From the sequence record OQ718158.1: a DNA stretch of 64,000 bases, one strand, 5' to 3'. Positions within the stretch are counted from its first letter, which is position 1; each line of letters opens with the position of its first letter. The position numbers and the translations under genes were made by a program. The notes under the pieces are model-generated. The model was not told the origin of the DNA. It saw nothing but the letters and a program-made list of their open reading frames with translations, and did no database searches. Of the stretch, positions 1-64,000 are shown one piece after another.

Positions 1-65
1 GAAAGACAGCATAATCGTACTCGTCACTGCGTTTCCACCCTTTTAAATTAAATGAGGAATTAACT

Positions 66-374
66 ATGTTTCAAACTAACACTCAAGGTTTTGTAATCAT
101 CGATTTGAATCAAAACAGCGGTTATTGGATGAAACCTACTGACGCATGTATGCAGTTTGATTTTTTAGGTTACAGGATTAGTGTAAGTACTGGTGCTTCT
201 GTACTGCGTGGTGGTTGTATCGTTGAACATCTGGTAACTGATCCAGAAGGTCGTGAGTATGAAATCGCAGGTTCAGTACAAGATGCCATTATGTTTGTAT
301 GTCAGCGTGAAATGAATAGTTCGAATTCAAATGCACTGACTCATGCTCTTTCTCAAGAAGTGGAGGTTCGTTAA
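66..374 (+). CDS. hypothetical phage protein
   Basis: ORF with GAGGA RBS; stop/start coupled to next gene. Confidence 0.75.
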   Translation: MFQTNTQGFVIIDLNQNSGYWMKPTDACMQFDFLGYRISVSTGASVLRGGCIVEHLVTDPEGREYEIAGSVQDAIMFVCQREMNSSNSNALTHALSQEVEVR

Positions 375-625
375 TGAAATATATCGTAGCAGTACTCGTT
401 GCATTTTTACTCACTGCATGTGACGCTTCAACCAAAGAACGCACAAGTGATTTTATTCTCCCTATTGAATTACAAGAAGCAGGATGTAAGATTTATCGTA
501 TGCAAAAGGATGGTGCTGGCGTAACCTTGTATACAGTTTATTGCCCTAATGCAAATACCAGTACTGGATACAGCAGCGGTAAAACACGAATCAATACTTC
601 AGTGATTAATGGAGTACAACAATGA
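374..625 (+). CDS. putative lipoprotein
   Basis: Signal peptide with lipobox LTAC (MKYIVAVLVAFLLTA/C). Confidence 0.75.
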   Translation: MKYIVAVLVAFLLTACDASTKERTSDFILPIELQEAGCKIYRMQKDGAGVTLYTVYCPNANTSTGYSSGKTRINTSVINGVQQ

Positions 626-990
626 GCCTTGATACAACCCGTGCAACAGATTTATTAACTCGTATGAATAATGAAGAATTTCTTGCTGAAATAAAGTACA
701 AGCTTGAAAAACTGGCACGAAGTGCTGAAGTAATTGAAGTTGAAGGTCACTTACCAATGGACCAATTCCATACGTTCAACGAAGATATGGTTTATTATCC
801 AAATGAAATTTGGATTGAGTGGGAGTCATGGACTAACAAAACTCTACGCATTGAAGGTTATTGTGTGAATTATGAATCTGAACCTGGTGATGTTACAAAA
901 ACTCTCTCCATTTGGTGTACAAAAACACATGAACTCGTTGAGGTGAATTTGAATTATATGAAAGGTTTCCGTTGGGGTGATGTTCAATGA
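622..990 (+). CDS. hypothetical protein
   Basis: ATGA-coupled ORF in operon. Confidence 0.75.
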   Translation: MSLDTTRATDLLTRMNNEEFLAEIKYKLEKLARSAEVIEVEGHLPMDQFHTFNEDMVYYPNEIWIEWESWTNKTLRIEGYCVNYESEPGDVTKTLSIWCTKTHELVEVNLNYMKGFRWGDVQ

Positions 991-1262
991 TTAAAAAACT
1001 ATTGACAGTTGTCTTTGTATTCTGTACAATGTTTCTTACAGCATGTAATGATGACGGCAGGTTTAGTGCAAAAGACTTAGTTCGTCAGGATTGTACATTC
1101 ACAGGTAAGTCTTTTATTAACGAGTATGAAATATGTACACAATCAGGTCGTATCTGTGGTGGTTGGGAAAAACGTCAGGAGCGATTGTATGTATATGAAT
1201 GCCCTGGTCATCTCAACAAAGTACTAAGCACACACAAACTTGTTTATGATAAGGTTGAATAA
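987..1262 (+). CDS. putative lipoprotein, Cys-rich
   Basis: Lipobox FLTAC after hydrophobic stretch. Confidence 0.7.
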   Translation: MIKKLLTVVFVFCTMFLTACNDDGRFSAKDLVRQDCTFTGKSFINEYEICTQSGRICGGWEKRQERLYVYECPGHLNKVLSTHKLVYDKVE

Positions 1263-1477
1263 TGACTACCAATGAAATGATGCAGGTTATTTGGGATAAA
1301 GGTTGCGATCTTAAAATCACCAGTACTGATGTTCGTGTATTCAAAACTGAATATATGGAGTACTTGGACCTTGATACTTATAATAATATTGTATCAATTG
1401 AACACAAAGGTGCAGTACTGGAAACAATTGACGTAGTACTGAAGAAAGCTACCGACCTATTAGGAGCGGCAGTGTGA
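1262..1477 (+). CDS. hypothetical protein
   Basis: Coupled ORF. Confidence 0.7.
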   Translation: MTTNEMMQVIWDKGCDLKITSTDVRVFKTEYMEYLDLDTYNNIVSIEHKGAVLETIDVVLKKATDLLGAAV

Positions 1478-1620
1478 ATAACAAAGAGTGGGAAGAGTAC
1501 CGTAAGAAGTGCAGGGAGTTTGATAAAGAACTAACTGGTACAGTGAATGCAGTAATGTGGGTATCTGTAATTATTGCAGTTCTTGCGTTGGGTGCTATTA
1601 TTATTAATAAATTATTCTAA
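1474..1620 (+). CDS. small membrane protein (48 aa, not in track)
   Basis: GTG start overlapping upstream stop; MNNKEWEEYRKK...VMWVSVIIAVLALGAIIINKLF. Confidence 0.6.
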   Translation: MNNKEWEEYRKKCREFDKELTGTVNAVMWVSVIIAVLALGAIIINKLF

Positions 1621-1630
1621 GGCGAATATC

Positions 1631-1831
1631 ATGTTTACTTTATATCTCGCAGTAGTTCTCACCAATGGTGAAATCACTCGTACTATTGGTGAAGGTGTAT
1701 ATAAAACACCAGACCAGTGCTACTCTGCTACTCATTGGCCTCGCGATAGTGGGGATGAAACTCGCACTGAATTCAAATGCATGAAAGTAAAAGGTGATTT
1801 TGTTAACCTTAAGGTTATCGAGGCGAAATAA
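1631..1831 (+). CDS. small hypothetical protein
   Basis: Start moved from 1574 to ATG 1631 (MFTLYLAVV). Confidence 0.65.
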   Translation: MFTLYLAVVLTNGEITRTIGEGVYKTPDQCYSATHWPRDSGDETRTEFKCMKVKGDFVNLKVIEAK

Positions 1832-2346
1832 TGGATATTAATGAGTTGTTGATCTTATTGTTTAATCGTGGAAATGATGTAAGACGTTCTGAATATCAAG
1901 ACAAAATTCACATTGAAACTGATAAATGTTATGGTAAAACAACTCATGAGATTTTGAAGCCAAATGGCAAACGATATGCCGATGTATGTTTTCATGAACG
2001 AAGTGATGGTAGTGAAATAATCAGTACTGAAATTGTGTTTTATGATAGATCCTCGGAAGGTTCGTATGAAATAGAACTTATATATTGTCCTGGTTCAGAA
2101 ACACACAATAAACGTCAGATATTATATGATGTTTATTCACCTCCAGGTGTAGCTGAATATTTTGTTATTGATTACAGTACTGAAGAAAGTGTGTTTCAAC
2201 AGAGCTTGATTCATAACTTCCAGTTGAATGATCCAAATGTACCAAAGTTGTTCAAACTACTCGATACTATCGATGTTGATTTTGAATTTGTTATGTGCAT
2301 TAGAACTTCCTTGATCGATGAATTTATGGAACTACTTAATATATGA
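1831..2346 (+). CDS. hypothetical protein, EE-x-FQ-x-S paralog family
   Basis: Motif TEESVFQQSLIH shared with 7743, 24408, 43787. Confidence 0.75.
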   Translation: MDINELLILLFNRGNDVRRSEYQDKIHIETDKCYGKTTHEILKPNGKRYADVCFHERSDGSEIISTEIVFYDRSSEGSYEIELIYCPGSETHNKRQILYDVYSPPGVAEYFVIDYSTEESVFQQSLIHNFQLNDPNVPKLFKLLDTIDVDFEFVMCIRTSLIDEFMELLNI

Positions 2347-2564
2347 ATCGTTACTACATTGTGTATGAGCATGTATCTGAGTTTAATAATGTACGTGGTT
2401 ATAAGAAAGAAGTACAGAAGATTGATGTATTTGTTCGTGCATTAAGTCCAACACATGCACTATTTAAATTGTTTGATGAAGTAACTAAGTACAACACACC
2501 AAAAACACAACGCTATATTGAAACAGTACATAGTGTAATACTCACTGAATATGATGGAGAATGA
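2343..2564 (+). CDS. small hypothetical protein
   Basis: Coupled ORF; loosely similar to the next two genes. Confidence 0.7.
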   Translation: MNRYYIVYEHVSEFNNVRGYKKEVQKIDVFVRALSPTHALFKLFDEVTKYNTPKTQRYIETVHSVILTEYDGE

Positions 2565-2567
2565 CAA

Positions 2568-2786
2568 ATGAATTTATATCTAGTTGAAGGGTCAGTACAA
2601 GTATCCAAGCAAGACGGAGAAGGGTATCGTTTTTCACATGTAGAATATTTTAAGTACGTAGTAAAGGCCGATGGTCAGTACGACGCAGAAATTCAGGTTG
2701 AAGAATCATTCCGTAAGAAGAATGATATTGGTAAATTTGAATACCAAGACTTACAATTCACTGTATGGCCTAGCATTAATGACTAA
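2568..2786 (+). CDS. small hypothetical protein
   Basis: GGAG RBS; V-K-A-x4-DA motif. Confidence 0.7.
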   Translation: MNLYLVEGSVQVSKQDGEGYRFSHVEYFKYVVKADGQYDAEIQVEESFRKKNDIGKFEYQDLQFTVWPSIND

Positions 2787-2991
2787 GATGTGGTGGTGTC
2801 ATGGTGTCTACAATGTCTATGAATATGGTAGATTCAAAATGAGCAGCACCTATGCCAGACGTGTTAATGCGAAAAACCAAGTTGATGCTGCTTGTGAGAT
2901 TGTAGAGTGGTATGCAGAGTTCAATGCAATTGATTTTATGTACGAAATAGTTACAATAAATGTTGTACAAATTGACACGTCTTTGATATAA
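2779..2991 (+). CDS. small hypothetical protein
   Basis: Start moved from 2671 to ATG 2779 (MTKMWW); V-N-A-x4-DA motif. Confidence 0.6.
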   Translation: MTKMWWCHGVYNVYEYGRFKMSSTYARRVNAKNQVDAACEIVEWYAEFNAIDFMYEIVTINVVQIDTSLI

Positions 2992-3025
2992 TAACTGTAT
3001 CAAAACAACCGCAACTGAGGATACT

Positions 3026-3688
3026 ATGTTAGTTAATCTTAATTTCATCACTTCTCCTGATTGGGCATTGCGTGGTGTTTCTTTGAACTTTAAAGAAACT
3101 AATTTCGACTACATTGGTGATTGTACTTTAGTTAATGCTAAATTTGATCCTCATCATCCTTTTTGGGCTGAAATTCATGATCCTAATGTAAACAATAGTA
3201 CATCTGTTATGACTATTGTACAGACGAAACATACAGGTATCCTCGCAGGTTACAGACCAGGACATGCGATTGAACACTTCACTGATTATGATGTAGTAGA
3301 TGAGTATCCAATGATCCATGAAGATGGAAGTTTATACACGTCAGAAGACTTCCGTGCTATCTTTAATAGTACTGATGACATTCTACCAAGTGGTCGTCCA
3401 CGTCCTGAGTCTTATCTTATGCACTCGTCTTATGGTGTAGCAGATACGCTTGAACAGATTTTGACGAAGTACAAGAACCTTATTGAAGGTCCAGAAGAAA
3501 TTGTCATGTGCTATCATCCAGTACTGAAGTCTGACCAACCAGAGAGTGGTGGGTGGCGTTGGCATAAGAATGGTGAGTACATCGGTACTAAGCGTAGTAA
3601 AGAACGCTTTGAGTACTTGTATGATGAGCCAGATGTTGAGGTTGTTTTATGTTATAATTTTCTTAAGGTGAAAAAGAAATGTATCTAG
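3026..3688 (+). CDS. conserved phage protein of unknown function
   Basis: GAGG RBS; C-terminal YGVAD...GGWRWHKxGxYIG motif that I recall from large phages. Confidence 0.8.
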   Translation: MLVNLNFITSPDWALRGVSLNFKETNFDYIGDCTLVNAKFDPHHPFWAEIHDPNVNNSTSVMTIVQTKHTGILAGYRPGHAIEHFTDYDVVDEYPMIHEDGSLYTSEDFRAIFNSTDDILPSGRPRPESYLMHSSYGVADTLEQILTKYKNLIEGPEEIVMCYHPVLKSDQPESGGWRWHKNGEYIGTKRSKERFEYLYDEPDVEVVLCYNFLKVKKKCI

Positions 3689-3921
3689 TATTGAGTTTTG
3701 TAGTTGCATTATTGTTTATGTTCTACCCTACACTAGTAGCAGTAGCCACTAAACGAAAGCTGGTGGATATCACTACTGTATTCTTGCTAAACGTGGCACT
3801 CGTTCTAGTGTCTATTATAATTCCCGTGAGCTTTACGGTTATTGATATGGCATCTGTATTACTATTCGTCTTCAGTTATCTTATGCTTATTGAAGAAAAA
3901 CCTGTTGACAAACGTTTGTAG
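3679..3921 (+). CDS. small membrane protein (Imm/superinfection-immunity-like size and pattern)
   Basis: 2-3 hydrophobic segments; F-Y-P-T-L-V-A...LLN pattern. Confidence 0.55.
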   Translation: MYLVLSFVVALLFMFYPTLVAVATKRKLVDITTVFLLNVALVLVSIIIPVSFTVIDMASVLLFVFSYLMLIEEKPVDKRL

Positions 3922-3932
3922 TACTGTATAAT
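3905..3932 (+). promoter_or_regulatory. sigma70 promoter with AGTACT in spacer
   Basis: TTGACA-16-TATAAT. Confidence 0.75.
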
Positions 3933-3979
3933 GGTTCTTGTAGTCTGAAACTTAACACTTAAACTTGAGGATATAAAAC

Positions 3980-4306
3980 ATGTTATCAGTTCTAATTTCA
4001 ATTCCTGCTCTAATTCTGTTATGGGTTATGGTTTTCGAATTCTTCATTAAAGACGAAACCGAGCGTGATGAGTTTCGTGAGTTGTTTATGTTAGACTCAC
4101 CCATTGTACGAATCTTCTTCGTTGTAGTACTTATTTCAGTACTGTCATGGTTAGTAAATTTTGTATTACCAATTGGACCATTTGTTTCAATTATGAATTT
4201 AGTTGAGAACATTGTTGGTATTGTGTGGTTTACTAATGCATTGTTTGCTGGTAAAGTTTCCATTTGGTTTGATATCTTGAAAGATAAACTAACTAGTAAG
4301 AAGTAA
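3980..4306 (+). CDS. membrane protein
   Basis: Hydrophobic helices; GAGG RBS. Confidence 0.75.
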   Translation: MLSVLISIPALILLWVMVFEFFIKDETERDEFRELFMLDSPIVRIFFVVVLISVLSWLVNFVLPIGPFVSIMNLVENIVGIVWFTNALFAGKVSIWFDILKDKLTSKK

Positions 4307-4384
4307 CGTTCAAAAAGTCTCTAATAGTATTAAATACTTCTGTACAAATAATATGTGCAGAAGTATTGCTCGTTAGAGGTTATA

Positions 4385-4750
4385 ATGAAAAAATATATAA
4401 GAATGATAATGGTGTTTGTAGTATTCATGCTTTATTCAAGGTTCAGTACAGCCGTACCTGCTTACCTTGATTGTATGGGAAACGATGGAACATGGCATGT
4501 ACTTTCTAATGACCCACAAAATGGAAACAATATTGTCGTAGATAATGAGGTTTACCGTTTCAGGGCCGAGAGTTTGATTGGGAATAAAAAGGTATCGACA
4601 TATAAATCAGATGCTGGTATAATAGCAAATGTAATATTGATAGTGGACCCCAAGACAAAGGATGGGGATATTTACATAGTCATTTATCAAGATTCGTCGA
4701 ACAAACGCGATCAGGATATTGATAAATTGAATATTCATTGTGAACTGTAA
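4385..4750 (+). CDS. putative secreted protein
   Basis: Signal peptide from ATG 4385; VDNEVYRF resembles IDGEVYNF of 5141. Confidence 0.7.
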   Translation: MKKYIRMIMVFVVFMLYSRFSTAVPAYLDCMGNDGTWHVLSNDPQNGNNIVVDNEVYRFRAESLIGNKKVSTYKSDAGIIANVILIVDPKTKDGDIYIVIYQDSSNKRDQDIDKLNIHCEL

Positions 4751-4760
4751 GGTATAACAA

Positions 4761-5144
4761 ATGATAAACGATGTAATGCTTTATGTATTAATTACTCCGA
4801 TTCTTATTAACTCAGTAATAACTATTTCAATGGCATTATTTGGTATAGTAGCAATTGTTTATGCGGTTAGTACTGGAAAGTATACTTTAATTAGTAAGGT
4901 TGATTCATGGTTCGCATCTGATAGTGTACCATATTCAGCTAGTATGATTACGATTGGTATTCTAATCGTTGCATTTACACTGCACTGTATTGGTTTTATT
5001 AATACAAGTATTTTTTCAGTTTTTATTGGTCTATCATTATATCCATCACTTTGGTACTTGATTTATGTAATCGATGTTTGGTATAATAACTACAAGCAGT
5101 ACAAAGTGAAGAAATCCATTTTATCCAAAGGAAACAAATCATGA
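4761..5144 (+). CDS. membrane protein
   Basis: Three hydrophobic segments, basic C-tail. Confidence 0.75.
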   Translation: MINDVMLYVLITPILINSVITISMALFGIVAIVYAVSTGKYTLISKVDSWFASDSVPYSASMITIGILIVAFTLHCIGFINTSIFSVFIGLSLYPSLWYLIYVIDVWYNNYKQYKVKKSILSKGNKS

Positions 5145-5491
5145 AAGTAATTTTGTTTTTTGTTTGTATGATTATATGTGGTATGTCTTATGCAGAACCA
5201 TTACCTGGACTAGTCTGTACTGAAGGTGATATTAAACACATTTACCAAGGTGATAGCGATGACCATACTATCGTTTATATCGATGGTGAAGTGTATAATT
5301 TTGTTAAAGAACATACTGTAGGTGACATTAGTTTTACGCAGTACTCGAATGATACTGATCCCAATATGCTTGCATTTCTTCAAGTTGATGTATATGAAGA
5401 AAGTAATGGTGAACAGTATGTTAAACTTGTGATGATGCGTAAGGCAGCAAAACAGGCAACATTCGGTGGCTTGTGTAAATATGAGGACTAA
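5141..5491 (+). CDS. putative secreted protein
   Basis: Signal peptide ending SYA/EP. Confidence 0.75.
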   Translation: MKVILFFVCMIICGMSYAEPLPGLVCTEGDIKHIYQGDSDDHTIVYIDGEVYNFVKEHTVGDISFTQYSNDTDPNMLAFLQVDVYEESNGEQYVKLVMMRKAAKQATFGGLCKYED

Positions 5492-5495
5492 ACAT

Positions 5496-5687
5496 ATGTT
5501 GATTTATCAATGTGATAACATTCGTGTTATGCAGCATCCCTACTTACAAATCTTTGATGTGCAGCAGTATATGGAAGGTGATGACCCAAGAACCTATGGT
5601 CGTAAGTATGATTACTTCACTGTAAAGCAGTGTCATAACATCAAAGAAGTACGACAATTAGTTCAAGAACTTCAAAATAAAGGTTGA
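5496..5687 (+). CDS. small hypothetical protein
   Basis: ATG 5496 after GAGG; stop TGA lies inside the TTGACT -35 box. Confidence 0.6.
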   Translation: MLIYQCDNIRVMQHPYLQIFDVQQYMEGDDPRTYGRKYDYFTVKQCHNIKEVRQLVQELQNKG

Positions 5688-5713
5688 CTTCGGTCAACCT
5701 TTTTTGTTATAAT
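5681..5713 (+). terminator. fused terminator/promoter cassette
   Basis: AGGTTGAC-TTCG-GTCAACCT-T-tract; TTGACT-18-TGnTATAAT. Confidence 0.85.
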
Positions 5714-5742
5714 TACTTCATCAACTACTGGGGATTTTAATT

Positions 5743-6183
5743 ATGTACGTATATCGTTTTGAACTTAAATTCAGTTATATTGAACCTAACTTAGATCCAG
5801 CAAAAACAGTAGGGCCGTTCGCACGGTACTCTTCACGATACAGTACTAAAAATGGATTTGACCGTTTGTGCATGACCACGCCTTCGCAATTCCAACCAGA
5901 ACCAACTGAAGATGGAATCTATTCAATCAAACGTGGCTGGGCATTTGGCTGTCAGAGTTTGAATGATTTGTTTAAGTTCTTTACTATGGACTTGGGTAAA
6001 TTACATCGTGCAGGGTTTGCTGTATCAGTATATGAAGTTCCTGATAATCATGTTGACATTGGTCGTAGTCAGGTTCAGTACTATTGTGGTAGTGCCAATC
6101 TGGTTCGTATTATGTCAGTGAGAGAAGCAAAGGATGAGTACCGCCAAAGTAAAAGAGTAATACATGAGGCTGTATATGGATAA
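5743..6183 (+). CDS. conserved phage hypothetical protein
   Basis: ORF after cassette promoter; VYR...GP...P-x-P-x-ED...FG pattern. Confidence 0.75.
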   Translation: MYVYRFELKFSYIEPNLDPAKTVGPFARYSSRYSTKNGFDRLCMTTPSQFQPEPTEDGIYSIKRGWAFGCQSLNDLFKFFTMDLGKLHRAGFAVSVYEVPDNHVDIGRSQVQYYCGSANLVRIMSVREAKDEYRQSKRVIHEAVYG

Positions 6184-6520
6184 GACTCAAATAGAATTAA
6201 AAAAATTTGTATCGTTTTATCTACCCAATGACCCACGTTGTACACAATATGATGTTGCATATTACAATGCATTGACTACACAGTTAATGAAGAAATTCAA
6301 ACAGTGTTTGACTGTATTCAATGATGATGGTAGACGTAGATATAGAATCATTCCAATGAATGATGAAAACGATAACTACTTTGACTTTGATGTTGTTTTT
6401 CGAGCATATAATGATGATAGAATAAAATTAAATTATGAGCAAATAATGCTTGACCTCAGTGTTATCTGTGTTATAATTACTCACATAGCCGAACTTGATG
6501 GTTTAAAAGAATGGTATTAA
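6176..6520 (+). CDS. hypothetical protein
   Basis: ATG 6176 after GAGG. Confidence 0.7.
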   Translation: MDKTQIELKKFVSFYLPNDPRCTQYDVAYYNALTTQLMKKFKQCLTVFNDDGRRRYRIIPMNDENDNYFDFDVVFRAYNDDRIKLNYEQIMLDLSVICVIITHIAELDGLKEWY

Positions 6521-6534
6521 CTTAGAGGATAATC

Positions 6535-6801
6535 ATGAAGCTTAAATTACAATACAATGGTTTTACTTTGCGTAACGACACTGAGTTTGTCAATCGTTCA
6601 CCAGGTGCTGAGTTGTTTTTGCGAGAGATGAACATTCCTTTCGTCATCACTACTGTTGGTGACCGTGAAGTGCTACAATACGCAGAGCATCCAGTTATTG
6701 ATGTTCCGTGGTATTCTGAGCATATGTATATGGATATGGCCCGTCGCTACGACTGTAAGTTCGTAGTTGAAGGTGATAAAATTACAGTCCAATTCAAATA
6801 A
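6535..6801 (+). CDS. hypothetical protein
   Basis: GAGG RBS. Confidence 0.75.
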   Translation: MKLKLQYNGFTLRNDTEFVNRSPGAELFLREMNIPFVITTVGDREVLQYAEHPVIDVPWYSEHMYMDMARRYDCKFVVEGDKITVQFK

Positions 6802-6812
6802 GGTAACTTAAA

Positions 6813-7106
6813 ATGATCAGTACTTCAGTAAATGCAAGCATCGTGGCAGACGTAGAAATGGTTAAAGAATGTACAGACGAAACCCTTCGCAACATGTACA
6901 TCAATGATTTGATTTCAGAGTACGGAAGTCGTGGTGTTCATGAGTTTGTTCGCCTAAGCGGTGAATTGATGAAGAATCGCATTCGTATGAAGCTTAATGT
7001 GCATCCAAAAGCATGGGCGTTTACAATGAAGTACGCTGAAGATATTGTTGAGTTGCGTCGCAATGATGTGTATAATCGTTTACACAATGGTACATTAAAG
7101 GACTAA
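6813..7106 (+). CDS. hypothetical protein
   Basis: AAGG RBS; followed by hairpin AGGAATCC/GGATTCCT. Confidence 0.75.
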   Translation: MISTSVNASIVADVEMVKECTDETLRNMYINDLISEYGSRGVHEFVRLSGELMKNRIRMKLNVHPKAWAFTMKYAEDIVELRRNDVYNRLHNGTLKD

Positions 7107-7156
7107 ATTATAGGAATCCGTAAAAGGATTCCTGTTCTTGTTTATAAGGTAATAAA

Positions 7157-7381
7157 ATGAAATATCTAGTACTAGTACTGCTATTCTTGAGTACTGTTGT
7201 ATGTGCTAAACCAAAGTATCATGTAGTGTGTATCAACGAGATGGAAGGATATACTGAAACATATAAGAACCATATTGTTGAAGTTGCAGCCCAAGGTTCC
7301 TATGGGACCATCATCTTCCTTAAGAACAATGTGATTGTTCAGTACAAAAAAGATTCAAATTGTAAAGTGACTAAAAAATGA
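7157..7381 (+). CDS. small secreted protein
   Basis: Signal peptide MKYLVLVLLFLSTVVCA. Confidence 0.7.
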   Translation: MKYLVLVLLFLSTVVCAKPKYHVVCINEMEGYTETYKNHIVEVAAQGSYGTIIFLKNNVIVQYKKDSNCKVTKK

Positions 7382-7451
7382 TCTAGATCAATTTTTCAGA
7401 TATTCTCTGTAAATAATAGCAGTACAGAACATTATTTTACGGAGGTGTAAT

Positions 7452-7688
7452 ATGGAAACTATAATCATCATATGTGCGTTGTTTGCATTTTTGGTAATGT
7501 GGTCACCAACATTCATTGCATATAAAATGAAAAATAAAAATGCAGAAGCAATTATGTACGTAAACTTATGTTGCATACTAACTTATGGAATACTTTTATT
7601 CTTTACTGAATTTACATTAATCCCAGTAGTAGTTTGTTCATCAATGTTTATTTGGTTGTTTCTGCTTTATGAATCTATTAAAAAATAA
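7452..7688 (+). CDS. small membrane protein (Imm-like pattern)
   Basis: GGAGG RBS; W-S-P-T-F-I-A...YVN pattern like 3679 and 9477. Confidence 0.65.
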   Translation: METIIIICALFAFLVMWSPTFIAYKMKNKNAEAIMYVNLCCILTYGILLFFTEFTLIPVVVCSSMFIWLFLLYESIKK

Positions 7689-7742
7689 AAGATATAGGGT
7701 TGGTAATATGCCATCCCTTTTACTTTATGTGGGGTTTAATTA

Positions 7743-8315
7743 ATGAATAGAAAAGGTAAGTTCAAAGTATCAAAGAAGAACAAAAGTTCTAGATTTAGAC
7801 CTATAACTTTAACTTTTAAGGCTAAAGAAGAATTAACTGCACTTAGTAAAAAGATAATTTCATCTAAGATTAAAGTATCATACGTAAATTCGGTAAAATT
7901 TCAGAAGGTTAAACCACAAGACAAACTCATTTCACTTATATTTAAACGTAATGATTTTGAGATATTAGTAGATGATTATAGAGCCTATAATGCTGGATTC
8001 ATTCATGTCACTTGTAATACCGAACTAACTGAGTTGGAACATTTGACATGTATCATAAGTGTAGATAACGGTGTGGTGAAGTACAATTTTTTACATTTTA
8101 CCAATATCAATAATGGAATGGGTGTACAATCCAGACCTATAGTACCTACATGTGATGTGACTAATTTAGCAAAGCTCAATGAAGAAGAATATTTTCAAGA
8201 AAGCATTGTAACTGAGCATTTAGATGCTATAATAGCAACTTACAAAGAATGCATATGGGTTTTGAATGCGATAAAGCCCAAATTGTGTTTAATGAATGTC
8301 GTTCGTGATTTATAA
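7743..8315 (+). CDS. basic N-tail protein, EE-x-FQ-x-S family
   Basis: Lys/Arg-rich N-terminus; LNEEEYFQESIV. Confidence 0.75.
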   Translation: MNRKGKFKVSKKNKSSRFRPITLTFKAKEELTALSKKIISSKIKVSYVNSVKFQKVKPQDKLISLIFKRNDFEILVDDYRAYNAGFIHVTCNTELTELEHLTCIISVDNGVVKYNFLHFTNINNGMGVQSRPIVPTCDVTNLAKLNEEEYFQESIVTEHLDAIIATYKECIWVLNAIKPKLCLMNVVRDL

Positions 8316-8328
8316 CTGGAGATGTAGT

Positions 8329-8772
8329 ATGGGTTGGATTAACGTTAATAGCATTGAACTAAATGAGCAAGACATATTTGCCTTTGTTAATTTGGTAGAG
8401 AACATTGCTATTAAAGGTCGTCTGTTTAGTTCATCGGACGGTAAAAAATGGATCTCTCTTATGAACGACAATGGCGAGATTTATGACGTTATGCAACTAC
8501 CTCATTGGGCTTATAAGAATACATCTGATGATGTGATGGCTGCTGTTATGCGTGAGTTTGAGAAGCTGCCAGGTGGTGATATTAAGAACATCGTATTCAA
8601 TGCAGAACGCATGAACTACACACCAGAGCAGCTTCAACAGTTGGCAATTGCTGCCTATCAAGCTGCCATTAAGAAACCTGAATGTGTGATATTAAAGTAC
8701 ACACCGAACTTGAAGTTAACACTAGAAGATATGGATTCCTTTATCTTCAGTTCAGAACTTAAACAGTACTGA
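8329..8772 (+). CDS. hypothetical protein
   Basis: ATG 8329 after GGAG. Confidence 0.75.
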   Translation: MGWINVNSIELNEQDIFAFVNLVENIAIKGRLFSSSDGKKWISLMNDNGEIYDVMQLPHWAYKNTSDDVMAAVMREFEKLPGGDIKNIVFNAERMNYTPEQLQQLAIAAYQAAIKKPECVILKYTPNLKLTLEDMDSFIFSSELKQY

Positions 8773-8843
8773 TTTGACTTTGGAACAACCATTTCATATG
8801 TGATATAATCTTAAGTGTCTGTTGAAATAAACAGCACATGAAG

Positions 8844-8851
8844 TATAAATA
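8844..8851 (+). promoter_or_regulatory. T4-type late promoter
   Basis: Exact TATAAATA 33 nt upstream of ATG 8884. Confidence 0.6.
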
Positions 8852-8883
8852 TTAAAGTAATTTATCTCTTTAAGGAGTATGAA

Positions 8884-9267
8884 ATGGTTGATAAATGGAA
8901 TAAGAAAGATCCATCGCATGATGTGGATATTTCTGGAATTGATAATGCACATAAGCATAAGTATCTTGATTCACTAGGTCTACTAAAGCCTGACCAAAGT
9001 CTTGCACATGATCGTCCTTCACGCGAAAAAGCTTTCAGTTTAGAATCACTAGGCCATGAATTGAATCGTGTATTTGAAGATCATCCAATTTATGTACGTG
9101 ATATCATTGAGAAACTTAAAGTGACTCCTAAAGAGCACTTCAAGGCAACAGTACACGCAGCATTCCGTGCACTACATGAAGCACTAAAGAAAACTCATAA
9201 CCTTCGTAAGATTCATGATGATATCGTGAACTCTATTGAAGGCGAAAAACATAAGTTTAAAAAATAA
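8884..9267 (+). CDS. His/Lys-rich hypothetical protein, probably late
   Basis: AAGGAG RBS; TATAAATA upstream. Confidence 0.8.
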   Translation: MVDKWNKKDPSHDVDISGIDNAHKHKYLDSLGLLKPDQSLAHDRPSREKAFSLESLGHELNRVFEDHPIYVRDIIEKLKVTPKEHFKATVHAAFRALHEALKKTHNLRKIHDDIVNSIEGEKHKFKK

Positions 9268-9272
9268 TTAAA

Positions 9273-9307
9273 AGGGGTTGACTTCAGTCAGCCCTTTGTC
9301 GTATAAT
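9273..9307 (+). terminator. fused terminator/promoter cassette
   Basis: GGGTTGAC-TTCA-GTCAGCCC; TTGACT-18-TATAAT. Confidence 0.75.
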
Positions 9308-9354
9308 ATTTTCATCAAGTGATACAAAATACAAACAACGTGAGGTATTAAATT

Positions 9355-9468
9355 ATGCAAGGTACTAAATTCATCATCGCTGCCCTAATCGCTGCTGTTG
9401 TAGTGGGTACAGTATGTTATTCAATTGACACCTATATCAATACACCTAGTGTTGAACAAACCAAATAA
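9355..9468 (+). CDS. 37-aa membrane peptide (not in track)
   Basis: GAGG RBS; MQGTKFIIAALIAAVVVGTVCYS... Confidence 0.6.
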   Translation: MQGTKFIIAALIAAVVVGTVCYSIDTYINTPSVEQTK

Positions 9469-9476
9469 GGGATATC

Positions 9477-9740
9477 ATGGCTGAAACATTATCACTATAT
9501 GCGTTAGTACTGTTATTTGTCGGATTTCTTCCCGCACTCATTACAGCCATTCGTGTTGTTAAACATGAAGCTGCATTGATTGTATGTAGTATTGGGTCGA
9601 ACATTCTATTGTATTTCTTTTTGACAAACACTATTGTACTGTTCGCTTTCTTTATCATGATTCTGTGGGTACTTGTAATTCTCGGATTCTTCATTTGGTC
9701 ATTGGTTGATCCTAAGAAAAAAACAGGAGAAGTGAAATGA
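9477..9740 (+). CDS. small membrane protein (Imm-like pattern)
   Basis: FLPALITA...N pattern with 3 hydrophobic segments. Confidence 0.65.
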   Translation: MAETLSLYALVLLFVGFLPALITAIRVVKHEAALIVCSIGSNILLYFFLTNTIVLFAFFIMILWVLVILGFFIWSLVDPKKKTGEVK

Positions 9741-10033
9741 AATTAATTATTGTAATGATGATGTTTTTGGCTTTCCCAGTACTGGCTACTCCTAATCTGG
9801 ACTGCACACTGTTGCGTTCAGATGGTGACACACTTGAAATCAACACATATGAACTCTTTGGTCCAAGTGTAGTGGAGAATGAAACCACCTACAATTTCAA
9901 AGCTATTGACTTTGAAGGTAATGTTCCAGTACTAACTACAATGACTATTGACAAAACTACTTTACTCGGACGAATCACCACACAACGCGGAGAAAGTAAA
10001 ACATTCACAGCGAAAGCTGACTGTAACTACTAA
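9737..10033 (+). CDS. small secreted protein
   Basis: Signal peptide ending VLA/TP. Confidence 0.7.
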   Translation: MKLIIVMMMFLAFPVLATPNLDCTLLRSDGDTLEINTYELFGPSVVENETTYNFKAIDFEGNVPVLTTMTIDKTTLLGRITTQRGESKTFTAKADCNY

Positions 10034-10053
10034 TGGTATAGTACAGTGAAAAT

Positions 10054-10093
10054 AGGGTTGACTTCGGTCAACCTTTTCTTTATACTATAAATA
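10054..10093 (+). promoter_or_regulatory. terminator cassette with TTGACT-17-TATACT and overlapping late box TATAAATA
   Basis: AGGGTTGAC-TTCG-GTCAACCTT; TATAAATA 10086-10093. Confidence 0.7.
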
Positions 10094-10114
10094 TAGTCAT
10101 AGAGAATAAACAAT

Positions 10115-11626
10115 ATGAAATCTATGGAGAGAAATCAAATGCCAGGTCAATTTACTGATAAAAATGGCGGGAACATGGCAGGTCACTCTGATAAATGGAG
10201 TGAACGCAATCGTCGTCAAAATAGCTACCAAGCAGGACAGGGGTCACGTGGTTCACGTAATCAAGGGACAGGTTTAGCTGGTAAGGCAAACGCAGAAGCA
10301 GGTGAAGTTAAGAGTACTGAGAACATGACTGAGCTAGAAAAGCTACGTTATGTTAACTCATTAGGTCTTCTTAACGCAACACAGAAACAACGCCTTGCTG
10401 ATATGGAACGTGCTGAGAAAGAACAAGAAGTTCCTAAAGAAGAACCAAAACCAGAAGCTCCTAAAGCAGCTAACCCTGTTAAAGAGTTATCTGATAACTT
10501 AGGTAAGATCTTTGCTAACAAACCACAGTTGATTCAGGGTATTGTCAAAGCACTACAGGCAGTTCCTAAAGAAGAACTCAAAGGTAAAGCACAAGCTGTA
10601 CTTGATGCAATGAAAGGTAATAAGAGCACTGAACCTACTGAAGTATTCAGTACTATCATGCGTGCACTTGAAGGTACACACAAAGAAGATTCCAAAGAAC
10701 CTGAACAGGGTGAAGCAAGTCTTGATGGTATTCTTAAAACTTTTGATAGTATTGGTAAAGCAGACCGTGCTAATGCCCAGCAAGTCAAGAATGTACTGGC
10801 TAAACTTGAAAACCGTTTAGAAGGTAAAGATGATAAGGTTAAGCTCGTATCAGATGCAGTTAACAGTGCACTTAAATCTTATGTACAAGGTGAGAAAAGT
10901 CGCTTCGTAACAGCTATGGATGCTGCATTCAACACTATGAAAAAGTATGAAGCAGAACATGGTGAGAAAGTGACACCTGATGGATATCTACTACGTAAAG
11001 ATGAAGAAGGTGCAGTTGAACAGAAAGATGTTGAGCCTGAGCAAGAAGATCTACCTGATACCGTTGATATGGATGGATACATTCATCGTCCTGAGATGGA
11101 AGAGTTTGGGTCAGATAAAGAAGGTTTTGAACATGCAATGGCAGTATATAAAGCATTAGTTAAAAATCCAGATTATGCTAACCGTTTTGTTGACGAGTTT
11201 GATAGTGCATGGAATAACTACAAAGAGAAAGGTTATGATTTCCCTGCTGAAGCTGCATTCTTTGAACTTGGTAAACTATTAGCTAAACATGGAATTGACG
11301 TTGGTTCATCTGATTCCGAAGGTATGGAAGAAGAACATCTTGAAATGACTGATAAATCAATTCATGAACTTCAAAAGTTAATGATGTGGATATCCGAGAT
11401 TGGTAAAAAAGCAGGTGCTGATAGTAAAAGTATCAACAAAAATATTAGTTGGATTAAAGATAATGTTGGTAACAATGCTCGTAAACTTCAAAAGGCTTGG
11501 GCTGATTTAGTAAATGGTGCAGATGATGTTGACATTGAATCACCAGAAGCATATGAGTATGCACTAACTACACTTGATAACTCATTCAAAGAGTACGACC
11601 GTGGTGTTGGAAAGGATAAAAAATAA
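10115..11626 (+). CDS. 503-aa acidic, largely helical protein of unknown function (candidate internal virion protein)
   Basis: Long ORF; Glu/Lys/Asp-rich, no Cys; late box upstream. Confidence 0.85.
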   Translation: MKSMERNQMPGQFTDKNGGNMAGHSDKWSERNRRQNSYQAGQGSRGSRNQGTGLAGKANAEAGEVKSTENMTELEKLRYVNSLGLLNATQKQRLADMERAEKEQEVPKEEPKPEAPKAANPVKELSDNLGKIFANKPQLIQGIVKALQAVPKEELKGKAQAVLDAMKGNKSTEPTEVFSTIMRALEGTHKEDSKEPEQGEASLDGILKTFDSIGKADRANAQQVKNVLAKLENRLEGKDDKVKLVSDAVNSALKSYVQGEKSRFVTAMDAAFNTMKKYEAEHGEKVTPDGYLLRKDEEGAVEQKDVEPEQEDLPDTVDMDGYIHRPEMEEFGSDKEGFEHAMAVYKALVKNPDYANRFVDEFDSAWNNYKEKGYDFPAEAAFFELGKLLAKHGIDVGSSDSEGMEEEHLEMTDKSIHELQKLMMWISEIGKKAGADSKSINKNISWIKDNVGNNARKLQKAWADLVNGADDVDIESPEAYEYALTTLDNSFKEYDRGVGKDKK

Positions 11627-11634
11627 ACATTTAA

Positions 11635-11661
11635 AAGGTTGACTTCGGTCAACCTTTTTTT
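11635..11661 (+). terminator. UUCG terminator cassette
   Basis: AAAAGGTTGAC-TTCG-GTCAACCTTTTTTT. Confidence 0.85.
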
Positions 11662-11697
11662 GTAAATATTGTAGAGGGTTTTATAAGAGGTAATGCA

Positions 11698-12310
11698 ATG
11701 TTTAAATATGTTTTATTTTCACTTGTATTGTTTACTGATATAGTTTATAGTACTGAATACCAGTGCTCCATTGCTAGACAGGAGTTTAGAAACGGTGAGT
11801 TCTATACCAAGTCTTACACTAGAGGATTGGTACATGACAATAATAAAACTATAGGGTTCAATGCATTTGATAACAAAGATCGATATACGTCTGGAATACT
11901 ATCTGAACGTAAGTCTGATATACTAGGTATCGAGCGTGAATTCCGGTGACACGGTTGCAATGTGTAATGATATTGAGAGTACTAAGAAAGTATATACTAA
12001 TGGTGAAAATACTTTTAGATTCCACAATCTTACTACTAATGAAAGTTTATACTTCTACAACTGTAAAGAGTTCATTAAACCTGTGGATAACTCATGTGAT
12101 ATGCCGGAGCCAAAAGCTGCTGTATGTGAGGAACCACAATCCAAAGCTGACAAAGATTCAAAAGATAAGAAAGACAAAGCTGACAAATCGGATAAAAAAG
12201 AAAACAAAAAGAAAGCTAAAGATGATAAAGATAAAAAGTCCCCTAAGCCAAATCCATTTGAAAAGCCAAAGAATGAAAAGCCAAAACCAGACATGACATG
12301 TAAAATATAA
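11698..12310 (+). pseudogene. probably frameshifted secreted protein (ORFs 11698-11949 and 11936-12310)
   Basis: Signal peptide in the first frame; the second frame continues with a resemblance to 12377 (F...NC) and a K/D-rich tail. Confidence 0.45.
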
Positions 12311-12316
12311 AAGAAA

Positions 12317-12350
12317 AGGGTTGACTTCGGTCGGCCTTTTTTGCTATAAT
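12317..12350 (+). terminator. fused terminator/promoter cassette
   Basis: TTGACT 12321, TGC-TATAAT 12345. Confidence 0.8.
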
Positions 12351-12376
12351 CATTTCATCAACTACTGGAGGCAAAC

Positions 12377-12790
12377 ATGTTAAAAGTTATTTTCCGTTCT
12401 ATCAGTTCATTACTTCTTATGATTAGTTCAGTTTGTTATGCAAATGAAGTATCTGATTTATTTGAGAAGAATTACCCAACTGCACAAGAGATGGGTGTTT
12501 TAAAATGCAAGCTAACTTCGTACAACATCATCGGCAGTAAACTTGTACTAGAACATGAACGTAGTACACCAATCCCTCTAGTAGAAGAAGGTAGTACCTT
12601 TAGCTTCAAGTACGGGGTGAACGTAACATCTGGTGTAATGAACAATGTTGATGCAGAGACTGGTTCAACATGGAGTACTAGCGGTAAAGATGTGTTTCAT
12701 CGTATGCGTGAAAATGGTAAACTGAAGTACGTATATGAAAGTTCATTCATGAAACGTGTATTCATTATAAAAAATTGTGTACCAGCATAA
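12377..12790 (+). CDS. putative secreted protein
   Basis: Signal peptide ending CYA/NE; GGAGG RBS. Confidence 0.75.
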   Translation: MLKVIFRSISSLLLMISSVCYANEVSDLFEKNYPTAQEMGVLKCKLTSYNIIGSKLVLEHERSTPIPLVEEGSTFSFKYGVNVTSGVMNNVDAETGSTWSTSGKDVFHRMRENGKLKYVYESSFMKRVFIIKNCVPA

Positions 12791-12801
12791 GGAACAACAT
12801 C

Positions 12802-13077
12802 ATGCGTTCATTTGAAAACTTAATAGGTAAACTTCGCTTACAAGAAATTGAAGCTGATGTGAAGGAATTATCTGAAACTAAGAGTTACATTCATTTAGAT
12901 GAACTGTTTATTAAGTACGGTGAGATTGGTTTTAAGTCATTATTTGTGTTTGTCATGAAGGTGCATAGTTTAAAGTACTTTGATTTGAGTTCAAAAGACG
13001 GACAACCAAATCTGTATTACATGTATTATCTTAAGAACATAGACGAAGCTAATACATTATTCTTAGAATATATGTAG
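12802..13077 (+). CDS. hypothetical protein
   Basis: ATG 12802 after AAGGA. Confidence 0.7.
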   Translation: MRSFENLIGKLRLQEIEADVKELSETKSYIHLDELFIKYGEIGFKSLFVFVMKVHSLKYFDLSSKDGQPNLYYMYYLKNIDEANTLFLEYM

Positions 13078-13086
13078 GGGTAAAAA

Positions 13087-13425
13087 ATGGAACAACATTT
13101 TGAATTAATTAATAAGGTATCATTTTATGTAGTATCATTAATTTGGGTGTATTACATGTTTTGTTACATTATTGCATTCTTCCGATACACGACCTTGTAT
13201 CAACGCATATACTACGATGCACCCATTTCATTTATGATGTTCTGTGCATGTACGTGGGGGATAATTGAAGCACTGGTATGTGGATATAGTACTGACGAAT
13301 TAAATCTCGTATCGGGGTTGACATTACTAACAATTGCCATTATGATAGCTACTGTTCCGATATTTTTGCTCTTTAAACTGCTTCATCGTATCGATGAGTG
13401 GCGTAATAAAATCCCTGAAAAGTAA
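13087..13425 (+). CDS. 3-TM membrane paralog
   Basis: TM1-FFRY...TM2-TM3...RNKIPE. Confidence 0.75.
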   Translation: MEQHFELINKVSFYVVSLIWVYYMFCYIIAFFRYTTLYQRIYYDAPISFMMFCACTWGIIEALVCGYSTDELNLVSGLTLLTIAIMIATVPIFLLFKLLHRIDEWRNKIPEK

Positions 13426-13434
13426 GGATTGATA

Positions 13435-13776
13435 ATGATTTTTTACACTAATGCGTTTGCTTATGCCGTTGCATCAATCTACATTGTGTACTTCTTATTT
13501 GGTGGAGTACTGTACTTCTTTAAGTACAAAACATTGTTTAACCGAATGTATCCAAATCACCCAATTGTAGTAGTACTTTTGATGATTTCTGTTGCTCACA
13601 TCATTGTAGAAACAATAATGGGTATCAGTGCAGTACATTACAGTCTAGGTACTATTGTGATTATTACTATGATCATCGCATACATTTTAGTAATGGGTTC
13701 TGGTTTATTTGGGAATGTAGCAATGAAATTGTATAATCGAATTAAAACCTTACGTGATAATCTACCGGAGCGTTGA
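13435..13776 (+). CDS. 3-TM membrane paralog
   Basis: YFFKY...LRDNLPER. Confidence 0.75.
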   Translation: MIFYTNAFAYAVASIYIVYFLFGGVLYFFKYKTLFNRMYPNHPIVVVLLMISVAHIIVETIMGISAVHYSLGTIVIITMIIAYILVMGSGLFGNVAMKLYNRIKTLRDNLPER

Positions 13777-13777
13777 G

Positions 13778-14122
13778 ATGTATAATTTAAATTTAATCTC
13801 ATATATCATAACAACACTGTTTACTTTCTATACCTTTGTCGGTATACTCCTACTGTACTTTAAATTTTATAAACTCTTTGACCGTTTATATCCATCATTG
13901 GAACATGAATTCTTATTGGTGATGTACATCTGTTTAACGTGTATGTCTACATTTTTCACTGTATTTGATGGTATCATCGGTATTAAAGCTGAAGATCCAA
14001 ATGGCAGTACACTTGTTGCCTTTATCCTGGTAGGATTCTTCGGTACTTATATCACTTTCATTTCAACATGGTCTGTGGTTGATTATCTCATTAGATTACG
14101 AGATAAAATGCCAAATCGATAG
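13778..14122 (+). CDS. 3-TM membrane paralog
   Basis: LYFKF...LRDKMPNR. Confidence 0.75.
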   Translation: MYNLNLISYIITTLFTFYTFVGILLLYFKFYKLFDRLYPSLEHEFLLVMYICLTCMSTFFTVFDGIIGIKAEDPNGSTLVAFILVGFFGTYITFISTWSVVDYLIRLRDKMPNR

Positions 14123-14131
14123 GGGATTGCT

Positions 14132-14389
14132 ATGTTTGCATTGCGTAATAAAAATACAAAAGAGATTCTATGTATCTCAACAGTATGGGATTGTGCAGGA
14201 AGTGAAATGATCCTCGAAGAAGGTTCAGGTGATTGTGTTTATGTTGTTCATGATCGTCGCGAACTGGAATCATTACTTGATGAATTTAATGCTGGTGGAA
14301 ATCCTAAAAGTACTCAATTCCCTGAGATCAGGAATCCAGCACCACCAGGCTCTTATGAAATTCTACAACTGTGGGAGATGGATAAGTAA
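14132..14389 (+). CDS. hypothetical protein, paralog of 16252
   Basis: M(F/Y)ALxNKxxK...D..xLxxLL...YEI. Confidence 0.7.
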   Translation: MFALRNKNTKEILCISTVWDCAGSEMILEEGSGDCVYVVHDRRELESLLDEFNAGGNPKSTQFPEIRNPAPPGSYEILQLWEMDK

Positions 14390-14769
14390 TGCGACAAATG
14401 CACAAAGTAACCGAGCTAAACAAGCGTCTGATTAAACAATCAATGTTTGAGGATAAAGAGTCTTACTATAACTTCAAACGTGCTGTAGAGGCTGCTATCC
14501 ACATTCAGAAGCTTAAAGATAGTGGATGTATTATTCTCGAAAATGGTTCTGACGTTGTTACTGATGACTTCAGTGTAGCGTTTGATGTTTCACCTGATGG
14601 TTCGCTATCAATGCCACGCTTAGGGACTGGTGACATGACTGTGTGGGTAGGTTTCACTATGGGGAATGTACCAGGCACGGTGTATGTAGATGATGCTGAG
14701 TTGAAAGAAAGCTTTAAAAACTTATCGCATCTTGAACCACAATACGCACATGAAATGAATTTATTTTGA
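14389..14769 (+). CDS. hypothetical protein
   Basis: Coupled ORF. Confidence 0.75.
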   Translation: MRQMHKVTELNKRLIKQSMFEDKESYYNFKRAVEAAIHIQKLKDSGCIILENGSDVVTDDFSVAFDVSPDGSLSMPRLGTGDMTVWVGFTMGNVPGTVYVDDAELKESFKNLSHLEPQYAHEMNLF

Positions 14770-14770
14770 G

Positions 14771-14828
14771 TTGACAAACTCATTCAGTACTGTATAATGT
14801 TTATCAAGGGGATGAACTTCTCATCCCC
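14771..14828 (+). promoter_or_regulatory. promoter + 5' stem-loop cassette (same design as early region)
   Basis: TTGACA-16-TATAAT then GGGGATGA-ACTTC-TCATCCCC and GAGG. Confidence 0.75.
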
Positions 14829-14845
14829 ACAATCGAGGAATTGTC

Positions 14846-15400
14846 ATGATTACTTTTAAGAAAACTGCTAACCACATCCATGAGATCTACATTAACGGTC
14901 ACAAAGCTGGCCTTCTTCGTTTACTCGCCCATCATCCGAATATTACCGTATCTGATAATGAACCTAAAGATTGGCGTGTATTTTTCTTTGGAAAGTACAG
15001 TGATTTTCAAGTATCAAACCTGAAGAACATTCGTTCAGTATGCACGTTAACTGAAATTAAAGAAAAGTTAACCAAAGCATTGAAAACTAATCCAGATGGT
15101 GTTCTTCCACCTGATAACTTTGTAGAGAAAGGATATGCCTTAGCTCATTTCAAAGATGGTACTATTCAATCTATCAGTACTGAATATGAATATCAATGGA
15201 CTGAGTACTTCACTTATGGATCGCGTAATACATTGATGGCTTCACGTAGTAAATTGGAAGAAGTACTGACTCGTATGAATGAACGCGAGCGTCAGTACTA
15301 TGACAAACCAGAAATGTGGAGTTCAACTTACATTGACCGTATTGACTATGTTATTATGACTCCAATCTTTGACACTGCTTACTATGATTCTTTGAAATAA
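14846..15400 (+). CDS. hypothetical protein
   Basis: Own promoter cassette and RBS. Confidence 0.8.
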   Translation: MITFKKTANHIHEIYINGHKAGLLRLLAHHPNITVSDNEPKDWRVFFFGKYSDFQVSNLKNIRSVCTLTEIKEKLTKALKTNPDGVLPPDNFVEKGYALAHFKDGTIQSISTEYEYQWTEYFTYGSRNTLMASRSKLEEVLTRMNERERQYYDKPEMWSSTYIDRIDYVIMTPIFDTAYYDSLK

Positions 15401-15411
15401 GGATAACTTAT

Positions 15412-15588
15412 ATGAAACTACGTACTCGTAATCGACTGATGGATGCACTGTACCATGAACAGCTTTCACTGAATGAAGTGAAGCGACAGTTAATGTACAC
15501 ATATCTGTTACCCGCTCGCATTGCAAAACAACGTGCTAAAGAATTGCTGAAAGAAGCAATCGAGTACTGGGAATCTGATTCGTACTAA
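15412..15588 (+). CDS. 58-aa protein (not in track)
   Basis: AAGGA RBS; MKLRTRNRLMDALYHEQ... Confidence 0.65.
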   Translation: MKLRTRNRLMDALYHEQLSLNEVKRQLMYTYLLPARIAKQRAKELLKEAIEYWESDSY

Positions 15589-15616
15589 TTGTCACGTTAA
15601 TTAAGTGAGGCGATAA

Positions 15617-15868
15617 ATGAAAATTTTATTAGTTCTAATACTACTAATTGTTTTACCATTTACGTTAGTATCCCCTGAACTTGCATGGAATGTGTTTGTG
15701 TACTTACTATGTACTATGATAGTAAATGGTATCTTGTTCTTAGTTCTATTCATAAATGGAATAGGACACGGTGGAGGATGGACCAGTACTGCTGATATTG
15801 TACATAAAACCACTATGTCTTTATTTGTAGTGTGGAATTTATTCTGGACTTGGTTTGTGTTCTTCTAA
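15617..15868 (+). CDS. membrane protein
   Basis: Three hydrophobic segments. Confidence 0.7.
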   Translation: MKILLVLILLIVLPFTLVSPELAWNVFVYLLCTMIVNGILFLVLFINGIGHGGGWTSTADIVHKTTMSLFVVWNLFWTWFVFF

Positions 15869-15878
15869 TTAAAAAAAT

Positions 15879-16250
15879 ATGAATATAGATTTGAAAGGTG
15901 CAACACGAACTGTCATACTCATTGGGGAATATGCTATCAAGATTCCAACCTTTAAAAGTTGGAAGCTATTCTTAACAGGGATGATAGCTAACCTCAATGA
16001 ACGTTCGTGGATGCAGTACTCCAAGCGTAGTGATACTGGTATCTGTCCTACTTTGTGGTCATCATGTACTGGACTAGTAACTGTACAGAAACGTTGTAAG
16101 CCAGTACAACATAGGGGTTTATTTTGGGTGGAGTTGTGTGCTTTAGCATTGAATTCAGAGTTAAGTACTGACTTCTTCTATTCAGATGCGAAGCCAGAAA
16201 ACTTTGGGTATCTGTGTGGTAAGTTGGTTAAACTTGATTATGGAGATTAA
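15879..16250 (+). CDS. miniature protein-kinase-like protein
   Basis: G-A-T-R-x-V, AIK, N-x-N-E, DAKPEN, DYG motifs in kinase order. Confidence 0.6.
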   Translation: MNIDLKGATRTVILIGEYAIKIPTFKSWKLFLTGMIANLNERSWMQYSKRSDTGICPTLWSSCTGLVTVQKRCKPVQHRGLFWVELCALALNSELSTDFFYSDAKPENFGYLCGKLVKLDYGD

Positions 16251-16251
16251 T

Positions 16252-16521
16252 ATGTACGCATTGTATAATAAAGAAAAGAAACGATTTGCTAAGGTTGAAA
16301 TTTCGATTGATACATTTGATATGTTGGAGTACTGTATTGTAACGGACTTATATGCTAACTTGTATTACGTTCTTGATGACGTATCAGTACTGCAACGATT
16401 GCTTGAGAATTCCAAAAGTCAATGCCAGGGCATCCATGATGGTTCATCTTATGAAACACCTGAGTGTTCCTACGGCTATCTGGACGGGTATGAGATTGTG
16501 AAGTTGGGGATTGTTGAATAA
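16252..16521 (+). CDS. hypothetical protein, paralog of 14132
   Basis: ATG 16252 after GGAG. Confidence 0.7.
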   Translation: MYALYNKEKKRFAKVEISIDTFDMLEYCIVTDLYANLYYVLDDVSVLQRLLENSKSQCQGIHDGSSYETPECSYGYLDGYEIVKLGIVE

Positions 16522-16533
16522 ATGGATTAAACA

Positions 16534-16947
16534 ATGAAGAAGTGTATCACGTGTAATATTGAAAAAGACATTAGTGAATTTGGTATAAGAAGTGATACTG
16601 GGAAACATAGAAATACATGCAAAGGTTGTAGTAATATTACCAGTAAGAAAACCAGAAATAAAAAAACTGATGTCAAAAAACTTGAAGAAATCAAAAGAAA
16701 AAATAAAGATTTCATGACCAGAGTTAAATCATTTTATGGTTGTAGTGTTTGTATGATGAAGTATCCAGAATGTTTAGACTTTCACCATCTTGACCCTAAT
16801 ACCAAAGAACATACACCAAGTTCTATGTTCAGTAAAAGTCGAGATGCTATCAAAGATGAAATTCGAAAGTGTATGATTCTTTGTTCTAATCACCATCGCA
16901 TGGTACATTCTGGTAGACTATGTTTGATTGAAAGAAAAAAGGGTTGA
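16534..16947 (+). CDS. HNH endonuclease (free-standing, zinc-binding)
   Basis: CxxC...C; CSVC...LDFHHLDP...C-x-x-LCSNHHRMVH. Confidence 0.85.
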   Translation: MKKCITCNIEKDISEFGIRSDTGKHRNTCKGCSNITSKKTRNKKTDVKKLEEIKRKNKDFMTRVKSFYGCSVCMMKYPECLDFHHLDPNTKEHTPSSMFSKSRDAIKDEIRKCMILCSNHHRMVHSGRLCLIERKKG

Positions 16948-16973
16948 CTTCGGTCAGCCCTTTTTGCTATAAT
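16938..16973 (+). terminator. fused terminator/promoter cassette containing the HNH stop codon
   Basis: GGGTTGAC-TTCG-GTCAGCCC-TTTTT-GC-TATAAT. Confidence 0.85.
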
Positions 16974-17001
16974 CATTTCATCGAAACGAGAGGATGAATA
17001 C

Positions 17002-17517
17002 ATGACACGCATTAACTTAGTACACGTTAAAGAACTTGCTGACCAACATCTGATGGCTGAATATCGTGAACTCCCACGTGTGTTTGGTGCTGTACAAAAA
17101 CATGTTCAAGCACGTAAGCGAGTCCGTGATTTCAAAATTAACAGTACTTACCTGTTAGGTTCAGGTCATGTAACATTCTTCTACAACAAGTTATTGTACT
17201 TACAGAAGCGTCATATTGATATTGTTAACGAATGTTTGCGTCGTGGTATGAAGATTCAAAACACTGAAGTAAACGACATTAGCGGATTCCCTGCTGAGTT
17301 TTGTAATGACTACGTACCATCGGAGTCAGAGATTAAAATGTCTCGTGAGCGTTTGATTGAGAAGCTCCAGATGAAGCCTACGTGGTATAAATTTACTGAC
17401 GTTGAACGCCCACAGTACGTTAAAGATATGCAGGACGTAAGTAGTAATATAGAATCTAGTACTGATATGTTAGACGAAATTGAAGAACAAATCAAAGATG
17501 AAATGAATAATTATTAA
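17002..17517 (+). CDS. denV: pyrimidine-dimer DNA glycosylase / endonuclease V
   Basis: MTRINL...[18 protein letters not shown]...LGxGHVTFFY closely matches T4 endonuclease V. Confidence 0.95.
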
Positions 17518-17555
17518 AGGTAAGGGTTAACTTCGGTCACACAAAGGAACATAAC

Positions 17556-17750
17556 ATGTTATTAGTATATTCAAAGCGTTTCTGGATTTCTTTTATTGTA
17601 CTATCGCTTATCGGCTTCGGTGTGAGTATACTCTTTTCGTGGGATGAATTGGGTACATGGTATTATGAAGTTCCGTGGTACATGAAGATAGCTCCTTGTT
17701 ATGCGGCATTGTTCGTGTCATTCCTTATTGTTGTCTTCAGCGAGGATTAG
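17556..17750 (+). CDS. small 2-TM membrane protein
   Basis: Hydrophobic; AAGGA RBS. Confidence 0.65.
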   Translation: MLLVYSKRFWISFIVLSLIGFGVSILFSWDELGTWYYEVPWYMKIAPCYAALFVSFLIVVFSED

Positions 17751-17856
17751 TTGATGTAGTAGGTGCTACACCAAAGTATTTGGATATTTGAGATATAAAC
17801 ATTGACACCTGTTCTATCTTTCTGTATTATGTACATCACCAAATGAGGAATACCAC

Positions 17857-18216
17857 ATGGCATCTTTAAGTGAAATCGCGGAATACAACCCACTAACAAT
17901 CTCAACAATTCAACGTACAAAAACTTTTTATTTCCGTCCTGCTGATGGATGGAAACGTGGAATGAATGGTGACTATCGAGTACTGGAAGATGCACTCGTC
18001 GAGCGTATCAACTCTGAACTACATAAGTATGAAGGTGTTAAAGTTGTGCGTTCAACTTCTCGTTATTTTGAGTACTACATTGAGTCTTCAACTGTAAATG
18101 AAAACTCATCATTCTCGGTGGATAACACTGATATTCTTCGCAATGCAGTTGGTCTGTTATGCAACATTGCTGAGGAAATGGGATTAACTATTACTACAAT
18201 GAGTGAATTAGAATGA
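17857..18216 (+). CDS. hypothetical protein
   Basis: GAGGA RBS. Confidence 0.75.
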   Translation: MASLSEIAEYNPLTISTIQRTKTFYFRPADGWKRGMNGDYRVLEDALVERINSELHKYEGVKVVRSTSRYFEYYIESSTVNENSSFSVDNTDILRNAVGLLCNIAEEMGLTITTMSELE

Positions 18217-18410
18217 TTAAAACTTTTATTCTTACTATGGTATTTGGGTCTTATGGGTATGGTGGTGGTGTAGCAACAGTTGAGTATCCATTATACGAAG
18301 ATTGTAAGGCCGCCGCTGAAGTGTTTGTAAAAACAACCAAAGATTTAGCAACTGTCACTGATGCAAAAGCTTGGTGTACAACTAAAAATACACCAGAAAC
18401 TAAGAAATAA
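18213..18410 (+). CDS. small hypothetical protein
   Basis: Coupled ORF; C...A...C pattern. Confidence 0.7.
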   Translation: MIKTFILTMVFGSYGYGGGVATVEYPLYEDCKAAAEVFVKTTKDLATVTDAKAWCTTKNTPETKK

Positions 18411-18418
18411 AAAATAAA

Positions 18419-18451
18419 GGGTTGACTTCGGTCAGCCCTTTTTGCTATAAT
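18419..18451 (+). terminator. fused terminator/promoter cassette
   Basis: TTGACT 18422, TATAAT 18446. Confidence 0.85.
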
Positions 18452-18477
18452 TATTTCATCAACTGATGAGGTAACAA

Positions 18478-18714
18478 ATGAAACTATCTTTTATACGATT
18501 AGCTGAATTTTTCGGTACTAATGTAATTACTCTACAACAAATCGCAGATAATACATCATTAACTACTCAAGAAGTACTTGACTTAGATGTAATTCAGTGC
18601 GATAATACTTCCATCGATTACAAAGAAGGTCTTGTCGAAAAAGATAAGATTCAAGCTAAGATTAATGGTGCTGGACGGGTTCAGTACTGGAAAGGAGTTT
18701 TAAGTAATGTATAA
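18478..18714 (+). CDS. hypothetical protein
   Basis: GAGG RBS after cassette. Confidence 0.7.
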   Translation: MKLSFIRLAEFFGTNVITLQQIADNTSLTTQEVLDLDVIQCDNTSIDYKEGLVEKDKIQAKINGAGRVQYWKGVLSNV

Positions 18715-19822
18715 ATTTTATTTTAATGACGATGGTGAAAAAGTTTATTTCCACGAAGAACTTGGTATGCGTTTTGAATGGATGCACGCGGAAGACATTG
18801 AACAATTTTCTTGTGGAAAAACTGCCAAAGACCACGTTGATGACATAGAGGCATCATTCTATGATTTAGGAATAACTGATATCACAATTTTGGGTATTGG
18901 TGTGTCAAACGCAGCTGAATTTGGTATTTCTGGAAATTCACATGCTAAAATCGTCTTAAAAAAAGACGATATCATCTATAATAATTATAAAATAACTGCT
19001 TTTAAAACAAAGCTTAATAAGTTGTCAGAAGGTGATGGTATTAAGTTATCTTTTTCATACACAAATGATAATTATTACTATTACGTAACCAAACTTGCAA
19101 AATTACAATCTAAAAACTGTCATATACATCCAAATGAAATAATTGATAATGGAATTTCATCTAAAATAAAATTCACATATAGTGATGGTGTAACTGTACC
19201 TAGAAGAATAAATGATATATTGACAAAAACTAAAATTAATGTGAGTTATTTTGTAGATGATGATATTAGAGATGGGGTAGCTTTAAATCGATGTAGAGAA
19301 TTGAAATATCATTTTCAGTCTATTTACAAGCATGAGAATGGACGATACTTTGTAAAATATGAGTGTACTAGAGGTCATCAATGTGATCAAGACTATCATG
19401 CATTTACTGGTACAGCGAAGCAATCATGTGGTGTGTGTTCTAAACTTAAGACACACTCATATGGTCATAATGATACCATGAAATTTTTAAGGAATTTGCA
19501 TATTACAATAACGGAAAAAACTTTCAATGATTTGAAAGATAAAATGAAACTTCCATATGATTTTTATGTGAAAGATTTAAATGCGTTGATAGAATATGAC
19601 GGTAGTGATCATTTTAAAAATAAGTCATCTCGAAACAATTTTATTGATCGTCAGAAGAAAGATAAAATGAAAACGGAGTACGCAATCAACAATGGATATA
19701 ACTTCCTACGAATTGCATATTATGAAGGTCATCTTGAAGTACTGGAATCTTTCCTGAAACTCATCGAAGAGAACCCAGGAAAGCAAATCGTACAGATTTA
19801 TGGTGATGTGAAAATCATCTAA
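18707..19822 (+). CDS. putative homing endonuclease (Hef/Vsr-like PD-(D/E)xK C-terminal domain, Zn module)
   Basis: CTRGH...CGVC; LPYDFYV...LIEYDGxxHF...D-x-x-K...LRIxY. Confidence 0.75.
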   Translation: MYKFYFNDDGEKVYFHEELGMRFEWMHAEDIEQFSCGKTAKDHVDDIEASFYDLGITDITILGIGVSNAAEFGISGNSHAKIVLKKDDIIYNNYKITAFKTKLNKLSEGDGIKLSFSYTNDNYYYYVTKLAKLQSKNCHIHPNEIIDNGISSKIKFTYSDGVTVPRRINDILTKTKINVSYFVDDDIRDGVALNRCRELKYHFQSIYKHENGRYFVKYECTRGHQCDQDYHAFTGTAKQSCGVCSKLKTHSYGHNDTMKFLRNLHITITEKTFNDLKDKMKLPYDFYVKDLNALIEYDGSDHFKNKSSRNNFIDRQKKDKMKTEYAINNGYNFLRIAYYEGHLEVLESFLKLIEENPGKQIVQIYGDVKII

Positions 19823-19830
19823 AACAAAAA

Positions 19831-19863
19831 GGGTTGACTTCGGTCAGCCCTTTTTGCTATAAT
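19831..19863 (+). terminator. fused terminator/promoter cassette
   Basis: TTGACT 19834, TATAAT 19858. Confidence 0.85.
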
Positions 19864-19891
19864 CATTTCATCAACTGATGAGGATAACGAA

Positions 19892-20662
19892 ATGACCAGA
19901 GAAGCACGTAGCATTCAAATCCAGAAAAACTTCAACTCCATGATGGTTGCTCTTGAGTGTTTGCTCGACGATAACAGTACTGTAAAAAGTATGGTTGTCA
20001 GCGGTGCACCTGGTGTTGGTAAGACTTACACCCTGTCACAACGCCTCCAGAAAGCTCATGACGCAGCAGAATGGAACGTAGCTACTATCAGTGGTAAGAT
20101 GACTACTCTTGCTCTGTACGAAGTTCTGTACAAGAATCGTCACAGCACTAACGTATTAGTACTGGATGATATGGACAGCATCTTTGATTCAGAAGACGGT
20201 ATGAACCTGCTCAAAGCAGTACTGGACAGCGGTAAACGTACTGTGTCTTACATGACTAGCTCTAAGTACTTAACTACCAACGGTATCCCTAACAGCTTTG
20301 ATTTTAACGGTCGTATCGTATTCATTACTAACAAAGATTTAGCACTGAATGCTAAAGCTAAAACCAAAATGTCTGCTCACTATGCTGCTCTTATGTCTCG
20401 CTCTGTGTATGTTGACTTACAGATCCAGACTAAAAGCGATATCATGATTCACATTGAAAACGTAATGAACAAGACCAACATCCTGTCAACTAAAGGTGTT
20501 AATAGTAATGGTAGCAAAGCAATCCTGAATTGGATGCTGAAACATGAAGATGCACTTCGTGCCCCTTCACTGCGTATGCCTCTGTTGATTTCAGCAGTAT
20601 ACAACAACAACCCGTATGATTGGGAAGAGCAGTGCGAAAACTTGTTCCTTGAGAAAATTTAA
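19892..20662 (+). CDS. AAA+ ATPase
   Basis: Walker A GAPGVGKT, Walker B VLVLDDMD, FITN sensor, SRS Arg finger. Confidence 0.9.
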   Translation: MTREARSIQIQKNFNSMMVALECLLDDNSTVKSMVVSGAPGVGKTYTLSQRLQKAHDAAEWNVATISGKMTTLALYEVLYKNRHSTNVLVLDDMDSIFDSEDGMNLLKAVLDSGKRTVSYMTSSKYLTTNGIPNSFDFNGRIVFITNKDLALNAKAKTKMSAHYAALMSRSVYVDLQIQTKSDIMIHIENVMNKTNILSTKGVNSNGSKAILNWMLKHEDALRAPSLRMPLLISAVYNNNPYDWEEQCENLFLEKI

Positions 20663-20729
20663 TTACATGTATTGACAGCACTACACTATGGTAGTACTAT
20701 AACTTAATATTCACCACCGGAGATACGAT

Positions 20730-21068
20730 ATGCTTGAGTTTTTTAATTCAGATACAATGCTTAGTATTACTTTGATTTATCTGTTTGGTTTTTTCTTTTA
20801 TCATGCACTAGTTGTAGTACTATGGTATTTTAAAAAGAAAATTGTTTTCAAACTGTATCCTGATGGAAATATTTCACTACTTCTTTTCACTATTATCCAA
20901 GGTATGTTTGCAATTGTTGGTCTTATCGCACACTTAATTTATTGTGCTAATCCACAGTTGAACTCAATATCACAATATATTGTTTTCCTTGGATTACTAA
21001 TTTGGGTGCTGATATACTTGTTTAATCTCATCATTAATGGTAGAGCAAAAATTCGTGGGGACTTCTAA
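20730..21068 (+). CDS. 3-TM membrane paralog
   Basis: LWYFKKK; basic C-tail. Confidence 0.75.
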   Translation: MLEFFNSDTMLSITLIYLFGFFFYHALVVVLWYFKKKIVFKLYPDGNISLLLFTIIQGMFAIVGLIAHLIYCANPQLNSISQYIVFLGLLIWVLIYLFNLIINGRAKIRGDF

Positions 21069-21415
21069 TGTTTGAATCTTATCTTGAGTTTTTAAAGAGT
21101 AGTTCTGTTGCACATTCAATTGCAGGGATTATTCTAACAGGTTATGTAACATTTTGGGTAGTTATGTTTCTAGGATGGTATTTTAAACGACAATTCTATA
21201 AGCGTAATGGTGAAGATTTTATGAATTCTTTCATTAATCAATCGTTGTTTGCATCAACATTGATAGCATGTATTGTAGCAACACTCACAGGAAAGGTACT
21301 GCCAGCATTCTCCGCAGTTTACGGTACATTGGGTATGATATGTGTAGTTTTTTACTTGACCATTAAACTTTGTTGTGTTATGATTGAACTTCGAAACAAG
21401 ATACCGGAGGAATGA
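21068..21415 (+). CDS. 3-TM membrane paralog
   Basis: GWYFKRQ...LRNKIPEE. Confidence 0.75.
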   Translation: MFESYLEFLKSSSVAHSIAGIILTGYVTFWVVMFLGWYFKRQFYKRNGEDFMNSFINQSLFASTLIACIVATLTGKVLPAFSAVYGTLGMICVVFYLTIKLCCVMIELRNKIPEE

Positions 21416-21750
21416 TGGAATATTTTTTACACTTACTGCCGTGGTATATGAAAGTTAGTACTATGTACTATATTCTTAGTGCTGGATTCTACTTTCTGAT
21501 GTGGTTCTTCAAACGACCAATTTCAGTATTCATCTCTGATAACATGCTGCAATTAAAATTACACGCATGGTTTTTTATGGCGATGTTTATGCCTATTATT
21601 CACTACTCAATGATTAGTAGAGGTTTACGTTCTAATGGTGAACCAATTATATTAGTATTCTATTGGGGTTCAACTATTGCATATGTAAGTTTGTTGTTGA
21701 TCCCAGCCGTTCATAAATTGCGTTCTAAAGTTCCTGATGCGAGGTACTAA
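21412..21750 (+). CDS. 3-TM membrane paralog
   Basis: MWFFKRP...LRSKVPD. Confidence 0.75.
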   Translation: MMEYFLHLLPWYMKVSTMYYILSAGFYFLMWFFKRPISVFISDNMLQLKLHAWFFMAMFMPIIHYSMISRGLRSNGEPIILVFYWGSTIAYVSLLLIPAVHKLRSKVPDARY

Positions 21751-22064
21751 TGGATATCGTAACATTGATTTACACGTTGTATTCATTCTATTTTATTATG
21801 TGTTGGGTTGGATTTTTATTTGTACTGAAAATGTTTGATTATGTTGAAAAACAGATAAAAGAATTTTGTATTCCTTTTATTGGGTCAACCATAATTAGTA
21901 TTACTTGTTTGTATTATTTGGTATGTGATCCACCTGTTAATACAGCAATGATTGACTTCATGTTATTACCAACAACTGTTATTTTTTTATGTAGTCTGAT
22001 GCCACCGATTAGTCGTGGGCTAACCGAATTTAGACGCAATCAAAAGCGTAAACGAGGGATGTGA
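21750..22064 (+). CDS. 3-TM membrane paralog
   Basis: Three hydrophobic segments, basic tail. Confidence 0.7.
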   Translation: MDIVTLIYTLYSFYFIMCWVGFLFVLKMFDYVEKQIKEFCIPFIGSTIISITCLYYLVCDPPVNTAMIDFMLLPTTVIFLCSLMPPISRGLTEFRRNQKRKRGM

Positions 22065-22432
22065 TGGAAATTGCACTTATTATATTAACTGCTATGTTGT
22101 TTATTAGTACAATTGTTATTATTGGCAAGTTCTTCTGTGTATCCTTCTTGGAAACCGTATACGATGAAATTGCTGATGATTATGAATTACATGCGGGATT
22201 TTTTACTACGTATTGGATTAGTTTATTACTACTTATCACTGTATGGATTTTACATATATTCAAATGGGGTATGGTAGATGGTGATCCAGTACTGGCAATT
22301 ATCTGTGTAGTGTTTGGTCTACTCGGTGGTGCTGTCCATAATCTGATGGTAATTTGGCAAACCGTACAATATGTATTAGTTCCACATTTTCAGAGAATGC
22401 ACCAAAGCATCAAATACCGCAAACGAGGATAA
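22061..22432 (+). CDS. 3-TM membrane paralog
   Basis: IGKFFC; basic tail. Confidence 0.7.
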   Translation: MMEIALIILTAMLFISTIVIIGKFFCVSFLETVYDEIADDYELHAGFFTTYWISLLLLITVWILHIFKWGMVDGDPVLAIICVVFGLLGGAVHNLMVIWQTVQYVLVPHFQRMHQSIKYRKRG

Positions 22433-22433
22433 C

Positions 22434-22796
22434 ATGAATAATATTGAATTATCTTTTATTGGTCAATTAATGGTAATGGCGTATACATTTATCTTCTCAC
22501 TGAATGCATTCGTGTGCATTGGGAAGTACTTCCATAAGCGACCATTATCAAATATATATGATGTAATACAAAGGAGATATAGTCCAGCATATACTGTGTT
22601 GAGTACAGCATTCAATTTTGGTTTTATTCTAATGCTGGTTGCATTATTAACATCGAGTTCGAATTTTATAACATTTGGTATTATGGTATGTTCACTAACA
22701 CTGTGTGTGGTTATTCTCTGTGCATCAGTTGAGTTGATGGCGTGGATGTATAATAAGATTTCCGAAATCCATGAGCGTTTAGGTAAGAGGAACTAA
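22434..22796 (+). CDS. 3-TM membrane paralog
   Basis: IGKYFHKRP; basic tail. Confidence 0.7.
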   Translation: MNNIELSFIGQLMVMAYTFIFSLNAFVCIGKYFHKRPLSNIYDVIQRRYSPAYTVLSTAFNFGFILMLVALLTSSSNFITFGIMVCSLTLCVVILCASVELMAWMYNKISEIHERLGKRN

Positions 22797-22797
22797 A

Positions 22798-23169
22798 ATG
22801 AGTTATCGTGAAATATTTTCGATCATTACTATTATTGTGTTTAGTTTAGGTTCTTTGATTTGGTTATTGTATTACTTCTGTGTAACCCCAGTATATAATA
22901 TGCTAAATTCAGTACGCTCTGATGTTGGTATTGTTTCTTTTATTATCTTCATGGCATATTATATGCTAAGTATCACAGGTTTGGTTTTGGTTGTTATCTT
23001 TGACCTTGGACCGAATCAAGATGGTATGGAGGTGTGGGAATTGATAACGATGTTTGCATGTATGATACCTGCATTTGGTGTATGTGCTGGTGTATTTTAT
23101 GGGTTATGTAAAGGTGTGAACTACTTAAAAAATATCCACAATACTATTCGTAAAAAACGTATGTTATAA
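22798..23169 (+). CDS. 3-TM membrane paralog
   Basis: LYYFC; basic tail. Confidence 0.7.
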   Translation: MSYREIFSIITIIVFSLGSLIWLLYYFCVTPVYNMLNSVRSDVGIVSFIIFMAYYMLSITGLVLVVIFDLGPNQDGMEVWELITMFACMIPAFGVCAGVFYGLCKGVNYLKNIHNTIRKKRML

Positions 23170-23207
23170 TAAAAAATCCAGTACTATAATAGTACTGGAT
23201 TAATTTT
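23170..23207. terminator. bidirectional terminator between convergent blocks
   Basis: A-tract TCCAGTACT-ATAAT-AGTACTGGA T-rich. Confidence 0.75.
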
Positions 23208-24330
23208 AATTATCTAAGCCACCAATTACACTGAACTGTGTGGTAACGTCTGAACTATTATCTATGTAAGTTCTTCGACCAACATAATATAGTTGTCCTT
23301 TTGCTTGAATAAAAGTTACGGTCCCTGTATTGAATGTTATAATATCATTGTATGTAATGTCAGGTGGTAGTGCTGCTGATAATGCAGTAACAGCACTTAA
23401 TGCAGCACTAGCACTACCATTTATACCAGCAGCAATACTACCAGTACCATAGAACTTATTATCTTTACCAATGAATACGTTGGCTGATGCTTGTGTAGCT
23501 GATGTTATTGCCTTACCAATTTGGAATGCGGTTCCTATGGTGTATGGTGTGCTCCTGGCTGCGTCTATGCTTTGTGTATATCCATCCCCTAGCTGACCAT
23601 TAACTTTGTCACCACATGAGTATAGAGTACCATTGAGGCTGTATATGATCCCACGGTTAGAGAAGCTAACAGCTTCTGCATTAGTCCATACTGGTGCGGT
23701 GTATGAGTTTACACGACTAGCGGTAGTTCCTAGACCTAGTATACCATATGTGTTATCACCACATCCAAACCATTGTCCAGAACTGTTTTGATAGAACACT
23801 GAACGTTCTGTTGATTCCATGCGTACAGCATCCACAGCACCACTTTTAACGAACGAAGTGGATGAGGATGTAGTACCAGTACCCAATGCACCATAAGTGT
23901 TTGTACCAATCGCATAGATTGATCCTAGTGGTGTCATAACACGTATGCAGTTATATCCCAATTGAACTTTACATTCAAATAGGTTGTCCCATATTTCAGG
24001 AACAGCAGAAAATAAATTTGTAATTTCGAACCATGATGTTGTCGAACCAGTTAATCCTATACTGCTTTTGTTTCCTAAAATGAAAACAGTTTTGTCCTTC
24101 TTAATTATCCATGATGATAGAAAGCCTATCTCACAGCTATGAACATTTGATTCGATTTGGGTAATATAATACTTAACGGTGTTATCACCCATAAATGCCG
24201 CAGCACCAGATGCAAAAAGGTTTCCAGTTTGTTTATTTAAAATGTAGTTATTGTTTCCATATACACTAACATCATAAGAACTTTCTTGTTTTTCGTTCCC
24301 ATAATCAAATAACAATACGAAAGGTAACAT
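23206..24330 (-). CDS. RCC1/BLIP-II-like beta-propeller, MLPF-leader family
   Basis: Leader MLPFVLLFDYGN; G.N.YG.LG.G repeats. Confidence 0.85.
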   Translation of the reverse strand: MLPFVLLFDYGNEKQESSYDVSVYGNNNYILNKQTGNLFASGAAAFMGDNTVKYYITQIESNVHSCEIGFLSSWIIKKDKTVFILGNKSSIGLTGSTTSWFEITNLFSAVPEIWDNLFECKVQLGYNCIRVMTPLGSIYAIGTNTYGALGTGTTSSSTSFVKSGAVDAVRMESTERSVFYQNSSGQWFGCGDNTYGILGLGTTASRVNSYTAPVWTNAEAVSFSNRGIIYSLNGTLYSCGDKVNGQLGDGYTQSIDAARSTPYTIGTAFQIGKAITSATQASANVFIGKDNKFYGTGSIAAGINGSASAALSAVTALSAALPPDITYNDIITFNTGTVTFIQAKGQLYYVGRRTYIDNSSDVTTQFSVIGGLDN

Positions 24331-24407
24331 GATAAAATCTCCTTGTGTTATACTTTATTTAATCATTTTATAATGTACAATTTTACAGCGATTTAATTGA
24401 GGTACTC

Positions 24408-25058
24408 ATGAATAAAAGAAGTAAGTTCTATCAAGAATATTTCACTAAACAGAAACGATTCACAAAAAAATACTTTACATCATCCCACCGACCAGTTGCA
24501 AGTTACAAACGTCCTAATACTAACTATCTTACTGGTGGCAAGTTTAGTGCAAAGTTCGAATTACTTATGCGTGAAAAGAATATCAAGATGCATTACGCAG
24601 AGACAAGAAAAAACTCATCAATTATTTGTTCTGATTTTCTTGAGTACGGTTGCTTAACTTATAAATTCAATGATGTATATTTGTATATTGATGTTGATTG
24701 TAACAGTACTCGTATGTTTGAGATTTCAATTCACCCAAATCACAACCGTTATATAAACATTAACTTGGTTGATAAAGTACTGATTGGTATATCTAGTACT
24801 GATGGTGGTGGATTTGAATTTATTGCTTCAAAATATGATGAAGATTTCGTACTTTACCCAGTACTTGATGATGTGAAAGATATTCTCAATTCATTAAAAG
24901 GAAGTCAATACAAATTATCTGAAGAACAGCTATTTCAGTACTCACTTATTCATGATGATATCGAGATATACTTAGAGTGTGCGAGAATCTTGGAGTATCT
25001 TTATAATGAACTAACAACAACTGGTAAAGTGACAGCATTCACATTATATAATATGTAA
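24408..25058 (+). CDS. basic N-tail protein, EE-x-FQ-x-S family
   Basis: LSEEQLFQYSLIH; opposite strand inside propeller array. Confidence 0.8.
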   Translation: MNKRSKFYQEYFTKQKRFTKKYFTSSHRPVASYKRPNTNYLTGGKFSAKFELLMREKNIKMHYAETRKNSSIICSDFLEYGCLTYKFNDVYLYIDVDCNSTRMFEISIHPNHNRYININLVDKVLIGISSTDGGGFEFIASKYDEDFVLYPVLDDVKDILNSLKGSQYKLSEEQLFQYSLIHDDIEIYLECARILEYLYNELTTTGKVTAFTLYNM

Positions 25059-25091
25059 AAGAAAAAGCCAGTACATAGTACTGGCTTTATA

Positions 25092-26225
25092 TTAAACTGG
25101 TGGAGAATTATATGGCTCAAATTTATAAGTTGTCGTAGCAGTACCAGCAATGGCGTTGTTAGCTAGTATGTACATAGTCCTATAGTCGATTACTACCACA
25201 GTAATACTACCACCAAAAGCATAGTCTGTTATGTTATTAGTGTTGAATGGTAAATTAGATGAACTGGTCCATGTATTAGCTGTTGTGCTATTTGTACCAT
25301 TGGAATAGCCGACACTAGATGCACCAGTTGTCCATAAGTTTCCATCATTGAACAACGATACATGGTTAGCTGTATATGATTTATTAGGTATAGAACTATC
25401 AATTGGCGTATTCCAAACTTTAGTAACCCATGTTGTGACGGCTGTATTATTAGTAACACCATTACCTAACGAACCATTTATTGGTATACCTCTTATATAA
25501 GAAGTGTTAGTACTAGGGTCAACATATCCAAATGTATATGTATCAAATGCAAATTGAAAACAATCAGAACTCGGTAATGTGTACAGTAATGTATATGAAG
25601 ACGTGATTATTGATGAATTTGTACCGTTCACGCCTTGGTATAAAATACCACTACCCAATATTTGATTATTATTTTTTGTTATAGCAGTCATAGATGGATA
25701 TGTTTTTACTTCACGCACATCATTAGTTACATATGTTTGTGTTGATAATGCAACATTACTACCATTACCAATAACACCTGTATTTGCACCGCTTCCATAA
25801 AGTGAACCATCATTCAAAAGTACCATTGTGGCATTACTATTTCCAGTAATTGTTTTAATATTACTAACATCCACCGCAGCAAATACAGTTGATGTTAAAT
25901 CAGTGAAACGTGTATAATGTGATGTTGTGCCATTGATTGGTGTCGCAAAACCAGAATACAAAATTCTATTTTCTTTGGTAATAAGGAATGTTCCAGTAAC
26001 ACCGTTTGAATGGATATCAATAATATTATCGCCCATTAATACCCAATCACTTACGAATGTTGTACCAGCACCCAACCCATATGTCGTATTGTATCCACGT
26101 CCATACACTCTACCATCACTGAGTAATGTTACCACACATTGACCACCACCACCAAGGATAACTTTTTGGATAGTACTCTTTACTTTTATATTCCCGTACT
26201 TAACCATTCTTGCAAAAGGTAACAT
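25092..26225 (-). CDS. RCC1-like beta-propeller, MLPF leader
   Basis: MLPFARMVKYGN; DGRVYGRGYN..YGLG. Confidence 0.85.
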   Translation of the reverse strand: MLPFARMVKYGNIKVKSTIQKVILGGGGQCVVTLLSDGRVYGRGYNTTYGLGAGTTFVSDWVLMGDNIIDIHSNGVTGTFLITKENRILYSGFATPINGTTSHYTRFTDLTSTVFAAVDVSNIKTITGNSNATMVLLNDGSLYGSGANTGVIGNGSNVALSTQTYVTNDVREVKTYPSMTAITKNNNQILGSGILYQGVNGTNSSIITSSYTLLYTLPSSDCFQFAFDTYTFGYVDPSTNTSYIRGIPINGSLGNGVTNNTAVTTWVTKVWNTPIDSSIPNKSYTANHVSLFNDGNLWTTGASSVGYSNGTNSTTANTWTSSSNLPFNTNNITDYAFGGSITVVVIDYRTMYILANNAIAGTATTTYKFEPYNSPPV

Positions 26226-26295
26226 AATTCCCTCCTTTATTCTTTATACTATATTTAATCAAAAAGAAAAGCCAGTACTCTGTACTGGCATTATT

Positions 26296-27456
26296 TTAAA
26301 TTGGTGAATCTTCAACAAATATAGTACTAGCAGTACCACCAGATACTAGGTTAGTACCACTTGAATATATTTTGTTTCCATCTGTCATATATGTTTTACC
26401 ATAGCAACTTTGGATTTTAACATCTTTGAAATTCAAATCAGGAGTAATAGATTTAGTGTAAGTTAATACGTTAGTAGTTGAACCTGTACTTAATTGTCCA
26501 TAGTATGAAGTCGCTGAGTTATTACCAGCAACGTATACACCTGTGTCAGTAATAACAAAGTTAGAGTAATATCCGTACCCATATCCTATATCTAATATAT
26601 TTCCTTGTGGTTGATTTGCCACAACAGTTGTCAATATGTTGGTTGATGCTGCTGTATTAGTAGCAGCCTGTCCATATGATTGGTCACCACCAGTATACAC
26701 AGTAACAACAGACGTACTATTGTTTCTAGCAATACCTTGAACCATACCATTAACAGTACTTATAAATGCTATAGTACTAACAGTTGCTGGTAATCTATCT
26801 GATAATGCGAATACATTATAAAAACTCACGGTTGAAGTACTGTTAGTATCACCCTTAACTTCACCTGTGTAATATAGTCTACCACTTTCGGCAATAAACG
26901 AACACATGTTTATACCTGCAATAATCCTTTTCGGAACCGCACCACTTGGTATAATTGATTGTACTAAAGTAGAGAAACTGTTAGAATAAGAAGCATTCCC
27001 AAGCTGCCCTCCTGTGTTATAACCACCACTCCAAATTGTCCCATTACTCATAAGTATTGAAATGAAGTTATTCCCTAGTGATATTTCTGAAATTGTTCCT
27101 TGGGAATTAACTTGATTAATAACAGTTTGCATAGAAGTCCATGCATTAACAGATGATGTACCCATACACACATTGTATTGTCGCCCTGTGTATTGATATG
27201 TACCATCTGATTTGTGAATCATTGTAGCATACTGACCACACCATACATCAATGACATCCGATGCAGTTACTGTCCATGATGTTCTGGTTGTATTGTCTCC
27301 TAAACCCAACTGACCACTTGAATTGGAACCACGGGTATATAATTTACCATTACTACCCAATACCATAACCCAGTTATACCCTGCAACTAATTTTTTAATG
27401 GCAGCAGGGGATGGTGCAATGTTCCCGTAATCAAACAATCTTACAAAAGGTAACAT
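26296..27456 (-). CDS. RCC1-like beta-propeller, MLPF leader
   Basis: Start moved to 27456; GKLYTRGSNSSGQLGLG. Confidence 0.9.
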   Translation of the reverse strand: MLPFVRLFDYGNIAPSPAAIKKLVAGYNWVMVLGSNGKLYTRGSNSSGQLGLGDNTTRTSWTVTASDVIDVWCGQYATMIHKSDGTYQYTGRQYNVCMGTSSVNAWTSMQTVINQVNSQGTISEISLGNNFISILMSNGTIWSGGYNTGGQLGNASYSNSFSTLVQSIIPSGAVPKRIIAGINMCSFIAESGRLYYTGEVKGDTNSTSTVSFYNVFALSDRLPATVSTIAFISTVNGMVQGIARNNSTSVVTVYTGGDQSYGQAATNTAASTNILTTVVANQPQGNILDIGYGYGYYSNFVITDTGVYVAGNNSATSYYGQLSTGSTTNVLTYTKSITPDLNFKDVKIQSCYGKTYMTDGNKIYSSGTNLVSGGTASTIFVEDSPI

Positions 27457-27469
27457 TTTTTTCTCCTTA

Positions 27470-28618
27470 TTATATTGATGGCATATCCAACACATATGAG
27501 TTGCTAGTAATTGATGAATATGTAGAATTTAAACCTGTACTATAAACATAATCACCTGCCCATAAGAATGTTCTATCCAATGTTGTATGTATTTCAATAT
27601 CATCATATGATGATAATGATATTTGTGCTAGTGTATATGTAGTAGCATCAATGTTTGAACCAATACCCAAAGTACCATTGTATTGTGATTGGGAGTTTTG
27701 ACCAGTTGCATATATACCAGATTTGGTTATTAAATGCTGATTGTACATTGACGTACCTTTAAACAATTTAATTAAATTAGAGTTAGGTGTAGTTATTGGT
27801 GCAGGAGCAAGTATTGTTGTTGTAGTGCCACCATCACCTAATTGTCCATATCGTTGGTAACCACCAGCGTATACCTGTTTAACTCCAGCCGTAGTTTCAA
27901 TAATAAAGAATGAACCATAGCCAGTAGTATTAAAGTCTATAATTTTATTTGTACTCAAACCAACATTATATCTAGTAAATGTTGTTGCATTTGCTGAACC
28001 ACCAGCATTCCCACCTACCATTTGCCCACTATAATAAAATGCTCCAGTACTGTCAGTATAAGCCATACAGTTCTCACTACCATAGATTTTTACTGGTGTA
28101 CTGGGGAAACTAGAGGTTATATTCACACATGTATTATATTTTGCAGTAGTTCCAGTAATTTCACCATTGTTGTTTTGCCCAATTACCCAAACTGTGTCAT
28201 CCGAACGTATAGCCATTGAGCTATAAAACGAGGATACAAATTGTTTAATAAAGGAACCAGGGAGAGAAGTAAGCATACTATTGATTTGTGCACTCACATT
28301 GGTCCATGTATTCACAACTGAATTGACACCTGCGGCTGCACCTGAACCAGAACTCCACCATGATTCATCATTCTTTTTAATCAATGTACCATTAGCAGAG
28401 CAATAAACATCAGCAACTGAACTATTAACTAATATCCATGCCCTCGCTGCTGTTGTATTACCAGTACCTAGCTGTCCTGCTGCATTACTACCCTTAGCAT
28501 ATAAATCTCCATTCTGCGTTAAAAGCATAGCATGTTGGTATCCAGTTGACAATTTCTTTATTTTTGGTAATGCTGGTGCTTCATTTCCATAATCAAACAT
28601 TCTAACAAAAGGTAACAT
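27470..28618 (-). CDS. RCC1-like beta-propeller, MLPF leader
   Basis: GDLYAKGSNAAGQLGTG. Confidence 0.9.
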   Translation of the reverse strand: MLPFVRMFDYGNEAPALPKIKKLSTGYQHAMLLTQNGDLYAKGSNAAGQLGTGNTTAARAWILVNSSVADVYCSANGTLIKKNDESWWSSGSGAAAGVNSVVNTWTNVSAQINSMLTSLPGSFIKQFVSSFYSSMAIRSDDTVWVIGQNNNGEITGTTAKYNTCVNITSSFPSTPVKIYGSENCMAYTDSTGAFYYSGQMVGGNAGGSANATTFTRYNVGLSTNKIIDFNTTGYGSFFIIETTAGVKQVYAGGYQRYGQLGDGGTTTTILAPAPITTPNSNLIKLFKGTSMYNQHLITKSGIYATGQNSQSQYNGTLGIGSNIDATTYTLAQISLSSYDDIEIHTTLDRTFLWAGDYVYSTGLNSTYSSITSNSYVLDMPSI

Positions 28619-28689
28619 AATTCCCTCCTTTATTCATTATACTATATTTAATCAAAAAGAAAAGCCAGTACTCAAGTACTGGCATTATC

Positions 28690-29868
28690 TTAAAATTGTG
28701 GTAGTTGGTATTCAGTTAATGTCCATGTACCTGTAACTGTTCCATTCGGGGACATCCCTGTGTAGTATAATTTGCCACCAGCGTATACAAATAATGCATT
28801 GTCATTAGCAGCAACCATCGAAGTTTCTGGATCAAATACTACAGAAATTGGTAATTGTGATTGAACAAATACTGACGCATTGGTAGTTGAATTGTTACCA
28901 AGTTGTCCATAGTTGTTATACCCAGTACTGAAAATACGGCTACCATTTCTATATAATATACCCCTAGTACTTTGTGAATGTAGATCTATAAATTCAAAAT
29001 CGGAAACATTAGTTAATTGCAAATAAGTACTTTGTGGAGTTAGTGCTGTCTTATTCGTATTGGTTGTAACTCCATTACCTAATTGACCGTAAAATTGTGA
29101 TCCTAAACCATATAGCGGATAAGTACCATCTGAATAAAGAACTATACCCAACATCTTATTATGTGAAAGAATATCTATTGGATATTTCCCTGTACCAAAG
29201 TCGTATCTAGTCCAAGACGTTAATGTAGCCGACGCTGCCCCAGTTAACAAAGTACCAGTGGTAGTTGTGCCACATCGCCACGCTGAATTATCATTCTTAA
29301 TTATCCAAGTTGGACTATTAAAAAATGAACTAACCTTTTTAACATTAATATTGACCTGGGTTAATTCTGTAAGCATTGATGAACTTGAACCCAACTCATA
29401 TGTGGAGTTATTACCTATTGCATAAAGAACCCCACTATTTGTTAGTACAAACAAATTACGAACATTAGGATATATCTCTTTAATATCATCAATATTAATA
29501 CCCGAAAAATAAGAAGTACATTCCACAAAGGTAGTACTTTGTACTTCACTCGATGCACCTGTCCAGGTGTTCCATCCTGCATAATAAAATTTATTATCAT
29601 TAGTCTGTACTAAGCTATATGAAGAGTTCCTAGTGCACCAGAAATTTTTCACATTTTGCATTAATCGAACCCATGATGTCTGTGTTGTAGTATTACCCAG
29701 TCCGAAAATACCAGCATTGTTTCCACCGATACCCCACAAATCACCGTTACTATACTGTAGCATCAATGTATTGTTGGTGAACGCTGATGGTGCTTGCATT
29801 TTAATTACATTAGCTGATGGTGCAGGTTTAATATTCCCGTACTTAACCATTCTTGCAAAAGGTAACAT
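28690..29868 (-). CDS. RCC1-like beta-propeller, MLPF leader
   Basis: MLPFARMVKYGN; TGYNNYGQLG. Confidence 0.9.
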   Translation of the reverse strand: MLPFARMVKYGNIKPAPSANVIKMQAPSAFTNNTLMLQYSNGDLWGIGGNNAGIFGLGNTTTQTSWVRLMQNVKNFWCTRNSSYSLVQTNDNKFYYAGWNTWTGASSEVQSTTFVECTSYFSGINIDDIKEIYPNVRNLFVLTNSGVLYAIGNNSTYELGSSSSMLTELTQVNINVKKVSSFFNSPTWIIKNDNSAWRCGTTTTGTLLTGAASATLTSWTRYDFGTGKYPIDILSHNKMLGIVLYSDGTYPLYGLGSQFYGQLGNGVTTNTNKTALTPQSTYLQLTNVSDFEFIDLHSQSTRGILYRNGSRIFSTGYNNYGQLGNNSTTNASVFVQSQLPISVVFDPETSMVAANDNALFVYAGGKLYYTGMSPNGTVTGTWTLTEYQLPQF

Positions 29869-29943
29869 ATATTTTTCCTCCTTTATTCATTATACTATAT
29901 TTAATCAAAACGAAATGCCAGCACTCAAGTACTGGCATTATTG

Positions 29944-31134
29944 TTATAGTTGTCTTGGAGTATCAAGTACATATCTATTTGTACTAGGACCACCATCATC
30001 ATAAGTTCCGGTTGAATATATATTTTTCATATCAGCAGTTAGGAAAGTACGTAACGACCCTCGATATATTTTTATTTTATCATACATAGAATATGTTATT
30101 TCTGACGGCAATGGACATGCAGTAAATTTACCAATGGTAACATTAGAACCAACACCCAATGAACCAGCATAACTACTCGCATTTAAACCTGTTGCATATA
30201 CACCAGAACTCGTAACTAGTATACTAGATTGTGCTGGGTATCCAGTATGAATTGAATACAAAGTACCGGGTGGTAAGGTTGTACTATTATTTCCTAATAC
30301 TGCTCGTGCTGTACTAGACGTAGTGTTATTACCCCATGCCCCATTATTGGCGTTCCCACCCACTAGGAACTGACGTGCTCCTGTACTTGGATTCTCCACT
30401 AAAGCACTGACTGCACCAATTGTACATACAACATATTGTAATGTTTTTGTATATGTTGTACTTGGCTGATATAAAGTATATTGATTGTATGGAGTCCATG
30501 TATCAGTAGTACTTATACCTGATGTACTACCACCAATATATAAATTATTTTGTGTATCATAAAACATTACACAGCTATTTGTTGACTGTATTCGTGCAAT
30601 ATCAACATTAGGCGTGACAGCTTTTACAAATGATCCATCTGTTATTTGCTGAGTACTACCAGTACCATCAGCGAATTGTCTAGCCCCACTCCAACCAGTA
30701 CTCCATATTGTATTATTATCCATTAAGAAAGTAAACCAAGTAGTACCTGCATACATCTGTTTAATTGAAGTACCTGAACTTTGTGTGTACAAATTTTCAA
30801 TATATTGGTTATAACTTAAAAATGATGTAGTACTAGTTTCTAAACCAATATGACTACCATATCCACAATAAAAATAATTTAAGTCCTTATCTTGAACTAA
30901 CAAAGTTCCTTGTGTCATCCAGCAATCTTTGACATTTTCTCTAATTAATGTCCACGACCTTACTGCATTATTATTTCCGCGACCGAACTTCCCATAACTA
31001 TTATTTCCTCGTGCGTATAGTTGACCGTCAGTATAAAGTACAACCACATCAGTATCAGTTGGTATTATTTTCTTAATTAGAAGAGGTTCAGGTGTGATAT
31101 TCCCATAATCAAACAATCTAACAAAAGGTAACAT
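29944..31134 (-). CDS. RCC1-like beta-propeller, MLPF leader
   Basis: DGQLYARGNNSYGKFG. Confidence 0.9.
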   Translation of the reverse strand: MLPFVRLFDYGNITPEPLLIKKIIPTDTDVVVLYTDGQLYARGNNSYGKFGRGNNNAVRSWTLIRENVKDCWMTQGTLLVQDKDLNYFYCGYGSHIGLETSTTSFLSYNQYIENLYTQSSGTSIKQMYAGTTWFTFLMDNNTIWSTGWSGARQFADGTGSTQQITDGSFVKAVTPNVDIARIQSTNSCVMFYDTQNNLYIGGSTSGISTTDTWTPYNQYTLYQPSTTYTKTLQYVVCTIGAVSALVENPSTGARQFLVGGNANNGAWGNNTTSSTARAVLGNNSTTLPPGTLYSIHTGYPAQSSILVTSSGVYATGLNASSYAGSLGVGSNVTIGKFTACPLPSEITYSMYDKIKIYRGSLRTFLTADMKNIYSTGTYDDGGPSTNRYVLDTPRQL

Positions 31135-31204
31135 ATTTTCCTCCTTTATTCATAATACTATATTTAACCAAAAAGAAAAGCCAGTACTTGATACTGGCGT
31201 AATG

Positions 31205-32347
31205 TCAATAAGCTTCCCACGGTAAGGGTGTCTTCCTAAATCCATACCTGGTTGTGGTCGCACCATCACCAGCAATGTATCGACCGATACCACATTGGTA
31301 TAACTCTGTACTACTACATATAGCACCACCAATAGTACCACTACTCCACAGAATTATATTAGAATATGTTATTGGTAAATCACTACATTTAGTATATACA
31401 CCAACGGTAGCAGTCCCACTAATACCACCAAACATACTTCGGTTAGCACCAGTATAATATATACCATCTGGACTCATAAATGCAGAGGTGTAAGTTGTAC
31501 TACAATCCACTGGACTTCTTATAGTATTAAGATCGCCTGGGTATGTCCTGACACCAAAGGTGTATACATTACCATCAGTTGTAATACCATTACCTAACTG
31601 CCCACTGTTTTGTCCACCACATGTAAGCAACAATGCAGAACCAGAAACAATTGCAGTAGCATTATACGAAGTACCCATCGCAATAGAAGCACCAGACAAT
31701 AGTTTTGGAGTAACAATAGCTGTTGTATTACCCTGGCCTAATTCACCATTGATATTTCGTCCCCATGCGTATATAGAAGTTGTATCCAATCGACATAGTA
31801 CTGAACCATAACTAAACGTATATCGCATGTCAATTACCGCATTAGGCAAATTAACCTTAGTTGCAACACTAATAACACCACCAGTAACACCACTGTTTGC
31901 GTTCATGTTACGACCATATGCATATAAAGAACCATCTGAAGTTTTAATATGCATCATACCATCTGTACAATACAATGCATCTATACTATCCACTGCAACC
32001 GGACCCATACTGGTAGTTATATCGGTCCACCCAAGCGTGGTAGTACTGGAAATTAAGTTATTTCCGGCGTATAGTATTCTATTATTATTAGTAACTACAA
32101 CTGTATATCTGGCAGTAACACCAATTAATCGAACATCAGTATATATCTTAGACCACGCACCTAATGAATTGGTGTTTGCATCCAAAAAGCCCAACTGCCC
32201 ATCTGTATTGTATCCAATACCCCATACATCACCTGCACTGTCCAATAACACTTCATGTGAAAATCCAATCTTAAAATCTTTTATTGTAGGAACTACCGGA
32301 ACTGGTGCAATATTCCCGTACTTAACCATTCTAGCAAAAGGTAACAT
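31205..32347 (-). CDS. RCC1-like beta-propeller, MLPF leader
   Basis: MLPFARMVKYGN; YAWGRNINGELGQG. Confidence 0.9.
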   Translation of the reverse strand: MLPFARMVKYGNIAPVPVVPTIKDFKIGFSHEVLLDSAGDVWGIGYNTDGQLGFLDANTNSLGAWSKIYTDVRLIGVTARYTVVVTNNNRILYAGNNLISSTTTLGWTDITTSMGPVAVDSIDALYCTDGMMHIKTSDGSLYAYGRNMNANSGVTGGVISVATKVNLPNAVIDMRYTFSYGSVLCRLDTTSIYAWGRNINGELGQGNTTAIVTPKLLSGASIAMGTSYNATAIVSGSALLLTCGGQNSGQLGNGITTDGNVYTFGVRTYPGDLNTIRSPVDCSTTYTSAFMSPDGIYYTGANRSMFGGISGTATVGVYTKCSDLPITYSNIILWSSGTIGGAICSSTELYQCGIGRYIAGDGATTTRYGFRKTPLPWEAY

Positions 32348-32423
32348 AATTCCCTCCTTTATTCATTATACTATATTTAATACAAAAAAGAAAAGCCAGC
32401 ACTCAAGTACTGGCATTTTAATT

Positions 32424-33572
32424 TTAACGAGGTATAACTATTTTTTTGAATAATCCAGTATTTCCTGCATTTTCTTCTTCATATGGAATTGTACCCATAC
32501 CAGCAGTTCTGCCACCATTCCCTGAACCATACAGTTCTCCATTCTTAATCATGAATGTTATCATATAACCATGTGTCATTTTATCATATGGAACTGGTTC
32601 AGTTATATTATTACATGCTCGCCATGTACTAATAACACTAGAGTTCGTTATACCATCACCTGATGCGTTTCCTCGACCAGCGAAATACCATATCCCACCT
32701 GCTCTAACGTGTGCTTCATAATTAGAACCACCTATGTAATCAATCGCAGTACTAGGAATACTAGAAGCTGGTATCTTTGTGATTGTTCTAAGACTGTTAA
32801 TAGTGCCATTAGTACCATCACCCAACTGTCCATATATTTGTGAACCGAATACATATAGCCCATCACTCTTTAATACGTAATTAGCACTATATGCATTTTC
32901 TGAATTTACCTGTAATACTCCAGTAGTAACAGTAGTCAATGTGGTGGTAGTTGTACCAGTCGAACCAATACTAGATTTATTCCCACTGTACTTTAATATT
33001 CCATTATTGTATAATACAAATGAAGCATTATCAGCGGTTACACCAATATCTTTAACATCAACTTCTGGTGTCAATGTCAGTACTGATACTCTTTGGTCAA
33101 CAGCCCCAGTAAAAACTTCACCGTTGTTATTGTAACCCATCTTATATAATTTATTATCTATTGTTAATAATAATGTAACGCCGTTTCCTATAACTATTTT
33201 ACTATATGTGTCATTCACATCATCAAAAATACCAAGTATTTCTGTCCATACACGATAAGTAGTATTAACACCACGATAGATTTGAGCACCAGTACTCCAC
33301 CATGTGCCATCATTTTTACGTACTAATATTCCATGTGTATTACCAGTAGTCCAAAATTCCTTTACATCAGTTAAACATAAAACCCACTCTTCAACTATAG
33401 TAGGAGAACTACTACCAGTACCTAATTGATAGTAAAAATTATGCCCTCTGCCATATAATCTTCCGTCTTCTAATAAAATAAACACATTATTCTGTAAAAC
33501 TTTTACCATCTTTATACCAACTGGCACAGGTGCTTCATTCCCATAATCAAACATTCTAACAAAAGGTAACAT
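32424..33572 (-). CDS. RCC1-like beta-propeller, MLPF leader
   Basis: DGRLYGRGHNFYYQLGTG. Confidence 0.9.
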   Translation of the reverse strand: MLPFVRMFDYGNEAPVPVGIKMVKVLQNNVFILLEDGRLYGRGHNFYYQLGTGSSSPTIVEEWVLCLTDVKEFWTTGNTHGILVRKNDGTWWSTGAQIYRGVNTTYRVWTEILGIFDDVNDTYSKIVIGNGVTLLLTIDNKLYKMGYNNNGEVFTGAVDQRVSVLTLTPEVDVKDIGVTADNASFVLYNNGILKYSGNKSSIGSTGTTTTTLTTVTTGVLQVNSENAYSANYVLKSDGLYVFGSQIYGQLGDGTNGTINSLRTITKIPASSIPSTAIDYIGGSNYEAHVRAGGIWYFAGRGNASGDGITNSSVISTWRACNNITEPVPYDKMTHGYMITFMIKNGELYGSGNGGRTAGMGTIPYEEENAGNTGLFKKIVIPR

Positions 33573-33643
33573 ATTTCCCTCCTTTATTCATTATACTATA
33601 TTTAATTCAAAAAGAAAAGCCAGTATCAAGTACTGGCATTATG

Positions 33644-34753
33644 TTATTTTGGTAAATCAATTTTAGTAAAGACTGCAACATCCTCGCTTGCCCCTGGGAT
33701 GGCGTAATAAGAACCAGTACTATATACATCTCCGTCTTTTGTTAATATTGAAGTTAAACCATCACTAAAAAGAACATCACTAATCTCACTAACTGAAACA
33801 GGTAATTGTAAATTAGTAGCACTATATATTGCACCAGTTTGAGAATTGTTTAATCCCAAACCACGGTTCGCCCCAACACCCTTCTGATATGTACTAGTAA
33901 TTATAATTTGTGTAGCAGTATTTAATGCAGGTGAATTCGTCATAAACAACGGAGAACTATTAGGCAAAGAACTTACAGGAACTGCACGAAATGTAGTTGT
34001 ATCTGAACTAAGAAAGTTTGGCGTTTGACCACATACGAAATATGATGTACCATTATAGTAATTAAATGCATTACCACCTATAGCTGCATCTATTACTCCA
34101 GTACTACGTAATCCCCACGTGTTAATTTGTGTTCGGTTCCCCGTGCCATGCTGACCCCTGTCATTCCACCCAGAACTATATAACTTATTATCTAATGTAA
34201 TATACATACTGTCATTTGAATTCGTCATTACTTTACGCACATTAGTAGCACATTGAGTTAATGTGTAAATTGATGATGAACCAATACCTAAAGCACCACG
34301 ATATCCATTAGCCCCTGCACCATAGAGTACTGAACTAGTGCTAAGTACAAATATTAAACCATACGAACATACTATATCAGCAATTTCATTTACCGATAGT
34401 ACACTCGTAAACCACGCAGTCCTATCAACTAATACAGTACTGTAAGAAGTCCCAGTAGAAGACGAAAACCAATAAGTCTCACCAGCAGTCCATATAGTAT
34501 TGTCACTCTTAATAACAACAACTGTACGATCACCAGCAAAAAAATTAGTAACTTCTGTACTCACTAATCTCCATGAAGATACAGTGTTGGTATTACCATT
34601 TCCAGATTCACCACCTTGATTTCTACCTATGTAATATAAATCATGTGAATCAGTCAATAAGAATTGACCCTGTGTAGACGCACCAACTTTTATTATATTT
34701 TTAGGACCAGGTGTGATATTCCCATAATCAAACATTCTTACAAAAGGTAACAT
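33644..34753 (-). CDS. RCC1-like beta-propeller, MLPF leader
   Basis: LYSSGWNDRGQHGTG. Confidence 0.9.
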   Translation of the reverse strand: MLPFVRMFDYGNITPGPKNIIKVGASTQGQFLLTDSHDLYYIGRNQGGESGNGNTNTVSSWRLVSTEVTNFFAGDRTVVVIKSDNTIWTAGETYWFSSSTGTSYSTVLVDRTAWFTSVLSVNEIADIVCSYGLIFVLSTSSVLYGAGANGYRGALGIGSSSIYTLTQCATNVRKVMTNSNDSMYITLDNKLYSSGWNDRGQHGTGNRTQINTWGLRSTGVIDAAIGGNAFNYYNGTSYFVCGQTPNFLSSDTTTFRAVPVSSLPNSSPLFMTNSPALNTATQIIITSTYQKGVGANRGLGLNNSQTGAIYSATNLQLPVSVSEISDVLFSDGLTSILTKDGDVYSTGSYYAIPGASEDVAVFTKIDLPK

Positions 34754-34763
34754 ATTTCTCTCC

Positions 34764-35894
34764 TTAATTTAATAATGCCCCTGGCAAATCCACTTTGACG
34801 AATTGTGCATATGCTGAGGAATTTTGATCAAAGTTTGGTCCCAATCCATAAAATGAGCTAATGCCGTCTTCATTTGTGTATATGATATAAACGTTCTTTA
34901 CATCATTTCCGCATATAAATCGAATGTCTTTCGTTTGTGTTCCCGCTGGAACATTACGAAGGTTCACAACGCCATTACTTGCATTGTTATCAGCCGACGC
35001 AATTGGTAATTGATTTTGACCATATTGACCACGCATATTTTTTGCATCTAAACCAAACACAGTATCTGATACCGCACCAACTTTCAAAAATGAACCAAAA
35101 CTATTATTGAATGACTTTGGAAATGTACCACTATAAACACTTCTCCCATCTGATAATACCGCTGAACTGAATTTCCCGCTATTCGATATGGCAAATTCAT
35201 TGTAAGGAAGTGTACCCATTTTGGTATATACAGAATATGAATTAGTGGAAGTATTATCAATAATCTTATTACCATTATATCCAATACCATACTGGTATCC
35301 GTCTGCATCTTGAACTATACACAAAGGACCACTTGGGGTTTGTGTCAACGAAACAACACGTTCAACTTGTATATCACCAAATGTATTTCTTCGCCATGTT
35401 CTATCTATTATAGTACTAGTATTACCCAAAGATAATGCCACACTATATAATAGATTGTTTTCAGTAAAAATGGCAACATAATATGCGTGGTTAATAACTT
35501 GCTTCATCCCAGCATCAATAACTTCCTGTGGAATATGATCAGTAACATCCAACCAATCAAGGTTAGATGATGCAATATCTGGAGTACTGAATTTGTCAAA
35601 TCTAGTTGAGCCACAAACTAGCACTCTATCATCATTTGTCAAAGCCACTGTGCTAGTCTGCATATTAGAACTGAATGATTTAACATTACTAATGTTAGAC
35701 TTGTACCAACCCTTATCAGCAGCACCCACCGTGAATCCGGTTCCCATTGATCCACTTGTACTTGTACCATAAGCCCACATCTCACCACTATATGTTAGTG
35801 CCATACAGTGGCTTCCATTTGCTTGGAAATCCTTTATACCAGTGGGAGCAACCACTGTATTCCCATAATCAAACATTCTAACAAAAGGTAACAT
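34764..35894 (-). CDS. RCC1-like beta-propeller (divergent), MLPF leader
   Basis: GEMWAYGTSTSGSMGTG. Confidence 0.85.
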   Translation of the reverse strand: MLPFVRMFDYGNTVVAPTGIKDFQANGSHCMALTYSGEMWAYGTSTSGSMGTGFTVGAADKGWYKSNISNVKSFSSNMQTSTVALTNDDRVLVCGSTRFDKFSTPDIASSNLDWLDVTDHIPQEVIDAGMKQVINHAYYVAIFTENNLLYSVALSLGNTSTIIDRTWRRNTFGDIQVERVVSLTQTPSGPLCIVQDADGYQYGIGYNGNKIIDNTSTNSYSVYTKMGTLPYNEFAISNSGKFSSAVLSDGRSVYSGTFPKSFNNSFGSFLKVGAVSDTVFGLDAKNMRGQYGQNQLPIASADNNASNGVVNLRNVPAGTQTKDIRFICGNDVKNVYIIYTNEDGISSFYGLGPNFDQNSSAYAQFVKVDLPGALLN

Positions 35895-35971
35895 AACTAA
35901 TTCTCCAAATTCAAATAATTATAATGTATTTACAAAAAAAATACCAGCACATATTTCAGTACTGGTATCAT

Positions 35972-37153
35972 TTATGGTAAAATGATAGATTGTAACGAAC
36001 TCATACCCAATGCTGGAACACTAGCCTGTGGTGCTGGAGAATTCAATTTTGGTGATGAAACCGCATATGACATTCCTGAACCCAAATCTGGATCAAAAAC
36101 TACAGCACAATAATTCCCACTATATATAAGTCCATTCTTGTATCCTTGTGCACTTTGAATGCATTTCGTGAACGTACCAATATCTGTAGTGGCATTTATT
36201 AAGTTCCTCCCACGATAACCGCAGGTGTATATGAAATTATCATCGCCTATGTACATACTAGAATCCCCAGAAGAACTACATAGATACGACATATAAGCAC
36301 GCATGTTTTTAGGAGCAACTGACAATGTACCTGCATAGAATTTATTATTCGAACCCGTAATATCACCATCACCCAATGCACCAAAACTTCCCCAGCCAGT
36401 ACCATAATATCTCTTATCACTCAAGAATATAATACAGTTGTTATTACACATCTTGACTTGATATATCAATGAAGGATCAACCCCAGGGAATGATTCAGTG
36501 TATGTTAGAACAGCCAGATCAGTACTAGCATTACATTGATGATATGTATTAGTACCAGCGGACAAGATTGTTCCATTAGCTAACAGAATTCTCGCAGTAC
36601 CAGTACCAGCAGTACAAGCAACTGCACTTCCTGCACTTCCGGTGTATATTTGTCTGAAAGTAAAGAAACCAACAGTTTTACTTCCCTGCCCACTCCAACC
36701 AGTATTATCAACTCCACACGCCCATACTGAACCATCTTGCATGATCATCATTACACCAAAGCGTTCTATTGAAATATAAACAATCTTCGTTGTATCAACT
36801 GCACTAAATCTAGAAGTTATATCAGTCCATACCTTAACACTTACCGCCGTCGCACTGGAAGTAGGATCTTCACCAGCTATCATTATCCTCCCATTGTTAG
36901 TAAGATACATTGTCTGACTATAACCAGTACTACAAAACTTAACACTATCAGTCTCTGGAACTTTTAACCACTCGTTGTAACGTGTTACGTTAGTGTTATT
37001 ACCTAACTGATAATAGTTATTCATCCCAGATACATATAACACACCATCCTTTATTAAACTATAAGTCGCACTATAGTCACTACAGGTATAACGTGTACCC
37101 ACAGGTCGCTCAACGACGTTCCCATAATCAAACATTCTAACAAAAGGTAACAT
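35972..37153 (-). CDS. RCC1-like beta-propeller, MLPF leader
   Basis: DGVLYVSGMNNYYQLGN. Confidence 0.9.
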   Translation of the reverse strand: MLPFVRMFDYGNVVERPVGTRYTCSDYSATYSLIKDGVLYVSGMNNYYQLGNNTNVTRYNEWLKVPETDSVKFCSTGYSQTMYLTNNGRIMIAGEDPTSSATAVSVKVWTDITSRFSAVDTTKIVYISIERFGVMMIMQDGSVWACGVDNTGWSGQGSKTVGFFTFRQIYTGSAGSAVACTAGTGTARILLANGTILSAGTNTYHQCNASTDLAVLTYTESFPGVDPSLIYQVKMCNNNCIIFLSDKRYYGTGWGSFGALGDGDITGSNNKFYAGTLSVAPKNMRAYMSYLCSSSGDSSMYIGDDNFIYTCGYRGRNLINATTDIGTFTKCIQSAQGYKNGLIYSGNYCAVVFDPDLGSGMSYAVSSPKLNSPAPQASVPALGMSSLQSIILP

Positions 37154-37226
37154 AATAAAATCTCCGTAATTAAATTATATAGTATTTACAAAAAATACCA
37201 GTACATATTTCAGTACTGACCTATTA

Positions 37227-38348
37227 TTAAAAGGGCAACGGTAACTCAGTAAAAGTACTTACGTCCGGTAAACCATACATTGAATTAGCATCACCACAGT
37301 AATACCACTTCGTAGAATCATGTACCACCGATAAACGCTGTGCACATAACACTTCCTGTATGTCATTAAACACCATCGGGACTAACTCATATGTATCCGC
37401 AAATGAAGATACACCACCACTCGCATGAAAAGTATTCGTCCCAGCATAAAATAACTGATTAGTGTTCTTACCCACAGCAAATGTCATCAATATCCCATCA
37501 TTCTCCCATAAAGAAGAAAACTTATCAACACTACCAGAAAGCTCTGTGTAAGTACTCGTAATGGCACTCGCAGCCGCCGCATTACCCATCTGTTTATTCA
37601 AGTTCTGTCCAGCAATAAAATATCTCGTGCGTGCACTAGAATCAGTATATAATAACCCAGTGTTCGTAGTCATCATTCCAATGTCCTTAATCGTCATACC
37701 AGTCTGTGAATAACTTAGATACGAAGTTAAACTACCATTATTACCCAACGAACCGTTATCACTCATGCCACAACGATGTAATATACCACTTGTATCAACG
37801 TAGATAGTACTAACTAAACTCGTATACAACTCTTGTACATTATTCGCAATAAACACAGCAGTCGCCTTATTACTAACCCCACCAAATGATAGGTTATTAT
37901 CAAATCCCTTAGCGTATAATTGATTATTAGTAGTCAATAATCCAATCGTGAAATAAGACATTTTCATATCCCTTACTGTACTCAAATCTACTGCCCCAAA
38001 TTGGTGCGTAACATCTGTCCATGTGAAAATCTGTGCACTACCAACACCACCCGTTTCAAACCATTTGTCACCACAGTACAATATGCGATTACCCTTAGTA
38101 AAGATAACTGTTACCAATCCACTACCACACGCAAACTTTACATCACTTCTAACCTTCGTCCAATCAAGTACATAGGTAGTGGTGTTATTACCTATACCTA
38201 ACTTGCCATAACGGTTATAACCACGCACCCACAAATCACCACTCTTAGTAATTAATAGTAATGCGTCTCCTGTACTTATTATTCGAAATCCCGAACTAGG
38301 ATCAGGTACTTCATTTCCATAATCAAACATTCTAACAAAAGGTAACAT
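37227..38348 (-). CDS. RCC1-like beta-propeller, MLPF leader
   Basis: GDLWVRGYNRYGKLGIG. Confidence 0.9.
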   Translation of the reverse strand: MLPFVRMFDYGNEVPDPSSGFRIISTGDALLLITKSGDLWVRGYNRYGKLGIGNNTTTYVLDWTKVRSDVKFACGSGLVTVIFTKGNRILYCGDKWFETGGVGSAQIFTWTDVTHQFGAVDLSTVRDMKMSYFTIGLLTTNNQLYAKGFDNNLSFGGVSNKATAVFIANNVQELYTSLVSTIYVDTSGILHRCGMSDNGSLGNNGSLTSYLSYSQTGMTIKDIGMMTTNTGLLYTDSSARTRYFIAGQNLNKQMGNAAAASAITSTYTELSGSVDKFSSLWENDGILMTFAVGKNTNQLFYAGTNTFHASGGVSSFADTYELVPMVFNDIQEVLCAQRLSVVHDSTKWYYCGDANSMYGLPDVSTFTELPLPF

Positions 38349-38421
38349 ATATCCCTCCTTTATTCATTATACTATATTTAATCAAAAAAGAAATGCCAGT
38401 ACTCAAGTACTGGCATAGTAT

Positions 38422-39549
38422 TCAAAAAGGTAAATCAATTTGCTTAGTAATAATAGTATCTAACGGTATTGAACACAATGAGAAATTCTTTCCACCCGTA
38501 TTTTCAGGATTATATCCATTCATCCATACATTATTACCTTCGTAAAATGTATTCCAGTATAAAGACCCACTATATCGTGTATTCGAATTGAACGATGTAA
38601 AATTGAATTCTTGAAATGCTGTAAAATATGGAAGGGAACTTGAACTACTTCCCGTAAATGGGGTATGCCCAGTTGCTATTAGTTTGTTTGTATCTGCATT
38701 AATTAAAAATACAACACTAGTCGAATAGTCCAACGAATCAGGATGATATATATTACTCATATCACCTATAGTAAAACCAACATCAAAAACTTTACTATGT
38801 GCACCACTACCAGCAAAAGTAGTTCCAGTTGCATATATTTTATTATCAGATGTTATCATTACAAAACCAACACCAGAAACAAAACTGCATTTTATATCAT
38901 AAGATATATCATCAAACAACGGAACAAATGTGGTTGCATCACCCGATGTTGCTTTAACTTGAAAGCTGTTATTTGAACCTGAACCATATACAGTTCCATC
39001 GTTTTTAATCTTAAACAATGTATCGCCAAGGTAACCGCCAAATATATTATCCACATTAGTGTCAAGTACAGTCCACGCTGAAACATAATTTTTATGTCCT
39101 AAACCTAATGTACCACTTCGATTCCATCCTCTTCCATAAAGTGTTCCGTCTTTCATTAATATAAATGCTGTATAACCACATAACATTTTTTTAATTTGGG
39201 TAACATCTATACCAGTGAAATACACAGCCCAGTCAGTATATCCTTGTTGGAAAGTATTAGAATTCGTGAATGCATATGTTGAACCTGAACCATATATTTT
39301 ATCACCTTTAATAACAACGGAAAACGATCCTAACCATAAGTCATCAACTTCAGTTGTGATTTGTTGAACTGCTCCTAACGATACAAACTGTGTACTTAAA
39401 CCCGCATTATAGTTTGAATCTTCACCGTGTGCATATACAGTGCCATCTTGCATTAGAAACATTTCAAGAGTGTAACTAACAACACTTTTCTTTATATTAT
39501 TAACTTCGATTATATTCCCATAATCAAACATTCTAACAAAAGGTAACAT
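38422..39549 (-). CDS. RCC1-like beta-propeller, MLPF leader
   Basis: DGTLYGRGWNRSGTLGLG. Confidence 0.9.
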   Translation of the reverse strand: MLPFVRMFDYGNIIEVNNIKKSVVSYTLEMFLMQDGTVYAHGEDSNYNAGLSTQFVSLGAVQQITTEVDDLWLGSFSVVIKGDKIYGSGSTYAFTNSNTFQQGYTDWAVYFTGIDVTQIKKMLCGYTAFILMKDGTLYGRGWNRSGTLGLGHKNYVSAWTVLDTNVDNIFGGYLGDTLFKIKNDGTVYGSGSNNSFQVKATSGDATTFVPLFDDISYDIKCSFVSGVGFVMITSDNKIYATGTTFAGSGAHSKVFDVGFTIGDMSNIYHPDSLDYSTSVVFLINADTNKLIATGHTPFTGSSSSSLPYFTAFQEFNFTSFNSNTRYSGSLYWNTFYEGNNVWMNGYNPENTGGKNFSLCSIPLDTIITKQIDLPF

Positions 39550-39618
39550 AATTCCCTCCTTTATTCATTATACTATATTTAATCAAAAAAAGCCAGTATC
39601 AAGTACTGGCATATTAAT

Positions 39619-40767
39619 TTACTGCAAAAATGACATATCGACTTCTGTATAATTAAGAACGTTCTGTCCAGAAATACCACCCATTACTACTATTGCAAGG
39701 CCACAATAATATAATTTTCCAGTATCAGTAAGTATAAGTGAACCAGATGGGGTGCGTACCAAATTACAAGAGGTATTAAACGAAGTATATGAAGGAGTAT
39801 AGGAGTACTGATTAATATTATTACCAACACCTAATTGACCAGACGCGTTGCTTCCAGATGCATAAAGTACTTCATCACCTTTAACTATATGTGATGCCAT
39901 GTTACCAACACAAGTATATAAACTATAAACACCTGCACTCAATAATGTGGGGGTTTTATATTGTATATCAGTAGAAGAGGAAGTACCACCTGTACCAAAT
40001 TCGTTCCCATATTGTGCACCGAACTGTTTACCACAAGCGTACAAATTATTATCCGATTTGATAAAAAATGTACTCTGATAACTTACATTAAAATCTATAA
40101 CATCCGAAGAAATCATCGTCACCCCAGTAATAGAAGTTTGATTACCCGTGCCCAACTGGTAGTAATAGTTAAAACCACAACCCCATAAAGTATTATCTTC
40201 TCGCAAATAAATGTTACCAACTGCCTTTTTAACCGAAGTTATAGTATCTACTCTTTTGAATGTGTTAAAAGAATTAATGTTTGTGCCATCACCAAATGAT
40301 GATATGTTCGATATATTGTTAGCTCCACAACAATACAATGTACCATCGTTTGTTATCAAATTCACCTTCATATCATAAAAACTACTCATGTATTTTATAT
40401 CAGAAACATTAATACCACTTGATGTTATCCACGTAGTACAGTCCGTCCACAAAGTTTTTCTATCAGTTACACCAGTGAATGCCTTCGTGTTACCAGTGAT
40501 AAAAACTTTTCCAGTACCTTTCTCTTCATACAATTGACAATCACTACTGTTATCTTCCAATAGAACTCGTTTAACATTCTCCGCACAAAGAATAAATTTA
40601 CTCGATGCTACACCTGTACCAGTACCCCAATTCGTCGCAGAAGATGCATACAACTTATCAGTATAAGTATCATGAAGATACATAGAATCACTGGAATATA
40701 TTTTAAAACGCCCAGAGTTGGTAGGTGCTTCATTCCCATAATCAAACATTCTTACAAAAGGTAACAT
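39619..40767 (-). CDS. RCC1-like beta-propeller, MLPF leader
   Basis: LYASGSNASGQLGVG. Confidence 0.9.
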   Translation of the reverse strand: MLPFVRMFDYGNEAPTNSGRFKIYSSDSMYLHDTYTDKLYASSATNWGTGTGVASSKFILCAENVKRVLLEDNSSDCQLYEEKGTGKVFITGNTKAFTGVTDRKTLWTDCTTWITSSGINVSDIKYMSSFYDMKVNLITNDGTLYCCGANNISNISSFGDGTNINSFNTFKRVDTITSVKKAVGNIYLREDNTLWGCGFNYYYQLGTGNQTSITGVTMISSDVIDFNVSYQSTFFIKSDNNLYACGKQFGAQYGNEFGTGGTSSSTDIQYKTPTLLSAGVYSLYTCVGNMASHIVKGDEVLYASGSNASGQLGVGNNINQYSYTPSYTSFNTSCNLVRTPSGSLILTDTGKLYYCGLAIVVMGGISGQNVLNYTEVDMSFLQ

Positions 40768-40779
40768 ATTTCCTCCAAA

Positions 40780-41685
40780 TTATTTAAAAACATACTGCGT
40801 ATTAACACGTGTCCCGTTGTCGTAACCAAGTACGTAAAATATTTCAGCACTATTATTAGAGCCAAATAATGCACCAGTACTATTACTCAACGTTGTATTG
40901 ATAGCTAATGGTATCCATTTGTTTTGCTCGGCATCATATTTTAATAAATTTAATGCACCATAAGATACTGCATATATACCTTTGTCATATCTATTGTAAA
41001 TTATCTTACTAGGGTTAGCTCCACCAACTGCTGCCATTCTTGACCAAACCGCACTCTCTATGTGATATTTTTGTGCAGGAGTAGATCCTTGTCCTGTAAA
41101 ATATATGTAAGTACCATCAGTGCACATATCACCACCACCATTGTTTGTTGTATTCCCAGTAGTACCTAACGATGTCCATGTATTAGTACTCGGCGTATAA
41201 CTATATAATGCAGTATTAGACGGTGAACCCCACAAATATATCTTATCCCCTGTAGTAATCATCTTACTATATACTGCCTGGTTAGGTTTGCCAACACTTG
41301 TATTATTCAGTGTCCATGTATCAGAGCTTATGTCATATACATAAAAATTATTATTAGCAACATTCGCTGCACCTAAACCACCGAACAAATATATTTTTCC
41401 TTGATAGGCACACAATGCACTTCCATAGGTGGATACTGGTGGTGATGATAATTGTACCCATATTCTAGAATTTAAATTAAAACTCCATAACTGATTATCC
41501 TGGTTCGAAGTATTCATTATACCACCAAATATATAAGCAGTATTTCTTGATGCATCATACGTATAACCAAAGTTATTTCGTGCTGAAGGTACTGGTGATG
41601 TGGTAAATTGAGTTCGTATACCACCATTTGGGGCTGGTAATGGAGCTTCATTCCCATAATCAAACATTCTAACAAAAGGTAACAT
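40780..41685 (-). CDS. Kelch-repeat beta-propeller with the same MLPF leader
   Basis: Start moved to 41685; R-NFG...YIFGG, IYLFGG, YD...W Kelch repeats. Confidence 0.9.
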   Translation of the reverse strand: MLPFVRMFDYGNEAPLPAPNGGIRTQFTTSPVPSARNNFGYTYDASRNTAYIFGGIMNTSNQDNQLWSFNLNSRIWVQLSSPPVSTYGSALCAYQGKIYLFGGLGAANVANNNFYVYDISSDTWTLNNTSVGKPNQAVYSKMITTGDKIYLWGSPSNTALYSYTPSTNTWTSLGTTGNTTNNGGGDMCTDGTYIYFTGQGSTPAQKYHIESAVWSRMAAVGGANPSKIIYNRYDKGIYAVSYGALNLLKYDAEQNKWIPLAINTTLSNSTGALFGSNNSAEIFYVLGYDNGTRVNTQYVFK

Positions 41686-41733
41686 ATTTCCTCCTTTATT
41701 CATTATATCATATTTACCCCATAAACAAAACCC

Positions 41734-41762
41734 TTGACATCCTTTCAGTACTGGTGTACTAT
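41734..41762 (+). promoter_or_regulatory. sigma70 promoter for micro-ORF array
   Basis: TTGACA-17-TACTAT. Confidence 0.65.
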
Positions 41763-41787
41763 AGAAGGAATACAAGGAGAACTACAC

Positions 41788-42015
41788 ATGACAGCTACAC
41801 TTAAGTACTACATTAATACTCTAAATGAACTAGAGTACGGTAAGTTTCTCGCGGATAGTTCGTGGCTAATTGAGCTAAAAACACATAACAGTACTGGATG
41901 TAACCTTATGCTGAACAATGCACTTGATACCCTTGTAGTGAGTATTTTACACAGCACCATCTGCGGGGATAGCAATAAACAATTATCAAAAATCTTAGTA
42001 CTGGTAGCTCTATGA
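41788..42015 (+). CDS. micro-ORF array member
   Basis: ATG 41788 after AAGGAG; LKYYINTL. Confidence 0.65.
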   Translation: MTATLKYYINTLNELEYGKFLADSSWLIELKTHNSTGCNLMLNNALDTLVVSILHSTICGDSNKQLSKILVLVAL

Positions 42016-42224
42016 ACACTATGAACATTGAACAGTACTACATTGATGCACTGCCAACAAAAGGTCTACGAGAAAGCCTACTGTATACACAAAATAATTA
42101 TATAAACCTCAAACATTGTCCTAAACTATTGAACTCGTACAGGAATAATAAAATAAGAAATGCTGTACAAGGGGTAGAAAGTATGCAATACTATTACATC
42201 CTAACCCTTTTAATCGAGCACTAA
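42012..42224 (+). CDS. micro-ORF array member
   Basis: MNIEQYYIDALP; paralog of 42423. Confidence 0.7.
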   Translation: MNTMNIEQYYIDALPTKGLRESLLYTQNNYINLKHCPKLLNSYRNNKIRNAVQGVESMQYYYILTLLIEH

Positions 42225-42225
42225 T

Positions 42226-42411
42226 ATGTATAAAGAATTCTACTGTAGTAAGCTGCACAAACAATACAGAGATTCATTTCCCAATGAACCTATGGATATG
42301 AATAGTCCCTTTTATAAATTTGACTTCAGACTGGAGACACGTTATGCAATAGAACATCAATTTCCTGAAACTAAGTACTTATCTATCATGAACCTCATCT
42401 TTAAGTTCTAA
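42226..42411 (+). CDS. micro-ORF array member
   Basis: MYKEFY...LIFKF. Confidence 0.7.
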   Translation: MYKEFYCSKLHKQYRDSFPNEPMDMNSPFYKFDFRLETRYAIEHQFPETKYLSIMNLIFKF

Positions 42412-42422
42412 AAGAGTACTAT

Positions 42423-42635
42423 ATGAAAACTATGAACATACACCAGTACTACTTAGATATTCTCCCTAAAGATGTACAGTTCATCCTTAAACAAGAATAC
42501 AGTACTTTAAAAAACCTTAAAAGATCCGCACCGAATGTATTAATCCTGCACCAAGAAAATGTAGTTGATAATATTCTACAAGGTGTACCAGGGACCGAGT
42601 ACTTTAACATAATAAGGCTAATTACATTACCATGA
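42423..42635 (+). CDS. micro-ORF array member
   Basis: MNIHQYYLDILP. Confidence 0.7.
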   Translation: MKTMNIHQYYLDILPKDVQFILKQEYSTLKNLKRSAPNVLILHQENVVDNILQGVPGTEYFNIIRLITLP

Positions 42636-42817
42636 ATCATATATTATACTATTACCAAAATCTATCCGACAGGGACAAGTACACCCACAACTCCAATGTA
42701 TGGTACTACAAACGCGGTAGTATAAGAGACAAACAACATTACTTCTGTATTGCTATAAAAGAAGCACTAACAACTAAGTACACGTACAGAGCAGTACTGA
42801 AACTTATTGATATGTAA
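42632..42817 (+). CDS. micro-ORF array member
   Basis: KYTYRAVLKLI tail. Confidence 0.7.
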   Translation: MNHILYYYQNLSDRDKYTHNSNVWYYKRGSIRDKQHYFCIAIKEALTTKYTYRAVLKLIDM

Positions 42818-42827
42818 AGAGAATACT

Positions 42828-43010
42828 ATGAGCATTGAATTGTACTTAAGTAAATTACAGCCTGGCGATAGATTCATCTACAATAAGTTCGAATTCAACT
42901 ACAAGAACGGGAGCAACAAATATCGTCGAGGATACCTATATACAAGCACAAGAGATGCACAAAACGAAAAGTACACATACAGAGAAGTACTTAAACTAAT
43001 CTCTATTTGA
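42828..43010 (+). CDS. micro-ORF array member
   Basis: EKYTYREVLKLI tail; start moved to 42828. Confidence 0.7.
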   Translation: MSIELYLSKLQPGDRFIYNKFEFNYKNGSNKYRRGYLYTSTRDAQNEKYTYREVLKLISI

Positions 43011-43018
43011 GGTAATAT

Positions 43019-43204
43019 ATGAATACATTTGAGTACTATACAAATAAACTATCTATGCCTGAAAGATCTCATCTCTATGTGTGGAGAAATGCGTATAAAA
43101 GCGGCAATAAACTTATACAAAGAAATTCCCTTACAGTGTGTACAAATTTAATTAAAGCAGAGTACCGCACATATATTGAAGTACTCAAACTGATAGCAAT
43201 CTAA
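43019..43204 (+). CDS. micro-ORF array member
   Basis: MNTFEYY...YIEVLKLI. Confidence 0.7.
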   Translation: MNTFEYYTNKLSMPERSHLYVWRNAYKSGNKLIQRNSLTVCTNLIKAEYRTYIEVLKLIAI

Positions 43205-43212
43205 GGTACTCT

Positions 43213-43392
43213 ATGCAAGAATTCTATATCTATAACCTCCAGCACAAAGATAGATACAACTATAATAAATTCCAAAGGTACTACACAGTCGGGAACAAAA
43301 GAGATAAAAAACGTTATCTACTCTCGTGTACAGTAGAAGCACAAAACGAAAAGTACACGTACAGAGAAGTACTTAAACTAATCTTAATCTAA
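43213..43392 (+). CDS. micro-ORF array member (59 aa, not in track)
   Basis: MQEFYIYNL...EKYTYREVLKLILI. Confidence 0.7.
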   Translation: MQEFYIYNLQHKDRYNYNKFQRYYTVGNKRDKKRYLLSCTVEAQNEKYTYREVLKLILI

Positions 43393-43399
43393 GGTAGAC

Positions 43400-43588
43400 A
43401 TGAACACTTTTGAGTACTACTTCAATAAACTAAACCACATAGAACAAAGTATGCACAACTCATTTATTCAGCACCATCAATCATCTGCACATGGAATTAA
43501 AAATATATCGATTGAGATTATCACTACCCGTGTACTGTCATCTGAACGTTATATGTATATTGATGTACTGAAACTCATCTCTATGTAA
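43400..43588 (+). CDS. micro-ORF array member
   Basis: MNTFEYY...YIDVLKLI. Confidence 0.7.
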   Translation: MNTFEYYFNKLNHIEQSMHNSFIQHHQSSAHGIKNISIEIITTRVLSSERYMYIDVLKLISM

Positions 43589-43596
43589 GGAATAAT

Positions 43597-43776
43597 ATGC
43601 AAGAATACTATATAGAACACATAAGCATTAAAGACCGTTTCATGTACGACACCTTCGTGAAGTACTACAACCTGGCAACTAATAGTACTAAAAATATTAA
43701 TCTCAATAGCTGCATTCATCACGCACTAACAAAAGATAATCCCTTCAGGGAAATCCTCGCTCTCGCATCTGTATAA
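43597..43776 (+). CDS. micro-ORF array member (59 aa, not in track)
   Basis: MQEYYIEH...FREILAL. Confidence 0.65.
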   Translation: MQEYYIEHISIKDRFMYDTFVKYYNLATNSTKNINLNSCIHHALTKDNPFREILALASV

Positions 43777-43786
43777 AGGAAACCAA

Positions 43787-44446
43787 ATGAAACTTAATGC
43801 ACACAGCAAACAATACCTTAAGCACTTTAAATACCTCAACAGTATTCAAGCAGAATCAGTTACATCATCTTATACGTATCACCCGAATATACTAAAGAAA
43901 CGAAATAAAAAGAAAAAATCCAGAAATGTTCTCGTATCTAAGAACCTCAAATCGTACTTGAAGAAAAATAATATAGCTCTTGCTTTTATTAATATCTATA
44001 ATACTGATTTAAAAGTATTGAGTACTAATACCAGCACAAAAGCACTAAAGAATGCATCTATCTATATACACATGGATAATATCCCGTGCACTATAATTCT
44101 ATCTTTCGGGAATGTATACTTCTTCGGGAATTGTAATAGCACCCATGATATCAGTACTGCACAATTCCAAATCGGCGATATGTACTGCATGGGTTCAGAA
44201 AAAATACACGATAACATGCACTTCTTCCAAAAGCAACGTACTAACGAAACTGATACAGTACTGCAATTCCTCAAAGAATTACCAGGCAAAGAATTAACAC
44301 CAGAAGAAGAATTCATGTACAGTACTGTAATCGATAATCCAGGACTCTATAAAAACGCGTACAAACTAACAAAACATGTACAGGAACTTATCAGTACTGA
44401 TAAGAAAATTCATCACCTCATTACGTATATTACAAACTATGTATAA
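43787..44446 (+). CDS. basic N-tail protein, EE-x-FQ-x-S-like family
   Basis: KKRNKKKKSRN; LTPEEEFMYSTV. Confidence 0.75.
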   Translation: MKLNAHSKQYLKHFKYLNSIQAESVTSSYTYHPNILKKRNKKKKSRNVLVSKNLKSYLKKNNIALAFINIYNTDLKVLSTNTSTKALKNASIYIHMDNIPCTIILSFGNVYFFGNCNSTHDISTAQFQIGDMYCMGSEKIHDNMHFFQKQRTNETDTVLQFLKELPGKELTPEEEFMYSTVIDNPGLYKNAYKLTKHVQELISTDKKIHHLITYITNYV

Positions 44447-44621
44447 AGAATACTACAAAGATAAAATCCCAATGCATCTACAACACCATATACCAAACGT
44501 TGCATTGGGTATCAAAGATCACGCAAAGATAATGTTCCAACAATGTACTAAGTACACGCTCATATACGATGATAATCCATATATGCTGTACTACGTAGTA
44601 ATGCTAACATTCAGGTACTAA
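44439..44621 (+). CDS. micro-ORF array member
   Basis: MYKEYY...MLTFRY; start moved to 44439. Confidence 0.7.
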   Translation: MYKEYYKDKIPMHLQHHIPNVALGIKDHAKIMFQQCTKYTLIYDDNPYMLYYVVMLTFRY

Positions 44622-44622
44622 T

Positions 44623-44802
44623 ATGCACAAACATAAAGAATTCTACCTCTCGTACCTTAATTCCGATATAGTAACATCCAATACCTTCAGTACTAAAATT
44701 ATCTATAATGAATTAATGAAAGAGTGTATTAAAGGTGCTATTAACCCTAAAGATACGTATGACTTGTACTATGCAGTACTAACCCTTGTTTTCACGAAAT
44801 AA
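44623..44802 (+). CDS. micro-ORF array member (59 aa, not in track)
   Basis: MHKHKEFY...LYYAVLTLVF. Confidence 0.7.
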   Translation: MHKHKEFYLSYLNSDIVTSNTFSTKIIYNELMKECIKGAINPKDTYDLYYAVLTLVFTK

Positions 44803-44810
44803 CACATAAT

Positions 44811-45002
44811 ATGAATAACCACAAAGAATACTACATAGATAAACTCCCAATGCATCTACAATACCTTGTACCAACAGAACCATTGGGTATAGAAAAAGAC
44901 TACGAAAAAGACTACTTCGTTAAGTGCACTAAATCCTCGATAGATATTGAGGACTATAATCGAGTACTGTATCACATCCTTTTACTAATATATAAGTACT
45001 AA
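44811..45002 (+). CDS. micro-ORF array member
   Basis: MNNHKEYYI...C...LYHILLLIYKY. Confidence 0.7.
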   Translation: MNNHKEYYIDKLPMHLQYLVPTEPLGIEKDYEKDYFVKCTKSSIDIEDYNRVLYHILLLIYKY

Positions 45003-45003
45003 T

Positions 45004-45192
45004 ATGAATAACCACAAAGAATACTACATACAATTTCTCCCCAGTATTTTTGAACACTACGCCAGATATAAAGTCCCCCTGGATAACGATTTGGCAGTAC
45101 TGGGATTCAATAACTGCATAGAACGAAGTATAGAAAATAGTAGTAGTTATGACCAATTATATAACACTATCCTACTTATATTCAGGTACTAA
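45004..45192 (+). CDS. micro-ORF array member
   Basis: MNNHKEYYI...LLIFRY. Confidence 0.7.
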   Translation: MNNHKEYYIQFLPSIFEHYARYKVPLDNDLAVLGFNNCIERSIENSSSYDQLYNTILLIFRY

Positions 45193-45193
45193 T

Positions 45194-45385
45194 GTGTATA
45201 AAGAATACTACATAAAAGATTTACCACCGCACCTTCAAGGTAATCTGTTAGAAGATGAACCTCGCGGTATCAATGCTCAAAACGATAAAGTGTACTTTAC
45301 TATGTGCACTAAAGCATGTATACTAGATTTTGACAGCTATCATCGAGTACTGTATCATGTACTGTACCTAGCTTTCGTGTACTAA
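45194..45385 (+). CDS. micro-ORF array member
   Basis: GTG start; YKEYYIKDLP; close paralog of 44811. Confidence 0.65.
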   Translation: MYKEYYIKDLPPHLQGNLLEDEPRGINAQNDKVYFTMCTKACILDFDSYHRVLYHVLYLAFVY

Positions 45386-45395
45386 AGAGGCCAAT

Positions 45396-45602
45396 ATGAA
45401 CGAACAGAAAGAATTTTACACCAAACACCTCAGTGCATCAGAACAAATGTTTCTAAGGAGTGTATCACCTTTAAGTTTAGATACACCACACGCCAGAGAT
45501 TGTTTTAATAATTGTATACGTATTACTCTAGAAGCTTTAGAAAATAATAACAAAAATATTCAGTACTCAGGCGTAATGGGACTAATATTCTTCTATGAAT
45601 AA
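45396..45602 (+). CDS. micro-ORF array member
   Basis: KHLSASEQMFLR; paralog of 45976. Confidence 0.7.
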   Translation: MNEQKEFYTKHLSASEQMFLRSVSPLSLDTPHARDCFNNCIRITLEALENNNKNIQYSGVMGLIFFYE

Positions 45603-45783
45603 CAAAGAATTCTACATAAACCATCTGGAACTAAACTCCCAAATGCTTATACCACTAAACCCAATAGATATCAAGGATAAGAAAAATACCCAACAATTCA
45701 TTTACCATACACAGTGTGCTATCACTCCAGATTATAATACATATAAACTGTACTACATTCTCGCCCTAATATACAGGTACTAA
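45595..45783 (+). CDS. micro-ORF array member
   Basis: MNNKEFYI...LIYRY. Confidence 0.7.
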   Translation: MNNKEFYINHLELNSQMLIPLNPIDIKDKKNTQQFIYHTQCAITPDYNTYKLYYILALIYRY

Positions 45784-45784
45784 T

Positions 45785-45970
45785 ATGCATAGAGAATACT
45801 ACACACAATTTGTTAAAGGGAACTACAAACACGCCGTCCCCGTAAACCCCTTAAATTCTAATGACCCAAGTACTATATTCTTGTTCCATGACGCAATACG
45901 TACAGTACTCAATACTAAAGATGAACAGGTGCAGTACGTATTCTTACTATTACTTATATACAGACACTAA
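45785..45970 (+). CDS. micro-ORF array member
   Basis: MHREYY...LIYRH. Confidence 0.7.
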   Translation: MHREYYTQFVKGNYKHAVPVNPLNSNDPSTIFLFHDAIRTVLNTKDEQVQYVFLLLLIYRH

Positions 45971-45975
45971 CTAAT

Positions 45976-46185
45976 ATGAATAAAGAACATAAAGAATACT
46001 ACTCCAAACACCTCAGCCCCTCAGAACAAATGTTTCTAAGGACTACAGCACCTTTAAGTACTGATACATATTTCGGCAGATTATGCTACAATAATTGTAT
46101 TCAAATGACTTTAAACGCAAACGACAATAATAACAGTACTAACCTGTACTCAGGCATCATAGGTATACTATTTCTATATGAATAA
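45976..46185 (+). CDS. micro-ORF array member
   Basis: KHLSPSEQMFLR. Confidence 0.7.
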   Translation: MNKEHKEYYSKHLSPSEQMFLRTTAPLSTDTYFGRLCYNNCIQMTLNANDNNNSTNLYSGIIGILFLYE

Positions 46186-46360
46186 AGAACATAAAGACTT
46201 CTATATAAGAAAACTAACATTCGTCCCCGTAAAAATATATAAAGAATGCGACCCAAGATTATACCTATGGCACTTCAATGAGTGCATAAAAGATTCTATA
46301 TACCCTAAGAACTACAAAGAACAATTGTGCTCAGTACTAACCCTAGTACTATCATATTAA
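46178..46360 (+). CDS. micro-ORF array member
   Basis: HKDFYI...FNEC. Confidence 0.7.
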   Translation: MNKEHKDFYIRKLTFVPVKIYKECDPRLYLWHFNECIKDSIYPKNYKEQLCSVLTLVLSY

Positions 46361-46373
46361 TAGAGATAATACT

Positions 46374-46556
46374 ATGCATAAAGACTTCTATATAAGTAAA
46401 CTCAAAGAGAATGAACAAGCATGGGTTAACAATTTAATCCCCCTGGCAATGACTCAATACGAATTTAATATGTGTACAAAGATTGTTTTAACTAGTAATG
46501 ATATCTCTAATACGTACTACTTCCTATTAAGAGTACTATATGGTACTTTGAAATAA
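46374..46556 (+). CDS. micro-ORF array member
   Basis: MHKDFYISKL...FNMC. Confidence 0.7.
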   Translation: MHKDFYISKLKENEQAWVNNLIPLAMTQYEFNMCTKIVLTSNDISNTYYFLLRVLYGTLK

Positions 46557-46567
46557 TAAGGTATACT

Positions 46568-46774
46568 ATGCAGAACATAAAAAACTATAAAGAGTACTAT
46601 ATAAGTAAACTACCACCGACTGACCAAGCATGGATTAGATCTATAATAGTACTGGCATTTAATAGATATGCATTTAACAGATGTACCGAGATTGCTATAG
46701 ACCCTTATAATATTAAAGAGAATGTACAGCATAATCAGTACTACTATATGTTAATGCTTATATATAGGAAGTAA
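46568..46774 (+). CDS. micro-ORF array member
   Basis: YKEYYISKLP...FNRC...LIYRK. Confidence 0.7.
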   Translation: MQNIKNYKEYYISKLPPTDQAWIRSIIVLAFNRYAFNRCTEIAIDPYNIKENVQHNQYYYMLMLIYRK

Positions 46775-46898
46775 TTCAACATATAGACAGGGGGAAGCTC
46801 CGCAGGGAAAGCATTGGACAGGCTTTAACATATGTTATATATGTTAAAATTCAGCCTGGACAAATGCGATCACTAGGATTCTCCCCAGGCTAAACCCC

Positions 46899-47146
46899 GT
46901 AATCATATGTAGTCATAAGTAATCATATATAAACATTTAAGTAATCATTTATAATCACTGTAGTGATCAGTAGTGAGTACTAGAGTGTAATAGAGTACAG
47001 GAATGTGCACGTTTAATCAAGAACGTAGCAGTACTGATATGTCACTAAAGTAGGCAGAGGAAGTCTGCCGTACTTTGTAGTTTCCAAGCTCCTTTTCCAT
47101 TTTGCAAATTACATCAAATGTAATCAAAAGTAATCAAAAGTAATCA
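46899..47146 (+). repeat. 10-bp phased GTAATCA repeats
   Basis: 46899, 46909 (GTAGTCA), 46919, 46941, 46951 (ATAATCA); 47120, 47130, 47140. Confidence 0.75.
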
Positions 47147-47423
47147 CGCAATGATTAGTACTGAATTATTACTTTCACCTTAATTTCAATTACCCCTTTA
47201 CCCTTCGGGGTAAAATTCCATTACCCCTTGAGGCTCCAGCAAAAAGTTGGTTAGTACTCCATCCTAAATCTCGATCCTAAAAATTTTGGAGTACCTATGA
47301 AATAAAAGTTGGATCTTCGAAATTTGAAATTTACGTTGGGACGTTTATGATTTGTGGGATATAATGATGTTTGTAGTCGGGTAGTTTTCAAGAATATCAG
47401 CACTGAATAATGAAAGAAAGCTA

Positions 47424-47451
47424 TTGACATTATGATTCAGTACTGTATAAT
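47424..47451 (+). promoter_or_regulatory. sigma70 promoter with no downstream ORF
   Basis: TTGACA-16-TATAAT. Confidence 0.75.
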
Positions 47452-47457
47452 GTTCTA

Positions 47458-47745
47458 CATAGGGTGATGAGTTGCTGCGAACAATTCATTTACTCTACCT
47501 CCTGTCGTGAGACAGTACAGAAAAGATAGTTCCTCCTGTGGTGGTACATCTTTTTGAACCTCATATGAAAATCGTAATAACAGTACTGATATTAACAGAA
47601 TGGTGTCAGTACTGATTTTAATCTAAAGCATTATGCCACCAGCACAAGCTGGTGGATTCCCTCTAACAGTATTCAGTACTACATGATGGTCTTCATCCTC
47701 CTAGGGTAACATAGTGAGGGCTATGATGGCAGTACTGAATACTCC
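47458..47745 (+). ncRNA. candidate ~290-nt structured RNA
   Basis: Run of at least six stems with G-U pairs, a GNRA loop and a multibranch 3' domain. Confidence 0.45.
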
Positions 47746-47840
47746 CTTTCAAAAGATAGATCTATGGTATAGTACTGACGGATTTTGGGCGTAGTTACCC
47801 TGGATGGATTTTGGACGTAGATATGTCTAGCCCTCCAGAA

Positions 47841-47968
47841 GTCTGGAAGTAAAGATGGCTATCCATCTAGACGGCTAAACGGCTAGATTTCTGGATGGCT
47901 AGATGGCTAGACGTTTGGACGGCTAAACGGCTAGATGGTTACACGTCTGGAAGTATAGACGGCTAAAT
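47841..47968 (+). repeat. 16 tandem degenerate octamers (consensus GGCTAGAY)
   Basis: GGCTA at 47857, 47873, 47881, 47897, 47905, 47921, 47929, 47961, all in one 8-bp phase. Confidence 0.85.
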
Positions 47969-48119
47969 CAAAATTTTATTTTGTTTTTCCAATAGTTCCC
48001 CTACCGCGTGGGGATAGTTTCCCCGCAGTATCTGGAGTTAGATTTTTCTGAATCTGGAATCATTATCTTATAAACTGGGGGCAATGTCAACGACCTGGAC
48101 GGATATTTTTAAAAATTTT

Positions 48120-48215
48120 TTCAGTACTGAATTTTGGGCGTAACTATGCACCCGGTGGGCTTGAGTCTTTCTCGACTTGATGGAACTATTATACAGTACT
48201 GAAAAAATAAAGCAA
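48120..48215 (-). ncRNA. promoter-driven GGGTGC cassette A
   Basis: TTGCTT-16-TATAAT then AAGCCCACCGGGTGCATAGTTACGCCC; no ORF. Confidence 0.5.
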
Positions 48216-48249
48216 TACCCTGGAAGCAAAAAAGTTTTAATTAATTTGC

Positions 48250-48338
48250 TTGCTATCCTGGGCCGGACTATGGTACTATATTTCAGTACTGAGAAAGTGC
48301 GTTTACCTGCTAGGGTGCGGGAGTGTATCCTTTTTTTA
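48250..48338 (+). ncRNA. promoter-driven GGGTGC cassette B
   Basis: TTGCTA-18-TGG-TACTAT then CCTGCTAGGGTGCGGGAGTGTATC. Confidence 0.45.
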
Positions 48339-48341
48339 TAT

Positions 48342-48431
48342 CTTGAATTTTGGGCGTAATTCCGCACCCTCTGGGGTTTCCGCTTTCTCGCGTCTATGTA
48401 GTAATTATACGCTTTTTCAGGATCAAGTCAA
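48342..48431 (-). ncRNA. promoter-driven GGGTGC cassette C
   Basis: TTGACT-16-TATAAT then AACCCCAGAGGGTGCGGAATTACGCCC. Confidence 0.45.
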
Positions 48432-48807
48432 TACCTAAAAACAAAATAATTGAAAATAATTTAACGCGTTTAAACGGCCCGTAAAGCCCTGGAATGATTG
48501 GAATGGTGCAAATGTATAGCTTAGGTGTATTAATGCGTTAGAATGCGTCTGAGGCCGTTTTACGGGGTATAGGGATGATTTGGTGGATTGATTCAGTACT
48601 GAATGATAGTACTACTATATAGAAAGATAGTTCCCCTGGATGGTTGCAGTACTGAATGATAGTACTGAATAATAGTTCCCCTATATAGAAAGAAAACTAT
48701 TTTAAAAGTATTTGTAGAAAGTACTTGCAAACTAAGTTTAACGGCGTATAATGTTTTACATCGAGAGCGGGAACACTTCCCGCTACATATTACGAGAGAT
48801 TAAAACG

Positions 48808-49170
48808 ATGGCGACTCAAATCACTAAAATTATTGCTAACCTGGTTAACTTTCGCGACGAGATGAAAGATCTTCCGGCAGAAACGGTAAAAATTCACATT
48901 TCAGCTTATCGGGAACTTATTGCAATGTTACCGCTTAAGCGTGAACAATACGCCGCGACCGTGATGCTTGATGCGATGATCCATAAGATGATCGCCAGTG
49001 ATTTAACGATGGTTTATCAGTATATGGGCGAAAATTTCGCGGTGTATAGTAAACCAGTACCAGGAATGGAAAGTACAGAAGTATTACACGGTTTAAATTT
49101 AAAACAAGATGCATGGGATAATATGCCTCGTTTCCTGGTATGGGCTGACAGTGGCAAGATTTACGAATAA
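48808..49170 (+). CDS. early hypothetical protein
   Basis: True start MATQITK after cassette. Confidence 0.75.
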   Translation: MATQITKIIANLVNFRDEMKDLPAETVKIHISAYRELIAMLPLKREQYAATVMLDAMIHKMIASDLTMVYQYMGENFAVYSKPVPGMESTEVLHGLNLKQDAWDNMPRFLVWADSGKIYE

Positions 49171-49264
49171 GTTTTAAAAAGTACTTGCAAACTAAGTTTA
49201 AAAGCGTATAATGTTTTACATCAGGTGGGGAATAGTTCCCCACTATAATTAAGAGATTAATTTC

Positions 49265-49498
49265 ATGAGTACTATTTTAACTGTTTCTCAATCCGTTGCA
49301 CTGACTGACCTATTAAACGCTTTAAGCCGTTGCACTGAGGTTGGCTTGTTTGATGTGGTAGACGTTGCACCGGACGTTATTAATCATTTTTGTGATGCGA
49401 TGGAAGAATGTAAGGAAGATGATAGCCGTATGATGGCGGTCGCCTTTGAGGAAGTACAACCAGGTGAGATCAAAGGTTTACCAGTACTGAAAAAATAG
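49265..49498 (+). CDS. early hypothetical protein
   Basis: Own cassette. Confidence 0.75.
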   Translation: MSTILTVSQSVALTDLLNALSRCTEVGLFDVVDVAPDVINHFCDAMEECKEDDSRMMAVAFEEVQPGEIKGLPVLKK

Positions 49499-49580
49499 TA
49501 CTTGCAAACTAAGTTTAAAAGCGTATAATACTTTCTATCAGGTGGGGAATAGTTCCCCACTATATAAGAGGATTTAAAAA

Positions 49581-49820
49581 ATGGCTAAATCAAAAATGTT
49601 CTTAGGTCACAAAAACAAAACTCATTGGAATGTAAGCCTTTGGATTAATAACGATGAGTCATTGTACCGGTTGGCCCAGGACTTTATTAACGATAGCACT
49701 AATCGCAATGATGCGGCCCGTCATATGATGTTATTTTTAGAACAGACTGGACAAGATAAAACACCGGACGGATTCAAATATAGCACTACTGCGATCCGTG
49801 CGGCGATGGTTGGAATGTAA
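49581..49820 (+). CDS. early protein, paralog of 51684
   Basis: GHKNKTHWNVSLWINN...TPDGFKYSTTAIRAAMVGM. Confidence 0.8.
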   Translation: MAKSKMFLGHKNKTHWNVSLWINNDESLYRLAQDFINDSTNRNDAARHMMLFLEQTGQDKTPDGFKYSTTAIRAAMVGM

Positions 49821-49908
49821 TAGAATAGAATTTATTTAAAGTACTATTGCACGGGGATAGTACTTTATAATAGTGTTTTATTCATACACCAACGATAAGG
49901 GCAACAGC

Positions 49909-50175
49909 ATGAATATTAAGTATTTTGCGACGCGTGAACAAGCTCGGATCGCCGCACGGCAGGACGGGGCAACGTTTAAAGATATGGGCGTACAATCGGA
50001 ACGTGGTAAACGTTGGGCCATTGTAAAGCGTAGTACCGCCAGATCATTACAGTACTGGTTAGCGGCCTTAAAAAGTCCCGATAGTGTATCGCGTCGAGTG
50101 GTAGAAATAAAGCTCGACCGAAAGGGCAACCGCGTGACTGTGTACCGTACTAAAAAGATTGCAGTACTTGAATAA
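49909..50175 (+). CDS. early protein, paralog of 62423
   Basis: (Y/F)ATRExAR...FKDMG...RWA...DRKGNRVTVY. Confidence 0.8.
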   Translation: MNIKYFATREQARIAARQDGATFKDMGVQSERGKRWAIVKRSTARSLQYWLAALKSPDSVSRRVVEIKLDRKGNRVTVYRTKKIAVLE

Positions 50176-50262
50176 AAAGTACTTGCAAACTATGTTTAAT
50201 GGCGTATAATGTTTTACATCGAGAGCGGGAACACTTCCCGCCTATAACCTGGAGTAATAAAA

Positions 50263-50493
50263 ATGACTAATATGTATATGACTGAAGTTAAAACCGTAAA
50301 AGATACTACCACGAATAAAACTACTTACTTACAGCGGATCTGCGGTGTATGGCAACGTATCAGCAAATCAAAGTACTTTAAATTAACATCATATGCAAAC
50401 CGTTCGGATTCATTCAGTACTGAAATAAAAGGTAATAAAGTACACCAATACGGCACTTATTATTATTATAGCCTGGACGCGATTGCAGTCTAA
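50263..50493 (+). CDS. early hypothetical protein
   Basis: Own cassette. Confidence 0.75.
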   Translation: MTNMYMTEVKTVKDTTTNKTTYLQRICGVWQRISKSKYFKLTSYANRSDSFSTEIKGNKVHQYGTYYYYSLDAIAV

Positions 50494-50523
50494 GCAGTTT
50501 ACAAATCTTTACAATTGCCGGTA

Positions 50524-50602
50524 TTGACTTATTTTGTCAGTACTGGCATAATGTATTCATTGGCAGATAAGCCGTAGCCCATAGGGTGCGGGAGTGTATC
50601 TA
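50524..50602 (+). ncRNA. promoter-driven GGGTGC cassette D
   Basis: TTGACT-17-CATAAT then TAGCCCATAGGGTGCGGGAGTGTATCTA. Confidence 0.5.
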
Positions 50603-50614
50603 TAGAAAAATTAG

Positions 50615-50696
50615 TTTAGTACAGTTACAATTGTGCACCCGGTGGGTTAGCTGTTGTCATGGGGTATATTATGCCAGTACTTGATAATGCTGTCAA
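50615..50696 (-). ncRNA. promoter-driven GGGTGC cassette E (converges on D)
   Basis: TTGACA-17-CATAAT then TAACCCACCGGGTGCACAATTGTAAC. Confidence 0.5.
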
Positions 50697-50775
50697 TACT
50701 TTTTTAATATTCAGTACTGAAAACTATTTTTAAAAAGTACTTGCAAACTATGTTTAAAGGCGTATAATGTTTTAC

Positions 50776-50850
50776 ATCAGGACGGGGAACGAAATAAGTA
50801 ACTTCCCGTTAAGTAGCCCAGGAGTAAGGCACACGAAAAACTCCCCTGAT
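50776..50850 (+). ncRNA. pseudoknot small RNA, copy 1
   Basis: Own promoter (TATAAT 50763); AUCAGG/CCUGAU closing stem; UAAGUA-GCC-CA-GGAGU-AA-GGC-ACA-CGAAAA-ACUCC. Confidence 0.75.
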
Positions 50851-50918
50851 AAAATAGTTTGACAATTGTTTTTAAAAGCGTATAATACTTACATCAACTA
50901 CTGAATGAGGGTTACAAA

Positions 50919-51593
50919 ATGAAAACTATCACTACTACTACTTTCGTTATGGATTTTTCTGAATTGAATGAGGGTTGCAAAGCGAAAACTGTCACTAATA
51001 CTACTTTCGTTATGGATTTTTCTGAATTGAACGCAGAACAAAAAACGTCAGCTATCGAACTGGTTCGGGAACGTGAAAAAAACTTAAACGATGATTATTT
51101 TTCTGAAAGTGAAATTGAATACTATAAAGAAACAGTACTACCGGAATATGGCATTAATGACGCTGAAATACAATTCAGTGGTTTTTGGTCCCAGGGTGAC
51201 GGTGCATCAATCAGTACTGACCACGTTGACGCAGTGAAGTTTTTACGCAAGGTAAGAGCATTAACTAAATATCGCTCAATCCGTCACTTGCTGAATGAAG
51301 ATGATTTGGCGATGAGTGTAAAGCGTTCTCACTCCCACTACTCGCATGAGAATACTGTAAGCGGGTACATTGAATCGGCTTACACTGATTTAACCGCAAA
51401 ACAAGAAACGTTAGTTAATGAGCTTGAGGAACTACTCACTGAAACTATTCGTGAATTATCCCGCAAGTTGTACCGTGATTTAGAGAATGCATATGAGGAT
51501 CAATTCACTACTGAAAACATTACGGCACTGATTGAGGGTAACGAATATCAATTCAATGTTATTAATGGCGTAGTAGAATCAATCGAATATTAA
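50919..51593 (+). CDS. early protein with FSGFWSQGDGA motif and N-terminal 21-aa tandem duplication
   Basis: ORF with own promoter; motif family seen in mobile elements, function unverified. Confidence 0.8.
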   Translation: MKTITTTTFVMDFSELNEGCKAKTVTNTTFVMDFSELNAEQKTSAIELVREREKNLNDDYFSESEIEYYKETVLPEYGINDAEIQFSGFWSQGDGASISTDHVDAVKFLRKVRALTKYRSIRHLLNEDDLAMSVKRSHSHYSHENTVSGYIESAYTDLTAKQETLVNELEELLTETIRELSRKLYRDLENAYEDQFTTENITALIEGNEYQFNVINGVVESIEY

Positions 51594-51683
51594 TTTAAAA
51601 AGTACTTGCAAACTAAGTTTAAAGGCGTATAATACTTTATATCGAGGCGGGGAGTGGTTCCCCGCTCAAACGAGGATTAAAAA

Positions 51684-51923
51684 ATGGCTAGTACTAAAAC
51701 TTACAACGGGCACAAAAACAAAACTCATTGGAATGTTTCCTTATGGATTAATAACGGTGAGTCATTGTATCGGCTTGCTCAAAGTTGCATCGCACAAAGT
51801 AGAACTAAAGATATTGCTGCGGAATGTATGTACCGCAGATTAAAAGCCAACGGTACTACTACAACGCCGGACGGATTCAAGTATAGCACTACGGCGATCC
51901 GTGCTGCAATGGTTGGAATGTAA
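51684..51923 (+). CDS. early protein, paralog of 49581
   Basis: Near-identical motifs. Confidence 0.8.
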   Translation: MASTKTYNGHKNKTHWNVSLWINNGESLYRLAQSCIAQSRTKDIAAECMYRRLKANGTTTTPDGFKYSTTAIRAAMVGM

Positions 51924-51981
51924 TATTCAGTACTGTAACAATGGCGGGGAATGGTTCCCGCCTTTATTGAGGGTTTATCTA

Positions 51982-52242
51982 ATGAGTAAAGTAATTAGCT
52001 ATACAGTACTAAGCAAGTCATTATCTATTAGCCAGTGCACCGATGGTTATTGGCTATTTGATGAAACGCGTGGAATGAATTTAGCTATGCGTGCAAAAAC
52101 TGCTGAGGCGGCGTATCTTGAGGCACTGGAATACTACCAGGAACGTTTAACGGAAGTAGAAGAAGATTATAAAAGCCTCAAAGCGAAAGTAGATCATTTC
52201 GTCGGTCAATTCATCGAGGAAGACGACGACAAACAATATTGA
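51982..52242 (+). CDS. early hypothetical protein with coiled coil
   Basis: Start moved to 51982 after GAGGG. Confidence 0.7.
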   Translation: MSKVISYTVLSKSLSISQCTDGYWLFDETRGMNLAMRAKTAEAAYLEALEYYQERLTEVEEDYKSLKAKVDHFVGQFIEEDDDKQY

Positions 52243-52328
52243 AAAAGTACTTGCAATTAGTTTTAAGTACTGTATAATGGTTTACATCAAAGGGAGAAAT
52301 GGTTCTCCCTGGTAATGAGGAAAATAAA

Positions 52329-52550
52329 ATGGCTAATATCACTACTCTTTCCCAACTGGAAGCACTGGTTAAATCTATGCGGGAACATGCCGACAAAATC
52401 GGCGTACAAGATCCAGCCGTTTGCTTCTGCGACGAATTGAATGATGATACCCTGGTAATAGCAGAAGTCCAGGACGTTTCTAACTATTCCTCGCGTTACA
52501 CTGGCGGCGTAGCAAATAAAGGTGACTTCTGTTTATACCTTACAAAATAA
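52329..52550 (+). CDS. early hypothetical protein
   Basis: Start moved to 52329. Confidence 0.75.
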   Translation: MANITTLSQLEALVKSMREHADKIGVQDPAVCFCDELNDDTLVIAEVQDVSNYSSRYTGGVANKGDFCLYLTK

Positions 52551-52594
52551 CAACGCGGGGAGATAATAACTCCCCGTTACTTTTTCAGTACTGA

Positions 52595-52685
52595 ATCATT
52601 TAATAGACGGATCTCGGCACCCGGTGGGTTAGTGACTGTTTCGTCTTGATGTAGTAATTATGCCAGTACTGGATGCACTTGTCAA
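52595..52685 (-). ncRNA. promoter-driven GGGTGC cassette F
   Basis: TTGACA-17-CATAAT then CACTAACCCACCGGGTGCC. Confidence 0.5.
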
Positions 52686-52793
52686 CAATTATTTTTCAAA
52701 TACTTTTTATTAAAATACTTGCAATTAGTTTTTAAACGCGTATAATGTTTTGCATAGGGGGAGCGGTTCCCCTGGTAACTAAGGAATAAGAAA

Positions 52794-53030
52794 ATGGTCG
52801 AACAAATCAAATCAACGTCTTCGAATGTAACGGGAACGGTAGCACACTTTACTAGTGATGAATCGCGGGGCGTTCCCTATTGTGCTGTACATGTAAACAC
52901 TGAGGGTAACTACTGGTTTACGGTTTACGGATCATATTCATTTGGACGGCCAGGGCATCAAAAAATTCTGGATAAAGTACAACCAACGGGTAAAAATATC
53001 ACTGCCGAAATGTTTTATAAAAAATCATAA
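52794..53030 (+). CDS. early hypothetical protein
   Basis: Own cassette. Confidence 0.75.
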   Translation: MVEQIKSTSSNVTGTVAHFTSDESRGVPYCAVHVNTEGNYWFTVYGSYSFGRPGHQKILDKVQPTGKNITAEMFYKKS

Positions 53031-53114
53031 AGTACTTGCAATTAGTTTTTAGTACTGTATAATATTTTACATCGCAAGGGGGAGCGGTTCCCCCTGGTAA
53101 CTAAGGATAATCAA

Positions 53115-53414
53115 ATGAAAATTGCAATCATCGCCCTGGCTTTATCTGTTTCCTCTTTCGCTGTTAATGCGTCATTAGATGTAAGTAGTGAAAAATTCAT
53201 TCAGTGCACTGTTGCAATGACCGATGAAAGAACTGGCGAGATTGTATTAAAGGATTTAGAGATCCAGCCGGAAGCATTTAAAAACGGGCCGTTCCATGAA
53301 GAAGACGAAAAAGGTAGCACGACAATTTATTACGATGCCAGTACTAAACGCGGTTCGGTCACTGTAATGGATACTGAGAAAGTAACTCATACTGGCGTTA
53401 TTAATTGCCGTTGA
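53115..53414 (+). CDS. early secreted protein
   Basis: Signal peptide ending AVNA/SL. Confidence 0.75.
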   Translation: MKIAIIALALSVSSFAVNASLDVSSEKFIQCTVAMTDERTGEIVLKDLEIQPEAFKNGPFHEEDEKGSTTIYYDASTKRGSVTVMDTEKVTHTGVINCR

Positions 53415-53435
53415 TAGATACTACGGGGTAACATC

Positions 53436-53666
53436 ATGACTAAGCGAATTGTTTTACTTAACGAAAGCAGTACTACACAACTACTTAACGCCGTGCATTA
53501 TGATATTGAAACGAGCGTTAATCTTATCAGTACTGTCGTACTGTTGGACACTGGAAAGGTCGCCAATGATAAAGCGATTGCAGGTATATTAACGGATCTT
53601 GAGCCTGGTAGCAGTGCACCCATAACGTTAAATGGTAAAGTGTTTAATATTTTACTCACTGATTAA
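53436..53666 (+). CDS. early hypothetical protein
   Basis: Followed by terminator AGCCCACC/GGTGGGCT-T7. Confidence 0.7.
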   Translation: MTKRIVLLNESSTTQLLNAVHYDIETSVNLISTVVLLDTGKVANDKAIAGILTDLEPGSSAPITLNGKVFNILLTD

Positions 53667-53784
53667 GTACATAGCCCACCTGGTGGGCTTTTTTTGTTTT
53701 TGTAGTATCGTAGTACTGAGATACTTTGAAAATAGTTTTAAAAAAGTAGTTGACATTACCGCAGAAAAGCGTAGAATGTATTAC

Positions 53785-53857
53785 ATCAAGACGGGGAGCA
53801 CTAAGTAGACCGCCAGTAAGTCGAACGAAAAACTGGACACGTCGAGAAAACTTTGAT
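53785..53857 (+). ncRNA. pseudoknot small RNA, copy 3
   Basis: TTGACA-16-TAGAAT promoter; UAAGUA-GAC-CG-CCAGU-AA-GUC-GAA-CGAAAA-ACUGG; AUCAA/UUGAU closing. Confidence 0.7.
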
Positions 53858-53900
53858 ACACTAATAAACGTAAACTAAACTTTAATTGAGGATTTATAAA

Positions 53901-54383
53901 ATGGCTAATGTAAAATCATTCATCAAAGCACTGGTAGCAAATGAAACTAACGTCGCGGCTGAGATCCTGGCTGAACTGGATAACGATACCATGAAAGCGG
54001 TACGCAATAATTTTAACATCGCGTACAGTACTGCGAAAGAACTACAAGCAAATAAAGCGGCAGAAATTGAAGCGGCAAAGGCTGCCCGTGAAGCAGAACT
54101 ACAAGCAACAATCGAAAGTATTCAGGCGGCAGTAGTTGGATTGGATCTGGAAGTAGTTACAGAGATGGCACAAAAAGCCCTGGCGGTTAAGTATGGGGAA
54201 GACAAGCCAGAAGTAAAAGCCAAAAAATGGATTCAGGAACGCGTAGCGGTAGTACTGGATAATGGGGAAGAATATCTGATTCCGGTGCGTGGTAACTGTA
54301 TTGCGGTAGTACTGGACGCGATTAACGCCAGCGGTATGACTCGCGAGGAATGGATCGAATCTCATCGCAAAGTTGAAGCATAA
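53901..54383 (+). CDS. helical/coiled-coil protein, possibly nucleoid-protein-like
   Basis: Start moved to 53901; Ala/Glu/Lys-rich helices plus short C-terminal domain. Confidence 0.75.
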   Translation: MANVKSFIKALVANETNVAAEILAELDNDTMKAVRNNFNIAYSTAKELQANKAAEIEAAKAAREAELQATIESIQAAVVGLDLEVVTEMAQKALAVKYGEDKPEVKAKKWIQERVAVVLDNGEEYLIPVRGNCIAVVLDAINASGMTREEWIESHRKVEA

Positions 54384-54667
54384 CAATTAAAGTACTGAAT
54401 CACTAGCCCACTGTATAAGTGGGCTTTTTTGTGTTTATCGTTTACCAGGCCACCAGCACCGCCTAGAAACGATTCTAACGTATTAAACTGTTTATCTGAT
54501 GCATTGCCCTAGCTGGTGGCGTGAAGGTCGTTAGAATGCGATTGAGAGCGTTTAAAGTATTTTGCAAAAAGTAATAAAAAGTACTTGCACGATTAAGAGA
54601 TTAGCGTATAATGTTTTACATCGAGAGGGGGAAACGGTTCTCCTTCCAAATCAAAGGAATCAAAACA

Positions 54668-54895
54668 ATGGCTATCGTAATCACTCGCGTAACTGGTACT
54701 ACTGGCAATTCTTCTACTGTTGCTGTAATTACTAATAAGAAAGGTGCGGAATTGCATTTTGCAATGGATAAATGGGCCGTTAATGAGTTCGGTCAGTGGG
54801 CAAGTGTAGCATACATTGAAACCTATCAAGTGCCGTCGATTAGTTTAACTGATTTGGGCGTTGAGCGTATCCTTTGCCTTGATGAATTAAATTAA
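54668..54895 (+). CDS. early hypothetical protein
   Basis: True start MAIVITR. Confidence 0.75.
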   Translation: MAIVITRVTGTTGNSSTVAVITNKKGAELHFAMDKWAVNEFGQWASVAYIETYQVPSISLTDLGVERILCLDELN

Positions 54896-54980
54896 AAAAG
54901 TACTTGCAAAGTAAATCGAATAAAGTATAATACATTACATCAAGGGGAGAAATGGTTCTCCCCACTACAAGGAAACTAAA

Positions 54981-55124
54981 ATGAAAACTTGTCAATGTGG
55001 TCAGAAATCTATTACGGGTTTAAAGCGGGGCGTTGCTCTTTGCCAGTACCATTATAATTTACAAGTATGGGGTAAAGAATGGGCCGACCAGGTGGAAGCA
55101 GCAAAGAAAGCAAAAAGTAAGTAA
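54981..55124 (+). CDS. 47-aa putative Zn-binding peptide (not in track)
   Basis: MKTCQCG...LCQYH; own cassette. Confidence 0.65.
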   Translation: MKTCQCGQKSITGLKRGVALCQYHYNLQVWGKEWADQVEAAKKAKSK

Positions 55125-55204
55125 AATATTATCACAGTACTATTGACATAGTTTGATAGTACTGGCATAATAGATTTTATCAAGACAACTAAGAGGAAAC
55201 AATA

Positions 55205-55417
55205 ATGGCTATCATCACAAAAATCAAAGTTAACAAATCACTGGTTAAACTTGAACAAGTGAAAGCAGGTTATAAAGTATCGTGGTGCGGTATGTATCGG
55301 ATGTTCACCGATATAGACAATGCAATCAAGTACTACACTGACACCGTTGCCTCATTCGTTCGTGCTGATGTGGTTATGGCAGTGGCAACGCACAAAGCAG
55401 CGAAAGAAAGTAAGTAA
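55205..55417 (+). CDS. early protein, paralog of 58343
   Basis: MAII-x-K...Y-x-VS. Confidence 0.7.
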   Translation: MAIITKIKVNKSLVKLEQVKAGYKVSWCGMYRMFTDIDNAIKYYTDTVASFVRADVVMAVATHKAAKESK

Positions 55418-55506
55418 AAATATTATCACAGTACTATTGACATAGTTTGATAGTACTGGCATAATAGATTTTATCAAGACAACATATTAATTTAAGGAAT
55501 ACAAAA

Positions 55507-55830
55507 ATGGCTAAAACTATCATTAACACCGTTTCCCTGGCTGCAATCCGTGCAATCAATGTTGACGGTAAACGTTGGACTGATTCATATGGCAATACTT
55601 ATCATTCTTGTCATGTAAGCGTTGAACTGGATAACGGTTTGAATGATCTGGCGGTTGAATCATTTACTTATGGCTATGAAGATGCATATCAACAAACGGC
55701 GTTATCTCTCTTAAAGGAATCAGTAGACGGGCTTAATACTGATGAAACCTCCCTTACTCGTGTGTGCAATGATCTTAATATCCCGTTGCATTGTACTGTA
55801 CAGAATGTTAAACGCAAAAAAGATCTTTAA
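55507..55830 (+). CDS. early protein, paralog of 62004
   Basis: RWTDSxGNTYHSC...FTYGY...VKRKKD. Confidence 0.8.
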   Translation: MAKTIINTVSLAAIRAINVDGKRWTDSYGNTYHSCHVSVELDNGLNDLAVESFTYGYEDAYQQTALSLLKESVDGLNTDETSLTRVCNDLNIPLHCTVQNVKRKKDL

Positions 55831-55909
55831 TTAGCTTTACTTTATGCAGATACTTTGATATAGTGTCTGCATAGGGGAAAGAAATTAAACTACTTAAGAG
55901 GATCGTATA

Positions 55910-56179
55910 ATGAAAAATATCAGTACTTTAATCGATGCAGGTACTCATGTTCGTCGGTCTATGGTTGCAACCAGTACTACAAAACAAGTAGCGAGCGGTT
56001 ATCTTGTATTTGTGCACGATGGTAAACTCCTGGAACGTTCAATCAATTTTGATGTTAAAAACAATTGCCGTTTTATTATCTTTAAGCGTGAGCAATATAA
56101 AATTGATTTACCAGCAAAGCCCATTAGTGGGGCGTACAACGTGCAATCATTGTTTGAACGTCAACCATACACCTATTAA
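55910..56179 (+). CDS. early hypothetical protein
   Basis: GAGG RBS. Confidence 0.7.
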   Translation: MKNISTLIDAGTHVRRSMVATSTTKQVASGYLVFVHDGKLLERSINFDVKNNCRFIIFKREQYKIDLPAKPISGAYNVQSLFERQPYTY

Positions 56180-56230
56180 TCAAAACATCGTTAGCGGTCG
56201 ATTCAGGCCGCTTATATTGGGGATTATACC

Positions 56231-56503
56231 ATGAACGTTAATCAAGTACTGAATGAGATCGAAAGCATCATTAAACCGATGAAGCGTACTGATGCTATGT
56301 TAACACCGGAAGAATGCCGCCTTTATGAGCGTTACAGCGTCGAACAAGTCCAGGCAATGGCTATGGCTACCCCAGCCGTTAAACCGCCTGAGAATGCGTT
56401 ACAGGACGTTACAGGGGATTATATCATCAATCCAGTACTAGGGAAGATGGCTGCAATCACCGAAGATCAACAAGACTACTTAAGCCAGTACTTAAAAGGT
56501 TAA
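56231..56503 (+). CDS. early hypothetical protein
   Basis: ORF with RBS. Confidence 0.7.
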   Translation: MNVNQVLNEIESIIKPMKRTDAMLTPEECRLYERYSVEQVQAMAMATPAVKPPENALQDVTGDYIINPVLGKMAAITEDQQDYLSQYLKG

Positions 56504-56508
56504 TTAAT

Positions 56509-56718
56509 ATGCTTACTGTACAGGATAAGATCGACATCTTAAAGGTTAATATGTATGTGATTGATGCAGTACCTGGTAAAGTATTTGCCTACGATGACAC
56601 CACTGTAAGCGATTTCTACTATAGCCAGGCCGTGGGGGATCTTTCTGTACAGTCGGTTATTGAAAACGTAGTTAATGCAGCGTATGAGCATTTACTTTCA
56701 AATAGTACTTGCAATTAG
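56509..56718 (+). CDS. early hypothetical protein
   Basis: ORF with AAGG RBS. Confidence 0.7.
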   Translation: MLTVQDKIDILKVNMYVIDAVPGKVFAYDDTTVSDFYYSQAVGDLSVQSVIENVVNAAYEHLLSNSTCN

Positions 56719-56787
56719 TTTTTAAACGCGTATAATGTTTTACATGAAGGGGAGAAATGATTCTCCCCACTAATTAAGGAATATGAA

Positions 56788-56934
56788 ATGAAAGCATCAA
56801 AAAAGAGTACTAACAAGAAAGCACGTTCAACCTTAGATGGGGTATTCCCTTTACGTTTCGTTGATGAAGTGGTTTCCTACCCGCCTGGCCTTACTCCTGA
56901 GATGGTAGAAAGTTTGCGTAAATCTAAAAAATAG
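56788..56934 (+). CDS. 48-aa basic peptide (not in track)
   Basis: Own cassette; MKASKKSTNKKARST... Confidence 0.6.
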   Translation: MKASKKSTNKKARSTLDGVFPLRFVDEVVSYPPGLTPEMVESLRKSKK

Positions 56935-57015
56935 TACTTGCAATTAGTTTTTAGTACTGTATAATGTTTTACATGAAGGGGAGAAATGATTCTCCCCAAT
57001 AACAGGAGAAACAAA

Positions 57016-57168
57016 ATGAAACAATACAACGCTCGGTTTGATGTTACTATCGGTAACGGCAAAGGTCAATTCTCTTTCAGTACTCGCAAAAGTTATACAG
57101 AAAACTTCCTGCGTAATTGTGCACTGACCGCCGCACAAATTAAACATTACTTTCAGGCTAAAAAATGA
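57016..57168 (+). CDS. 50-aa early peptide
   Basis: True start MKQYNARF after AGGAG. Confidence 0.65.
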   Translation: MKQYNARFDVTIGNGKGQFSFSTRKSYTENFLRNCALTAAQIKHYFQAKK

Positions 57169-57404
57169 AATCATTAGCTTACTATAGTTCTGCGGTGATC
57201 GGTGCATTGATCGCGGCGTTGTTAGTAACCTATCTATTCTTTATGGTGATTTAAATGAATCCAACAGGTTTAAACTATAAAAGTTGTTCGGCGTTTACGA
57301 AAGCAAATAAAGCGAATGCACGTAAAGCGAAAGTACAGGAATACATCAAGCAAGGCATGACGCGAAAAGCGGCGATTATAAAAGCTAAAAATAAATGAAA
57401 AAAG

Positions 57405-57487
57405 TGGTTGACTCCGGTCAGCCATTTTGCTATTATATATTCATTGAGAGATAGCTCACTAGCCCACAGGGTGCATAAGTGTATCTA
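57405..57487 (+). ncRNA. terminator/promoter hybrid driving GGGTGC cassette G
   Basis: TTGACT-17-TATTAT then TAGCCCACAGGGTGCATAAGTGTATCTA. Confidence 0.5.
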
Positions 57488-57609
57488 TTATATGAGTATT
57501 GAGTACTGAAAACTATTTTTAAAAAGTACTTGCAAACTATCTCAATAAGCGTATAATGTTTTACATCGAGAGGGGGAAACGGTTTCCCCTGGTAATAAGG
57601 AAACAAATC

Positions 57610-57951
57610 ATGACTATCTCAATTGCTCAATCTAACTTTGAAAATGAAATCATCGCCCAGGCACTGCGTTTAAATGATGGTCGGGCCGAAATTAATTACG
57701 GTTTCAATTCAGGCGGTTGCGAAAACTATCAGTACTTTGTAACGGCTGATGGCGGTGTCCTGGGTATCAATACAGTTATTGTAAACATCCAAAAAATTAA
57801 TTTCAATGATCCAGACGATAGCCAGTTTTACATCACTGGCGTAGACGTGAACTATGAGGATGACTCACTAACTGATGATCACACTGGCGAGCGGTTAGAA
57901 AGTGCATACGGTGAAGATGATTATCAGTCCGGTCCAGAAGATTTCGAATAA
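57610..57951 (+). CDS. acidic early protein
   Basis: True start MTISIAQ; GGCENYQ...NYED...DHTGE. Confidence 0.75.
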   Translation: MTISIAQSNFENEIIAQALRLNDGRAEINYGFNSGGCENYQYFVTADGGVLGINTVIVNIQKINFNDPDDSQFYITGVDVNYEDDSLTDDHTGERLESAYGEDDYQSGPEDFE

Positions 57952-58046
57952 TATAAAAAATAGTTTGACAATAGATTATAGTACTGTATAATTAATTACA
58001 TCAAGGGGAGAAAAACTTCTCCCCACTAACAGAGAGAGAAAACAAA

Positions 58047-58259
58047 ATGGCTAATATCCGGTCGAAATTAAAAAATGCAAAACAAGTTTTATTTTCAGAT
58101 CATGAATACTTTAATAAAGATATTACAGGAGTTACAAGTATCAAGGAAGTAAAAGAAAAAACCGGCGTTTTGTGTGATGTGCGATTAGTTGGGACATTTG
58201 GGAATAACGTGCTATATCGCTGCGGTGATTACAATTTTACACTGACTATCATTAACTAA
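58047..58259 (+). CDS. early hypothetical protein
   Basis: Own cassette. Confidence 0.75.
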   Translation: MANIRSKLKNAKQVLFSDHEYFNKDITGVTSIKEVKEKTGVLCDVRLVGTFGNNVLYRCGDYNFTLTIIN

Positions 58260-58342
58260 AAATATTATCACAGTACTATTGACATAGTTTGATAGTACTG
58301 ACATAATAACTTTTATCAACTACACTACTAAGGAATTAAAAA

Positions 58343-58522
58343 ATGGCTATCATCGCAAAAACTGAAATCGTTGGTCTGGATTCTATCATCATGACGTTTG
58401 AAGATCAAAAAGGTATGTATGTAGTTTCCTATGGTGATTATGTTCGGGAGTATGAAACGGTAGACGAAGCCTTTGAAAGTTATATTCGCCAGGTGAATAA
58501 AGCATACGACGACTACCGCTAA
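58343..58522 (+). CDS. 59-aa early protein (not in track), paralog of 55205
   Basis: Shares promoter repeat and MAII-x-K start. Confidence 0.65.
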   Translation: MAIIAKTEIVGLDSIIMTFEDQKGMYVVSYGDYVREYETVDEAFESYIRQVNKAYDDYR

Positions 58523-58621
58523 AATATATTACCAGTACTATTAAATCTATTGACAACGTTTGATAGTACTGTATAATAAGTTTTATAAACAGTAGTTAAC
58601 TTAACCTAAGAGAGAAACAAA

Positions 58622-58765
58622 ATGATCGCACTGGATTCATTCATCGACGCAGTACTGGCAAAAACTGGCGAGGATCTGACCGCAGAACAATACGCGATGA
58701 TCGAGCAATGTCAGCAAAACGGTAAATCGGTGAAAGATACTGTTAAGATTATCCGCAAGATGTAA
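58622..58765 (+). CDS. 47-aa early peptide (not in track)
   Basis: Own promoter; MIALDSFIDAVLAKTG...; terminator after. Confidence 0.6.
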   Translation: MIALDSFIDAVLAKTGEDLTAEQYAMIEQCQQNGKSVKDTVKIIRKM

Positions 58766-58864
58766 TATTATAGCCCACTGGTTAACGCTGGTGGGCTTTA
58801 ATCATTTACCCTATACAATGCCAGTACTAAACCGTTTATCTCGTTAGAATGCGTTACAGGACGT

Positions 58865-59068
58865 TTGACAATGATTAGCATGAAATCAGTACAAAAACAA
58901 ATAGAAACATTATCAAAAATTAAACGTAAACAATACTCGTTAGAATATACAATCAATGGTAACTATCATCTAATGAAAGAAAATAATTTTATAGTCATTG
59001 ATGAATCATTGCAAGTTATTAGTATAGTACTGAAAGCATTAATTAATGATAGAAAAAAATTAAAATAA
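58865..59068 (+). CDS. hypothetical protein
   Basis: ORF; start uncertain. Confidence 0.5.
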   Translation: MTMISMKSVQKQIETLSKIKRKQYSLEYTINGNYHLMKENNFIVIDESLQVISIVLKALINDRKKLK

Positions 59069-59071
59069 TTG

Positions 59072-59153
59072 TTGACATACAATGCCAGTACTGGCATAAT
59101 ACTTACATCAAGACGAGAACGTCACTAACCCATAGGGTGCACAAATGTAACTA
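59072..59153 (+). ncRNA. promoter-driven GGGTGC cassette H
   Basis: TTGACA-17-CATAAT; GACG-AGAA-CGTC hairpin; TAACCCATAGGGTGCACAAATGTAAC. Confidence 0.5.
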
Positions 59154-59396
59154 TATAATATCGATCAATAAATGATCAAAAAAGTACTGGATCAATTTAG
59201 CATAAGGAGTATAATTCTGATCAATTCTTGATCAAAGGCAATATACGCAGTTGAATTTATATAGACAGTACAAAGGCGTTACTATCCGTGGTAATGCTGA
59301 TGGATATGTAGTATCATACGGTTTGAATAAGATAAGCACTAGTAGTATTATTGTAGCATTACAGTACTATAGTATTTTTATAATGAGGTTAAAATA

Positions 59397-59654
59397 ATGG
59401 CTGTTGGATTCGCGAAGGACGGGGCCGAGCAAGACGAGATTAACGCAGTTATTCAGGCCGCTGTAAACCACGCTAGAACGCAAATTAACGCACAAATAGA
59501 ATCACTGATACATTGCCTCGACTGTGGCGATAAAATCCCTGAGAATCGCCGCCAGGTCGTTAAGGGGTGTAAGTACTGTATCACTTGCCAGGAGGATCAT
59601 GATAGTACTTTTAAACGTCAACCGCGTAATTGTTGGCATAGATCTATGAGATAA
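59397..59654 (+). CDS. DksA/TraR-family C4 zinc-finger protein (YbiI-like)
   Basis: CLDCGDKIPENRRQVVKGCKYCITCQE; N-terminus MAVGFAKDGAEQDEI. Confidence 0.9.
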   Translation: MAVGFAKDGAEQDEINAVIQAAVNHARTQINAQIESLIHCLDCGDKIPENRRQVVKGCKYCITCQEDHDSTFKRQPRNCWHRSMR

Positions 59655-59717
59655 AAAGTATTGACAGTACTATCCAGTAGTGTATAATGTTTTATATCTT
59701 AACTGAGGATAGAAATC

Positions 59718-60074
59718 ATGGGAATACAACATATCACGCGTACTACTGACAATGGCGAGATCACTGGCTATCAAGTACAGGGCAAAGTAGCACAATTGCA
59801 GTACTGGTTTGTTAAACGTGGAATCATTGCACCGGATCTTGATTATGACCGTGTAGCGTTTATTGATTCTCTTTATGTTGATCCTGATAGTCGGGGGAAT
59901 GGTGAAGGTAACGAATTAATGAATGCCTTTATTGATGCCGCCGATGATTCAGATTGTATCATCTTAGAATGCGATACGGGAGAAGATAACGCCTTTAATC
60001 TTAAAGAATGGTATGAAGGTTTCGGATTCGAGGTACTGATCGATAGTGAATATCCTATCATGATTTTATCATAG
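59718..60074 (+). CDS. GNAT-family acetyltransferase
   Basis: IDSLYVDPDSRGNGEG (acetyl-CoA motif A), WYEGFGF. Confidence 0.85.
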   Translation: MGIQHITRTTDNGEITGYQVQGKVAQLQYWFVKRGIIAPDLDYDRVAFIDSLYVDPDSRGNGEGNELMNAFIDAADDSDCIILECDTGEDNAFNLKEWYEGFGFEVLIDSEYPIMILS

Positions 60075-60153
60075 TACTTGCATTTAGTTTTCAGTACTGT
60101 ATAATAGTTTACATGAAGGGGAGAATAGTTCTCCCCACTACAAGGAAAGACAA

Positions 60154-60342
60154 ATGGAAAACTTATCAAGTATTTTAGTACAAGATGATTTCGGTAATCC
60201 TGGAAGTGCTATCATTGTTCGGGGTAATAAAGCAACGTTTGTTATTGCTGGTGGACCCGTACAGCGTAGCATTAAAAATAATGCTGTTACCATTAATAAT
60301 GTACGCTATCGCTTAGATAAAGAATTAATTCATAAACTGTAA
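60154..60342 (+). CDS. early hypothetical protein
   Basis: Own cassette. Confidence 0.7.
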   Translation: MENLSSILVQDDFGNPGSAIIVRGNKATFVIAGGPVQRSIKNNAVTINNVRYRLDKELIHKL

Positions 60343-60428
60343 AAAAGTACTGGACAATAGATTATAGTACTGTATAATAAGTTACATGAAGGGGAGAAAA
60401 TGATTCTCCCCACTAAGAGGAAAGAAAA

Positions 60429-60641
60429 ATGCAAGGTCAACTAATCGTTCGTAAATGGTCTGATACTAACGCTAAACCGTGGGATGTACAATACATCGCC
60501 CCCAATGGTGAATCCAGATATCAACCAGGTGTAACGCATAGTACTGAGCAATTCGCCGCCGCTCATCGTGAACGTCTGTTACAATCAATGCAGCAAGGTT
60601 TCGGTGAAAAATTCATTCAGGATCATTGGCTGAAAGATTAA
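60429..60641 (+). CDS. early hypothetical protein
   Basis: Own cassette. Confidence 0.7.
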   Translation: MQGQLIVRKWSDTNAKPWDVQYIAPNGESRYQPGVTHSTEQFAAAHRERLLQSMQQGFGEKFIQDHWLKD

Positions 60642-60727
60642 AAAGTTCTTGCACAGTACTGAATAAAGTGTATAATGTTTTATATCGAGAGGGGAATAGT
60701 TCCCCTCCTAACAAAAAGGAAAGTATA

Positions 60728-60901
60728 ATGATCCAAGTAGAATTATCAGTACTGAAAGATCTATTTTATCGGTTAGGTACTAATGGCGAGTATCCTAAAA
60801 GTGATACCGCAAAACTTTTTGTATCACTCGACTTATGGCAACGCGAACAATTAGTAATGTCGTGGCGTAAAGGTAAAGCAGATCGCGAGGTGAAAGCATG
60901 A
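60728..60901 (+). CDS. 57-aa early protein
   Basis: True start MIQVELS after cassette. Confidence 0.65.
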   Translation: MIQVELSVLKDLFYRLGTNGEYPKSDTAKLFVSLDLWQREQLVMSWRKGKADREVKA

Positions 60902-61047
60902 AAGAATTCTTATTTGAAGTAGTGTTTCAAGGTGTCGGTAGTAACCAACTGATTCGCTCAAGTGGTTACAATGTTAACCAGGCATGGAATAACATTAAAC
61001 AAATGTACCCGAACGCTATCACATATCGCAACCCGAAAGAAGTTTAA
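60898..61047 (+). CDS. 49-aa early peptide (not in track)
   Basis: ATGA-coupled; MKEFLFEVVFQG... Confidence 0.6.
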   Translation: MKEFLFEVVFQGVGSNQLIRSSGYNVNQAWNNIKQMYPNAITYRNPKEV

Positions 61048-61061
61048 AAATAATTGAAAAA

Positions 61062-61140
61062 GGGATTGACTCCGGTCAGTCCCTTTGCTATTATATACGC
61101 ATAGAAACAAATTAGCCCACCGGGTGCATAAATGTATCTA
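61062..61140 (+). ncRNA. terminator/promoter hybrid driving GGGTGC cassette I
   Basis: TTGACT-17-TATTAT then TAGCCCACCGGGTGCATAAATGTATCTA. Confidence 0.5.
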
Positions 61141-61229
61141 TTGTTTGCTGGTGGCTAGTACTATCAAGTACTGAAAACTATTTTTAAAAAGTACTTGCAA
61201 AGTATCACGATAAGCGTATAATGTTTTAC

Positions 61230-61302
61230 ATCAGGACGGGGAACGAAACAAGTAACCCCGTTAAGTAGTCCAGGAGTAAGACATACGAAAAACTCCCCTG
61301 AT
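61230..61302 (+). ncRNA. pseudoknot small RNA, copy 2
   Basis: Own promoter (TATAAT 61217); UAAGUA-GUC-CA-GGAGU-AA-GAC-AUA-CGAAAA-ACUCC; AUCAGG/CCUGAU. Confidence 0.75.
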
Positions 61303-61371
61303 AAAATAGTTTGACAATAGAAAGTAAACGAGTATAATACTTACATCAACCACTGATAAGGAAACATTAAA

Positions 61372-61647
61372 ATGCGGATTCTACTGACAGCTAACGAAAT
61401 CGAACAAGTACTGACTACTAACCTGGAAGACTGGAAACGTGAAGCAGATATCCAGGCGGTTCAATGGCTTAATGATAAGTTAACGCCGGATGATTTAAGT
61501 AAGATTGTAGATCCTCAATTCTACGAAGATATTCACGACACCGCGTTAAGCGTCGAGGATGTACTTGATAAGCACTACATTGATACTGATTTACATGTTT
61601 ACGGTCGTAAAAACTTTATCACTATTCACGACATTTACAATACTTAA
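61372..61647 (+). CDS. early hypothetical protein
   Basis: Own promoter, AAGGA RBS. Confidence 0.75.
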   Translation: MRILLTANEIEQVLTTNLEDWKREADIQAVQWLNDKLTPDDLSKIVDPQFYEDIHDTALSVEDVLDKHYIDTDLHVYGRKNFITIHDIYNT

Positions 61648-61733
61648 GTATTGACAAAGTATCTTAGTACTGTATAATAGTTTACATCGAGAGGGGAAAC
61701 GGTTCCCCTCCTAACAAAGAGAGAGAAATAAAA

Positions 61734-61916
61734 ATGGCTAAGTGCACTATCTGCAAGAAAGAAATAGTATTAGTTCCAAGTGCCCGTGAACGTGCCGCTC
61801 GGTTTGGTGGCAAAGCGTCAGACTATACAAAAATGTTTACTGCCCATACAGCTTGCCAGGTAGCAAAACGTTCACAAGAAAGCGTAGAATTAATGCGTAA
61901 ACTTTCCAAAAAATAA
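61734..61916 (+). CDS. small putative Zn-binding protein
   Basis: CTIC...H-x-x-C. Confidence 0.7.
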   Translation: MAKCTICKKEIVLVPSARERAARFGGKASDYTKMFTAHTACQVAKRSQESVELMRKLSKK

Positions 61917-62003
61917 GTATTGACAAAGTATCTTAGTACTGTATAATAGTTTACATCAAGCGAGGGGAATGGTTCCCCTCCTAACAAAGAGAGAGAAATA
62001 AAA

Positions 62004-62327
62004 ATGGCTATGATCCTTACCCAGAAAGTAGAACTGAAAATTGTAACCTCCTTTGACATTAACGTTAATCGGTGGACTGATTCACACGGCAATACTTACC
62101 ACTCTTGCTACGTGTCTGCGTTAATTGGCGACCGCTGGGAAGACCTGGGACACGAAACCTTTACATACGGTTACGGTACACAAGGCGAATACACGGGCTT
62201 GGAGATCATTAAAGAAACCGTTATAGGTTTCAACCCGAAAGAAAAAGTTATTCACCGCATCGAGGAAGAGATCAACAAAGAAATAACAGTTCGATACAAC
62301 GATGTAAAACGTAAGAAAGACATGTAA
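62004..62327 (+). CDS. early protein, paralog of 55507
   Basis: RWTDSHGNTYHSC. Confidence 0.8.
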   Translation: MAMILTQKVELKIVTSFDINVNRWTDSHGNTYHSCYVSALIGDRWEDLGHETFTYGYGTQGEYTGLEIIKETVIGFNPKEKVIHRIEEEINKEITVRYNDVKRKKDM

Positions 62328-62422
62328 TAGAATCCATTTAAAGTACTATTTGACATTGCCCAGATAGTACTTTATAATAGACTCTAACTTGTAGTACTAA
62401 CTCAACTAATAGGATGTATACC

Positions 62423-62818
62423 ATGATTACTAAATTCTACGCTACCCGTGAAGCTGCCCGTATTGTTGCACGCGAGGAAGGAGCAGCATTTAAAGACATG
62501 GGCAAAGATGCACCGAAAGGTCAACGCTGGGCCGTACAGTTCAAAGAAATCTCTGATATTGTGAATTCACCTGAGCCAGTACTGACAGCAGCAGAACTAA
62601 AACGAGCGGATATGCTGGCGGCAATACTTGACGCACAAGATGAGTTTATCGCTGATTCTGATATCAAAGTACAGGTAAACCACACCGCATGGACTCACGC
62701 GGATCACCTGGCAAACCTTAAGCGTCCAAGTGAACTGATTCGCAACCAGAAAGAGATCCGACACGACCGTAAGGGTAATCGTGTAACAGTATACAGTAAA
62801 CGCCGCCAGGTTATCTAA
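62423..62818 (+). CDS. early protein, paralog of 49909 with internal insertion
   Basis: YATREAAR...QRWA...HDRKGNRVTVY. Confidence 0.8.
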   Translation: MITKFYATREAARIVAREEGAAFKDMGKDAPKGQRWAVQFKEISDIVNSPEPVLTAAELKRADMLAAILDAQDEFIADSDIKVQVNHTAWTHADHLANLKRPSELIRNQKEIRHDRKGNRVTVYSKRRQVI

Positions 62819-62879
62819 TAACTTGCAGTACTAACAACACGGCGGGATCAGTTCCCGCCTTTTTTATAGGACAAACAAC

Positions 62880-63134
62880 ATGATTAAGGTTCAACTATCA
62901 AACGATAATGTATTACGGGTACACTATAAAGCACCTCAGAGAATCATCACAAAGGCCGTACAGCTTGCTAATGAGTTTATTAATGGTAACCTATTACCTA
63001 GGAAGTTAAGCAACGGGAAACTGCGTGTAATCGACGTGGACACTAACAACAGGATAGTAATCGAGAACACAGGAAAGATAAACCTTTATGAGCATCAACA
63101 ATACAATAAGAAAATAAAACTAATATCACGTTGA
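62880..63134 (+). CDS. hypothetical protein
   Basis: AGGA RBS. Confidence 0.7.
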   Translation: MIKVQLSNDNVLRVHYKAPQRIITKAVQLANEFINGNLLPRKLSNGKLRVIDVDTNNRIVIENTGKINLYEHQQYNKKIKLISR

Positions 63135-63187
63135 CAGTACTCAATTGTTTTAGTACTATGTACACATACCAACACGGGAGAAACAAA

Positions 63188-63406
63188 ATGAAATTATCTA
63201 AAATCGAAAAGAAAACTATTGATGAAGCAGTTAAGCACGGTTATACCTTTCGTAATGATTCACATTTTACCAATTTTCAACAAGGGTATCGTACTATTAA
63301 AAAACTAATTGACAAAGGTTTATTAGTTGAAGTCAATAACGGTAACGGTATCGAGTATCAACCAACACAGGACGCATTTTATTTTAAGAAATATAATATT
63401 ATCTAA
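63188..63406 (+). CDS. small winged-helix-like protein
   Basis: True start MKLSKIEK; TIKKLIDKGLLVE. Confidence 0.6.
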   Translation: MKLSKIEKKTIDEAVKHGYTFRNDSHFTNFQQGYRTIKKLIDKGLLVEVNNGNGIEYQPTQDAFYFKKYNII

Positions 63407-63463
63407 TTGACAGTACTCAAATGTTTTAGTACTATATGTACATACCAACACGGGGGAAACAAA

Positions 63464-63706
63464 ATGATTACTTTAGAAAAACGTATCAAAGAAACTACAT
63501 CGCTGGTGGAACTGTTAACAGTACTCAAATGTAAAACAACACCATTCAGCACGCCGGACTTTATTAATATGGTTGATGTTAATGGTCGCTATCGTATCAC
63601 GGTCGAACAAGGAGCGGCGAAAGTATTCAGTACTAAAAACACTAAGGAAGTGATCCACGCCGTTAATGTTAAAAAAGTAGTTGCCATTGATAGTAAAGTA
63701 CTGTAA
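63464..63706 (+). CDS. hypothetical protein
   Basis: True start MITLEK; promoter cassette duplicated from 63131. Confidence 0.7.
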   Translation: MITLEKRIKETTSLVELLTVLKCKTTPFSTPDFINMVDVNGRYRITVEQGAAKVFSTKNTKEVIHAVNVKKVVAIDSKVL

Positions 63707-63737
63707 TATAGTTTCATTAACTCAAGGAGAACATGCA

Positions 63738-64000
63738 ATGCGTAATTATACTAAATTCATCCGTACACTGTCAGAAATGGAAACCAACAAAGAGATCCTT
63801 TCAGCTTGTCGGTTAGCTGGACTGGAGATCATCGGTGCTGGTTCTTCCCGTATAGTATTCGCTTTAAATGATCGGTTAGTGATTAAGGTCGCGAATTGTG
63901 ATGCGGGTGTAGAACAAAATGAAACTGAATGTAAGGTATGGAATTTTTTAGACTATGACCGCCCTCAGTTGAAACAGTACTTTGCAAAGGTGCATATGCA
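63738..64000 (+). CDS. protein-kinase-like protein (runs off window)
   Basis: AAGGAG RBS; IGAGSSRIVF Gly loop, VIKVA, QNETE alphaC. Confidence 0.65.
   Translation, partial: MRNYTKFIRTLSEMETNKEILSACRLAGLEIIGAGSSRIVFALNDRLVIKVANCDAGVEQNETECKVWNFLDYDRPQLKQYFAKVHM

Follow-up and report, generated by a model that had tools for sequence, protein, structure and literature searches.

We found that a 12-residue N-terminal leader, which begins an array of 15 genes in a jumbo phage, is probably a portable docking tag that is retained on the protein and incorporates interchangeable accessory binding heads into the virion. Since this leader heads many unrelated domains of sugar- or protein-binding type that are found in purified particles, it is most likely a virion-mounting tag. 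The tag consensus is M-L-P-F-x-x-hydrophobic-x-x-Y-G/A-N, and the linker behind it is short and often proline-rich. New here are the Kelch identity of the 15th array body and the occurrence of the leader on at least 10 body families across related giant phages; in the literature, we found no paper describing the tag.

Fifteen array genes begin with one leader

The window is a 64-kb stretch of DNA from Escherichia phage vB_Ec-M-J (Asteriusvirus, a RaK2-like jumbo phage; OQ718158, bases 310001-374000), and all positions are given within it. We found M-L-P-F-x-x-hydrophobic-x-x-Y-G-N at the start of 15 of 15 minus-strand genes between 23206 and 41685, and a six-frame scan of the 64-kb window returned 15 leader motifs with no further copy outside these genes. 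All 15 ORFs match MLPF[V/A][R/L][M/L][F/V][D/K]YGN, the common 12-aa leader that the earlier note had described, and each has a Shine-Dalgarno sequence ahead of it. Two entries of the mechanical ORF list (26296-27495 and 40780-41775) begin too early; the true starts are the MLPF methionines behind the ribosome-binding sites, at 27456 and 41685.

The two leader subtypes and the one degenerate copy are distributed as first reported, with MLPFARMVKYGN in genes 2, 5 and 7, MLPFVR(M/L)FDYGN in 11 genes and the degenerate MLPFVLLFDYGN in gene 1. The linker is indeed often proline-rich (one to three prolines at residues 13-22 in 12 of the 15 proteins). Pairwise identity among the 15 proteins is 58-100% in the leader (median 92%) and 21-32% in the bodies (median 27%), and mean pairwise DNA identity, 0.83-1.0 within the leader, falls to about 0.5 over the 40 nt upstream of it and to about 0.3 from +40 on. 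Hence, both the highly divergent bodies and the near-identical leader codons were borne out, as was the dissimilarity to a Sec signal, given a leader of 12 residues without a hydrophobic stretch. We rejected Sec, Tat and lipoprotein signal peptides, since R6 and D/K9 lie mid-peptide, there is no hydrophobic stretch and there is no Cys.

Genes 1 to 14, all on the minus strand like gene 15, encode RCC1-like propellers. Gene 1 (23206..24330, 374 aa) has its leader codons at 24295-24330, the late-type promoter motif TAAATAAAGTATA at 24349-24361 and a hairpin terminator at 23175-23201. Gene 2 (25092..26225, 377 aa) has a promoter motif at 26245-26257 and a terminator at 25064-25088. Gene 3 (26296..27456, 386 aa, leader MLPFVRLFDYGN, terminator 26271-26289) has no promoter motif of its own and starts 13 nt past the stop of gene 4 (27470..28618, 382 aa, leader MLPFVRMFDYGN, promoter motif 28638-28650); hence, gene 3 is probably co-transcribed with gene 4. 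Promoter motif and terminator lie at 29891-29903 and 28664-28683 for gene 5 (28690..29868, 392 aa) and at 32367-32379 and 31180-31198 for gene 7 (31205..32347, 380 aa). Gene 6 (29944..31134, 396 aa, leader MLPFVRLFDYGN, terminator 29914-29939) has upstream TAAATATAGTATTAT, one base from the promoter motif.

Leader MLPFVRMFDYGN also begins genes 8 to 15. Gene 8 (32424..33572, 382 aa) has its promoter motif at 33592-33604 and its terminator at 32395-32414. Gene 9 (33644..34753, 369 aa, terminator 33619-33637) is without its own promoter and lies 10 nt past gene 10 (34764..35894, 376 aa), which has the promoter variant TAAATACATTATA at 35920-35932; gene 11 (35972..37153, 393 aa, terminator 35940-35969) has the variant TAAATACTATATA at 37176-37188. 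The promoter motifs of gene 12 (37227..38348, 373 aa, terminator 37197-37220) and gene 13 (38422..39549, 375 aa, terminator 38393-38416) lie at 38368-38380 and 39569-39581. Gene 14 (39619..40767, 382 aa, terminator 39592-39610), again without its own promoter, is 12 nt past gene 15 (40780..41685, 301 aa), which encodes a Kelch-repeat propeller, not RCC1, behind the promoter motif TAAATATGATATA at 41704-41716. The OQ718158 annotation of gene 15 is 'virion structural protein'.

Late promoter motif and cassette exchange

The window has 11 copies of the motif TAAATANNNTATA, vs 1.36 expected, each just upstream of an array gene. In the same phage, baseplate, tape-measure and tail-fibre genes are preceded at 36-42 nt by ATAAATA[TC], which is also the promoter listed for structural genes of CBB, orf537 and orf551-553 among them. 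Judged by motif, the array genes carry the late promoter of the RaK2-like group, as baseplate and tail-fibre genes do.

Terminator, promoter, ribosome-binding site and leader form a conserved block that is repeated before the cassettes. The body DNA of gene 9 is 85-95% identical to that of its 121Q orthologue (L003:9424-10533), in which the leader is of the other subtype and the terminator-promoter block is complete. Orthologues of 121Q and vB_Ec-M-J thus differ in leader subtype and upstream block, with recombination breakpoints at the leader, and these support the recombination handle for cassette swapping that the earlier note had offered as its second possibility. The comparison of array content across isolates that it had proposed gave coverage of at least 80% in only 1 of 37 related records. 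As a side-effect, the conserved block acts as a homology patch for the exchange, duplication and loss of cassettes, which accounts for the large differences in array content between isolates.

The leader is constrained as a protein and heads unrelated bodies

A leader-pattern scan of IMG/VR, combined with annotated arrays, gave 67 non-identical full-length proteins, all from RaK2-like genomes of 348-378 kb. The invariance of M1, L2, P3, F4, Y10 and N12 in this set is partly built in, since the same positions served as the search pattern. We found that the invariant P3, F4, Y10, G11 and N12 are each encoded by a mixture of synonymous codons in different genomes: CCA 34, CCT 29, CCC 2 and CCG 2 for P3; TAC 38 and TAT 29 for Y10; GGG 36, GGA 19, GGT 8 and GGC 1 for G11; and AAT 56 and AAC 11 for N12. 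Hence, the constraint acts on the protein, and leader conservation goes beyond the synonymous-site homogenisation that would have spoken against docking.

By BLAST, the bodies of the 67 proteins form at least 10 clusters, and the leader occurs in 121Q, phAPEC6, CBB, GAP32, BF, XbC2 and uncultured contigs. The clusters include RCC1, Kelch, RCC1+Kelch fusions (667-688 aa), Laminin_G_3, glycine-rich phrog_4474 and phrog_6011 ('virion structural protein'), with ConA/LamG-like lectin folds also among the bodies and cargo sizes of 170-690 aa. MLPFP opens all 11 consecutive annotated array genes of XbC2, and MLPF opens all of CBB_548-554 and CBB_536/537; CBB_144 and CBB_247 keep the leader although their genomic contexts are unrelated to the array. 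The leader is absent from the cellular RCC1 homologues that were compared. Hence, with at least 10 unrelated body families behind it, the idea of a constant tag on variable domains is stronger than in the first reading. The tag is a feature of RaK2-like jumbo phages, mostly on all-beta binding-type domains.

Body folds and leader structure

Fourteen of the 15 array bodies are RCC1-like propellers (Pfam PF25390/PF00415/PF13540), and the 15th matches the Kelch model PF24681 (E = 9.7e-27) and six other Kelch models. Hence, one correction to the first reading concerns gene 15, whose propeller is not RCC1. AlphaFold2 models the gene 4 protein as an all-beta propeller (pLDDT 83.6, pTM 0.85) that begins at residue 20, with residues 1-19 as coil (pLDDT about 51-68); in the model of a LamG-like BF protein, residues 1-15 have pLDDT <50 and a beta-sandwich lies behind them. 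The leader is thus predicted to be a disordered extension of the folded domain and not a part of it.

The closest PDB sequence matches of the array RCC1 bodies are UVR8, HERC1, RPGR and RCC1, and the LamG-like BF model is closest to a cyanophage tailspike and next to sialidase lectin domains. Some other phages (e.g. Littlefix and PollyC) have tail-fibre proteins whose C-terminal portion is an RCC1 propeller. Array proteins are neutral or acidic (pI 4.8-8.6, net charge -11 to +3), and charge analysis of the 15-gene array found no basic tail. In agreement with the earlier caution, the RCC1 label is no argument for DNA condensation. The phage proteins share the RCC1-repeat seven-bladed propeller fold with eukaryotic RCC1; however, they lack a basic tail, and their leader and locus also serve Kelch and lectin bodies. 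The name 'DNA condensation' is an annotation inherited from the fold, with no Ran-GEF or chromatin support here.

Leader proteins are in virions and keep part of the tag

Mass spectrometry of CsCl-purified CBB virions detected CBB_144, 247, 536, 537, 548, 549, 551, 552 and 553 (PMC5259590). In these published data, 9 of 11 leader proteins are in the virion, vs 55 of 554 ORFs overall (Fisher p = 2.4e-8), and all six CBB structural proteins missing from GAP32 carry the leader. Corresponding analysis of phAPEC6 virions detected seven to eight leader-bearing RCC1 proteins (PMC7247149), matched by molecular weight to gp003, 005, 006, 007, 009, 549/550 and 551, and GAP32 gp1 is a virion protein with the leader. 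Hence, the virion presence that docking presupposes was found in both CBB and phAPEC6. Leader proteins reach purified virions wherever they are encoded in the genome, as measured on whole particles, which does not separate outside from inside.

Leader residues 7-12 or 10-12 of CBB_536, 548 and 553 are represented among the CBB virion peptides by LFEYANVIIPPNYK, YANVIVEYATK and LLQYGNK; part of the tag is kept on these three virion-borne proteins. Since virion peptides reach leader residues 7-12, the tag is not removed like the T4 capsid-targeting propeptide. The CBB peptide report includes no peptide with residues 1-6, so partial N-terminal trimming is possible.

Discussion

The docking peptide proposed in the earlier note is partly supported, by virion presence, by protein-level constraint and by the leader on at least 10 body families. 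We suggest that the leader would become ordered on docking into a site of one common structural protein. This putative site is more likely an outer one (hair-like fibres, tail or capsid surface), where the heads would act as a changeable set of accessory adhesins. CBB has whiskers without RCC1 genes; hence, the hair shafts are not made of the RCC1 proteins. As in modular adhesins, the N-terminus is conserved and the module exchangeable, and the proteins are virion components with a late-promoter motif. Exposure of the heads and their binding to host receptors are putative, by analogy with the folds common to tail-fibre and tailspike proteins and with PhiKZ gp298.

A different fate would follow if the leader were a T4-type capsid-targeting sequence (CTS), with the proteins entering the prohead core and ending inside the capsid, in an inner body or ejected; in that case they might be built on a propeller or lectin scaffold to block host defences after injection. 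The head genes of RaK2-like phages are T4-like, with one for a head maturation protease among them, and leader proteins are low-abundance virion components. The T4 CTS (IPI-III, Alt) is also an N-terminal peptide of 10-20 residues on unrelated packaged proteins and is sufficient to bring proteins into the particle (PMC5694885), and phAPEC6 has an inner body for which its authors named RCC1 proteins as candidates, suggesting a DNA-organising role (PMC7247149). However, the prohead protease cleaves off the T4 CTS, whereas leader residues 7-12 or 10-12 were recovered from three CBB virion proteins. The bodies are neutral or acidic and not basic DNA binders, their folds are those of fibre tips and lectins, and a 40-kDa propeller must unfold for passage down the tail, and we regard the capsid interior as an unlikely destination. 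We give still less credence to a leader read by an assembly chaperone, modifying enzyme or protease adaptor, with virion entry via the bodies. Such a role fits the ClpS- and ClpP-like proteins encoded by these phages, the ClpS-like adaptor of CBB, the ClpP subunit in virions and the first six leader residues being unobserved by mass spectrometry, but separate entry routes for at least 10 unrelated body families are unlikely. Methionine aminopeptidase is also not expected to process Met-Leu N-termini, which speaks against this reading as well.

It is very improbable that the leader has no protein function and was kept by gene conversion with the promoter, or as a nucleic-acid element (translation-initiation region or recombination site). 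Synonymous sites are near-uniform within vB_Ec-M-J (TTA 15/15, CCT 15/15, TTT 14/15), the conserved DNA stretches past the leader to include promoter and ribosome-binding site, the variable positions follow a consensus particular to each genome and orthologues have exchanged leaders; however, amino acids are fixed across genera while codons change, with non-synonymous change only at positions 5, 6, 8 and 9. The peptide is also kept in four array genes without their own promoter block (three co-transcribed, one with a variant block) and in CBB_144 and CBB_247 despite their unrelated contexts. An N-terminal strand closes many propellers, and FDYGN resembles the end of the RCC1 blade motif, as if the leader were a 'velcro' strand closing the ring and YGN an RCC1 repeat remnant. 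We consider this barely credible: in the AlphaFold2 model, residues 1-19 are a low-confidence coil that is not part of the propeller, cellular RCC1 homologues are without the leader, and the velcro reading is contradicted by the LamG-like beta-sandwich and glycine-rich bodies that, like Kelch, carry the same leader.

The virion-mounting tag that we favor resembles the T4 CTS, by described features, as a short N-terminal peptide common to unrelated virion proteins, encoded at a hypervariable locus of a T4-related myovirus. In contrast, the T4 peptide is cleaved while the phage leader is still in virion peptides, and T4 cargo is small, basic and internal, whereas here it is neutral or acidic, lectin- or propeller-type and 170-690 aa. 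Modular receptor-binding proteins (e.g. with the T7-type tail-fibre N-domain) share the constant N-terminus, exchangeable C-terminal module and mosaic junctions; the second depolymerases of KP32-like Klebsiella phages have a short conserved N-terminal peptide, again a constant attachment end with a variable module, and Pseudomonas phage PollyC has an RCC1 propeller head, there behind a T7-type anchor. Here, however, the putative anchor is only about 12 residues, as many as 15 paralogues in one genome and at least 10 fold families carry it, and each head is predicted to fold as a single globular domain, unlike the trimeric fibres or spikes typical of receptor-binding proteins. PhiKZ gp298 is likewise a low-abundance virion protein with a Kelch domain, dispensable on the laboratory host and required for adsorption to particular strains (PMC12676376). 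It is set apart, by description, in that it comes from an unrelated phage family and has no shared leader reported. Encapsulin cargo-loading peptides are short and terminal, usually C-terminal, and attach diverse cargo proteins to an HK97-fold shell protein. Their cargo consists of enzymes, and the shell is non-viral; by analogy only, they too are a constant tag on variable cargo.

A constant leader precedes divergent bodies

We found that 15 minus-strand genes at 23206-41685, each with a Shine-Dalgarno sequence before it, share the start MLPF[V/A][R/L][M/L][F/V][D/K]YGN, as an earlier note on this DNA had proposed, and their leaders fall into exactly the subtypes it described (one at 25092, 28690 and 31205, and MLPFVR(M/L)FDYGN, with a degenerate copy at 23206). 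Prolines directly follow the leader in 12 of the 15, so the Pro-containing linker said to be frequent is indeed often present. Between paralogues, the leaders have a median identity of 92%, and body identity ranges from 21 to 32%. Of the bodies, 14 are RCC1-like propellers, and body 15 (40780-41685) is a Kelch propeller, which belongs to another Pfam family (PF24681, E = 9.7e-27). The leader motif occurs nowhere else in the window in a six-frame scan, leader-like motifs are absent from the first 50 kb and the 50-kb structural region of vB_Ec-M-J, and a pattern scan of phage 121Q found no leader motif outside its array.

The leader DNA is near-identical among the array paralogues, as had been claimed (identity 0.83-1.0). 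The 40 nt before the leader have an identity of about 0.5, and from +40 on it is at background (about 0.3). Synonymous sites are nearly uniform among the vB_Ec-M-J leaders, with silent variants at F4, V/A5, Y10, G11 and N12. Across genomes, codons are mixed at P3 (CCA 34, CCT 29), Y10 (TAC 38, TAT 29), G11 (GGG 36, GGA 19, GGT 8) and N12 (AAT 56, AAC 11). Amino-acid changes are limited to positions 5, 6, 8 and 9; this invariance is partly built into our search pattern, and the annotated arrays of phages CBB and XbC2, which are independent of the pattern, give the same picture. Judging from these codons, constraint acts on the protein sequence of the leader.

Leader proteins are in virions and keep the tag

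Virion association was assessed by re-reading published mass-spectrometry data. In CBB, 55 of 554 ORFs were detected in virions (PMC5259590). CBB has 11 leader genes (CBB_144, 247, 536, 537 and 548-554), and the products of nine were detected (Fisher p = 2.4e-8), which bears out the proposed presence of leader proteins in the particle. The mass-spectrometry-confirmed virion protein CBB_144 (2621-3385 in L163, our retrieved stretch of CBB KU574722) bears the leader, and its gene lies far from any structural module, with the anaerobic ribonucleotide reductase genes nrdD and nrdG on either side; CBB_247 adjoins endonuclease VII. Hence, virion incorporation tracks the tag and not the locus. Six structural proteins of CBB confirmed by mass spectrometry are absent from GAP32, and all six are leader proteins. 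The detected 'DNA condensation' proteins of phAPEC6 (gp003, 005, 006, 007, 009, 549/550 and 551) correspond by molecular weight to leader genes, and GAP32 gp1 is a virion protein with the leader.

The main rival explanation is that the leader proteins have a T4-like internal-protein role. The T4 capsid-targeting sequence is likewise N-terminal. Dozens of phage genomes annotate these genes as 'DNA condensation protein' or 'regulator of chromosome condensation', a name that has turned attention to DNA packaging. The T4 sequence is cleaved off by the prohead protease, and a cleaved leader of this kind is contradicted by the CBB peptide report, in which leader residues 7-12 are covered: LFEYANVIIPPNYK is CBB_536 residues 7-20, YANVIVEYATK is CBB_548 residues 10-20 and LLQYGNK is CBB_553 residues 7-13. 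Peptides from residues 1-6 were not found in this report; they would be very short, so the result is uninformative for that stretch. Hence, the leader is not removed as the T4 sequence is (PMC5694885). In addition, the leader proteins have a neutral or acidic character and are rich in S/T/N/G, which sets them apart from DNA-binding internal proteins. The evidence points instead to a tag, family-wide and independent of fold, that loads binding-type domains into the virion.

Two further identities for the leader were rejected. A secretion signal was ruled out on composition. The leader might also be the velcro strand that closes the propeller. AlphaFold2 on the 15-paralogue alignment gave a confident propeller (pTM 0.85) that begins at residue 20, with residues 1-19 as low-confidence coil, and the leader protein of Serratia phage BF was modelled as a beta-sandwich with pLDDT below 50 for residues 1-15. 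Hence, the leader lies outside the fold in both models, which, together with the non-propeller bodies, excludes the velcro strand. The closest solved folds to the BF model are a cyanophage tailspike chain, sialidase lectin domains and other ConA-like jelly rolls, matches at fold level only (9-16% identity). PDB sequence searches with one RCC1, one Kelch and one LamG-like member returned no solved phage structure.

The leader is a portable module of RaK2-like phages

The same leader stands before unrelated bodies in other phages. The 121Q and phAPEC6 arrays also hold a leader-bearing glycine-rich protein of 244-245 aa, and in BF a 221-aa member of PHROG 6011 ('virion structural protein') carries the leader. 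CBB_548-554, which form the syntenic array, and CBB_536/537 comprise proteins of 215-285 aa (Kelch, Laminin_G_3 and unassigned), and every one starts MLPF...Y(G/A)N. The 11 consecutive array genes of Xanthomonas phage XbC2 all begin MLPFP and encode RCC1, Kelch, LamG and other proteins of 202-688 aa. Two XbC2 members (5481-6647 and 8927-9553 in L006, our stretch of OP292654) keep MLPFPIIS and have lost the Y-G-N tail (MLPFPIISNTNI and MLPFPIISKTTI); they may be decaying, or the first eight residues may suffice.

We searched IMG/VR with a degenerate DNA pattern followed by a peptide filter; a first, strict pattern matched 121Q and BF only, and a loosened pattern was then used. This yielded 67 full-length leader proteins, no two of them identical, which come without exception from 348-378-kb RaK2-like genomes and have bodies in at least 10 BLAST clusters. 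Cellular RCC1 homologues never carry the leader and have signal peptides or other N-termini instead. In bacterial and archaeal genomes (596 Gb scanned), there were 110 single matches, which equals chance expectation; two of these, in two Paenibacillus records, are at the start of a long ORF and look like false starts. Hence, the tag appears restricted to RaK2-like phages. Literature searches of incomplete coverage (the motif, RCC1/Kelch/LamG arrays and jumbo-phage capsid-targeting sequences) found no published description of a shared leader.

Annotation of these genes is uneven. In phAPEC6 MK817115 (2434-3543, 6063-7253, 7325-8059 and 3506-4810 in our stretch L050), three leader genes lack annotation, 'gp004' is a wrong-frame call that overlies the glycine-rich leader gene, and the annotated start of gp002 lies 36 codons upstream of the MLPF start.

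Cassette layout and late expression

TAAATA-N3-TATA precedes 11 array genes, and each of its 11 matches in 64 kb (1.36 expected) is a minus-strand site immediately before an array gene. A twelfth gene has the motif with a one-base variant, and the three genes without a promoter start 10-13 nt after their neighbour. After most array genes comes a conserved hairpin, GCCAGTAC-loop-GTACTGGC, which is followed by a T-run and has the core CCAGTAC...GTACTGG (for example, window 23175-23201). Hence, the array consists mostly of monocistronic units of terminator, promoter, ribosome-binding site, leader and body. The published CBB terminator Torf26 has a similar core, and the hairpin looks like a terminator type common to the phage group.

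In the structural region of vB_Ec-M-J, the baseplate, hub, tape-measure and tail-fibre genes have ATAAATA[TC] at 36-42 nt upstream, and the tail-fibre promoter ATAAATATAGTATATA is almost that of the array. The CBB authors reported the same T4-late-like motif before structural genes, orf537, 551, 552 and 553 among them, and we found that all four are leader genes. Hence, the array is most likely expressed late, alongside the virion genes.

The window is identical to bases 310001-374000 of the RaK2-like jumbo myovirus vB_Ec-M-J (OQ718158; 378,573 bp, Asteriusvirus). Outside the array, 1-23169 and 42000-64000 hold dense small plus-strand genes that have no known function and lack the late-promoter motif, and a tRNA scan of the whole window found zero tRNA genes. 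This layout is consistent with an early-gene region around a late, opposite-strand array. The sole non-array gene inside the array is a plus-strand 216-aa ORF (24408-25058) between array genes 1 and 2, unannotated in OQ718158, which matches phrog_34359 (unknown function; E = 1.2e-56) and has no Pfam match. The direct terminal repeats of the genome are 21,525 bp; the right copy begins at window 47049, about 5.4 kb past the array, and is identical to record bases 1-16000. The equivalent CBB array likewise abuts the terminal repeat. Short tandem repeats flank the boundary (46899-46969, 47113-47146 and 47857-47965) and may be linked to the generation of genome ends.

Leaders and upstream DNA are swapped between orthologues

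The variable leader positions have a genome-specific consensus: VRMFD in vB_Ec-M-J, ARMVK in 121Q and phAPEC6, and PQLVQ in XbC2. The idea that the leader serves recombination is supported by 33644-34753 and its 121Q orthologue, whose bodies are 85-95% identical while their leader subtypes differ and their upstream sequences are unrelated; a second orthologue pair (39619-40767) shows the same leader/upstream swap. Array content varies accordingly across isolates: among 37 related phage records, coverage of a 12-kb array piece reaches 80% or more in only one and is 15-47% in the others. A recent paper lists 'chromosome condensation regulators' among the few strongly divergent proteins of two near-identical Asteriusviruses.

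Role of the heads

Annotated tail-fibre proteins of other phages have RCC1 propellers as their distal part, and in one example the propeller follows a T7-type tail-fibre anchor domain. An RCC1-like minus-strand gene of Cronobacter phage CR9 (9620-10786 in our stretch L049) adjoins 'tail fiber protein 2', and the N-terminus of the CR9 LamG-like homologue is unrelated to the leader. The RCC1-like protein of this 152-kb phage (Vequintavirinae) starts MFPIPALTLTGG, which is faintly leader-like. A Kelch virion protein of PhiKZ is required for adsorption to particular hosts (PMC12676376). Indirectly, these points and the composition of the leader proteins favour the heads as putative accessory adhesins outside the particle.

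The shared leader is thus real and larger in extent than the earlier note saw. The best-supported reading is that the leader is a docking tag, N-terminal and retained, by which interchangeable putative binding heads are loaded into the virion, and the conserved 5' block would double as a recombination junction. Hair-like fibres cover the tail and capsid of the close relatives phAPEC6 and 121Q and also of the more distant CBB. More tentatively, and with somewhat less than even confidence, we suggest that lectin and propeller heads form a changeable set, all mounted by one plug on one socket protein, probably these fibres. This would give a combinatorial coat of adhesins, reshuffled wherever recombination occurs at the plug; a genome would supply as many as 15 heads, the fold families would number at least 10, and the plug could load any protein onto RaK2-like virions.

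If the docking reading is true, the leader offers a handle for finding the cargo or anchors of the unexplained hairs and a very short natural tag for protein display on jumbo-phage particles, and it accounts for the locus at which therapeutic-candidate coliphages, near-identical elsewhere, vary most. A retained 12-residue anchor would then join the known routes to modular phage receptor-binding equipment.

Follow-up and report, generated by a model that had tools for sequence, protein, structure and literature searches.

The left end of the T7 chromosome carries the promoters A1-A3, a leftward minor promoter and the RNase III site R0.3, and its leader runs directly into gene 0.3; we know of no description there of a multi-hairpin domain that covaries or of a separate, terminated RNA. 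In T5, the injection-stop signal lies approximately 8% into the genome, several kb inside the terminal repeat, where the first-step-transfer DNA ends. The put sites of HK022 and the nut sites of lambda are ~70 nt long and consist of two hairpins or of boxA plus boxB, with a GNRA-like boxB loop, and the pRNA of phi29 belongs to protein-primed podoviruses. In Firmicutes, RsaE/RoxS and the loops of RNAIII are C-rich RNAs that mask ribosome-binding sites. The Pseudomonas jumbo phage PA5oct, a distant relative of the phage studied here, produces two ORF-free RNAs, ncRNA001 and ncRNA002 (236 and 451 nt), that are abundant from early infection (PMC7318152). Both are encoded within its long direct terminal repeat, 8 and 22 kb in, and no known promoter was reported for them (PMC7318152).

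The DNA analyzed in this work, referred to as the window, is a stretch of 64,000 nt from record OQ718158.1, the 378-kb genome of the E. coli jumbo phage vB_Ec-M-J (Escherichia phage, Asteriusvirus). Mapping of record position 1 placed nucleotide 1 of the 21.5-kb direct terminal repeat at window position 47,049 (3,000 bases exact). Direct Terminal Repeats are annotated at 1-21,525 in OQ718158.1, and the records of E9.1 and BF17 begin at the same base. The physical left terminus of the chromosome (47,049-47,069, + strand), which in the window belongs to the right-hand copy of the repeat, opens with AGTAGGCAGAGGAAGTCTGCC and contains GGCAGA/TCTGCC as a small inverted repeat. The candidate element described below lies within the terminal repeat, 376-712 bp from the physical genome end (~0.1-0.2% of the genome), and is carried by more than 40 genomes. 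It is surrounded by a conserved 1.7-kb non-coding region containing many DNA repeats. Identity is uniform across the block from 47,050 to 48,550, at ~90-97%, and no conservation peak was found over the candidate, which is no more conserved than the rest of this block. The 1.7-kb "gap" is a conserved left-end control region of the chromosome, which brings together the terminus, an AGTACT-based early promoter family, an array of iterons and two or more conserved hairpin domains.

An earlier note on this DNA had reported a consensus promoter, TTGACA-16-TATAAT, followed by no ORF, and this description held on closer analysis. The sigma-70 promoter at 47,424-47,451 (+ strand) matches the consensus at 12 of 12 positions, and no + strand ORF of at least 30 aa was found between 46,775 and 48,177. 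Transcription from this promoter would start at ~47,458. Among 15 genomes, TTGAC and the entire stretch from TTCAGTACTG to TATAATG are invariant. The palindrome CAGTACTG (47,438-47,445) lies in the promoter spacer and abuts the -10 element, and the promoter is one of at least 14 on the + strand of the window in which AGTACTG adjoins TATAAT. This early promoter family, with AGTACTTGCAA as the -35 element and AGTACTG-TATAATGT as the -10 element, drives the small genes of the terminal repeat. The first gene lies 1.35 kb downstream, at 48,808; like most early genes, it has a promoter of its own (48,725-48,752), and the promoter at 47,424-47,451 is thus left without an obvious coding target.

Comparison of relatives revealed no conserved ORF, as micro-ORFs of 12-33 aa shift frame or vanish in A4, Turkey5, JNE01 and EJP2. 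The + strand micro-ORF MSCCEQFIYSTSCRETVQKR was considered as a coding explanation and is not conserved. A 19-codon ORF on the - strand, with AGGAGG and AUG, was also rejected: the AGGAGG is lost in Turkey5 and JNE01, and insertions of 7-8 nt fall inside the ORF in G17, WPEC3 and BF17.

The candidate ncRNA as a whole spans 47,458-47,743 on the + strand, and all six stems that had been named by eye are present in its minimum-free-energy fold. Stem-loop S1 (47,460-47,497, + strand) pairs AGGGUGAUGAGUUG with CAAUUCAU-UUACUCU around the loop CUGCGAA. Five of its pairs show changes on both sides, and a hairpin with a CUGCGAA loop was also recovered in Klebsiella phage Muenster by covariance-model alignment. 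Stem-loop S2 (47,502-47,515, + strand), CUGUC-GUGA-GACAG, carries a GNRA tetraloop and is nearly invariant in sequence; its outer pair changes from C-G to A-U in Turkey5 and JNE01, and a comparable GUGA hairpin can be read by eye from the Muenster sequence. Stem-loop S3 (47,520-47,555, + strand) is formed by AAAAGAU and AUCUUUU and presents CCUCCU (47,532-47,537) near its tip. Double changes were detected in three S3 pairs, 96% of pair cells are paired, and an 8-nt insertion in Turkey5 and JNE01 coincides with the apical loop.

Stem-loop S4 (47,581-47,614, + strand, with a tail to 47,624) joins CAGUACUGAUAUUA and UGGUGUCAGUACUG in 14 bp, three of them G-U, and is followed by AUUUUAAUCU. The part of S4 that extends outside the palindrome is kept by changes from A-U to U-A or U-G and from U-G to U-A or C-G. 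In stem-loop S5 (47,636-47,655, + strand; CCACCAGC-ACAA-GCUGGUGG), pairing holds in 100% of cells, and each of the eight pairs has changed on both sides in one or more genomes. Different hairpin sequences occupy this position in A4 and EJP2, and the loop alternates between ACAA and UUGU among sister phages, with both forms present in one wastewater sample. The long stem-loop S6 (47,668-47,743, + strand) has an outer helix of AGUAUUCAGUACU and AGUACUGAAUACU and ~27 stacked pairs in total. Its outer stem exists as the earlier note had drawn it, but the two small hairpins that it was said to enclose are one extended helix, capped by a small apical hairpin. This inner helix comprises 11 bp with four G-U pairs, and the apical hairpin is CCU-CCUA-GGG (CCUCCU at 47,697-47,702). 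In S6, 99% of cells are paired, nine pairs vary through wobble intermediates and two through double changes.

Covariation in relatives was analyzed in 16 Asteriusvirus genomes with identities down to 67%. Pair cells were kept paired in 95.4% and 98.6% of cases in the two covariation analyses. Double compensatory changes were present in 23 pairs (13 and 10), compared with 1-5 in slid controls; these counts were made on alignments fitted to the models, and only about four divergent lineages account for the double changes. Shuffled controls gave 5.8 and 1.3 pairs with double changes against the observed 13 and 10, and none of 500 reached the observed values. An alignment made with MAFFT from sequence only already contained eight compensated pairs. 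The repeated G-U pairs had been read as a sign of selection on RNA, and this reading was borne out, with 39 pair-columns containing G-U and six containing A-C. Indels fall mostly in loops and linkers, with insertions in the 5' tail and apical loops, and the deletions in CMSTMSU shorten hairpins without destroying them. Searches of the 64-kb window with the covariance models R1 and R2 gave exactly one copy, as did searches of each of 15 relatives (E values from 1e-10 to 1e-55). Beyond Asteriusvirus, a weak model match was obtained in Alcyoneusvirus. A pattern scan of IMG/VR returned only 121Q plus chance matches, and a metagenome scan returned two contigs that are 93% identical and one chance match, so that comparative power is limited to Asteriusvirus and the weak match in Alcyoneusvirus.

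Folding of the 303-nt + strand RNA yielded -102.9 kcal/mol (z = -5.6), and none of 100 dinucleotide shuffles was as good; the superiority over such controls on which the proposal of a structured RNA depended was therefore found. The reverse strand reached -87.6 kcal/mol (z = -3.4). Shuffle tests in 11 phages gave z values of -4.5 to -8.1 on the + strand and -2.2 to -4.7 on the - strand, and the + strand was more stable by 11-17 kcal/mol in 15 of 15 phages, including EJP2, JNE01, Turkey5 and A4, which are 67-85% identical. Much of the single-sequence z-score is owed to CAGTACTG, a DNA-level motif. This palindrome occurs 59 times in the window, where one copy would be expected, is found in coding regions too, forms the core of S4 and S6 and is also part of the early promoters of the phage. 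The hexamer AGTACT is 12-fold overrepresented across the genome (274 versus 22 expected) and enriched in the candidate region, with six sites in 350 bp; a literature search for the CAGTACTG motif returned nothing relevant.

An artifact of the palindrome only was rejected as an explanation, since the stems that do not contain CAGTACTG covary and show + strand specificity. The palindrome-free stems S1-S3 had a z of -2.65 on the + strand versus -0.44 on the - strand, and the palindrome-free inner helix of S6 folded at -17.2 kcal/mol on the + strand versus -8.2 on the - strand. With DNA energy parameters, the folds were significant on both strands and the strands were nearly equal (-45.4 versus -42.0 kcal/mol), and the S4 extension and the S6 inner helix were paired differently from the RNA fold. 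Since G-U pairs far outnumber A-C pairs and the + strand folds better, a sense RNA is favored over double-stranded DNA signals. Collectively, these data make it likely that the region is transcribed into an RNA whose fold is under selection.

The extent of such a transcript was assessed from its candidate 3' ends. S4 was flagged as terminator-like by a scan and folded at -17.8 kcal/mol (z = -5.2) on the + strand, compared with -10.3 kcal/mol on the - strand. In Muenster (Alcyoneusvirus), a promoter matching at 12 of 12 positions lies 271-299 bp from that phage's own terminus and is followed by 350 nt free of ORFs; a hairpin equivalent to S4 is followed there by CUUUUAAUUUAAAG, and the tail UUUUAAU recurs. 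On these sequence features, S4 plus its U-tract looks like a candidate intrinsic terminator that would form the 3' end of an RNA of ~165 nt. Termination at S4 may be weak, since the stem is rich in A/U and G-U and only four U follow directly, and S5 and S6 lie beyond it. The length of ~290 nt first proposed is thus retained for a read-through form ending at ~47,745-47,760, while the main product may be the ~165-nt core, which reaches to ~47,622. The sequencing runs that contain this sequence are wastewater libraries only, with unstranded contigs of mixed related phages, and depth differences over 45,500-50,500 in four of these runs track sequence divergence left of the repeat boundary rather than expression. 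Literature searches turned up no transcriptome of an Asteriusvirus phage.

Searches for known RNA families gave no counterpart. The whole window had no match in Rfam at gathering thresholds, and at E values up to 5 only microRNA and snoRNA hairpin noise of 17-21 bits was returned; the comparison with Rfam that the earlier note had suggested therefore matched no family. The candidate probably represents a new early ncRNA, judged from its sequence features, and we infer its transcription, the location of its 3' end and its function.

The candidate is also distinguished by pyrimidine-rich boxes. The box CCUCCU at 47,498-47,503 (+ strand, in the context ACCUCCU) has the same sequence as the anti-Shine-Dalgarno core of 16S rRNA, shows an unpaired probability of 0.94 and is kept in most relatives, with the exception of Turkey5 and JNE01. 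Of the three CCUCCU boxes, the remaining two are paired in part, their unpaired probability being 0.27-0.37. No other 303-nt stretch in the 64 kb has three CCTCC on the + strand, and CCTC occurs five times in the candidate versus 0.7 expected, with enrichment in EJP2 and Muenster as well; the corresponding regions of fENko-Kae01 and CBB lack the boxes. The Shine-Dalgarno sequences of phage genes in the window are short (GAGG/AAGG), and the coding strand is poor in GGAGG, with seven copies in 64 kb versus ~23 expected as calculated from base composition. A BLAST search of E. coli genomes for mimicry or long antisense pairing returned no match, even at E = 10.

An RNA transcribed from this promoter could act in cis, as a structured leader whose hairpins would alter the polymerase or set its pace, through processive antitermination of the HK022 put or lambda nut type or through attenuation, or as a set of RNase III processing or stabilizing sites for transcripts that continue into the early region. 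Such a leader would suit a structure that begins 2-3 nt after the predicted start site and has several terminator-like hairpins downstream of it, and the lack of a U-tract after S5 and S6 fits a continuing transcript. The ~27 stacked pairs of S6 would be compatible with RNase III sites, the invariant GNRA hairpin S2 presumably resembles a boxB-type protein-binding hairpin, and the left end of T7 has a comparable promoter-leader-RNase III layout. A leader is nonetheless difficult to reconcile with a first gene that is 1.35 kb away and served by its own promoter, or with the conservation of S4 and its U-tract across genera as if to end an RNA, and we regard this explanation as possible but unlikely. 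The same transcript might instead prime or activate a replication origin at the genome end by entering or opening an iteron and A/T-rich region, as known from ColE1 RNA II, the R-loops of T4 oriF/oriG and the primary origin of T7. An array of 8-nt-periodic repeats (GGCTAGAT/GGCTAAAC) is present at 47,837-47,964, ~100 bp downstream of the structured RNA, and is followed by an A/T-rich stretch; the array is kept in CBB and replaced by another repeat family in Klebsiella phages, a pattern expected of initiator-specific iterons. Two converging leftward promoters, at 48,090 and 48,431, could supply an antisense regulator, and similar leftward promoter-like sites occur in the equivalent region of Muenster and fENko-Kae01. 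However, the terminator-like S4 would halt most transcripts before the repeats, no initiator gene was recognized nearby, and the neighboring proteins offered no functional clue, all being in families of unknown function. A role at an origin is therefore considered very unlikely.

It could also be argued that the inverted repeats have no function as RNA and are DNA-level signals near the chromosome end. These might be a cluster of sites for a factor that recognizes CAGTACTG, hairpins or cruciforms that serve in packaging, ejection or the cutting of the terminal repeat, or structures of single-stranded DNA. The position 0.4-0.7 kb from the physical terminus, the overrepresentation of AGTACT, the significance of DNA-parameter folds on both strands and the conservation of the whole 1.7-kb block are consistent with signals of this kind, and the repeated inversions of the S5 loop are the behavior of a DNA palindrome or hairpin. 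Against this, the stems that lack the palindrome (S1-S3 and the inner helix of S6) fold only on the + strand, G-U pair-columns exceed those with A-C, and helices that need three or four G-U pairs are conserved, yet two of the pairings, the S4 extension and the S6 inner helix, come out differently in the DNA-parameter fold. In addition, end resection at the left terminus would be expected to expose the - strand rather than the + strand. We therefore judge a purely DNA-level role to be quite unlikely. The alternative that the earlier note had raised, single-stranded DNA signals like the T5 injection-stop region, was not upheld: it conflicts with the G-U excess and the strand-specific stems, and the position is wrong, since the element is 376-712 bp from the terminus of a repeat of 21,525 bp and the T5 stop is found where the first-step-transfer DNA ends rather than at the tip of the genome.

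Our preferred reading, to which we give somewhat better than even credence, is that the element is an ncRNA gene and the first transcription unit of the phage chromosome. In the model that we propose, once the terminal repeat is inside the cell, host sigma-70 RNA polymerase would start at the promoter 376-403 bp from the left end, and the rightward transcript would fold cotranscriptionally into S1, S2 with its GNRA loop, and S3. Most transcripts would stop at S4 and the U-tract to give the ~165-nt RNA, and read-through would add S5 and the long S6 hairpin to give ~290 nt. The RNA may then act in trans as an early riboregulator or decoy, in which exposed conserved boxes (ACCUCCU, AACCUC, CCCUCU and CCUCCU) would base-pair with ribosome-binding sites rich in purines, either on mRNAs of the host or on early mRNAs of the phage; this ribosome-binding-site pairing is a tentative and rather doubtful part of the model. 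The CAGTACTG copy in the promoter spacer could permit later shut-off by a factor that reads this phage-wide motif.

A more specific version of the preferred reading, which we put forward as a long shot, is that the first transcript of Asteriusvirus/Alcyoneusvirus is an "anti-Shine-Dalgarno mimic", a highly expressed and stably folded RNA that displays several copies of CCUCCU, the core of the 16S rRNA 3' end. The mimic would mask strong AGGAGG-type sites, either those of host mRNAs or those of early phage mRNAs, the latter for later shut-off, and phage genes would escape it through their reliance on short GAGG/AAGG sites and avoidance of GGAGG. If true, a virulent phage would thereby use RNA to reprogram translation initiation. 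Asteriusvirus and RaK2-like jumbo phages are among those now being gathered for possible use in therapy. If the ncRNA is real, it would constitute a new phage RNA family without an Rfam counterpart and, as the very first product of the incoming chromosome, a natural candidate for host takeover, defense evasion or control of early expression. With one promoter and 165-290 nt, it would also provide a compact handle on the start of infection in 350-kb phages.

Comparison with described systems places the candidate near several of them. As in the T5 injection-stop region, the sequence is non-coding, rich in repeats and palindromes and located in a long terminal repeat that carries early genes, but it lies at 0.1-0.2% of the genome and shows strand-specific wobble pairing that a duplex DNA signal would not need. 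HK022 put and lambda nut likewise place hairpins directly downstream of the first early promoters; in contrast, the candidate has six hairpins and no known protein partner, and no boxA match was seen in Muenster. With phi29 pRNA it shares a structured RNA of ~170 nt, a position a few hundred bp from the left end and an early promoter, but it bears no sign of the paired intermolecular loops that define pRNA. The phage has a T4-like large terminase (phAPEC6 paper). The pRNA family, if among the Rfam models searched, had no match on the candidate at an E value of 5 or better. RsaE/RoxS and RNAIII resemble the candidate in carrying several C/U-rich boxes complementary to Shine-Dalgarno sequences on hairpins and a 3' terminator hairpin. 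They differ in that there is no homology and the host belongs to a different phylum; moreover, pairing partly covers two of the three CCUCCU boxes of the candidate.

The layout at the T7 left end is alike in its several hundred bp of non-coding DNA at the entering end of a terminally repetitive genome, very strong rightward promoters for the host polymerase, a leftward promoter and structured RNA, although T7 is an unrelated phage and its leader enters gene 0.3. The PA5oct RNAs show no homology to the candidate, as models R1 and R2 had no match to them (R1 with filters off). They are nevertheless similar in kind, being ORF-free RNAs of a terminal repeat in a jumbo phage that uses the host RNA polymerase. 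The PA5oct RNAs are encoded deep in the repeat, whereas the candidate described here is located at the first promoter of the repeat.

The 1,976-bp non-coding gap containing the candidate matches Escherichia phage vB_Ec-M-J (OQ718158.1, Asteriusvirus, 378,573 bp) at 100% identity, and subtracting 310,000 from record coordinates gives window coordinates. The 401 bases of the candidate region are present again at record 352-752, in the feature 'Direct Terminal Repeats' annotated at 1-21,525. Window 47,049 corresponds to record base 1, with an exact match over the next 3,000 bases, and the E9.1 and BF17 genomes start at the equivalent nucleotide. Thus, the stretch reported in the earlier note (47,424-47,760), with the promoter and the candidate, a predicted structured non-coding RNA on the + strand (47,458-47,743), is 376-712 bp away from the physical left terminus, which corresponds to the start of the right-hand 21.5-kb direct terminal repeat (47,049); the copy in the window is the one opening this right-hand repeat. 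The first annotated gene starts at 48,808, which leaves about 1.76 kb of non-coding sequence at the chromosome end. The promoter reported in the earlier note, TTGACA-16-TATAAT at 47,424-47,451, matched the consensus at 12/12 positions, whereas base composition predicts only about 0.14 exact matches over both strands of the whole window. The claim that no ORF follows it also held, with no + strand ORF of at least 30 amino acids between 46,775 and 48,177.

Other features were observed around the repeat boundary. GTAATCA-type repeats with 10-nt spacing occur on both sides of 47,049 (46,892-46,957 and 47,113-47,156), and CAGTACTGATATGTCACTAAAG (47,029-47,050), which resembles the 3' arm and tail of stem-loop S4 (CAGTACTGATTTTAATCTAAAG), ends across it; these repeats and CAGTACTGATATGTCACTAAAG may serve as signals for terminase recognition or cutting. 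An inverted repeat at 47,254-47,294 (GTACTCCA...TGGAGTAC, with CCATCCTAAATC / CGATCCTAAA between the arms) falls within the 100 bp where conservation of the region is highest (identity 0.94-0.98), has near-identical counterparts of its motifs about 100-200 bp from the fENko-Kae01 and CBB termini, and is probably a DNA-level end signal. Genes immediately left of the boundary (46,400-46,650) were nearly unalignable across Asteriusvirus, with identity of 0.07-0.4 versus at least 0.9 in the non-coding repeat start, and a recombination or variation hot spot appears to adjoin the terminus.

A phage-wide palindrome, CAGTACTG, is found 59 times in the window, coding regions included, where 1 copy would be expected. 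The AGTACT core occurs 274 times against 22 expected, an approximately 12-fold excess that again includes genes (example sites at 14,771, 47,424, 57,965, 60,078 and 61,651), and the density of CAGTACTG doubles from about 42 kb on, in the early region. At least 14 + strand promoters carry AGTACTG immediately 5' of TATAAT, and AGTAC is fused to the -35 element (AGTACTTGCAA) in about 17. The family layout is AGTACTTGCAA at -35, AGTACTG-TATAATGT at -10 and then TTTACAT..AAGGGGAG, and the module was matched by BLAST in Serratia, Erwinia and Klebsiella jumbo phages. These patterns indicate that the palindrome belongs to the early promoter architecture.

All stems listed in the earlier note were present in the minimum-free-energy fold, in stem-loops S1 (47,460-47,497), S2 (47,502-47,515), S3 (47,520-47,555), S4 (47,581-47,614), S5 (47,636-47,655) and S6 (47,668-47,743). 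Folded as RNA, the 303-nt + strand reached -102.9 kcal/mol (z = -5.6) and the - strand of this stretch -87.6 kcal/mol (z = -3.4). Because two palindrome copies always pair, S4 and the S6 outer helix are partly 'free'. The palindrome contribution was therefore checked by folding parts separately on each strand: S1-S3 (47,458-47,560) gave z = -2.65 on + and -0.44 on -, the S6 inner helix -17.2 and -8.2 kcal/mol, and S4 with its non-palindromic extension -17.8 and -10.3 kcal/mol. Thus, the structure exceeds the palindrome and is strand-specific. The + strand exceeded the - strand in stability by 11-17 kcal/mol in 15/15 genomes, and shuffle tests in 11 genomes gave z of -4.5 to -8.1 on + and -2.2 to -4.7 on -. 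The six-hairpin layout was recovered by folding each of the divergent genomes A4, Turkey5, JNE01 and EJP2 separately.

The 401-nt region was present in 45 phage records, down to 67% identity, of which 14 were compared together with two metagenome contigs. RNAalifold found 8 compensated pairs in a sequence-only MAFFT alignment. Structure-aware alignments of 16 genomes each were built with two covariance models, R1 for part 1 (S1-S4) and R2 for part 2 (S5-S6), in which 95.4% and 98.6% of cells were paired, respectively. Thirteen pairs in part 1 and 10 in part 2 had changed on both sides, versus column-shuffle means of 5.8 and 1.3 (0/500 shuffles reaching the observed value in either part), although fitted alignments are biased to the structure of the model and about four divergent lineages account for the double changes. 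Sliding the 3' partner by 1-3 columns left 1-5 double-changed pairs in part 1 and 1-4 in part 2. G.U occurred in 39 pair-columns (174 cells) versus A.C in 6 (7 cells). Insertions among the compared Asteriusvirus genomes were located outside helices, with 7-8 nt in the 5' tail of G17, WPEC3 and BF17, and 8 nt within the S3 and S4 loops of Turkey5, JNE01 and EJP2. Deletions in CMSTMSU shortened the S1 loop, S2 and S5 with the hairpins remaining, and different sequences at the S5 position of EJP2 and A4 still formed a hairpin.

Folded with DNA energy parameters, the two strands came out nearly equal (-45.4 vs -42.0 kcal/mol). The 4-nt S5 loop (47,644-47,647) flips between ACAA and its reverse complement TTGT in MJ vs phAPEC6, UB vs 121Q and Turkey5 vs JNE01, and both forms were found in one wastewater sample. 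Since the loop flips among sister phages and within a sample, the perfect 8-bp S5 palindrome acts as a DNA hairpin as well, and its loop sequence is unconstrained; the flip is a recurrent inversion of this small hairpin. The inversion breaks assembler contigs at 47,643. However, the G.U-dependent S4 extension and S6 inner helix were paired differently in the DNA-parameter fold, yet are conserved and covarying, and we consider it quite unlikely that the candidate consists purely of DNA signals. The folds and alignments favor selection on a + sense RNA, on which DNA-level AGTACT roles would be superimposed. An injection-stop signal like that of T5, the alternative named in the earlier note, fits neither the position of the candidate nor its strand-specific pairing.

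S4 followed by AUUUUAAUCU was terminator-like by scan, and we infer a main product of about 165 nt (47,458 to about 47,622) and a read-through form of about 290 nt. The layout of the region is matched in Klebsiella phage Muenster (Alcyoneusvirus), where a 12/12 promoter lies 271-299 bp from the PhageTerm-defined terminus, followed by about 350 nt without an ORF and a hairpin with two AGTACT-containing arms (CAGTACTACTG / GGTAGTACTG), then CUUUUAAUUUAAAG. R1 aligned the 3' 100 nt of this stretch to S1, S2 and S4 plus tail, including the S1 loop CUGCGAA (E = 1.7e-5). In fENko-Kae01 and CBB, a promoter lies 331-359 bp and 294-322 bp from the terminus, respectively, and is followed by ORF-free sequence with many inverted repeats; fENko-Kae01 retains the S5 sequence CCCACCAGC-TTAA-GCTGGTGG. 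Thus, a first promoter with a hairpin-rich non-coding stretch is a positional constant of the RaK2-like group, while recognizable sequence homology of the candidate is limited to Asteriusvirus and, partly, Alcyoneusvirus.

The candidate contains three copies of CCUCCU, and no other 303-nt stretch in the window carries three CCTCC on the + strand; CCTC occurs 5 times against 0.7 expected, an enrichment also present in EJP2 and Muenster but absent from fENko-Kae01 and CBB. The first box is nearly all unpaired (unpaired probability 0.94), and the two others are partly paired (unpaired probability 0.27-0.37). Small early genes (41,000-64,000) have the short ribosome-binding sites GAGG, AAGG and AGAG, and GGAGG is scarce on the + (coding) strand of the window (7 vs about 23 expected from base frequencies). 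Our committed guess is that the candidate would be an independent early riboregulator or decoy RNA acting via its pyrimidine boxes. A cis-acting leader is unlikely: a separate family-type promoter at 48,725-48,752 serves the first gene, so the candidate's promoter is without a coding target. An origin-priming or origin-activating transcript is highly unlikely, even though the repeats downstream could be origin iterons, or else a decoy for a host regulator. These form an 8-nt-periodic array (GGCTAGAT/GGCTAAAC/GACGGCTA; 47,837-47,964) about 100 bp downstream of the candidate, and an A/T-rich run comes after it. The array is conserved in Pectobacterium phage CBB, and its position in the Klebsiella phages Muenster and fENko-Kae01 holds several Fur-box-like repeats (GATAATGATTCTCATT); the array-position stretches in the compared phage sequences are L048:690-800, L040:780-900 and L047:690-800.

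Strong leftward sigma-70-like promoters (11/12, - strand) at 48,431-48,404, 48,090-48,062 and 48,215 point to the chromosome end and the candidate, those at 48,090 and 48,431 being consensus-like and converging on the candidate. No conserved ORF was found downstream of the three, and antisense or convergent transcription may result from them. Leftward promoter-like sites (11/12) are likewise present in the corresponding part of the left ends of Muenster and fENko-Kae01. A second conserved long hairpin (GAGAAAGUGCG..AGGGUGCGGGA / UUCCGCACCCU..CCGCUUUCUC; 48,284-48,400), downstream of a promoter-like site, encloses a terminator-like hairpin with a T7 run (48,312-48,338). Conservation of its AGGGTGCGG/CCGCACCCT arms extends to fENko-Kae01 and CBB, and is weaker in Muenster. 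In contrast to the candidate, this second hairpin folds about as well on one strand as on the other (z = -4.3 and -4.0).

Collectively, the observation in the earlier note is real and exceeds chance, and the candidate is best read as a new, lineage-restricted predicted non-coding RNA at the first promoter of the chromosome. An Rfam search matched it to no family, and a literature search found no paper on this element or on any Asteriusvirus transcriptome. RNA-seq of the distant relative PA5oct detected two abundant ncRNAs from the terminal repeat (PMC7318152), which are not homologous to the candidate. One of them, ncRNA001 (L049:264-499), carries ACCUCCU within about 10-15 nt of the annotated 5' end, with a promoter-like TTTACA-17-TATACT upstream; it has no known promoter according to the paper (PMC7318152). 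The candidate compares with phi29 pRNA, HK022 put, lambda nut, the T7 left-end leader and ColE1 RNA II by functional analogy only.

Follow-up and report, generated by a model that had tools for sequence, protein, structure and literature searches.

The window, by which we mean the whole 64,000-nucleotide stretch of record OQ718158.1 that was analysed, comes from an Asteriusvirus-type jumbo coliphage; within it, terminators are sparse and nearly every early gene is preceded by a strong promoter of its own. It holds exactly three copies of an ORF-less unit of about 75 nt behind sigma-70-type early promoters, all on the plus strand, as are all features given below, and all where a preliminary description had placed them: unit 1 at 50776 to 50850 (75 nt), unit 2 at 53785 to 53857, and unit 3 at 61230 to 61302. 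The core pattern that this description had proposed as shared by the units matches exactly three times in the window against zero matches expected. When a covariance model derived from 40 members of the family was run over the window, it returned the same three sites only, at 48.4, 54.3, and 51.3 bits, respectively, with the next-best site at 11 bits. ARAGORN found no tRNA or tmRNA genes in the window.

Each unit lies behind a strong promoter, as had been claimed. For unit 1, this is TTGCAA, a 16-nt spacer, and TATAAT at 50741 to 50768 (10/12 consensus; -35 hexamer at 50741 to 50746, -10 hexamer at 50763 to 50768), from which transcription would start near 50775 to 50776. For unit 2, it is TTGACA, a 16-nt spacer, and TAGAAT at 53750 to 53777 (11/12), with a terminator-like hairpin upstream at 53673 to 53689, and for unit 3 it is a 10/12 site at 61195 to 61222. 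These sites support the proposal that the units lie in early transcripts made by the host polymerase. Directly after units 1 and 3 stands a second promoter of 12/12 consensus (50859 to 50886 and 61311 to 61338), the former of which probably drives the gene at 50919 to 51593 (224 amino acids [aa], phrog_5162) without the RNA unit; the gene downstream of unit 3 lies at 61372 to 61647 (91 aa, phrog_14947). Unit 2 leads into its own gene at 53901 to 54383 (160 aa, phrog_27871) with no second promoter between them, and a terminator-like site follows that gene at 54405 to 54425. Unit 3, its second promoter, and the start of the gene recur as nearly the same sequence in the ~146-kb phage muut. Of some 30 early promoters in the window, just 3 carry the element, and in the other early leaders a plain GC hairpin stands a few bases away from the start.

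In unit 1 (minimum free energy of -19.3 kcal/mol, z of -2.0), the computed fold pairs AUCAGG at 50776 to 50781 with CCUGAU at 50845 to 50850 as a closing helix, a pairing that recurs in unit 3 and in phage muut. This helix encloses hairpin P1 (50782 to 50809), which is the counterpart of the plain hairpin of the other early leaders and whose stem in phage 121Q (L142) has G-U in place of G-C. P1 is followed by seven junction bases (50810 to 50816, the last being the first base of S1) and then by two interleaved family pairings, S1 (GCC at 50816 to 50818 with GGC at 50828 to 50830) and S2 (GGAG at 50821 to 50824 with CUCC at 50841 to 50844), with the A-rich loop 3 at 50831 to 50840. Unit 3 (-20.9 kcal/mol, z of -3.1) has a closing helix (61230 to 61235 with 61297 to 61302), a hairpin that corresponds to P1 (61236 to 61261), S1 as GUC/GAC (61268 to 61270 with 61280 to 61282), and S2 as GGAG/CUCC (61273 to 61276 with 61293 to 61296). 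Unit 2 has a linker in place of P1, and its core (53808 to 53836), which is supported by covariation and by likeness to phage phiA1122, pairs GAC/GUC as S1 (53808 to 53810 with 53820 to 53822) and CCAG/CUGG as S2 (53813 to 53816 with 53833 to 53836). The ends of all three units had been described as pairing; minimum-energy folds bear this out for AUCAGG/CCUGAU in units 1 and 3, whereas in unit 2 the fold favors GACG/CGUC (53790 to 53793 with 53840 to 53843) over AUCAA/UUGAU, which leaves 53785 to 53789 with 53853 to 53857 as possible extra closing pairs. Hallingskeid, L053, and the LIMEzero group share the architecture of unit 2 but close it with other sequences.

The element is thus a compact, conserved RNA domain of about 70 to 75 nt at the very start of early transcripts of the host sigma-70 RNA polymerase, and its core is, on the evidence of pairing across relatives, an H-type pseudoknot with a 3-bp S1, a 4-bp S2, and an A-rich third loop. 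Across the family, the S1 and S2 pair cells hold 95 to 98% standard pairs (95% among 36 distinct cores), compared with 23 to 43% when the partners are slid, and four of eight pairs show changes on both sides. The S1 cells are 100% paired, with a middle pair that is AU in 25 cores, UA in 6, CG in 4, and GC in 1; this middle pair is complementary in 66 of 66 true family contexts, whereas of 54 sites that fit the same search pattern by chance, only 10 have it paired. The S1 covariation reported for the window (GCC/GGC, GAC/GUC, and GUC/GAC) is real, and that of S2 holds for four pairs, with GGAG/CUCC in units 1 and 3 against CCAG/CUGG in unit 2. The fifth S2 pair of the preliminary description (U-A) is broken in 9 of the 36 cores, and so S2 is given here as a 4-bp stem. 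Family-wide, S2 occurs as CCUG/CAGG, CCAG/CUGG, GGAG/CUCC, CUUG/CAAG, and UCAG/CUGA, with both-sided changes at three of its four core pairs. The seven junction bases are identical in 36 of 36 cores, a count to be read with the caveat that the search patterns had fixed these bases. In loop 3, A, G, A, and A are invariant at four columns and the remaining columns vary. The reported invariance of CGAAAA stands inside the window but fails at three positions in the wider family. Nested folds show S2 and the closing helix, the folding tool used being one that predicts no pseudoknots. In the window, that additional helix joins the first transcribed bases to those just after S2, while in T7-like phages a hairpin loop pairs instead with the 3' tail, in ten complementary versions that keep one fixed register with one exception. 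The hairpin stems also covary, and their G-U intermediates fit an RNA of the sense strand only.

The family is not specific to jumbo phages. The same core is present in about 590 GenBank phage records and is common to T7-like podoviruses, ~146-kb myoviruses, and two jumbo-phage lineages, all with hosts in the Enterobacterales. In T7, whose first early promoter is A1, the element occupies +39 to +96 of the A1 transcript as annotated; the core lies at +54 to +89 and ends just before the A2 -35 hexamer. The core also occurs in T3, Kayfunavirus, Przondovirus, Drulisvirus, Cronosvirus, LIMEzero, Justusliebigvirus, and Rak2-like jumbo phages. Jumbo genomes have three copies each, doubled where the terminal repeat has been assembled. 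A search of 5,426 Escherichia coli genomes, plasmids, and 185,579 species genomes found no bacterial copy apart from one phage-like contig. More than 100 distinct contexts, which represent four phage lineages, all place the element no farther than about 40 nt from an early start site, and in most lineages a second promoter follows, its -35 hexamer lying 0 to 10 bp beyond the end of the element. The genes downstream differ completely between lineages (ocr or a SAM hydrolase comes next in T7-likes). The core of unit 2 is 91% identical over 35 nt to positions 553 to 587 of the T7-like Yersinia phage phiA1122, while the flanks share nothing, which points to a conserved host partner.

The claim of discrete 73- to 75-nt RNAs is unsupported as written. 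Judged as a stand-alone small RNA gene, the element has its own promoter and lacks an intrinsic terminator: none was found after unit 1, 2, or 3 in the window, nor after the element in any of the >100 distinct contexts of any lineage. Unless it is processed, the element is therefore the 5'-terminal domain of longer transcripts.

Several readings of such a domain have to be weighed against its resemblance to known RNAs. Rfam 15 gave no match at gathering score and none at an E value of ≤10 when 91 nt or 118 nt were searched alone, in keeping with the novelty that had been claimed, and by this test the element is not ToxI, preQ1, or SAM-II. Type III antitoxin RNAs such as ToxI are short-repeat tandem arrays that lie just 5' of the gene for the toxin that excises them, and phage PhiTE, with its pseudo-ToxI, shows that a phage can carry an RNA decoy. 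These RNAs and the element are both small and pseudoknotted. The units, however, occur singly, at spacings of 3 kb and 7.4 kb, with no tandem repeat array at or near any of them, and no toxin or defense family was matched by the proteins downstream of the three units; the suggestion that the element mimics ToxI accordingly fails on its testable features. A new class of aptamer or riboswitch that senses host state at infection through a small molecule or ion appears improbable. It would fit the compact H-type pseudoknot, in which an A-rich third loop is combined with invariant junction bases, since the smallest aptamers known are generally built in this way; preQ1-I and SAM-II/SAM-V share the topology and the loop at 35 to 50 nt. 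Unlike them, the element matches no riboswitch model, has an S1 of just 3 bp and no link to queuosine or methionine genes, precedes wholly different genes in different lineages, and is followed in none of them by an expression platform (terminator, antiterminator, or sequestration of the ribosome-binding site). Size, pseudoknots, covarying stems, and an invariant junction cluster are also typical of small nucleolytic ribozymes, and a new self-cleaving class might cut the leader to leave a 5'-hydroxyl on the downstream message or to release the knot. We give this little credence, since the curated ribozyme models in Rfam were unmatched even when ~100 nt were searched alone, no candidate cleavage dinucleotide stands out, and the three closure architectures vary beyond what ribozyme cores usually tolerate. 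That the conservation is one of DNA, as an UP-like element or protein-binding site for the following promoter, is very improbable: the element contains an A-tract and in most lineages ends close to the next -35 hexamer, but four helices carry compensatory changes with G-U intermediates workable only on the sense strand, orientation is constant relative to the upstream promoter, unit 2 has no promoter behind it, and the LIMEzero-group copy has no evident one.

It is somewhat less improbable, although still unlikely, that the element protects the 5' end, with the knot and closing helix hindering pyrophosphate removal and the entry and scanning of RNase E and so prolonging the life of the downstream early mRNA. 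The 5'-terminal bases are paired in all non-T7 architectures and, in T7, inside a separate 5' hairpin, and the other early leaders of the window begin with the hairpin that forms P1 of units 1 and 3. Those plain hairpins are evidently enough for other early genes, however, the second promoters yield transcripts without the element, and a stabilizer needs no invariant unpaired bases in a core kept at 91% identity between unrelated phages. The T-even gene 32 mRNA leader likewise has an H-type pseudoknot at the 5' end of a phage message but is bound to one gene and autoregulated by its own product, whereas the element precedes unrelated genes. A close rival of the explanation that we prefer, possible if rather doubtful, is that the RNA is itself the product. 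The upstream promoter would then serve to make it, and a host nuclease would cut the A/U-rich single strand after the closing helix to leave a stable knot of ~75 nt. Acting in trans, this knot would decoy or inhibit a protein conserved in the Enterobacterales, either a defense nuclease or a housekeeping RNA-binding factor. This would account for the separate promoters of the downstream genes in units 1 and 3, muut, Munch, Hallingskeid, and the T7-likes, for the multiple copies in jumbo genomes, and for the pairing of both domain ends, which buries the 5' triphosphate. It also agrees with transcription of the element first, where phages put anti-defense functions such as ocr and SAM hydrolase, and with its confinement to virulent phages of one host order yet across unrelated phage lineages. 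Against it stand the lack of a terminator or other defined 3' end in all of the >100 contexts, the lack of a similar sequence to mimic in E. coli genomes and plasmids, and the absence of every feature of known antitoxin RNAs.

The explanation that we tentatively prefer, while regarding it as no better than possible, is that this promoter-proximal RNA binds to a conserved machine of the host, most probably the elongating RNA polymerase, in the manner of the HK022 put RNA. The domain would fold while leaving the polymerase, and its invariant unpaired bases would dock onto the conserved machine, the likeliest partner being the very polymerase that had just made it, possibly together with Nus factors. 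A polymerase so docked might be less prone to pausing and termination, and the first early transcripts would thereby be completed quickly. This logic would equal that of the put RNA with an unrelated fold. The putL RNA begins at +3 of its early promoter and runs for ~70 nt; it includes a minor-groove triplex, works without any phage protein, and has the beta' zinc-binding domain as its binding site (PMC9378689). Like putL and putR, the element is ~70 nt long and lies immediately 3' of a coliphage early sigma-70 promoter on the same strand, where the host polymerase transcribes it (PMC9378689). Both also fold compactly, and the minor-groove triple helix of put (PMC9378689) would have its counterpart in the A-rich loop 3 over S1 of the element. 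The parallel with putL speaks for a cis-acting role, as does the constant placement near an early start and never before a terminator. In contrast, put consists of two stem-loops in a V shape and the element of a pseudoknot with a closing helix, with no sequence likeness seen. Also, put precedes terminators that need read-through, whereas terminators are sparse around the element, and with nearly every early gene behind its own strong promoter, processive antitermination is not obviously needed in the window. The presence of the element at only 3 of ~30 early promoters there counts against an action on polymerase as well, and the second promoters after units 1 and 3, which serve genes without the RNA, fit an RNA that is the product in its own right.

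Put more broadly, we hold it plausible, at a little short of an even chance, that phages exchange the knot horizontally, as an RNA device that needs no protein and that disarms or reprograms one conserved host machine. It would then be the first product of very different virulent enteric phages, T7 included, with the elongating RNA polymerase or a defense or decay factor as its target. If so, it would represent a new functional class of phage RNA, and the leader of the most thoroughly studied phage would have concealed it for decades.

The rrn- and lambda-type nut sites, in which boxA is combined with a structured box, offer a further comparison. No boxA was found near the three units of the window, which argues against an action on polymerase there. 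In T7-likes and LIMEzero, however, the leader that bears the element also has a boxA-like sequence farther downstream (~250 nt and 27 nt away, respectively), suggesting that these leaders are already devoted to modifying polymerase.

The three leader units of this Asteriusvirus-type region, at 50776-50850, 53785-53857 and 61230-61302 (units 1, 2 and 3) on the + strand, are borne out by the sequence of the window, where the core pattern first proposed for them has three matches and none would be expected. A covariance model of 40 relatives, run with filters off, likewise picked out exactly the three units, with scores of 48-54 bits against 11 bits for the next match. A promoter scan of the window places a sigma-70-type promoter, itself preceded by A/T-rich DNA, 7-8 nt 5' of each unit. 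The ORFs that overlap the units are only mechanical ones with starts inside the promoters, and ARAGORN found no tRNA or tmRNA in the window. The preliminary description had presented the units as discrete, stand-alone RNA genes of 73-75 nt, and this did not hold up as written, as a terminator follows none of the three. Units 1 and 3 are followed by a second promoter that matches the consensus at 12/12 positions and then by a gene; unit 2 leads directly into its own gene, the end of which is a terminator-like site. Since P1, the 5' hairpin of units 1 and 3, is the same plain GC hairpin found in the window's other early leaders, we regard a unit as an ordinary early leader to which a pseudoknot and a closing helix have been added.

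The pseudoknot core, which is of the H type with two stems (S1 and S2) and an A-rich loop 3, is supported by its relatives. Three public collections, searched with a pattern in which only the unpaired bases and the outer S1 pairs were fixed, yielded 120 distinct contexts in total, and these fall cleanly into two sets. In one set, 66 contexts have early-leader surroundings and an S2 complement. The GNC/GN'C pairing originally seen in the three copies extends to these 66 homologues, all of which have a Watson-Crick pair at the free middle position of S1 (about 53 AU, 9 UA, 3 CG and 1 GC). The remaining 54 contexts are unrelated chance matches, and their S1 middle position pairs in 10/54, about the chance rate. 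Across 40 sequences, 98.2% of cells pair, versus 23-41% when the partners are slid; among 36 distinct cores the figure is 95.1%, both-sided changes occur in four of the eight pairs, and the covariation score is 0.33 versus a shuffle mean of 0.065, a value that none of 500 shuffles reached. The five-pair S2 of the preliminary description stands for four of its pairs; the fifth fails in 9 of the 36 cores, which shortens S2 to four pairs. Unpaired cells come mostly from this fifth pair, with a few more from two rows displaced by indels (locus L089 and SALSA). Several compensatory switches distinguish copies that are nearly the same elsewhere (unit 1 from unit 3, locus L106 from T3, and SFPH2 from ST31, for example), and these switches are therefore independent events. 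Seven junction bases (50810-50816 in unit 1) and four loop-3 positions are invariant, a constancy that is partly ascertainment because retrieval favoured these positions.

Around this core, additional pairings close the fold. In T7-like phages, the hairpin immediately 5' of the core has a loop complementary to bases that begin at the third position after S2, always in the same register. This loop-tail helix occurs in ten complementary versions among about 60 distinct sequences (GUCAA/UUGAC, GUCAUC/GAUGAC, GUCGGU/ACCGAC and GAUUAG/CUAAUC among them), with a single mismatch in one sequence, and the stem of the hairpin itself covaries, with G-U intermediates present. In the jumbo phages and the group of Pantoea phage LIMEzero, the partner of the tail is instead the first transcribed bases, either with P1 (units 1 and 3, muut and Munch) or without it (unit 2, Hallingskeid and LIMEzero), and the closing sequences differ from group to group. 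From these loop-tail and first-base pairings it therefore follows that the whole element is predicted to form a domain about 70-75 nt long that is closed and doubly knotted, with three architectures around one core.

The family is not confined to jumbo phages, and the same core is present in T7-like phages and in about 590 GenBank phage records. By blastn, the 35-nt core of unit 2 is 91% identical to positions 553-587 of the T7-like Yersinia phage phiA1122 and also matches Rak2-like jumbo phages, including Munch, 7t3, fENko-Kae01 and Hallingskeid, while unit 1 matches Justusliebigvirus phages of about 146 kb, such as muut. With the phiA1122 stretch as query, 587 GenBank phage records were matched, and for 449 the match covered 80% or more of the query; the records include T7, T3, 13a, phiYeO3-12, Kayfunavirus, Przondovirus, Drulisvirus and Cronosvirus; the element is present in LIMEzero as well. 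Carriers are limited to phages of Enterobacterales. A blastn search of 5,426 complete E. coli genomes gave no match to the core, and one of 72,556 plasmids gave no copy, only three marginal chance matches; at this level of similarity, these searches exclude the possibility that the core imitates a sequence of the host or of a plasmid. Our pattern scan of 185,579 species genomes returned 19 matches, the sole genuine one being a 2.7-kb T3-like contig binned into a MAG.

Known identities were considered and set aside. Rfam 15 gave no family match on the element at the gathering score or at E<=10 on stretches of 12 kb, 1.8 kb, 118 nt and 91 nt, and this test, with the laxest filters applied to the 91-nt and 118-nt stretches, excludes ToxI, preQ1, SAM-II and any known ribozyme. 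The suggestion of a ToxI-like RNA likewise found no tandem array, no toxin-like neighbour and no Rfam 15 match. For unit 2, the order of RNA, 160-aa gene and terminator resembles a ToxN-like module; this candidate was rejected because the protein has no such match and because the neighbours of units 1 and 3 and of the T7 copy are different. Searches of the downstream proteins with Pfam, PHROGs and PADLOC returned only families of unknown function. The downstream genes vary by lineage (ocr, SAM hydrolase, gp0.45 and unknown small proteins), and for this reason the element is not a regulator of one particular gene.

We consider that several features of the sequences point to a specific conserved host partner, namely the covarying stems and invariant unpaired bases, the 91% core identity between unrelated phages, the restriction to Enterobacterales and the absence from bacterial genomes. 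The element might act in cis as a polymerase-directed leader RNA, a role that we put forward tentatively. It is always promoter-proximal and its own 3' end is never seen, and it would resemble the put RNA, the polymerase-binding early-leader RNA of HK022, in size, position and independence from phage proteins (PMC9378689). In T7, whose record puts the A1 start at 498 and that of A2 at 626, the interval between the two contains the hairpin 5' of the core (536-549), the core itself (551-586) and the tail pairing (589-593). The tail pairing is the -35 hexamer of A2, and promoter, knot and next promoter follow one another as in units 1 and 3. The same untranslated early leader also holds a boxA-like sequence, 27 nt 3' of the knot in LIMEzero (locus L154, about 925-945) and after A3 in the T7-like phages (phiA1122, locus L001, about 795-812); boxA matches in the window are not above chance and none lies near units 1-3. 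The idea of an invariant distance to the next -10 element, which would suit a sigma-dependent pause aiding folding, was dropped because this distance varies between about 26 and about 70 nt.

Alternatively, the domain could be processed out of the leader and act in trans as a decoy, a competing reading that we rate only slightly lower. A separate RNA of this kind would fit the second promoter that the gene has of its own, the several copies per jumbo genome and the pairing of both ends of the domain; the lack of any 3' end of its own is what a leader acting in cis would display. Roles in protecting the 5' end, as an aptamer, as a ribozyme or as a DNA-level site are less likely than either a polymerase-directed leader or a decoy.

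No description of the element was found in the full-text literature, exact sequence strings included, a scope that leaves an earlier mention possible in older subscription literature; these strings appear only inside promoter-fragment tables (e.g., PMC11863960). We class the element as a new RNA family within a known general kind, structured phage early-leader RNA; it is ready-made for RNA databases, and a family model could flag the first early promoter in uncharacterised phage genomes. If this is true, the T7 A1 leader, the start of which is a standard transcription template in many laboratories, holds an unrecognised, covariation-supported RNA domain common to jumbo phages and about 590 GenBank phage records. 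The element is transcribed first, before any phage protein exists, and because its loops are invariant while its stems covary freely, the sequences argue for a specific partner in Enterobacterales, the identity of which would reveal either a second, structurally unrelated put-type reprogramming of polymerase or a role of the RNA in takeover or anti-defence.

Over this region, identity is 99.7% to Escherichia phage vB_Ec-M-J and about 86% to phage 121Q of the genus Asteriusvirus, both of them jumbo phages of about 350 kb; in vB_Ec-M-J the region is part of the direct terminal repeat. From about 48.7 kb on, the window carries a dense + strand early-promoter block with nearly one promoter per small gene. 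The other early promoters (48725, 49185, 49502, 50183, 51606, 54583 and 57530) have a common upstream A/T block, and their leaders open with AUC(G/A)(A/G)G and then have a plain GC hairpin between about +6 and +28, an arrangement that resembles a 5'-end module common to them all. At 59072-59130, the leader made from the 59072 promoter starts as unit 2 does (AUCAAGACG...) but lacks the pseudoknot core, and may be either a degenerate relative or merely an instance of the common leader start. The ribosome-binding site and the start of the gene 3' of unit 1 are covered by a tandem repeat of 63 bp (50902-51031; 2.1 copies, 92% identical).

Directly 5' of the promoter block, 46900-48700 is repeat-rich non-coding DNA that may lie close to the genome terminus or the terminal repeat; its repeats are of the GTAATCA type at about 46900-47150 and of the GGCTAGA/GACGGCTAAACGG type at about 47850-47960. 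Within this stretch, a promoter matching the consensus at 12/12 positions (47424-47451) is followed by about 150 nt with no convincing ORF and then by an inverted repeat and T-run (47581-47614), and 47424-47620 may be another small RNA. The 8-bp palindrome CAGTACTG occurs 59 times in the window versus 1.0 expected (e.g., 47438, 47581, 47607, 50712 and 59086) and may be a binding or modification site; several copies are found in the spacers of promoters or in the intergenic DNA that flanks them, and the inverted repeat at 47581-47614 has one copy as each of its arms. Two near-identical hairpins with 12-bp stems (57401-57428 and 61059-61086), each followed by GCTATTATAT, lie 5' of early promoter blocks and include a TTGACT...TATTAT promoter-like pair.
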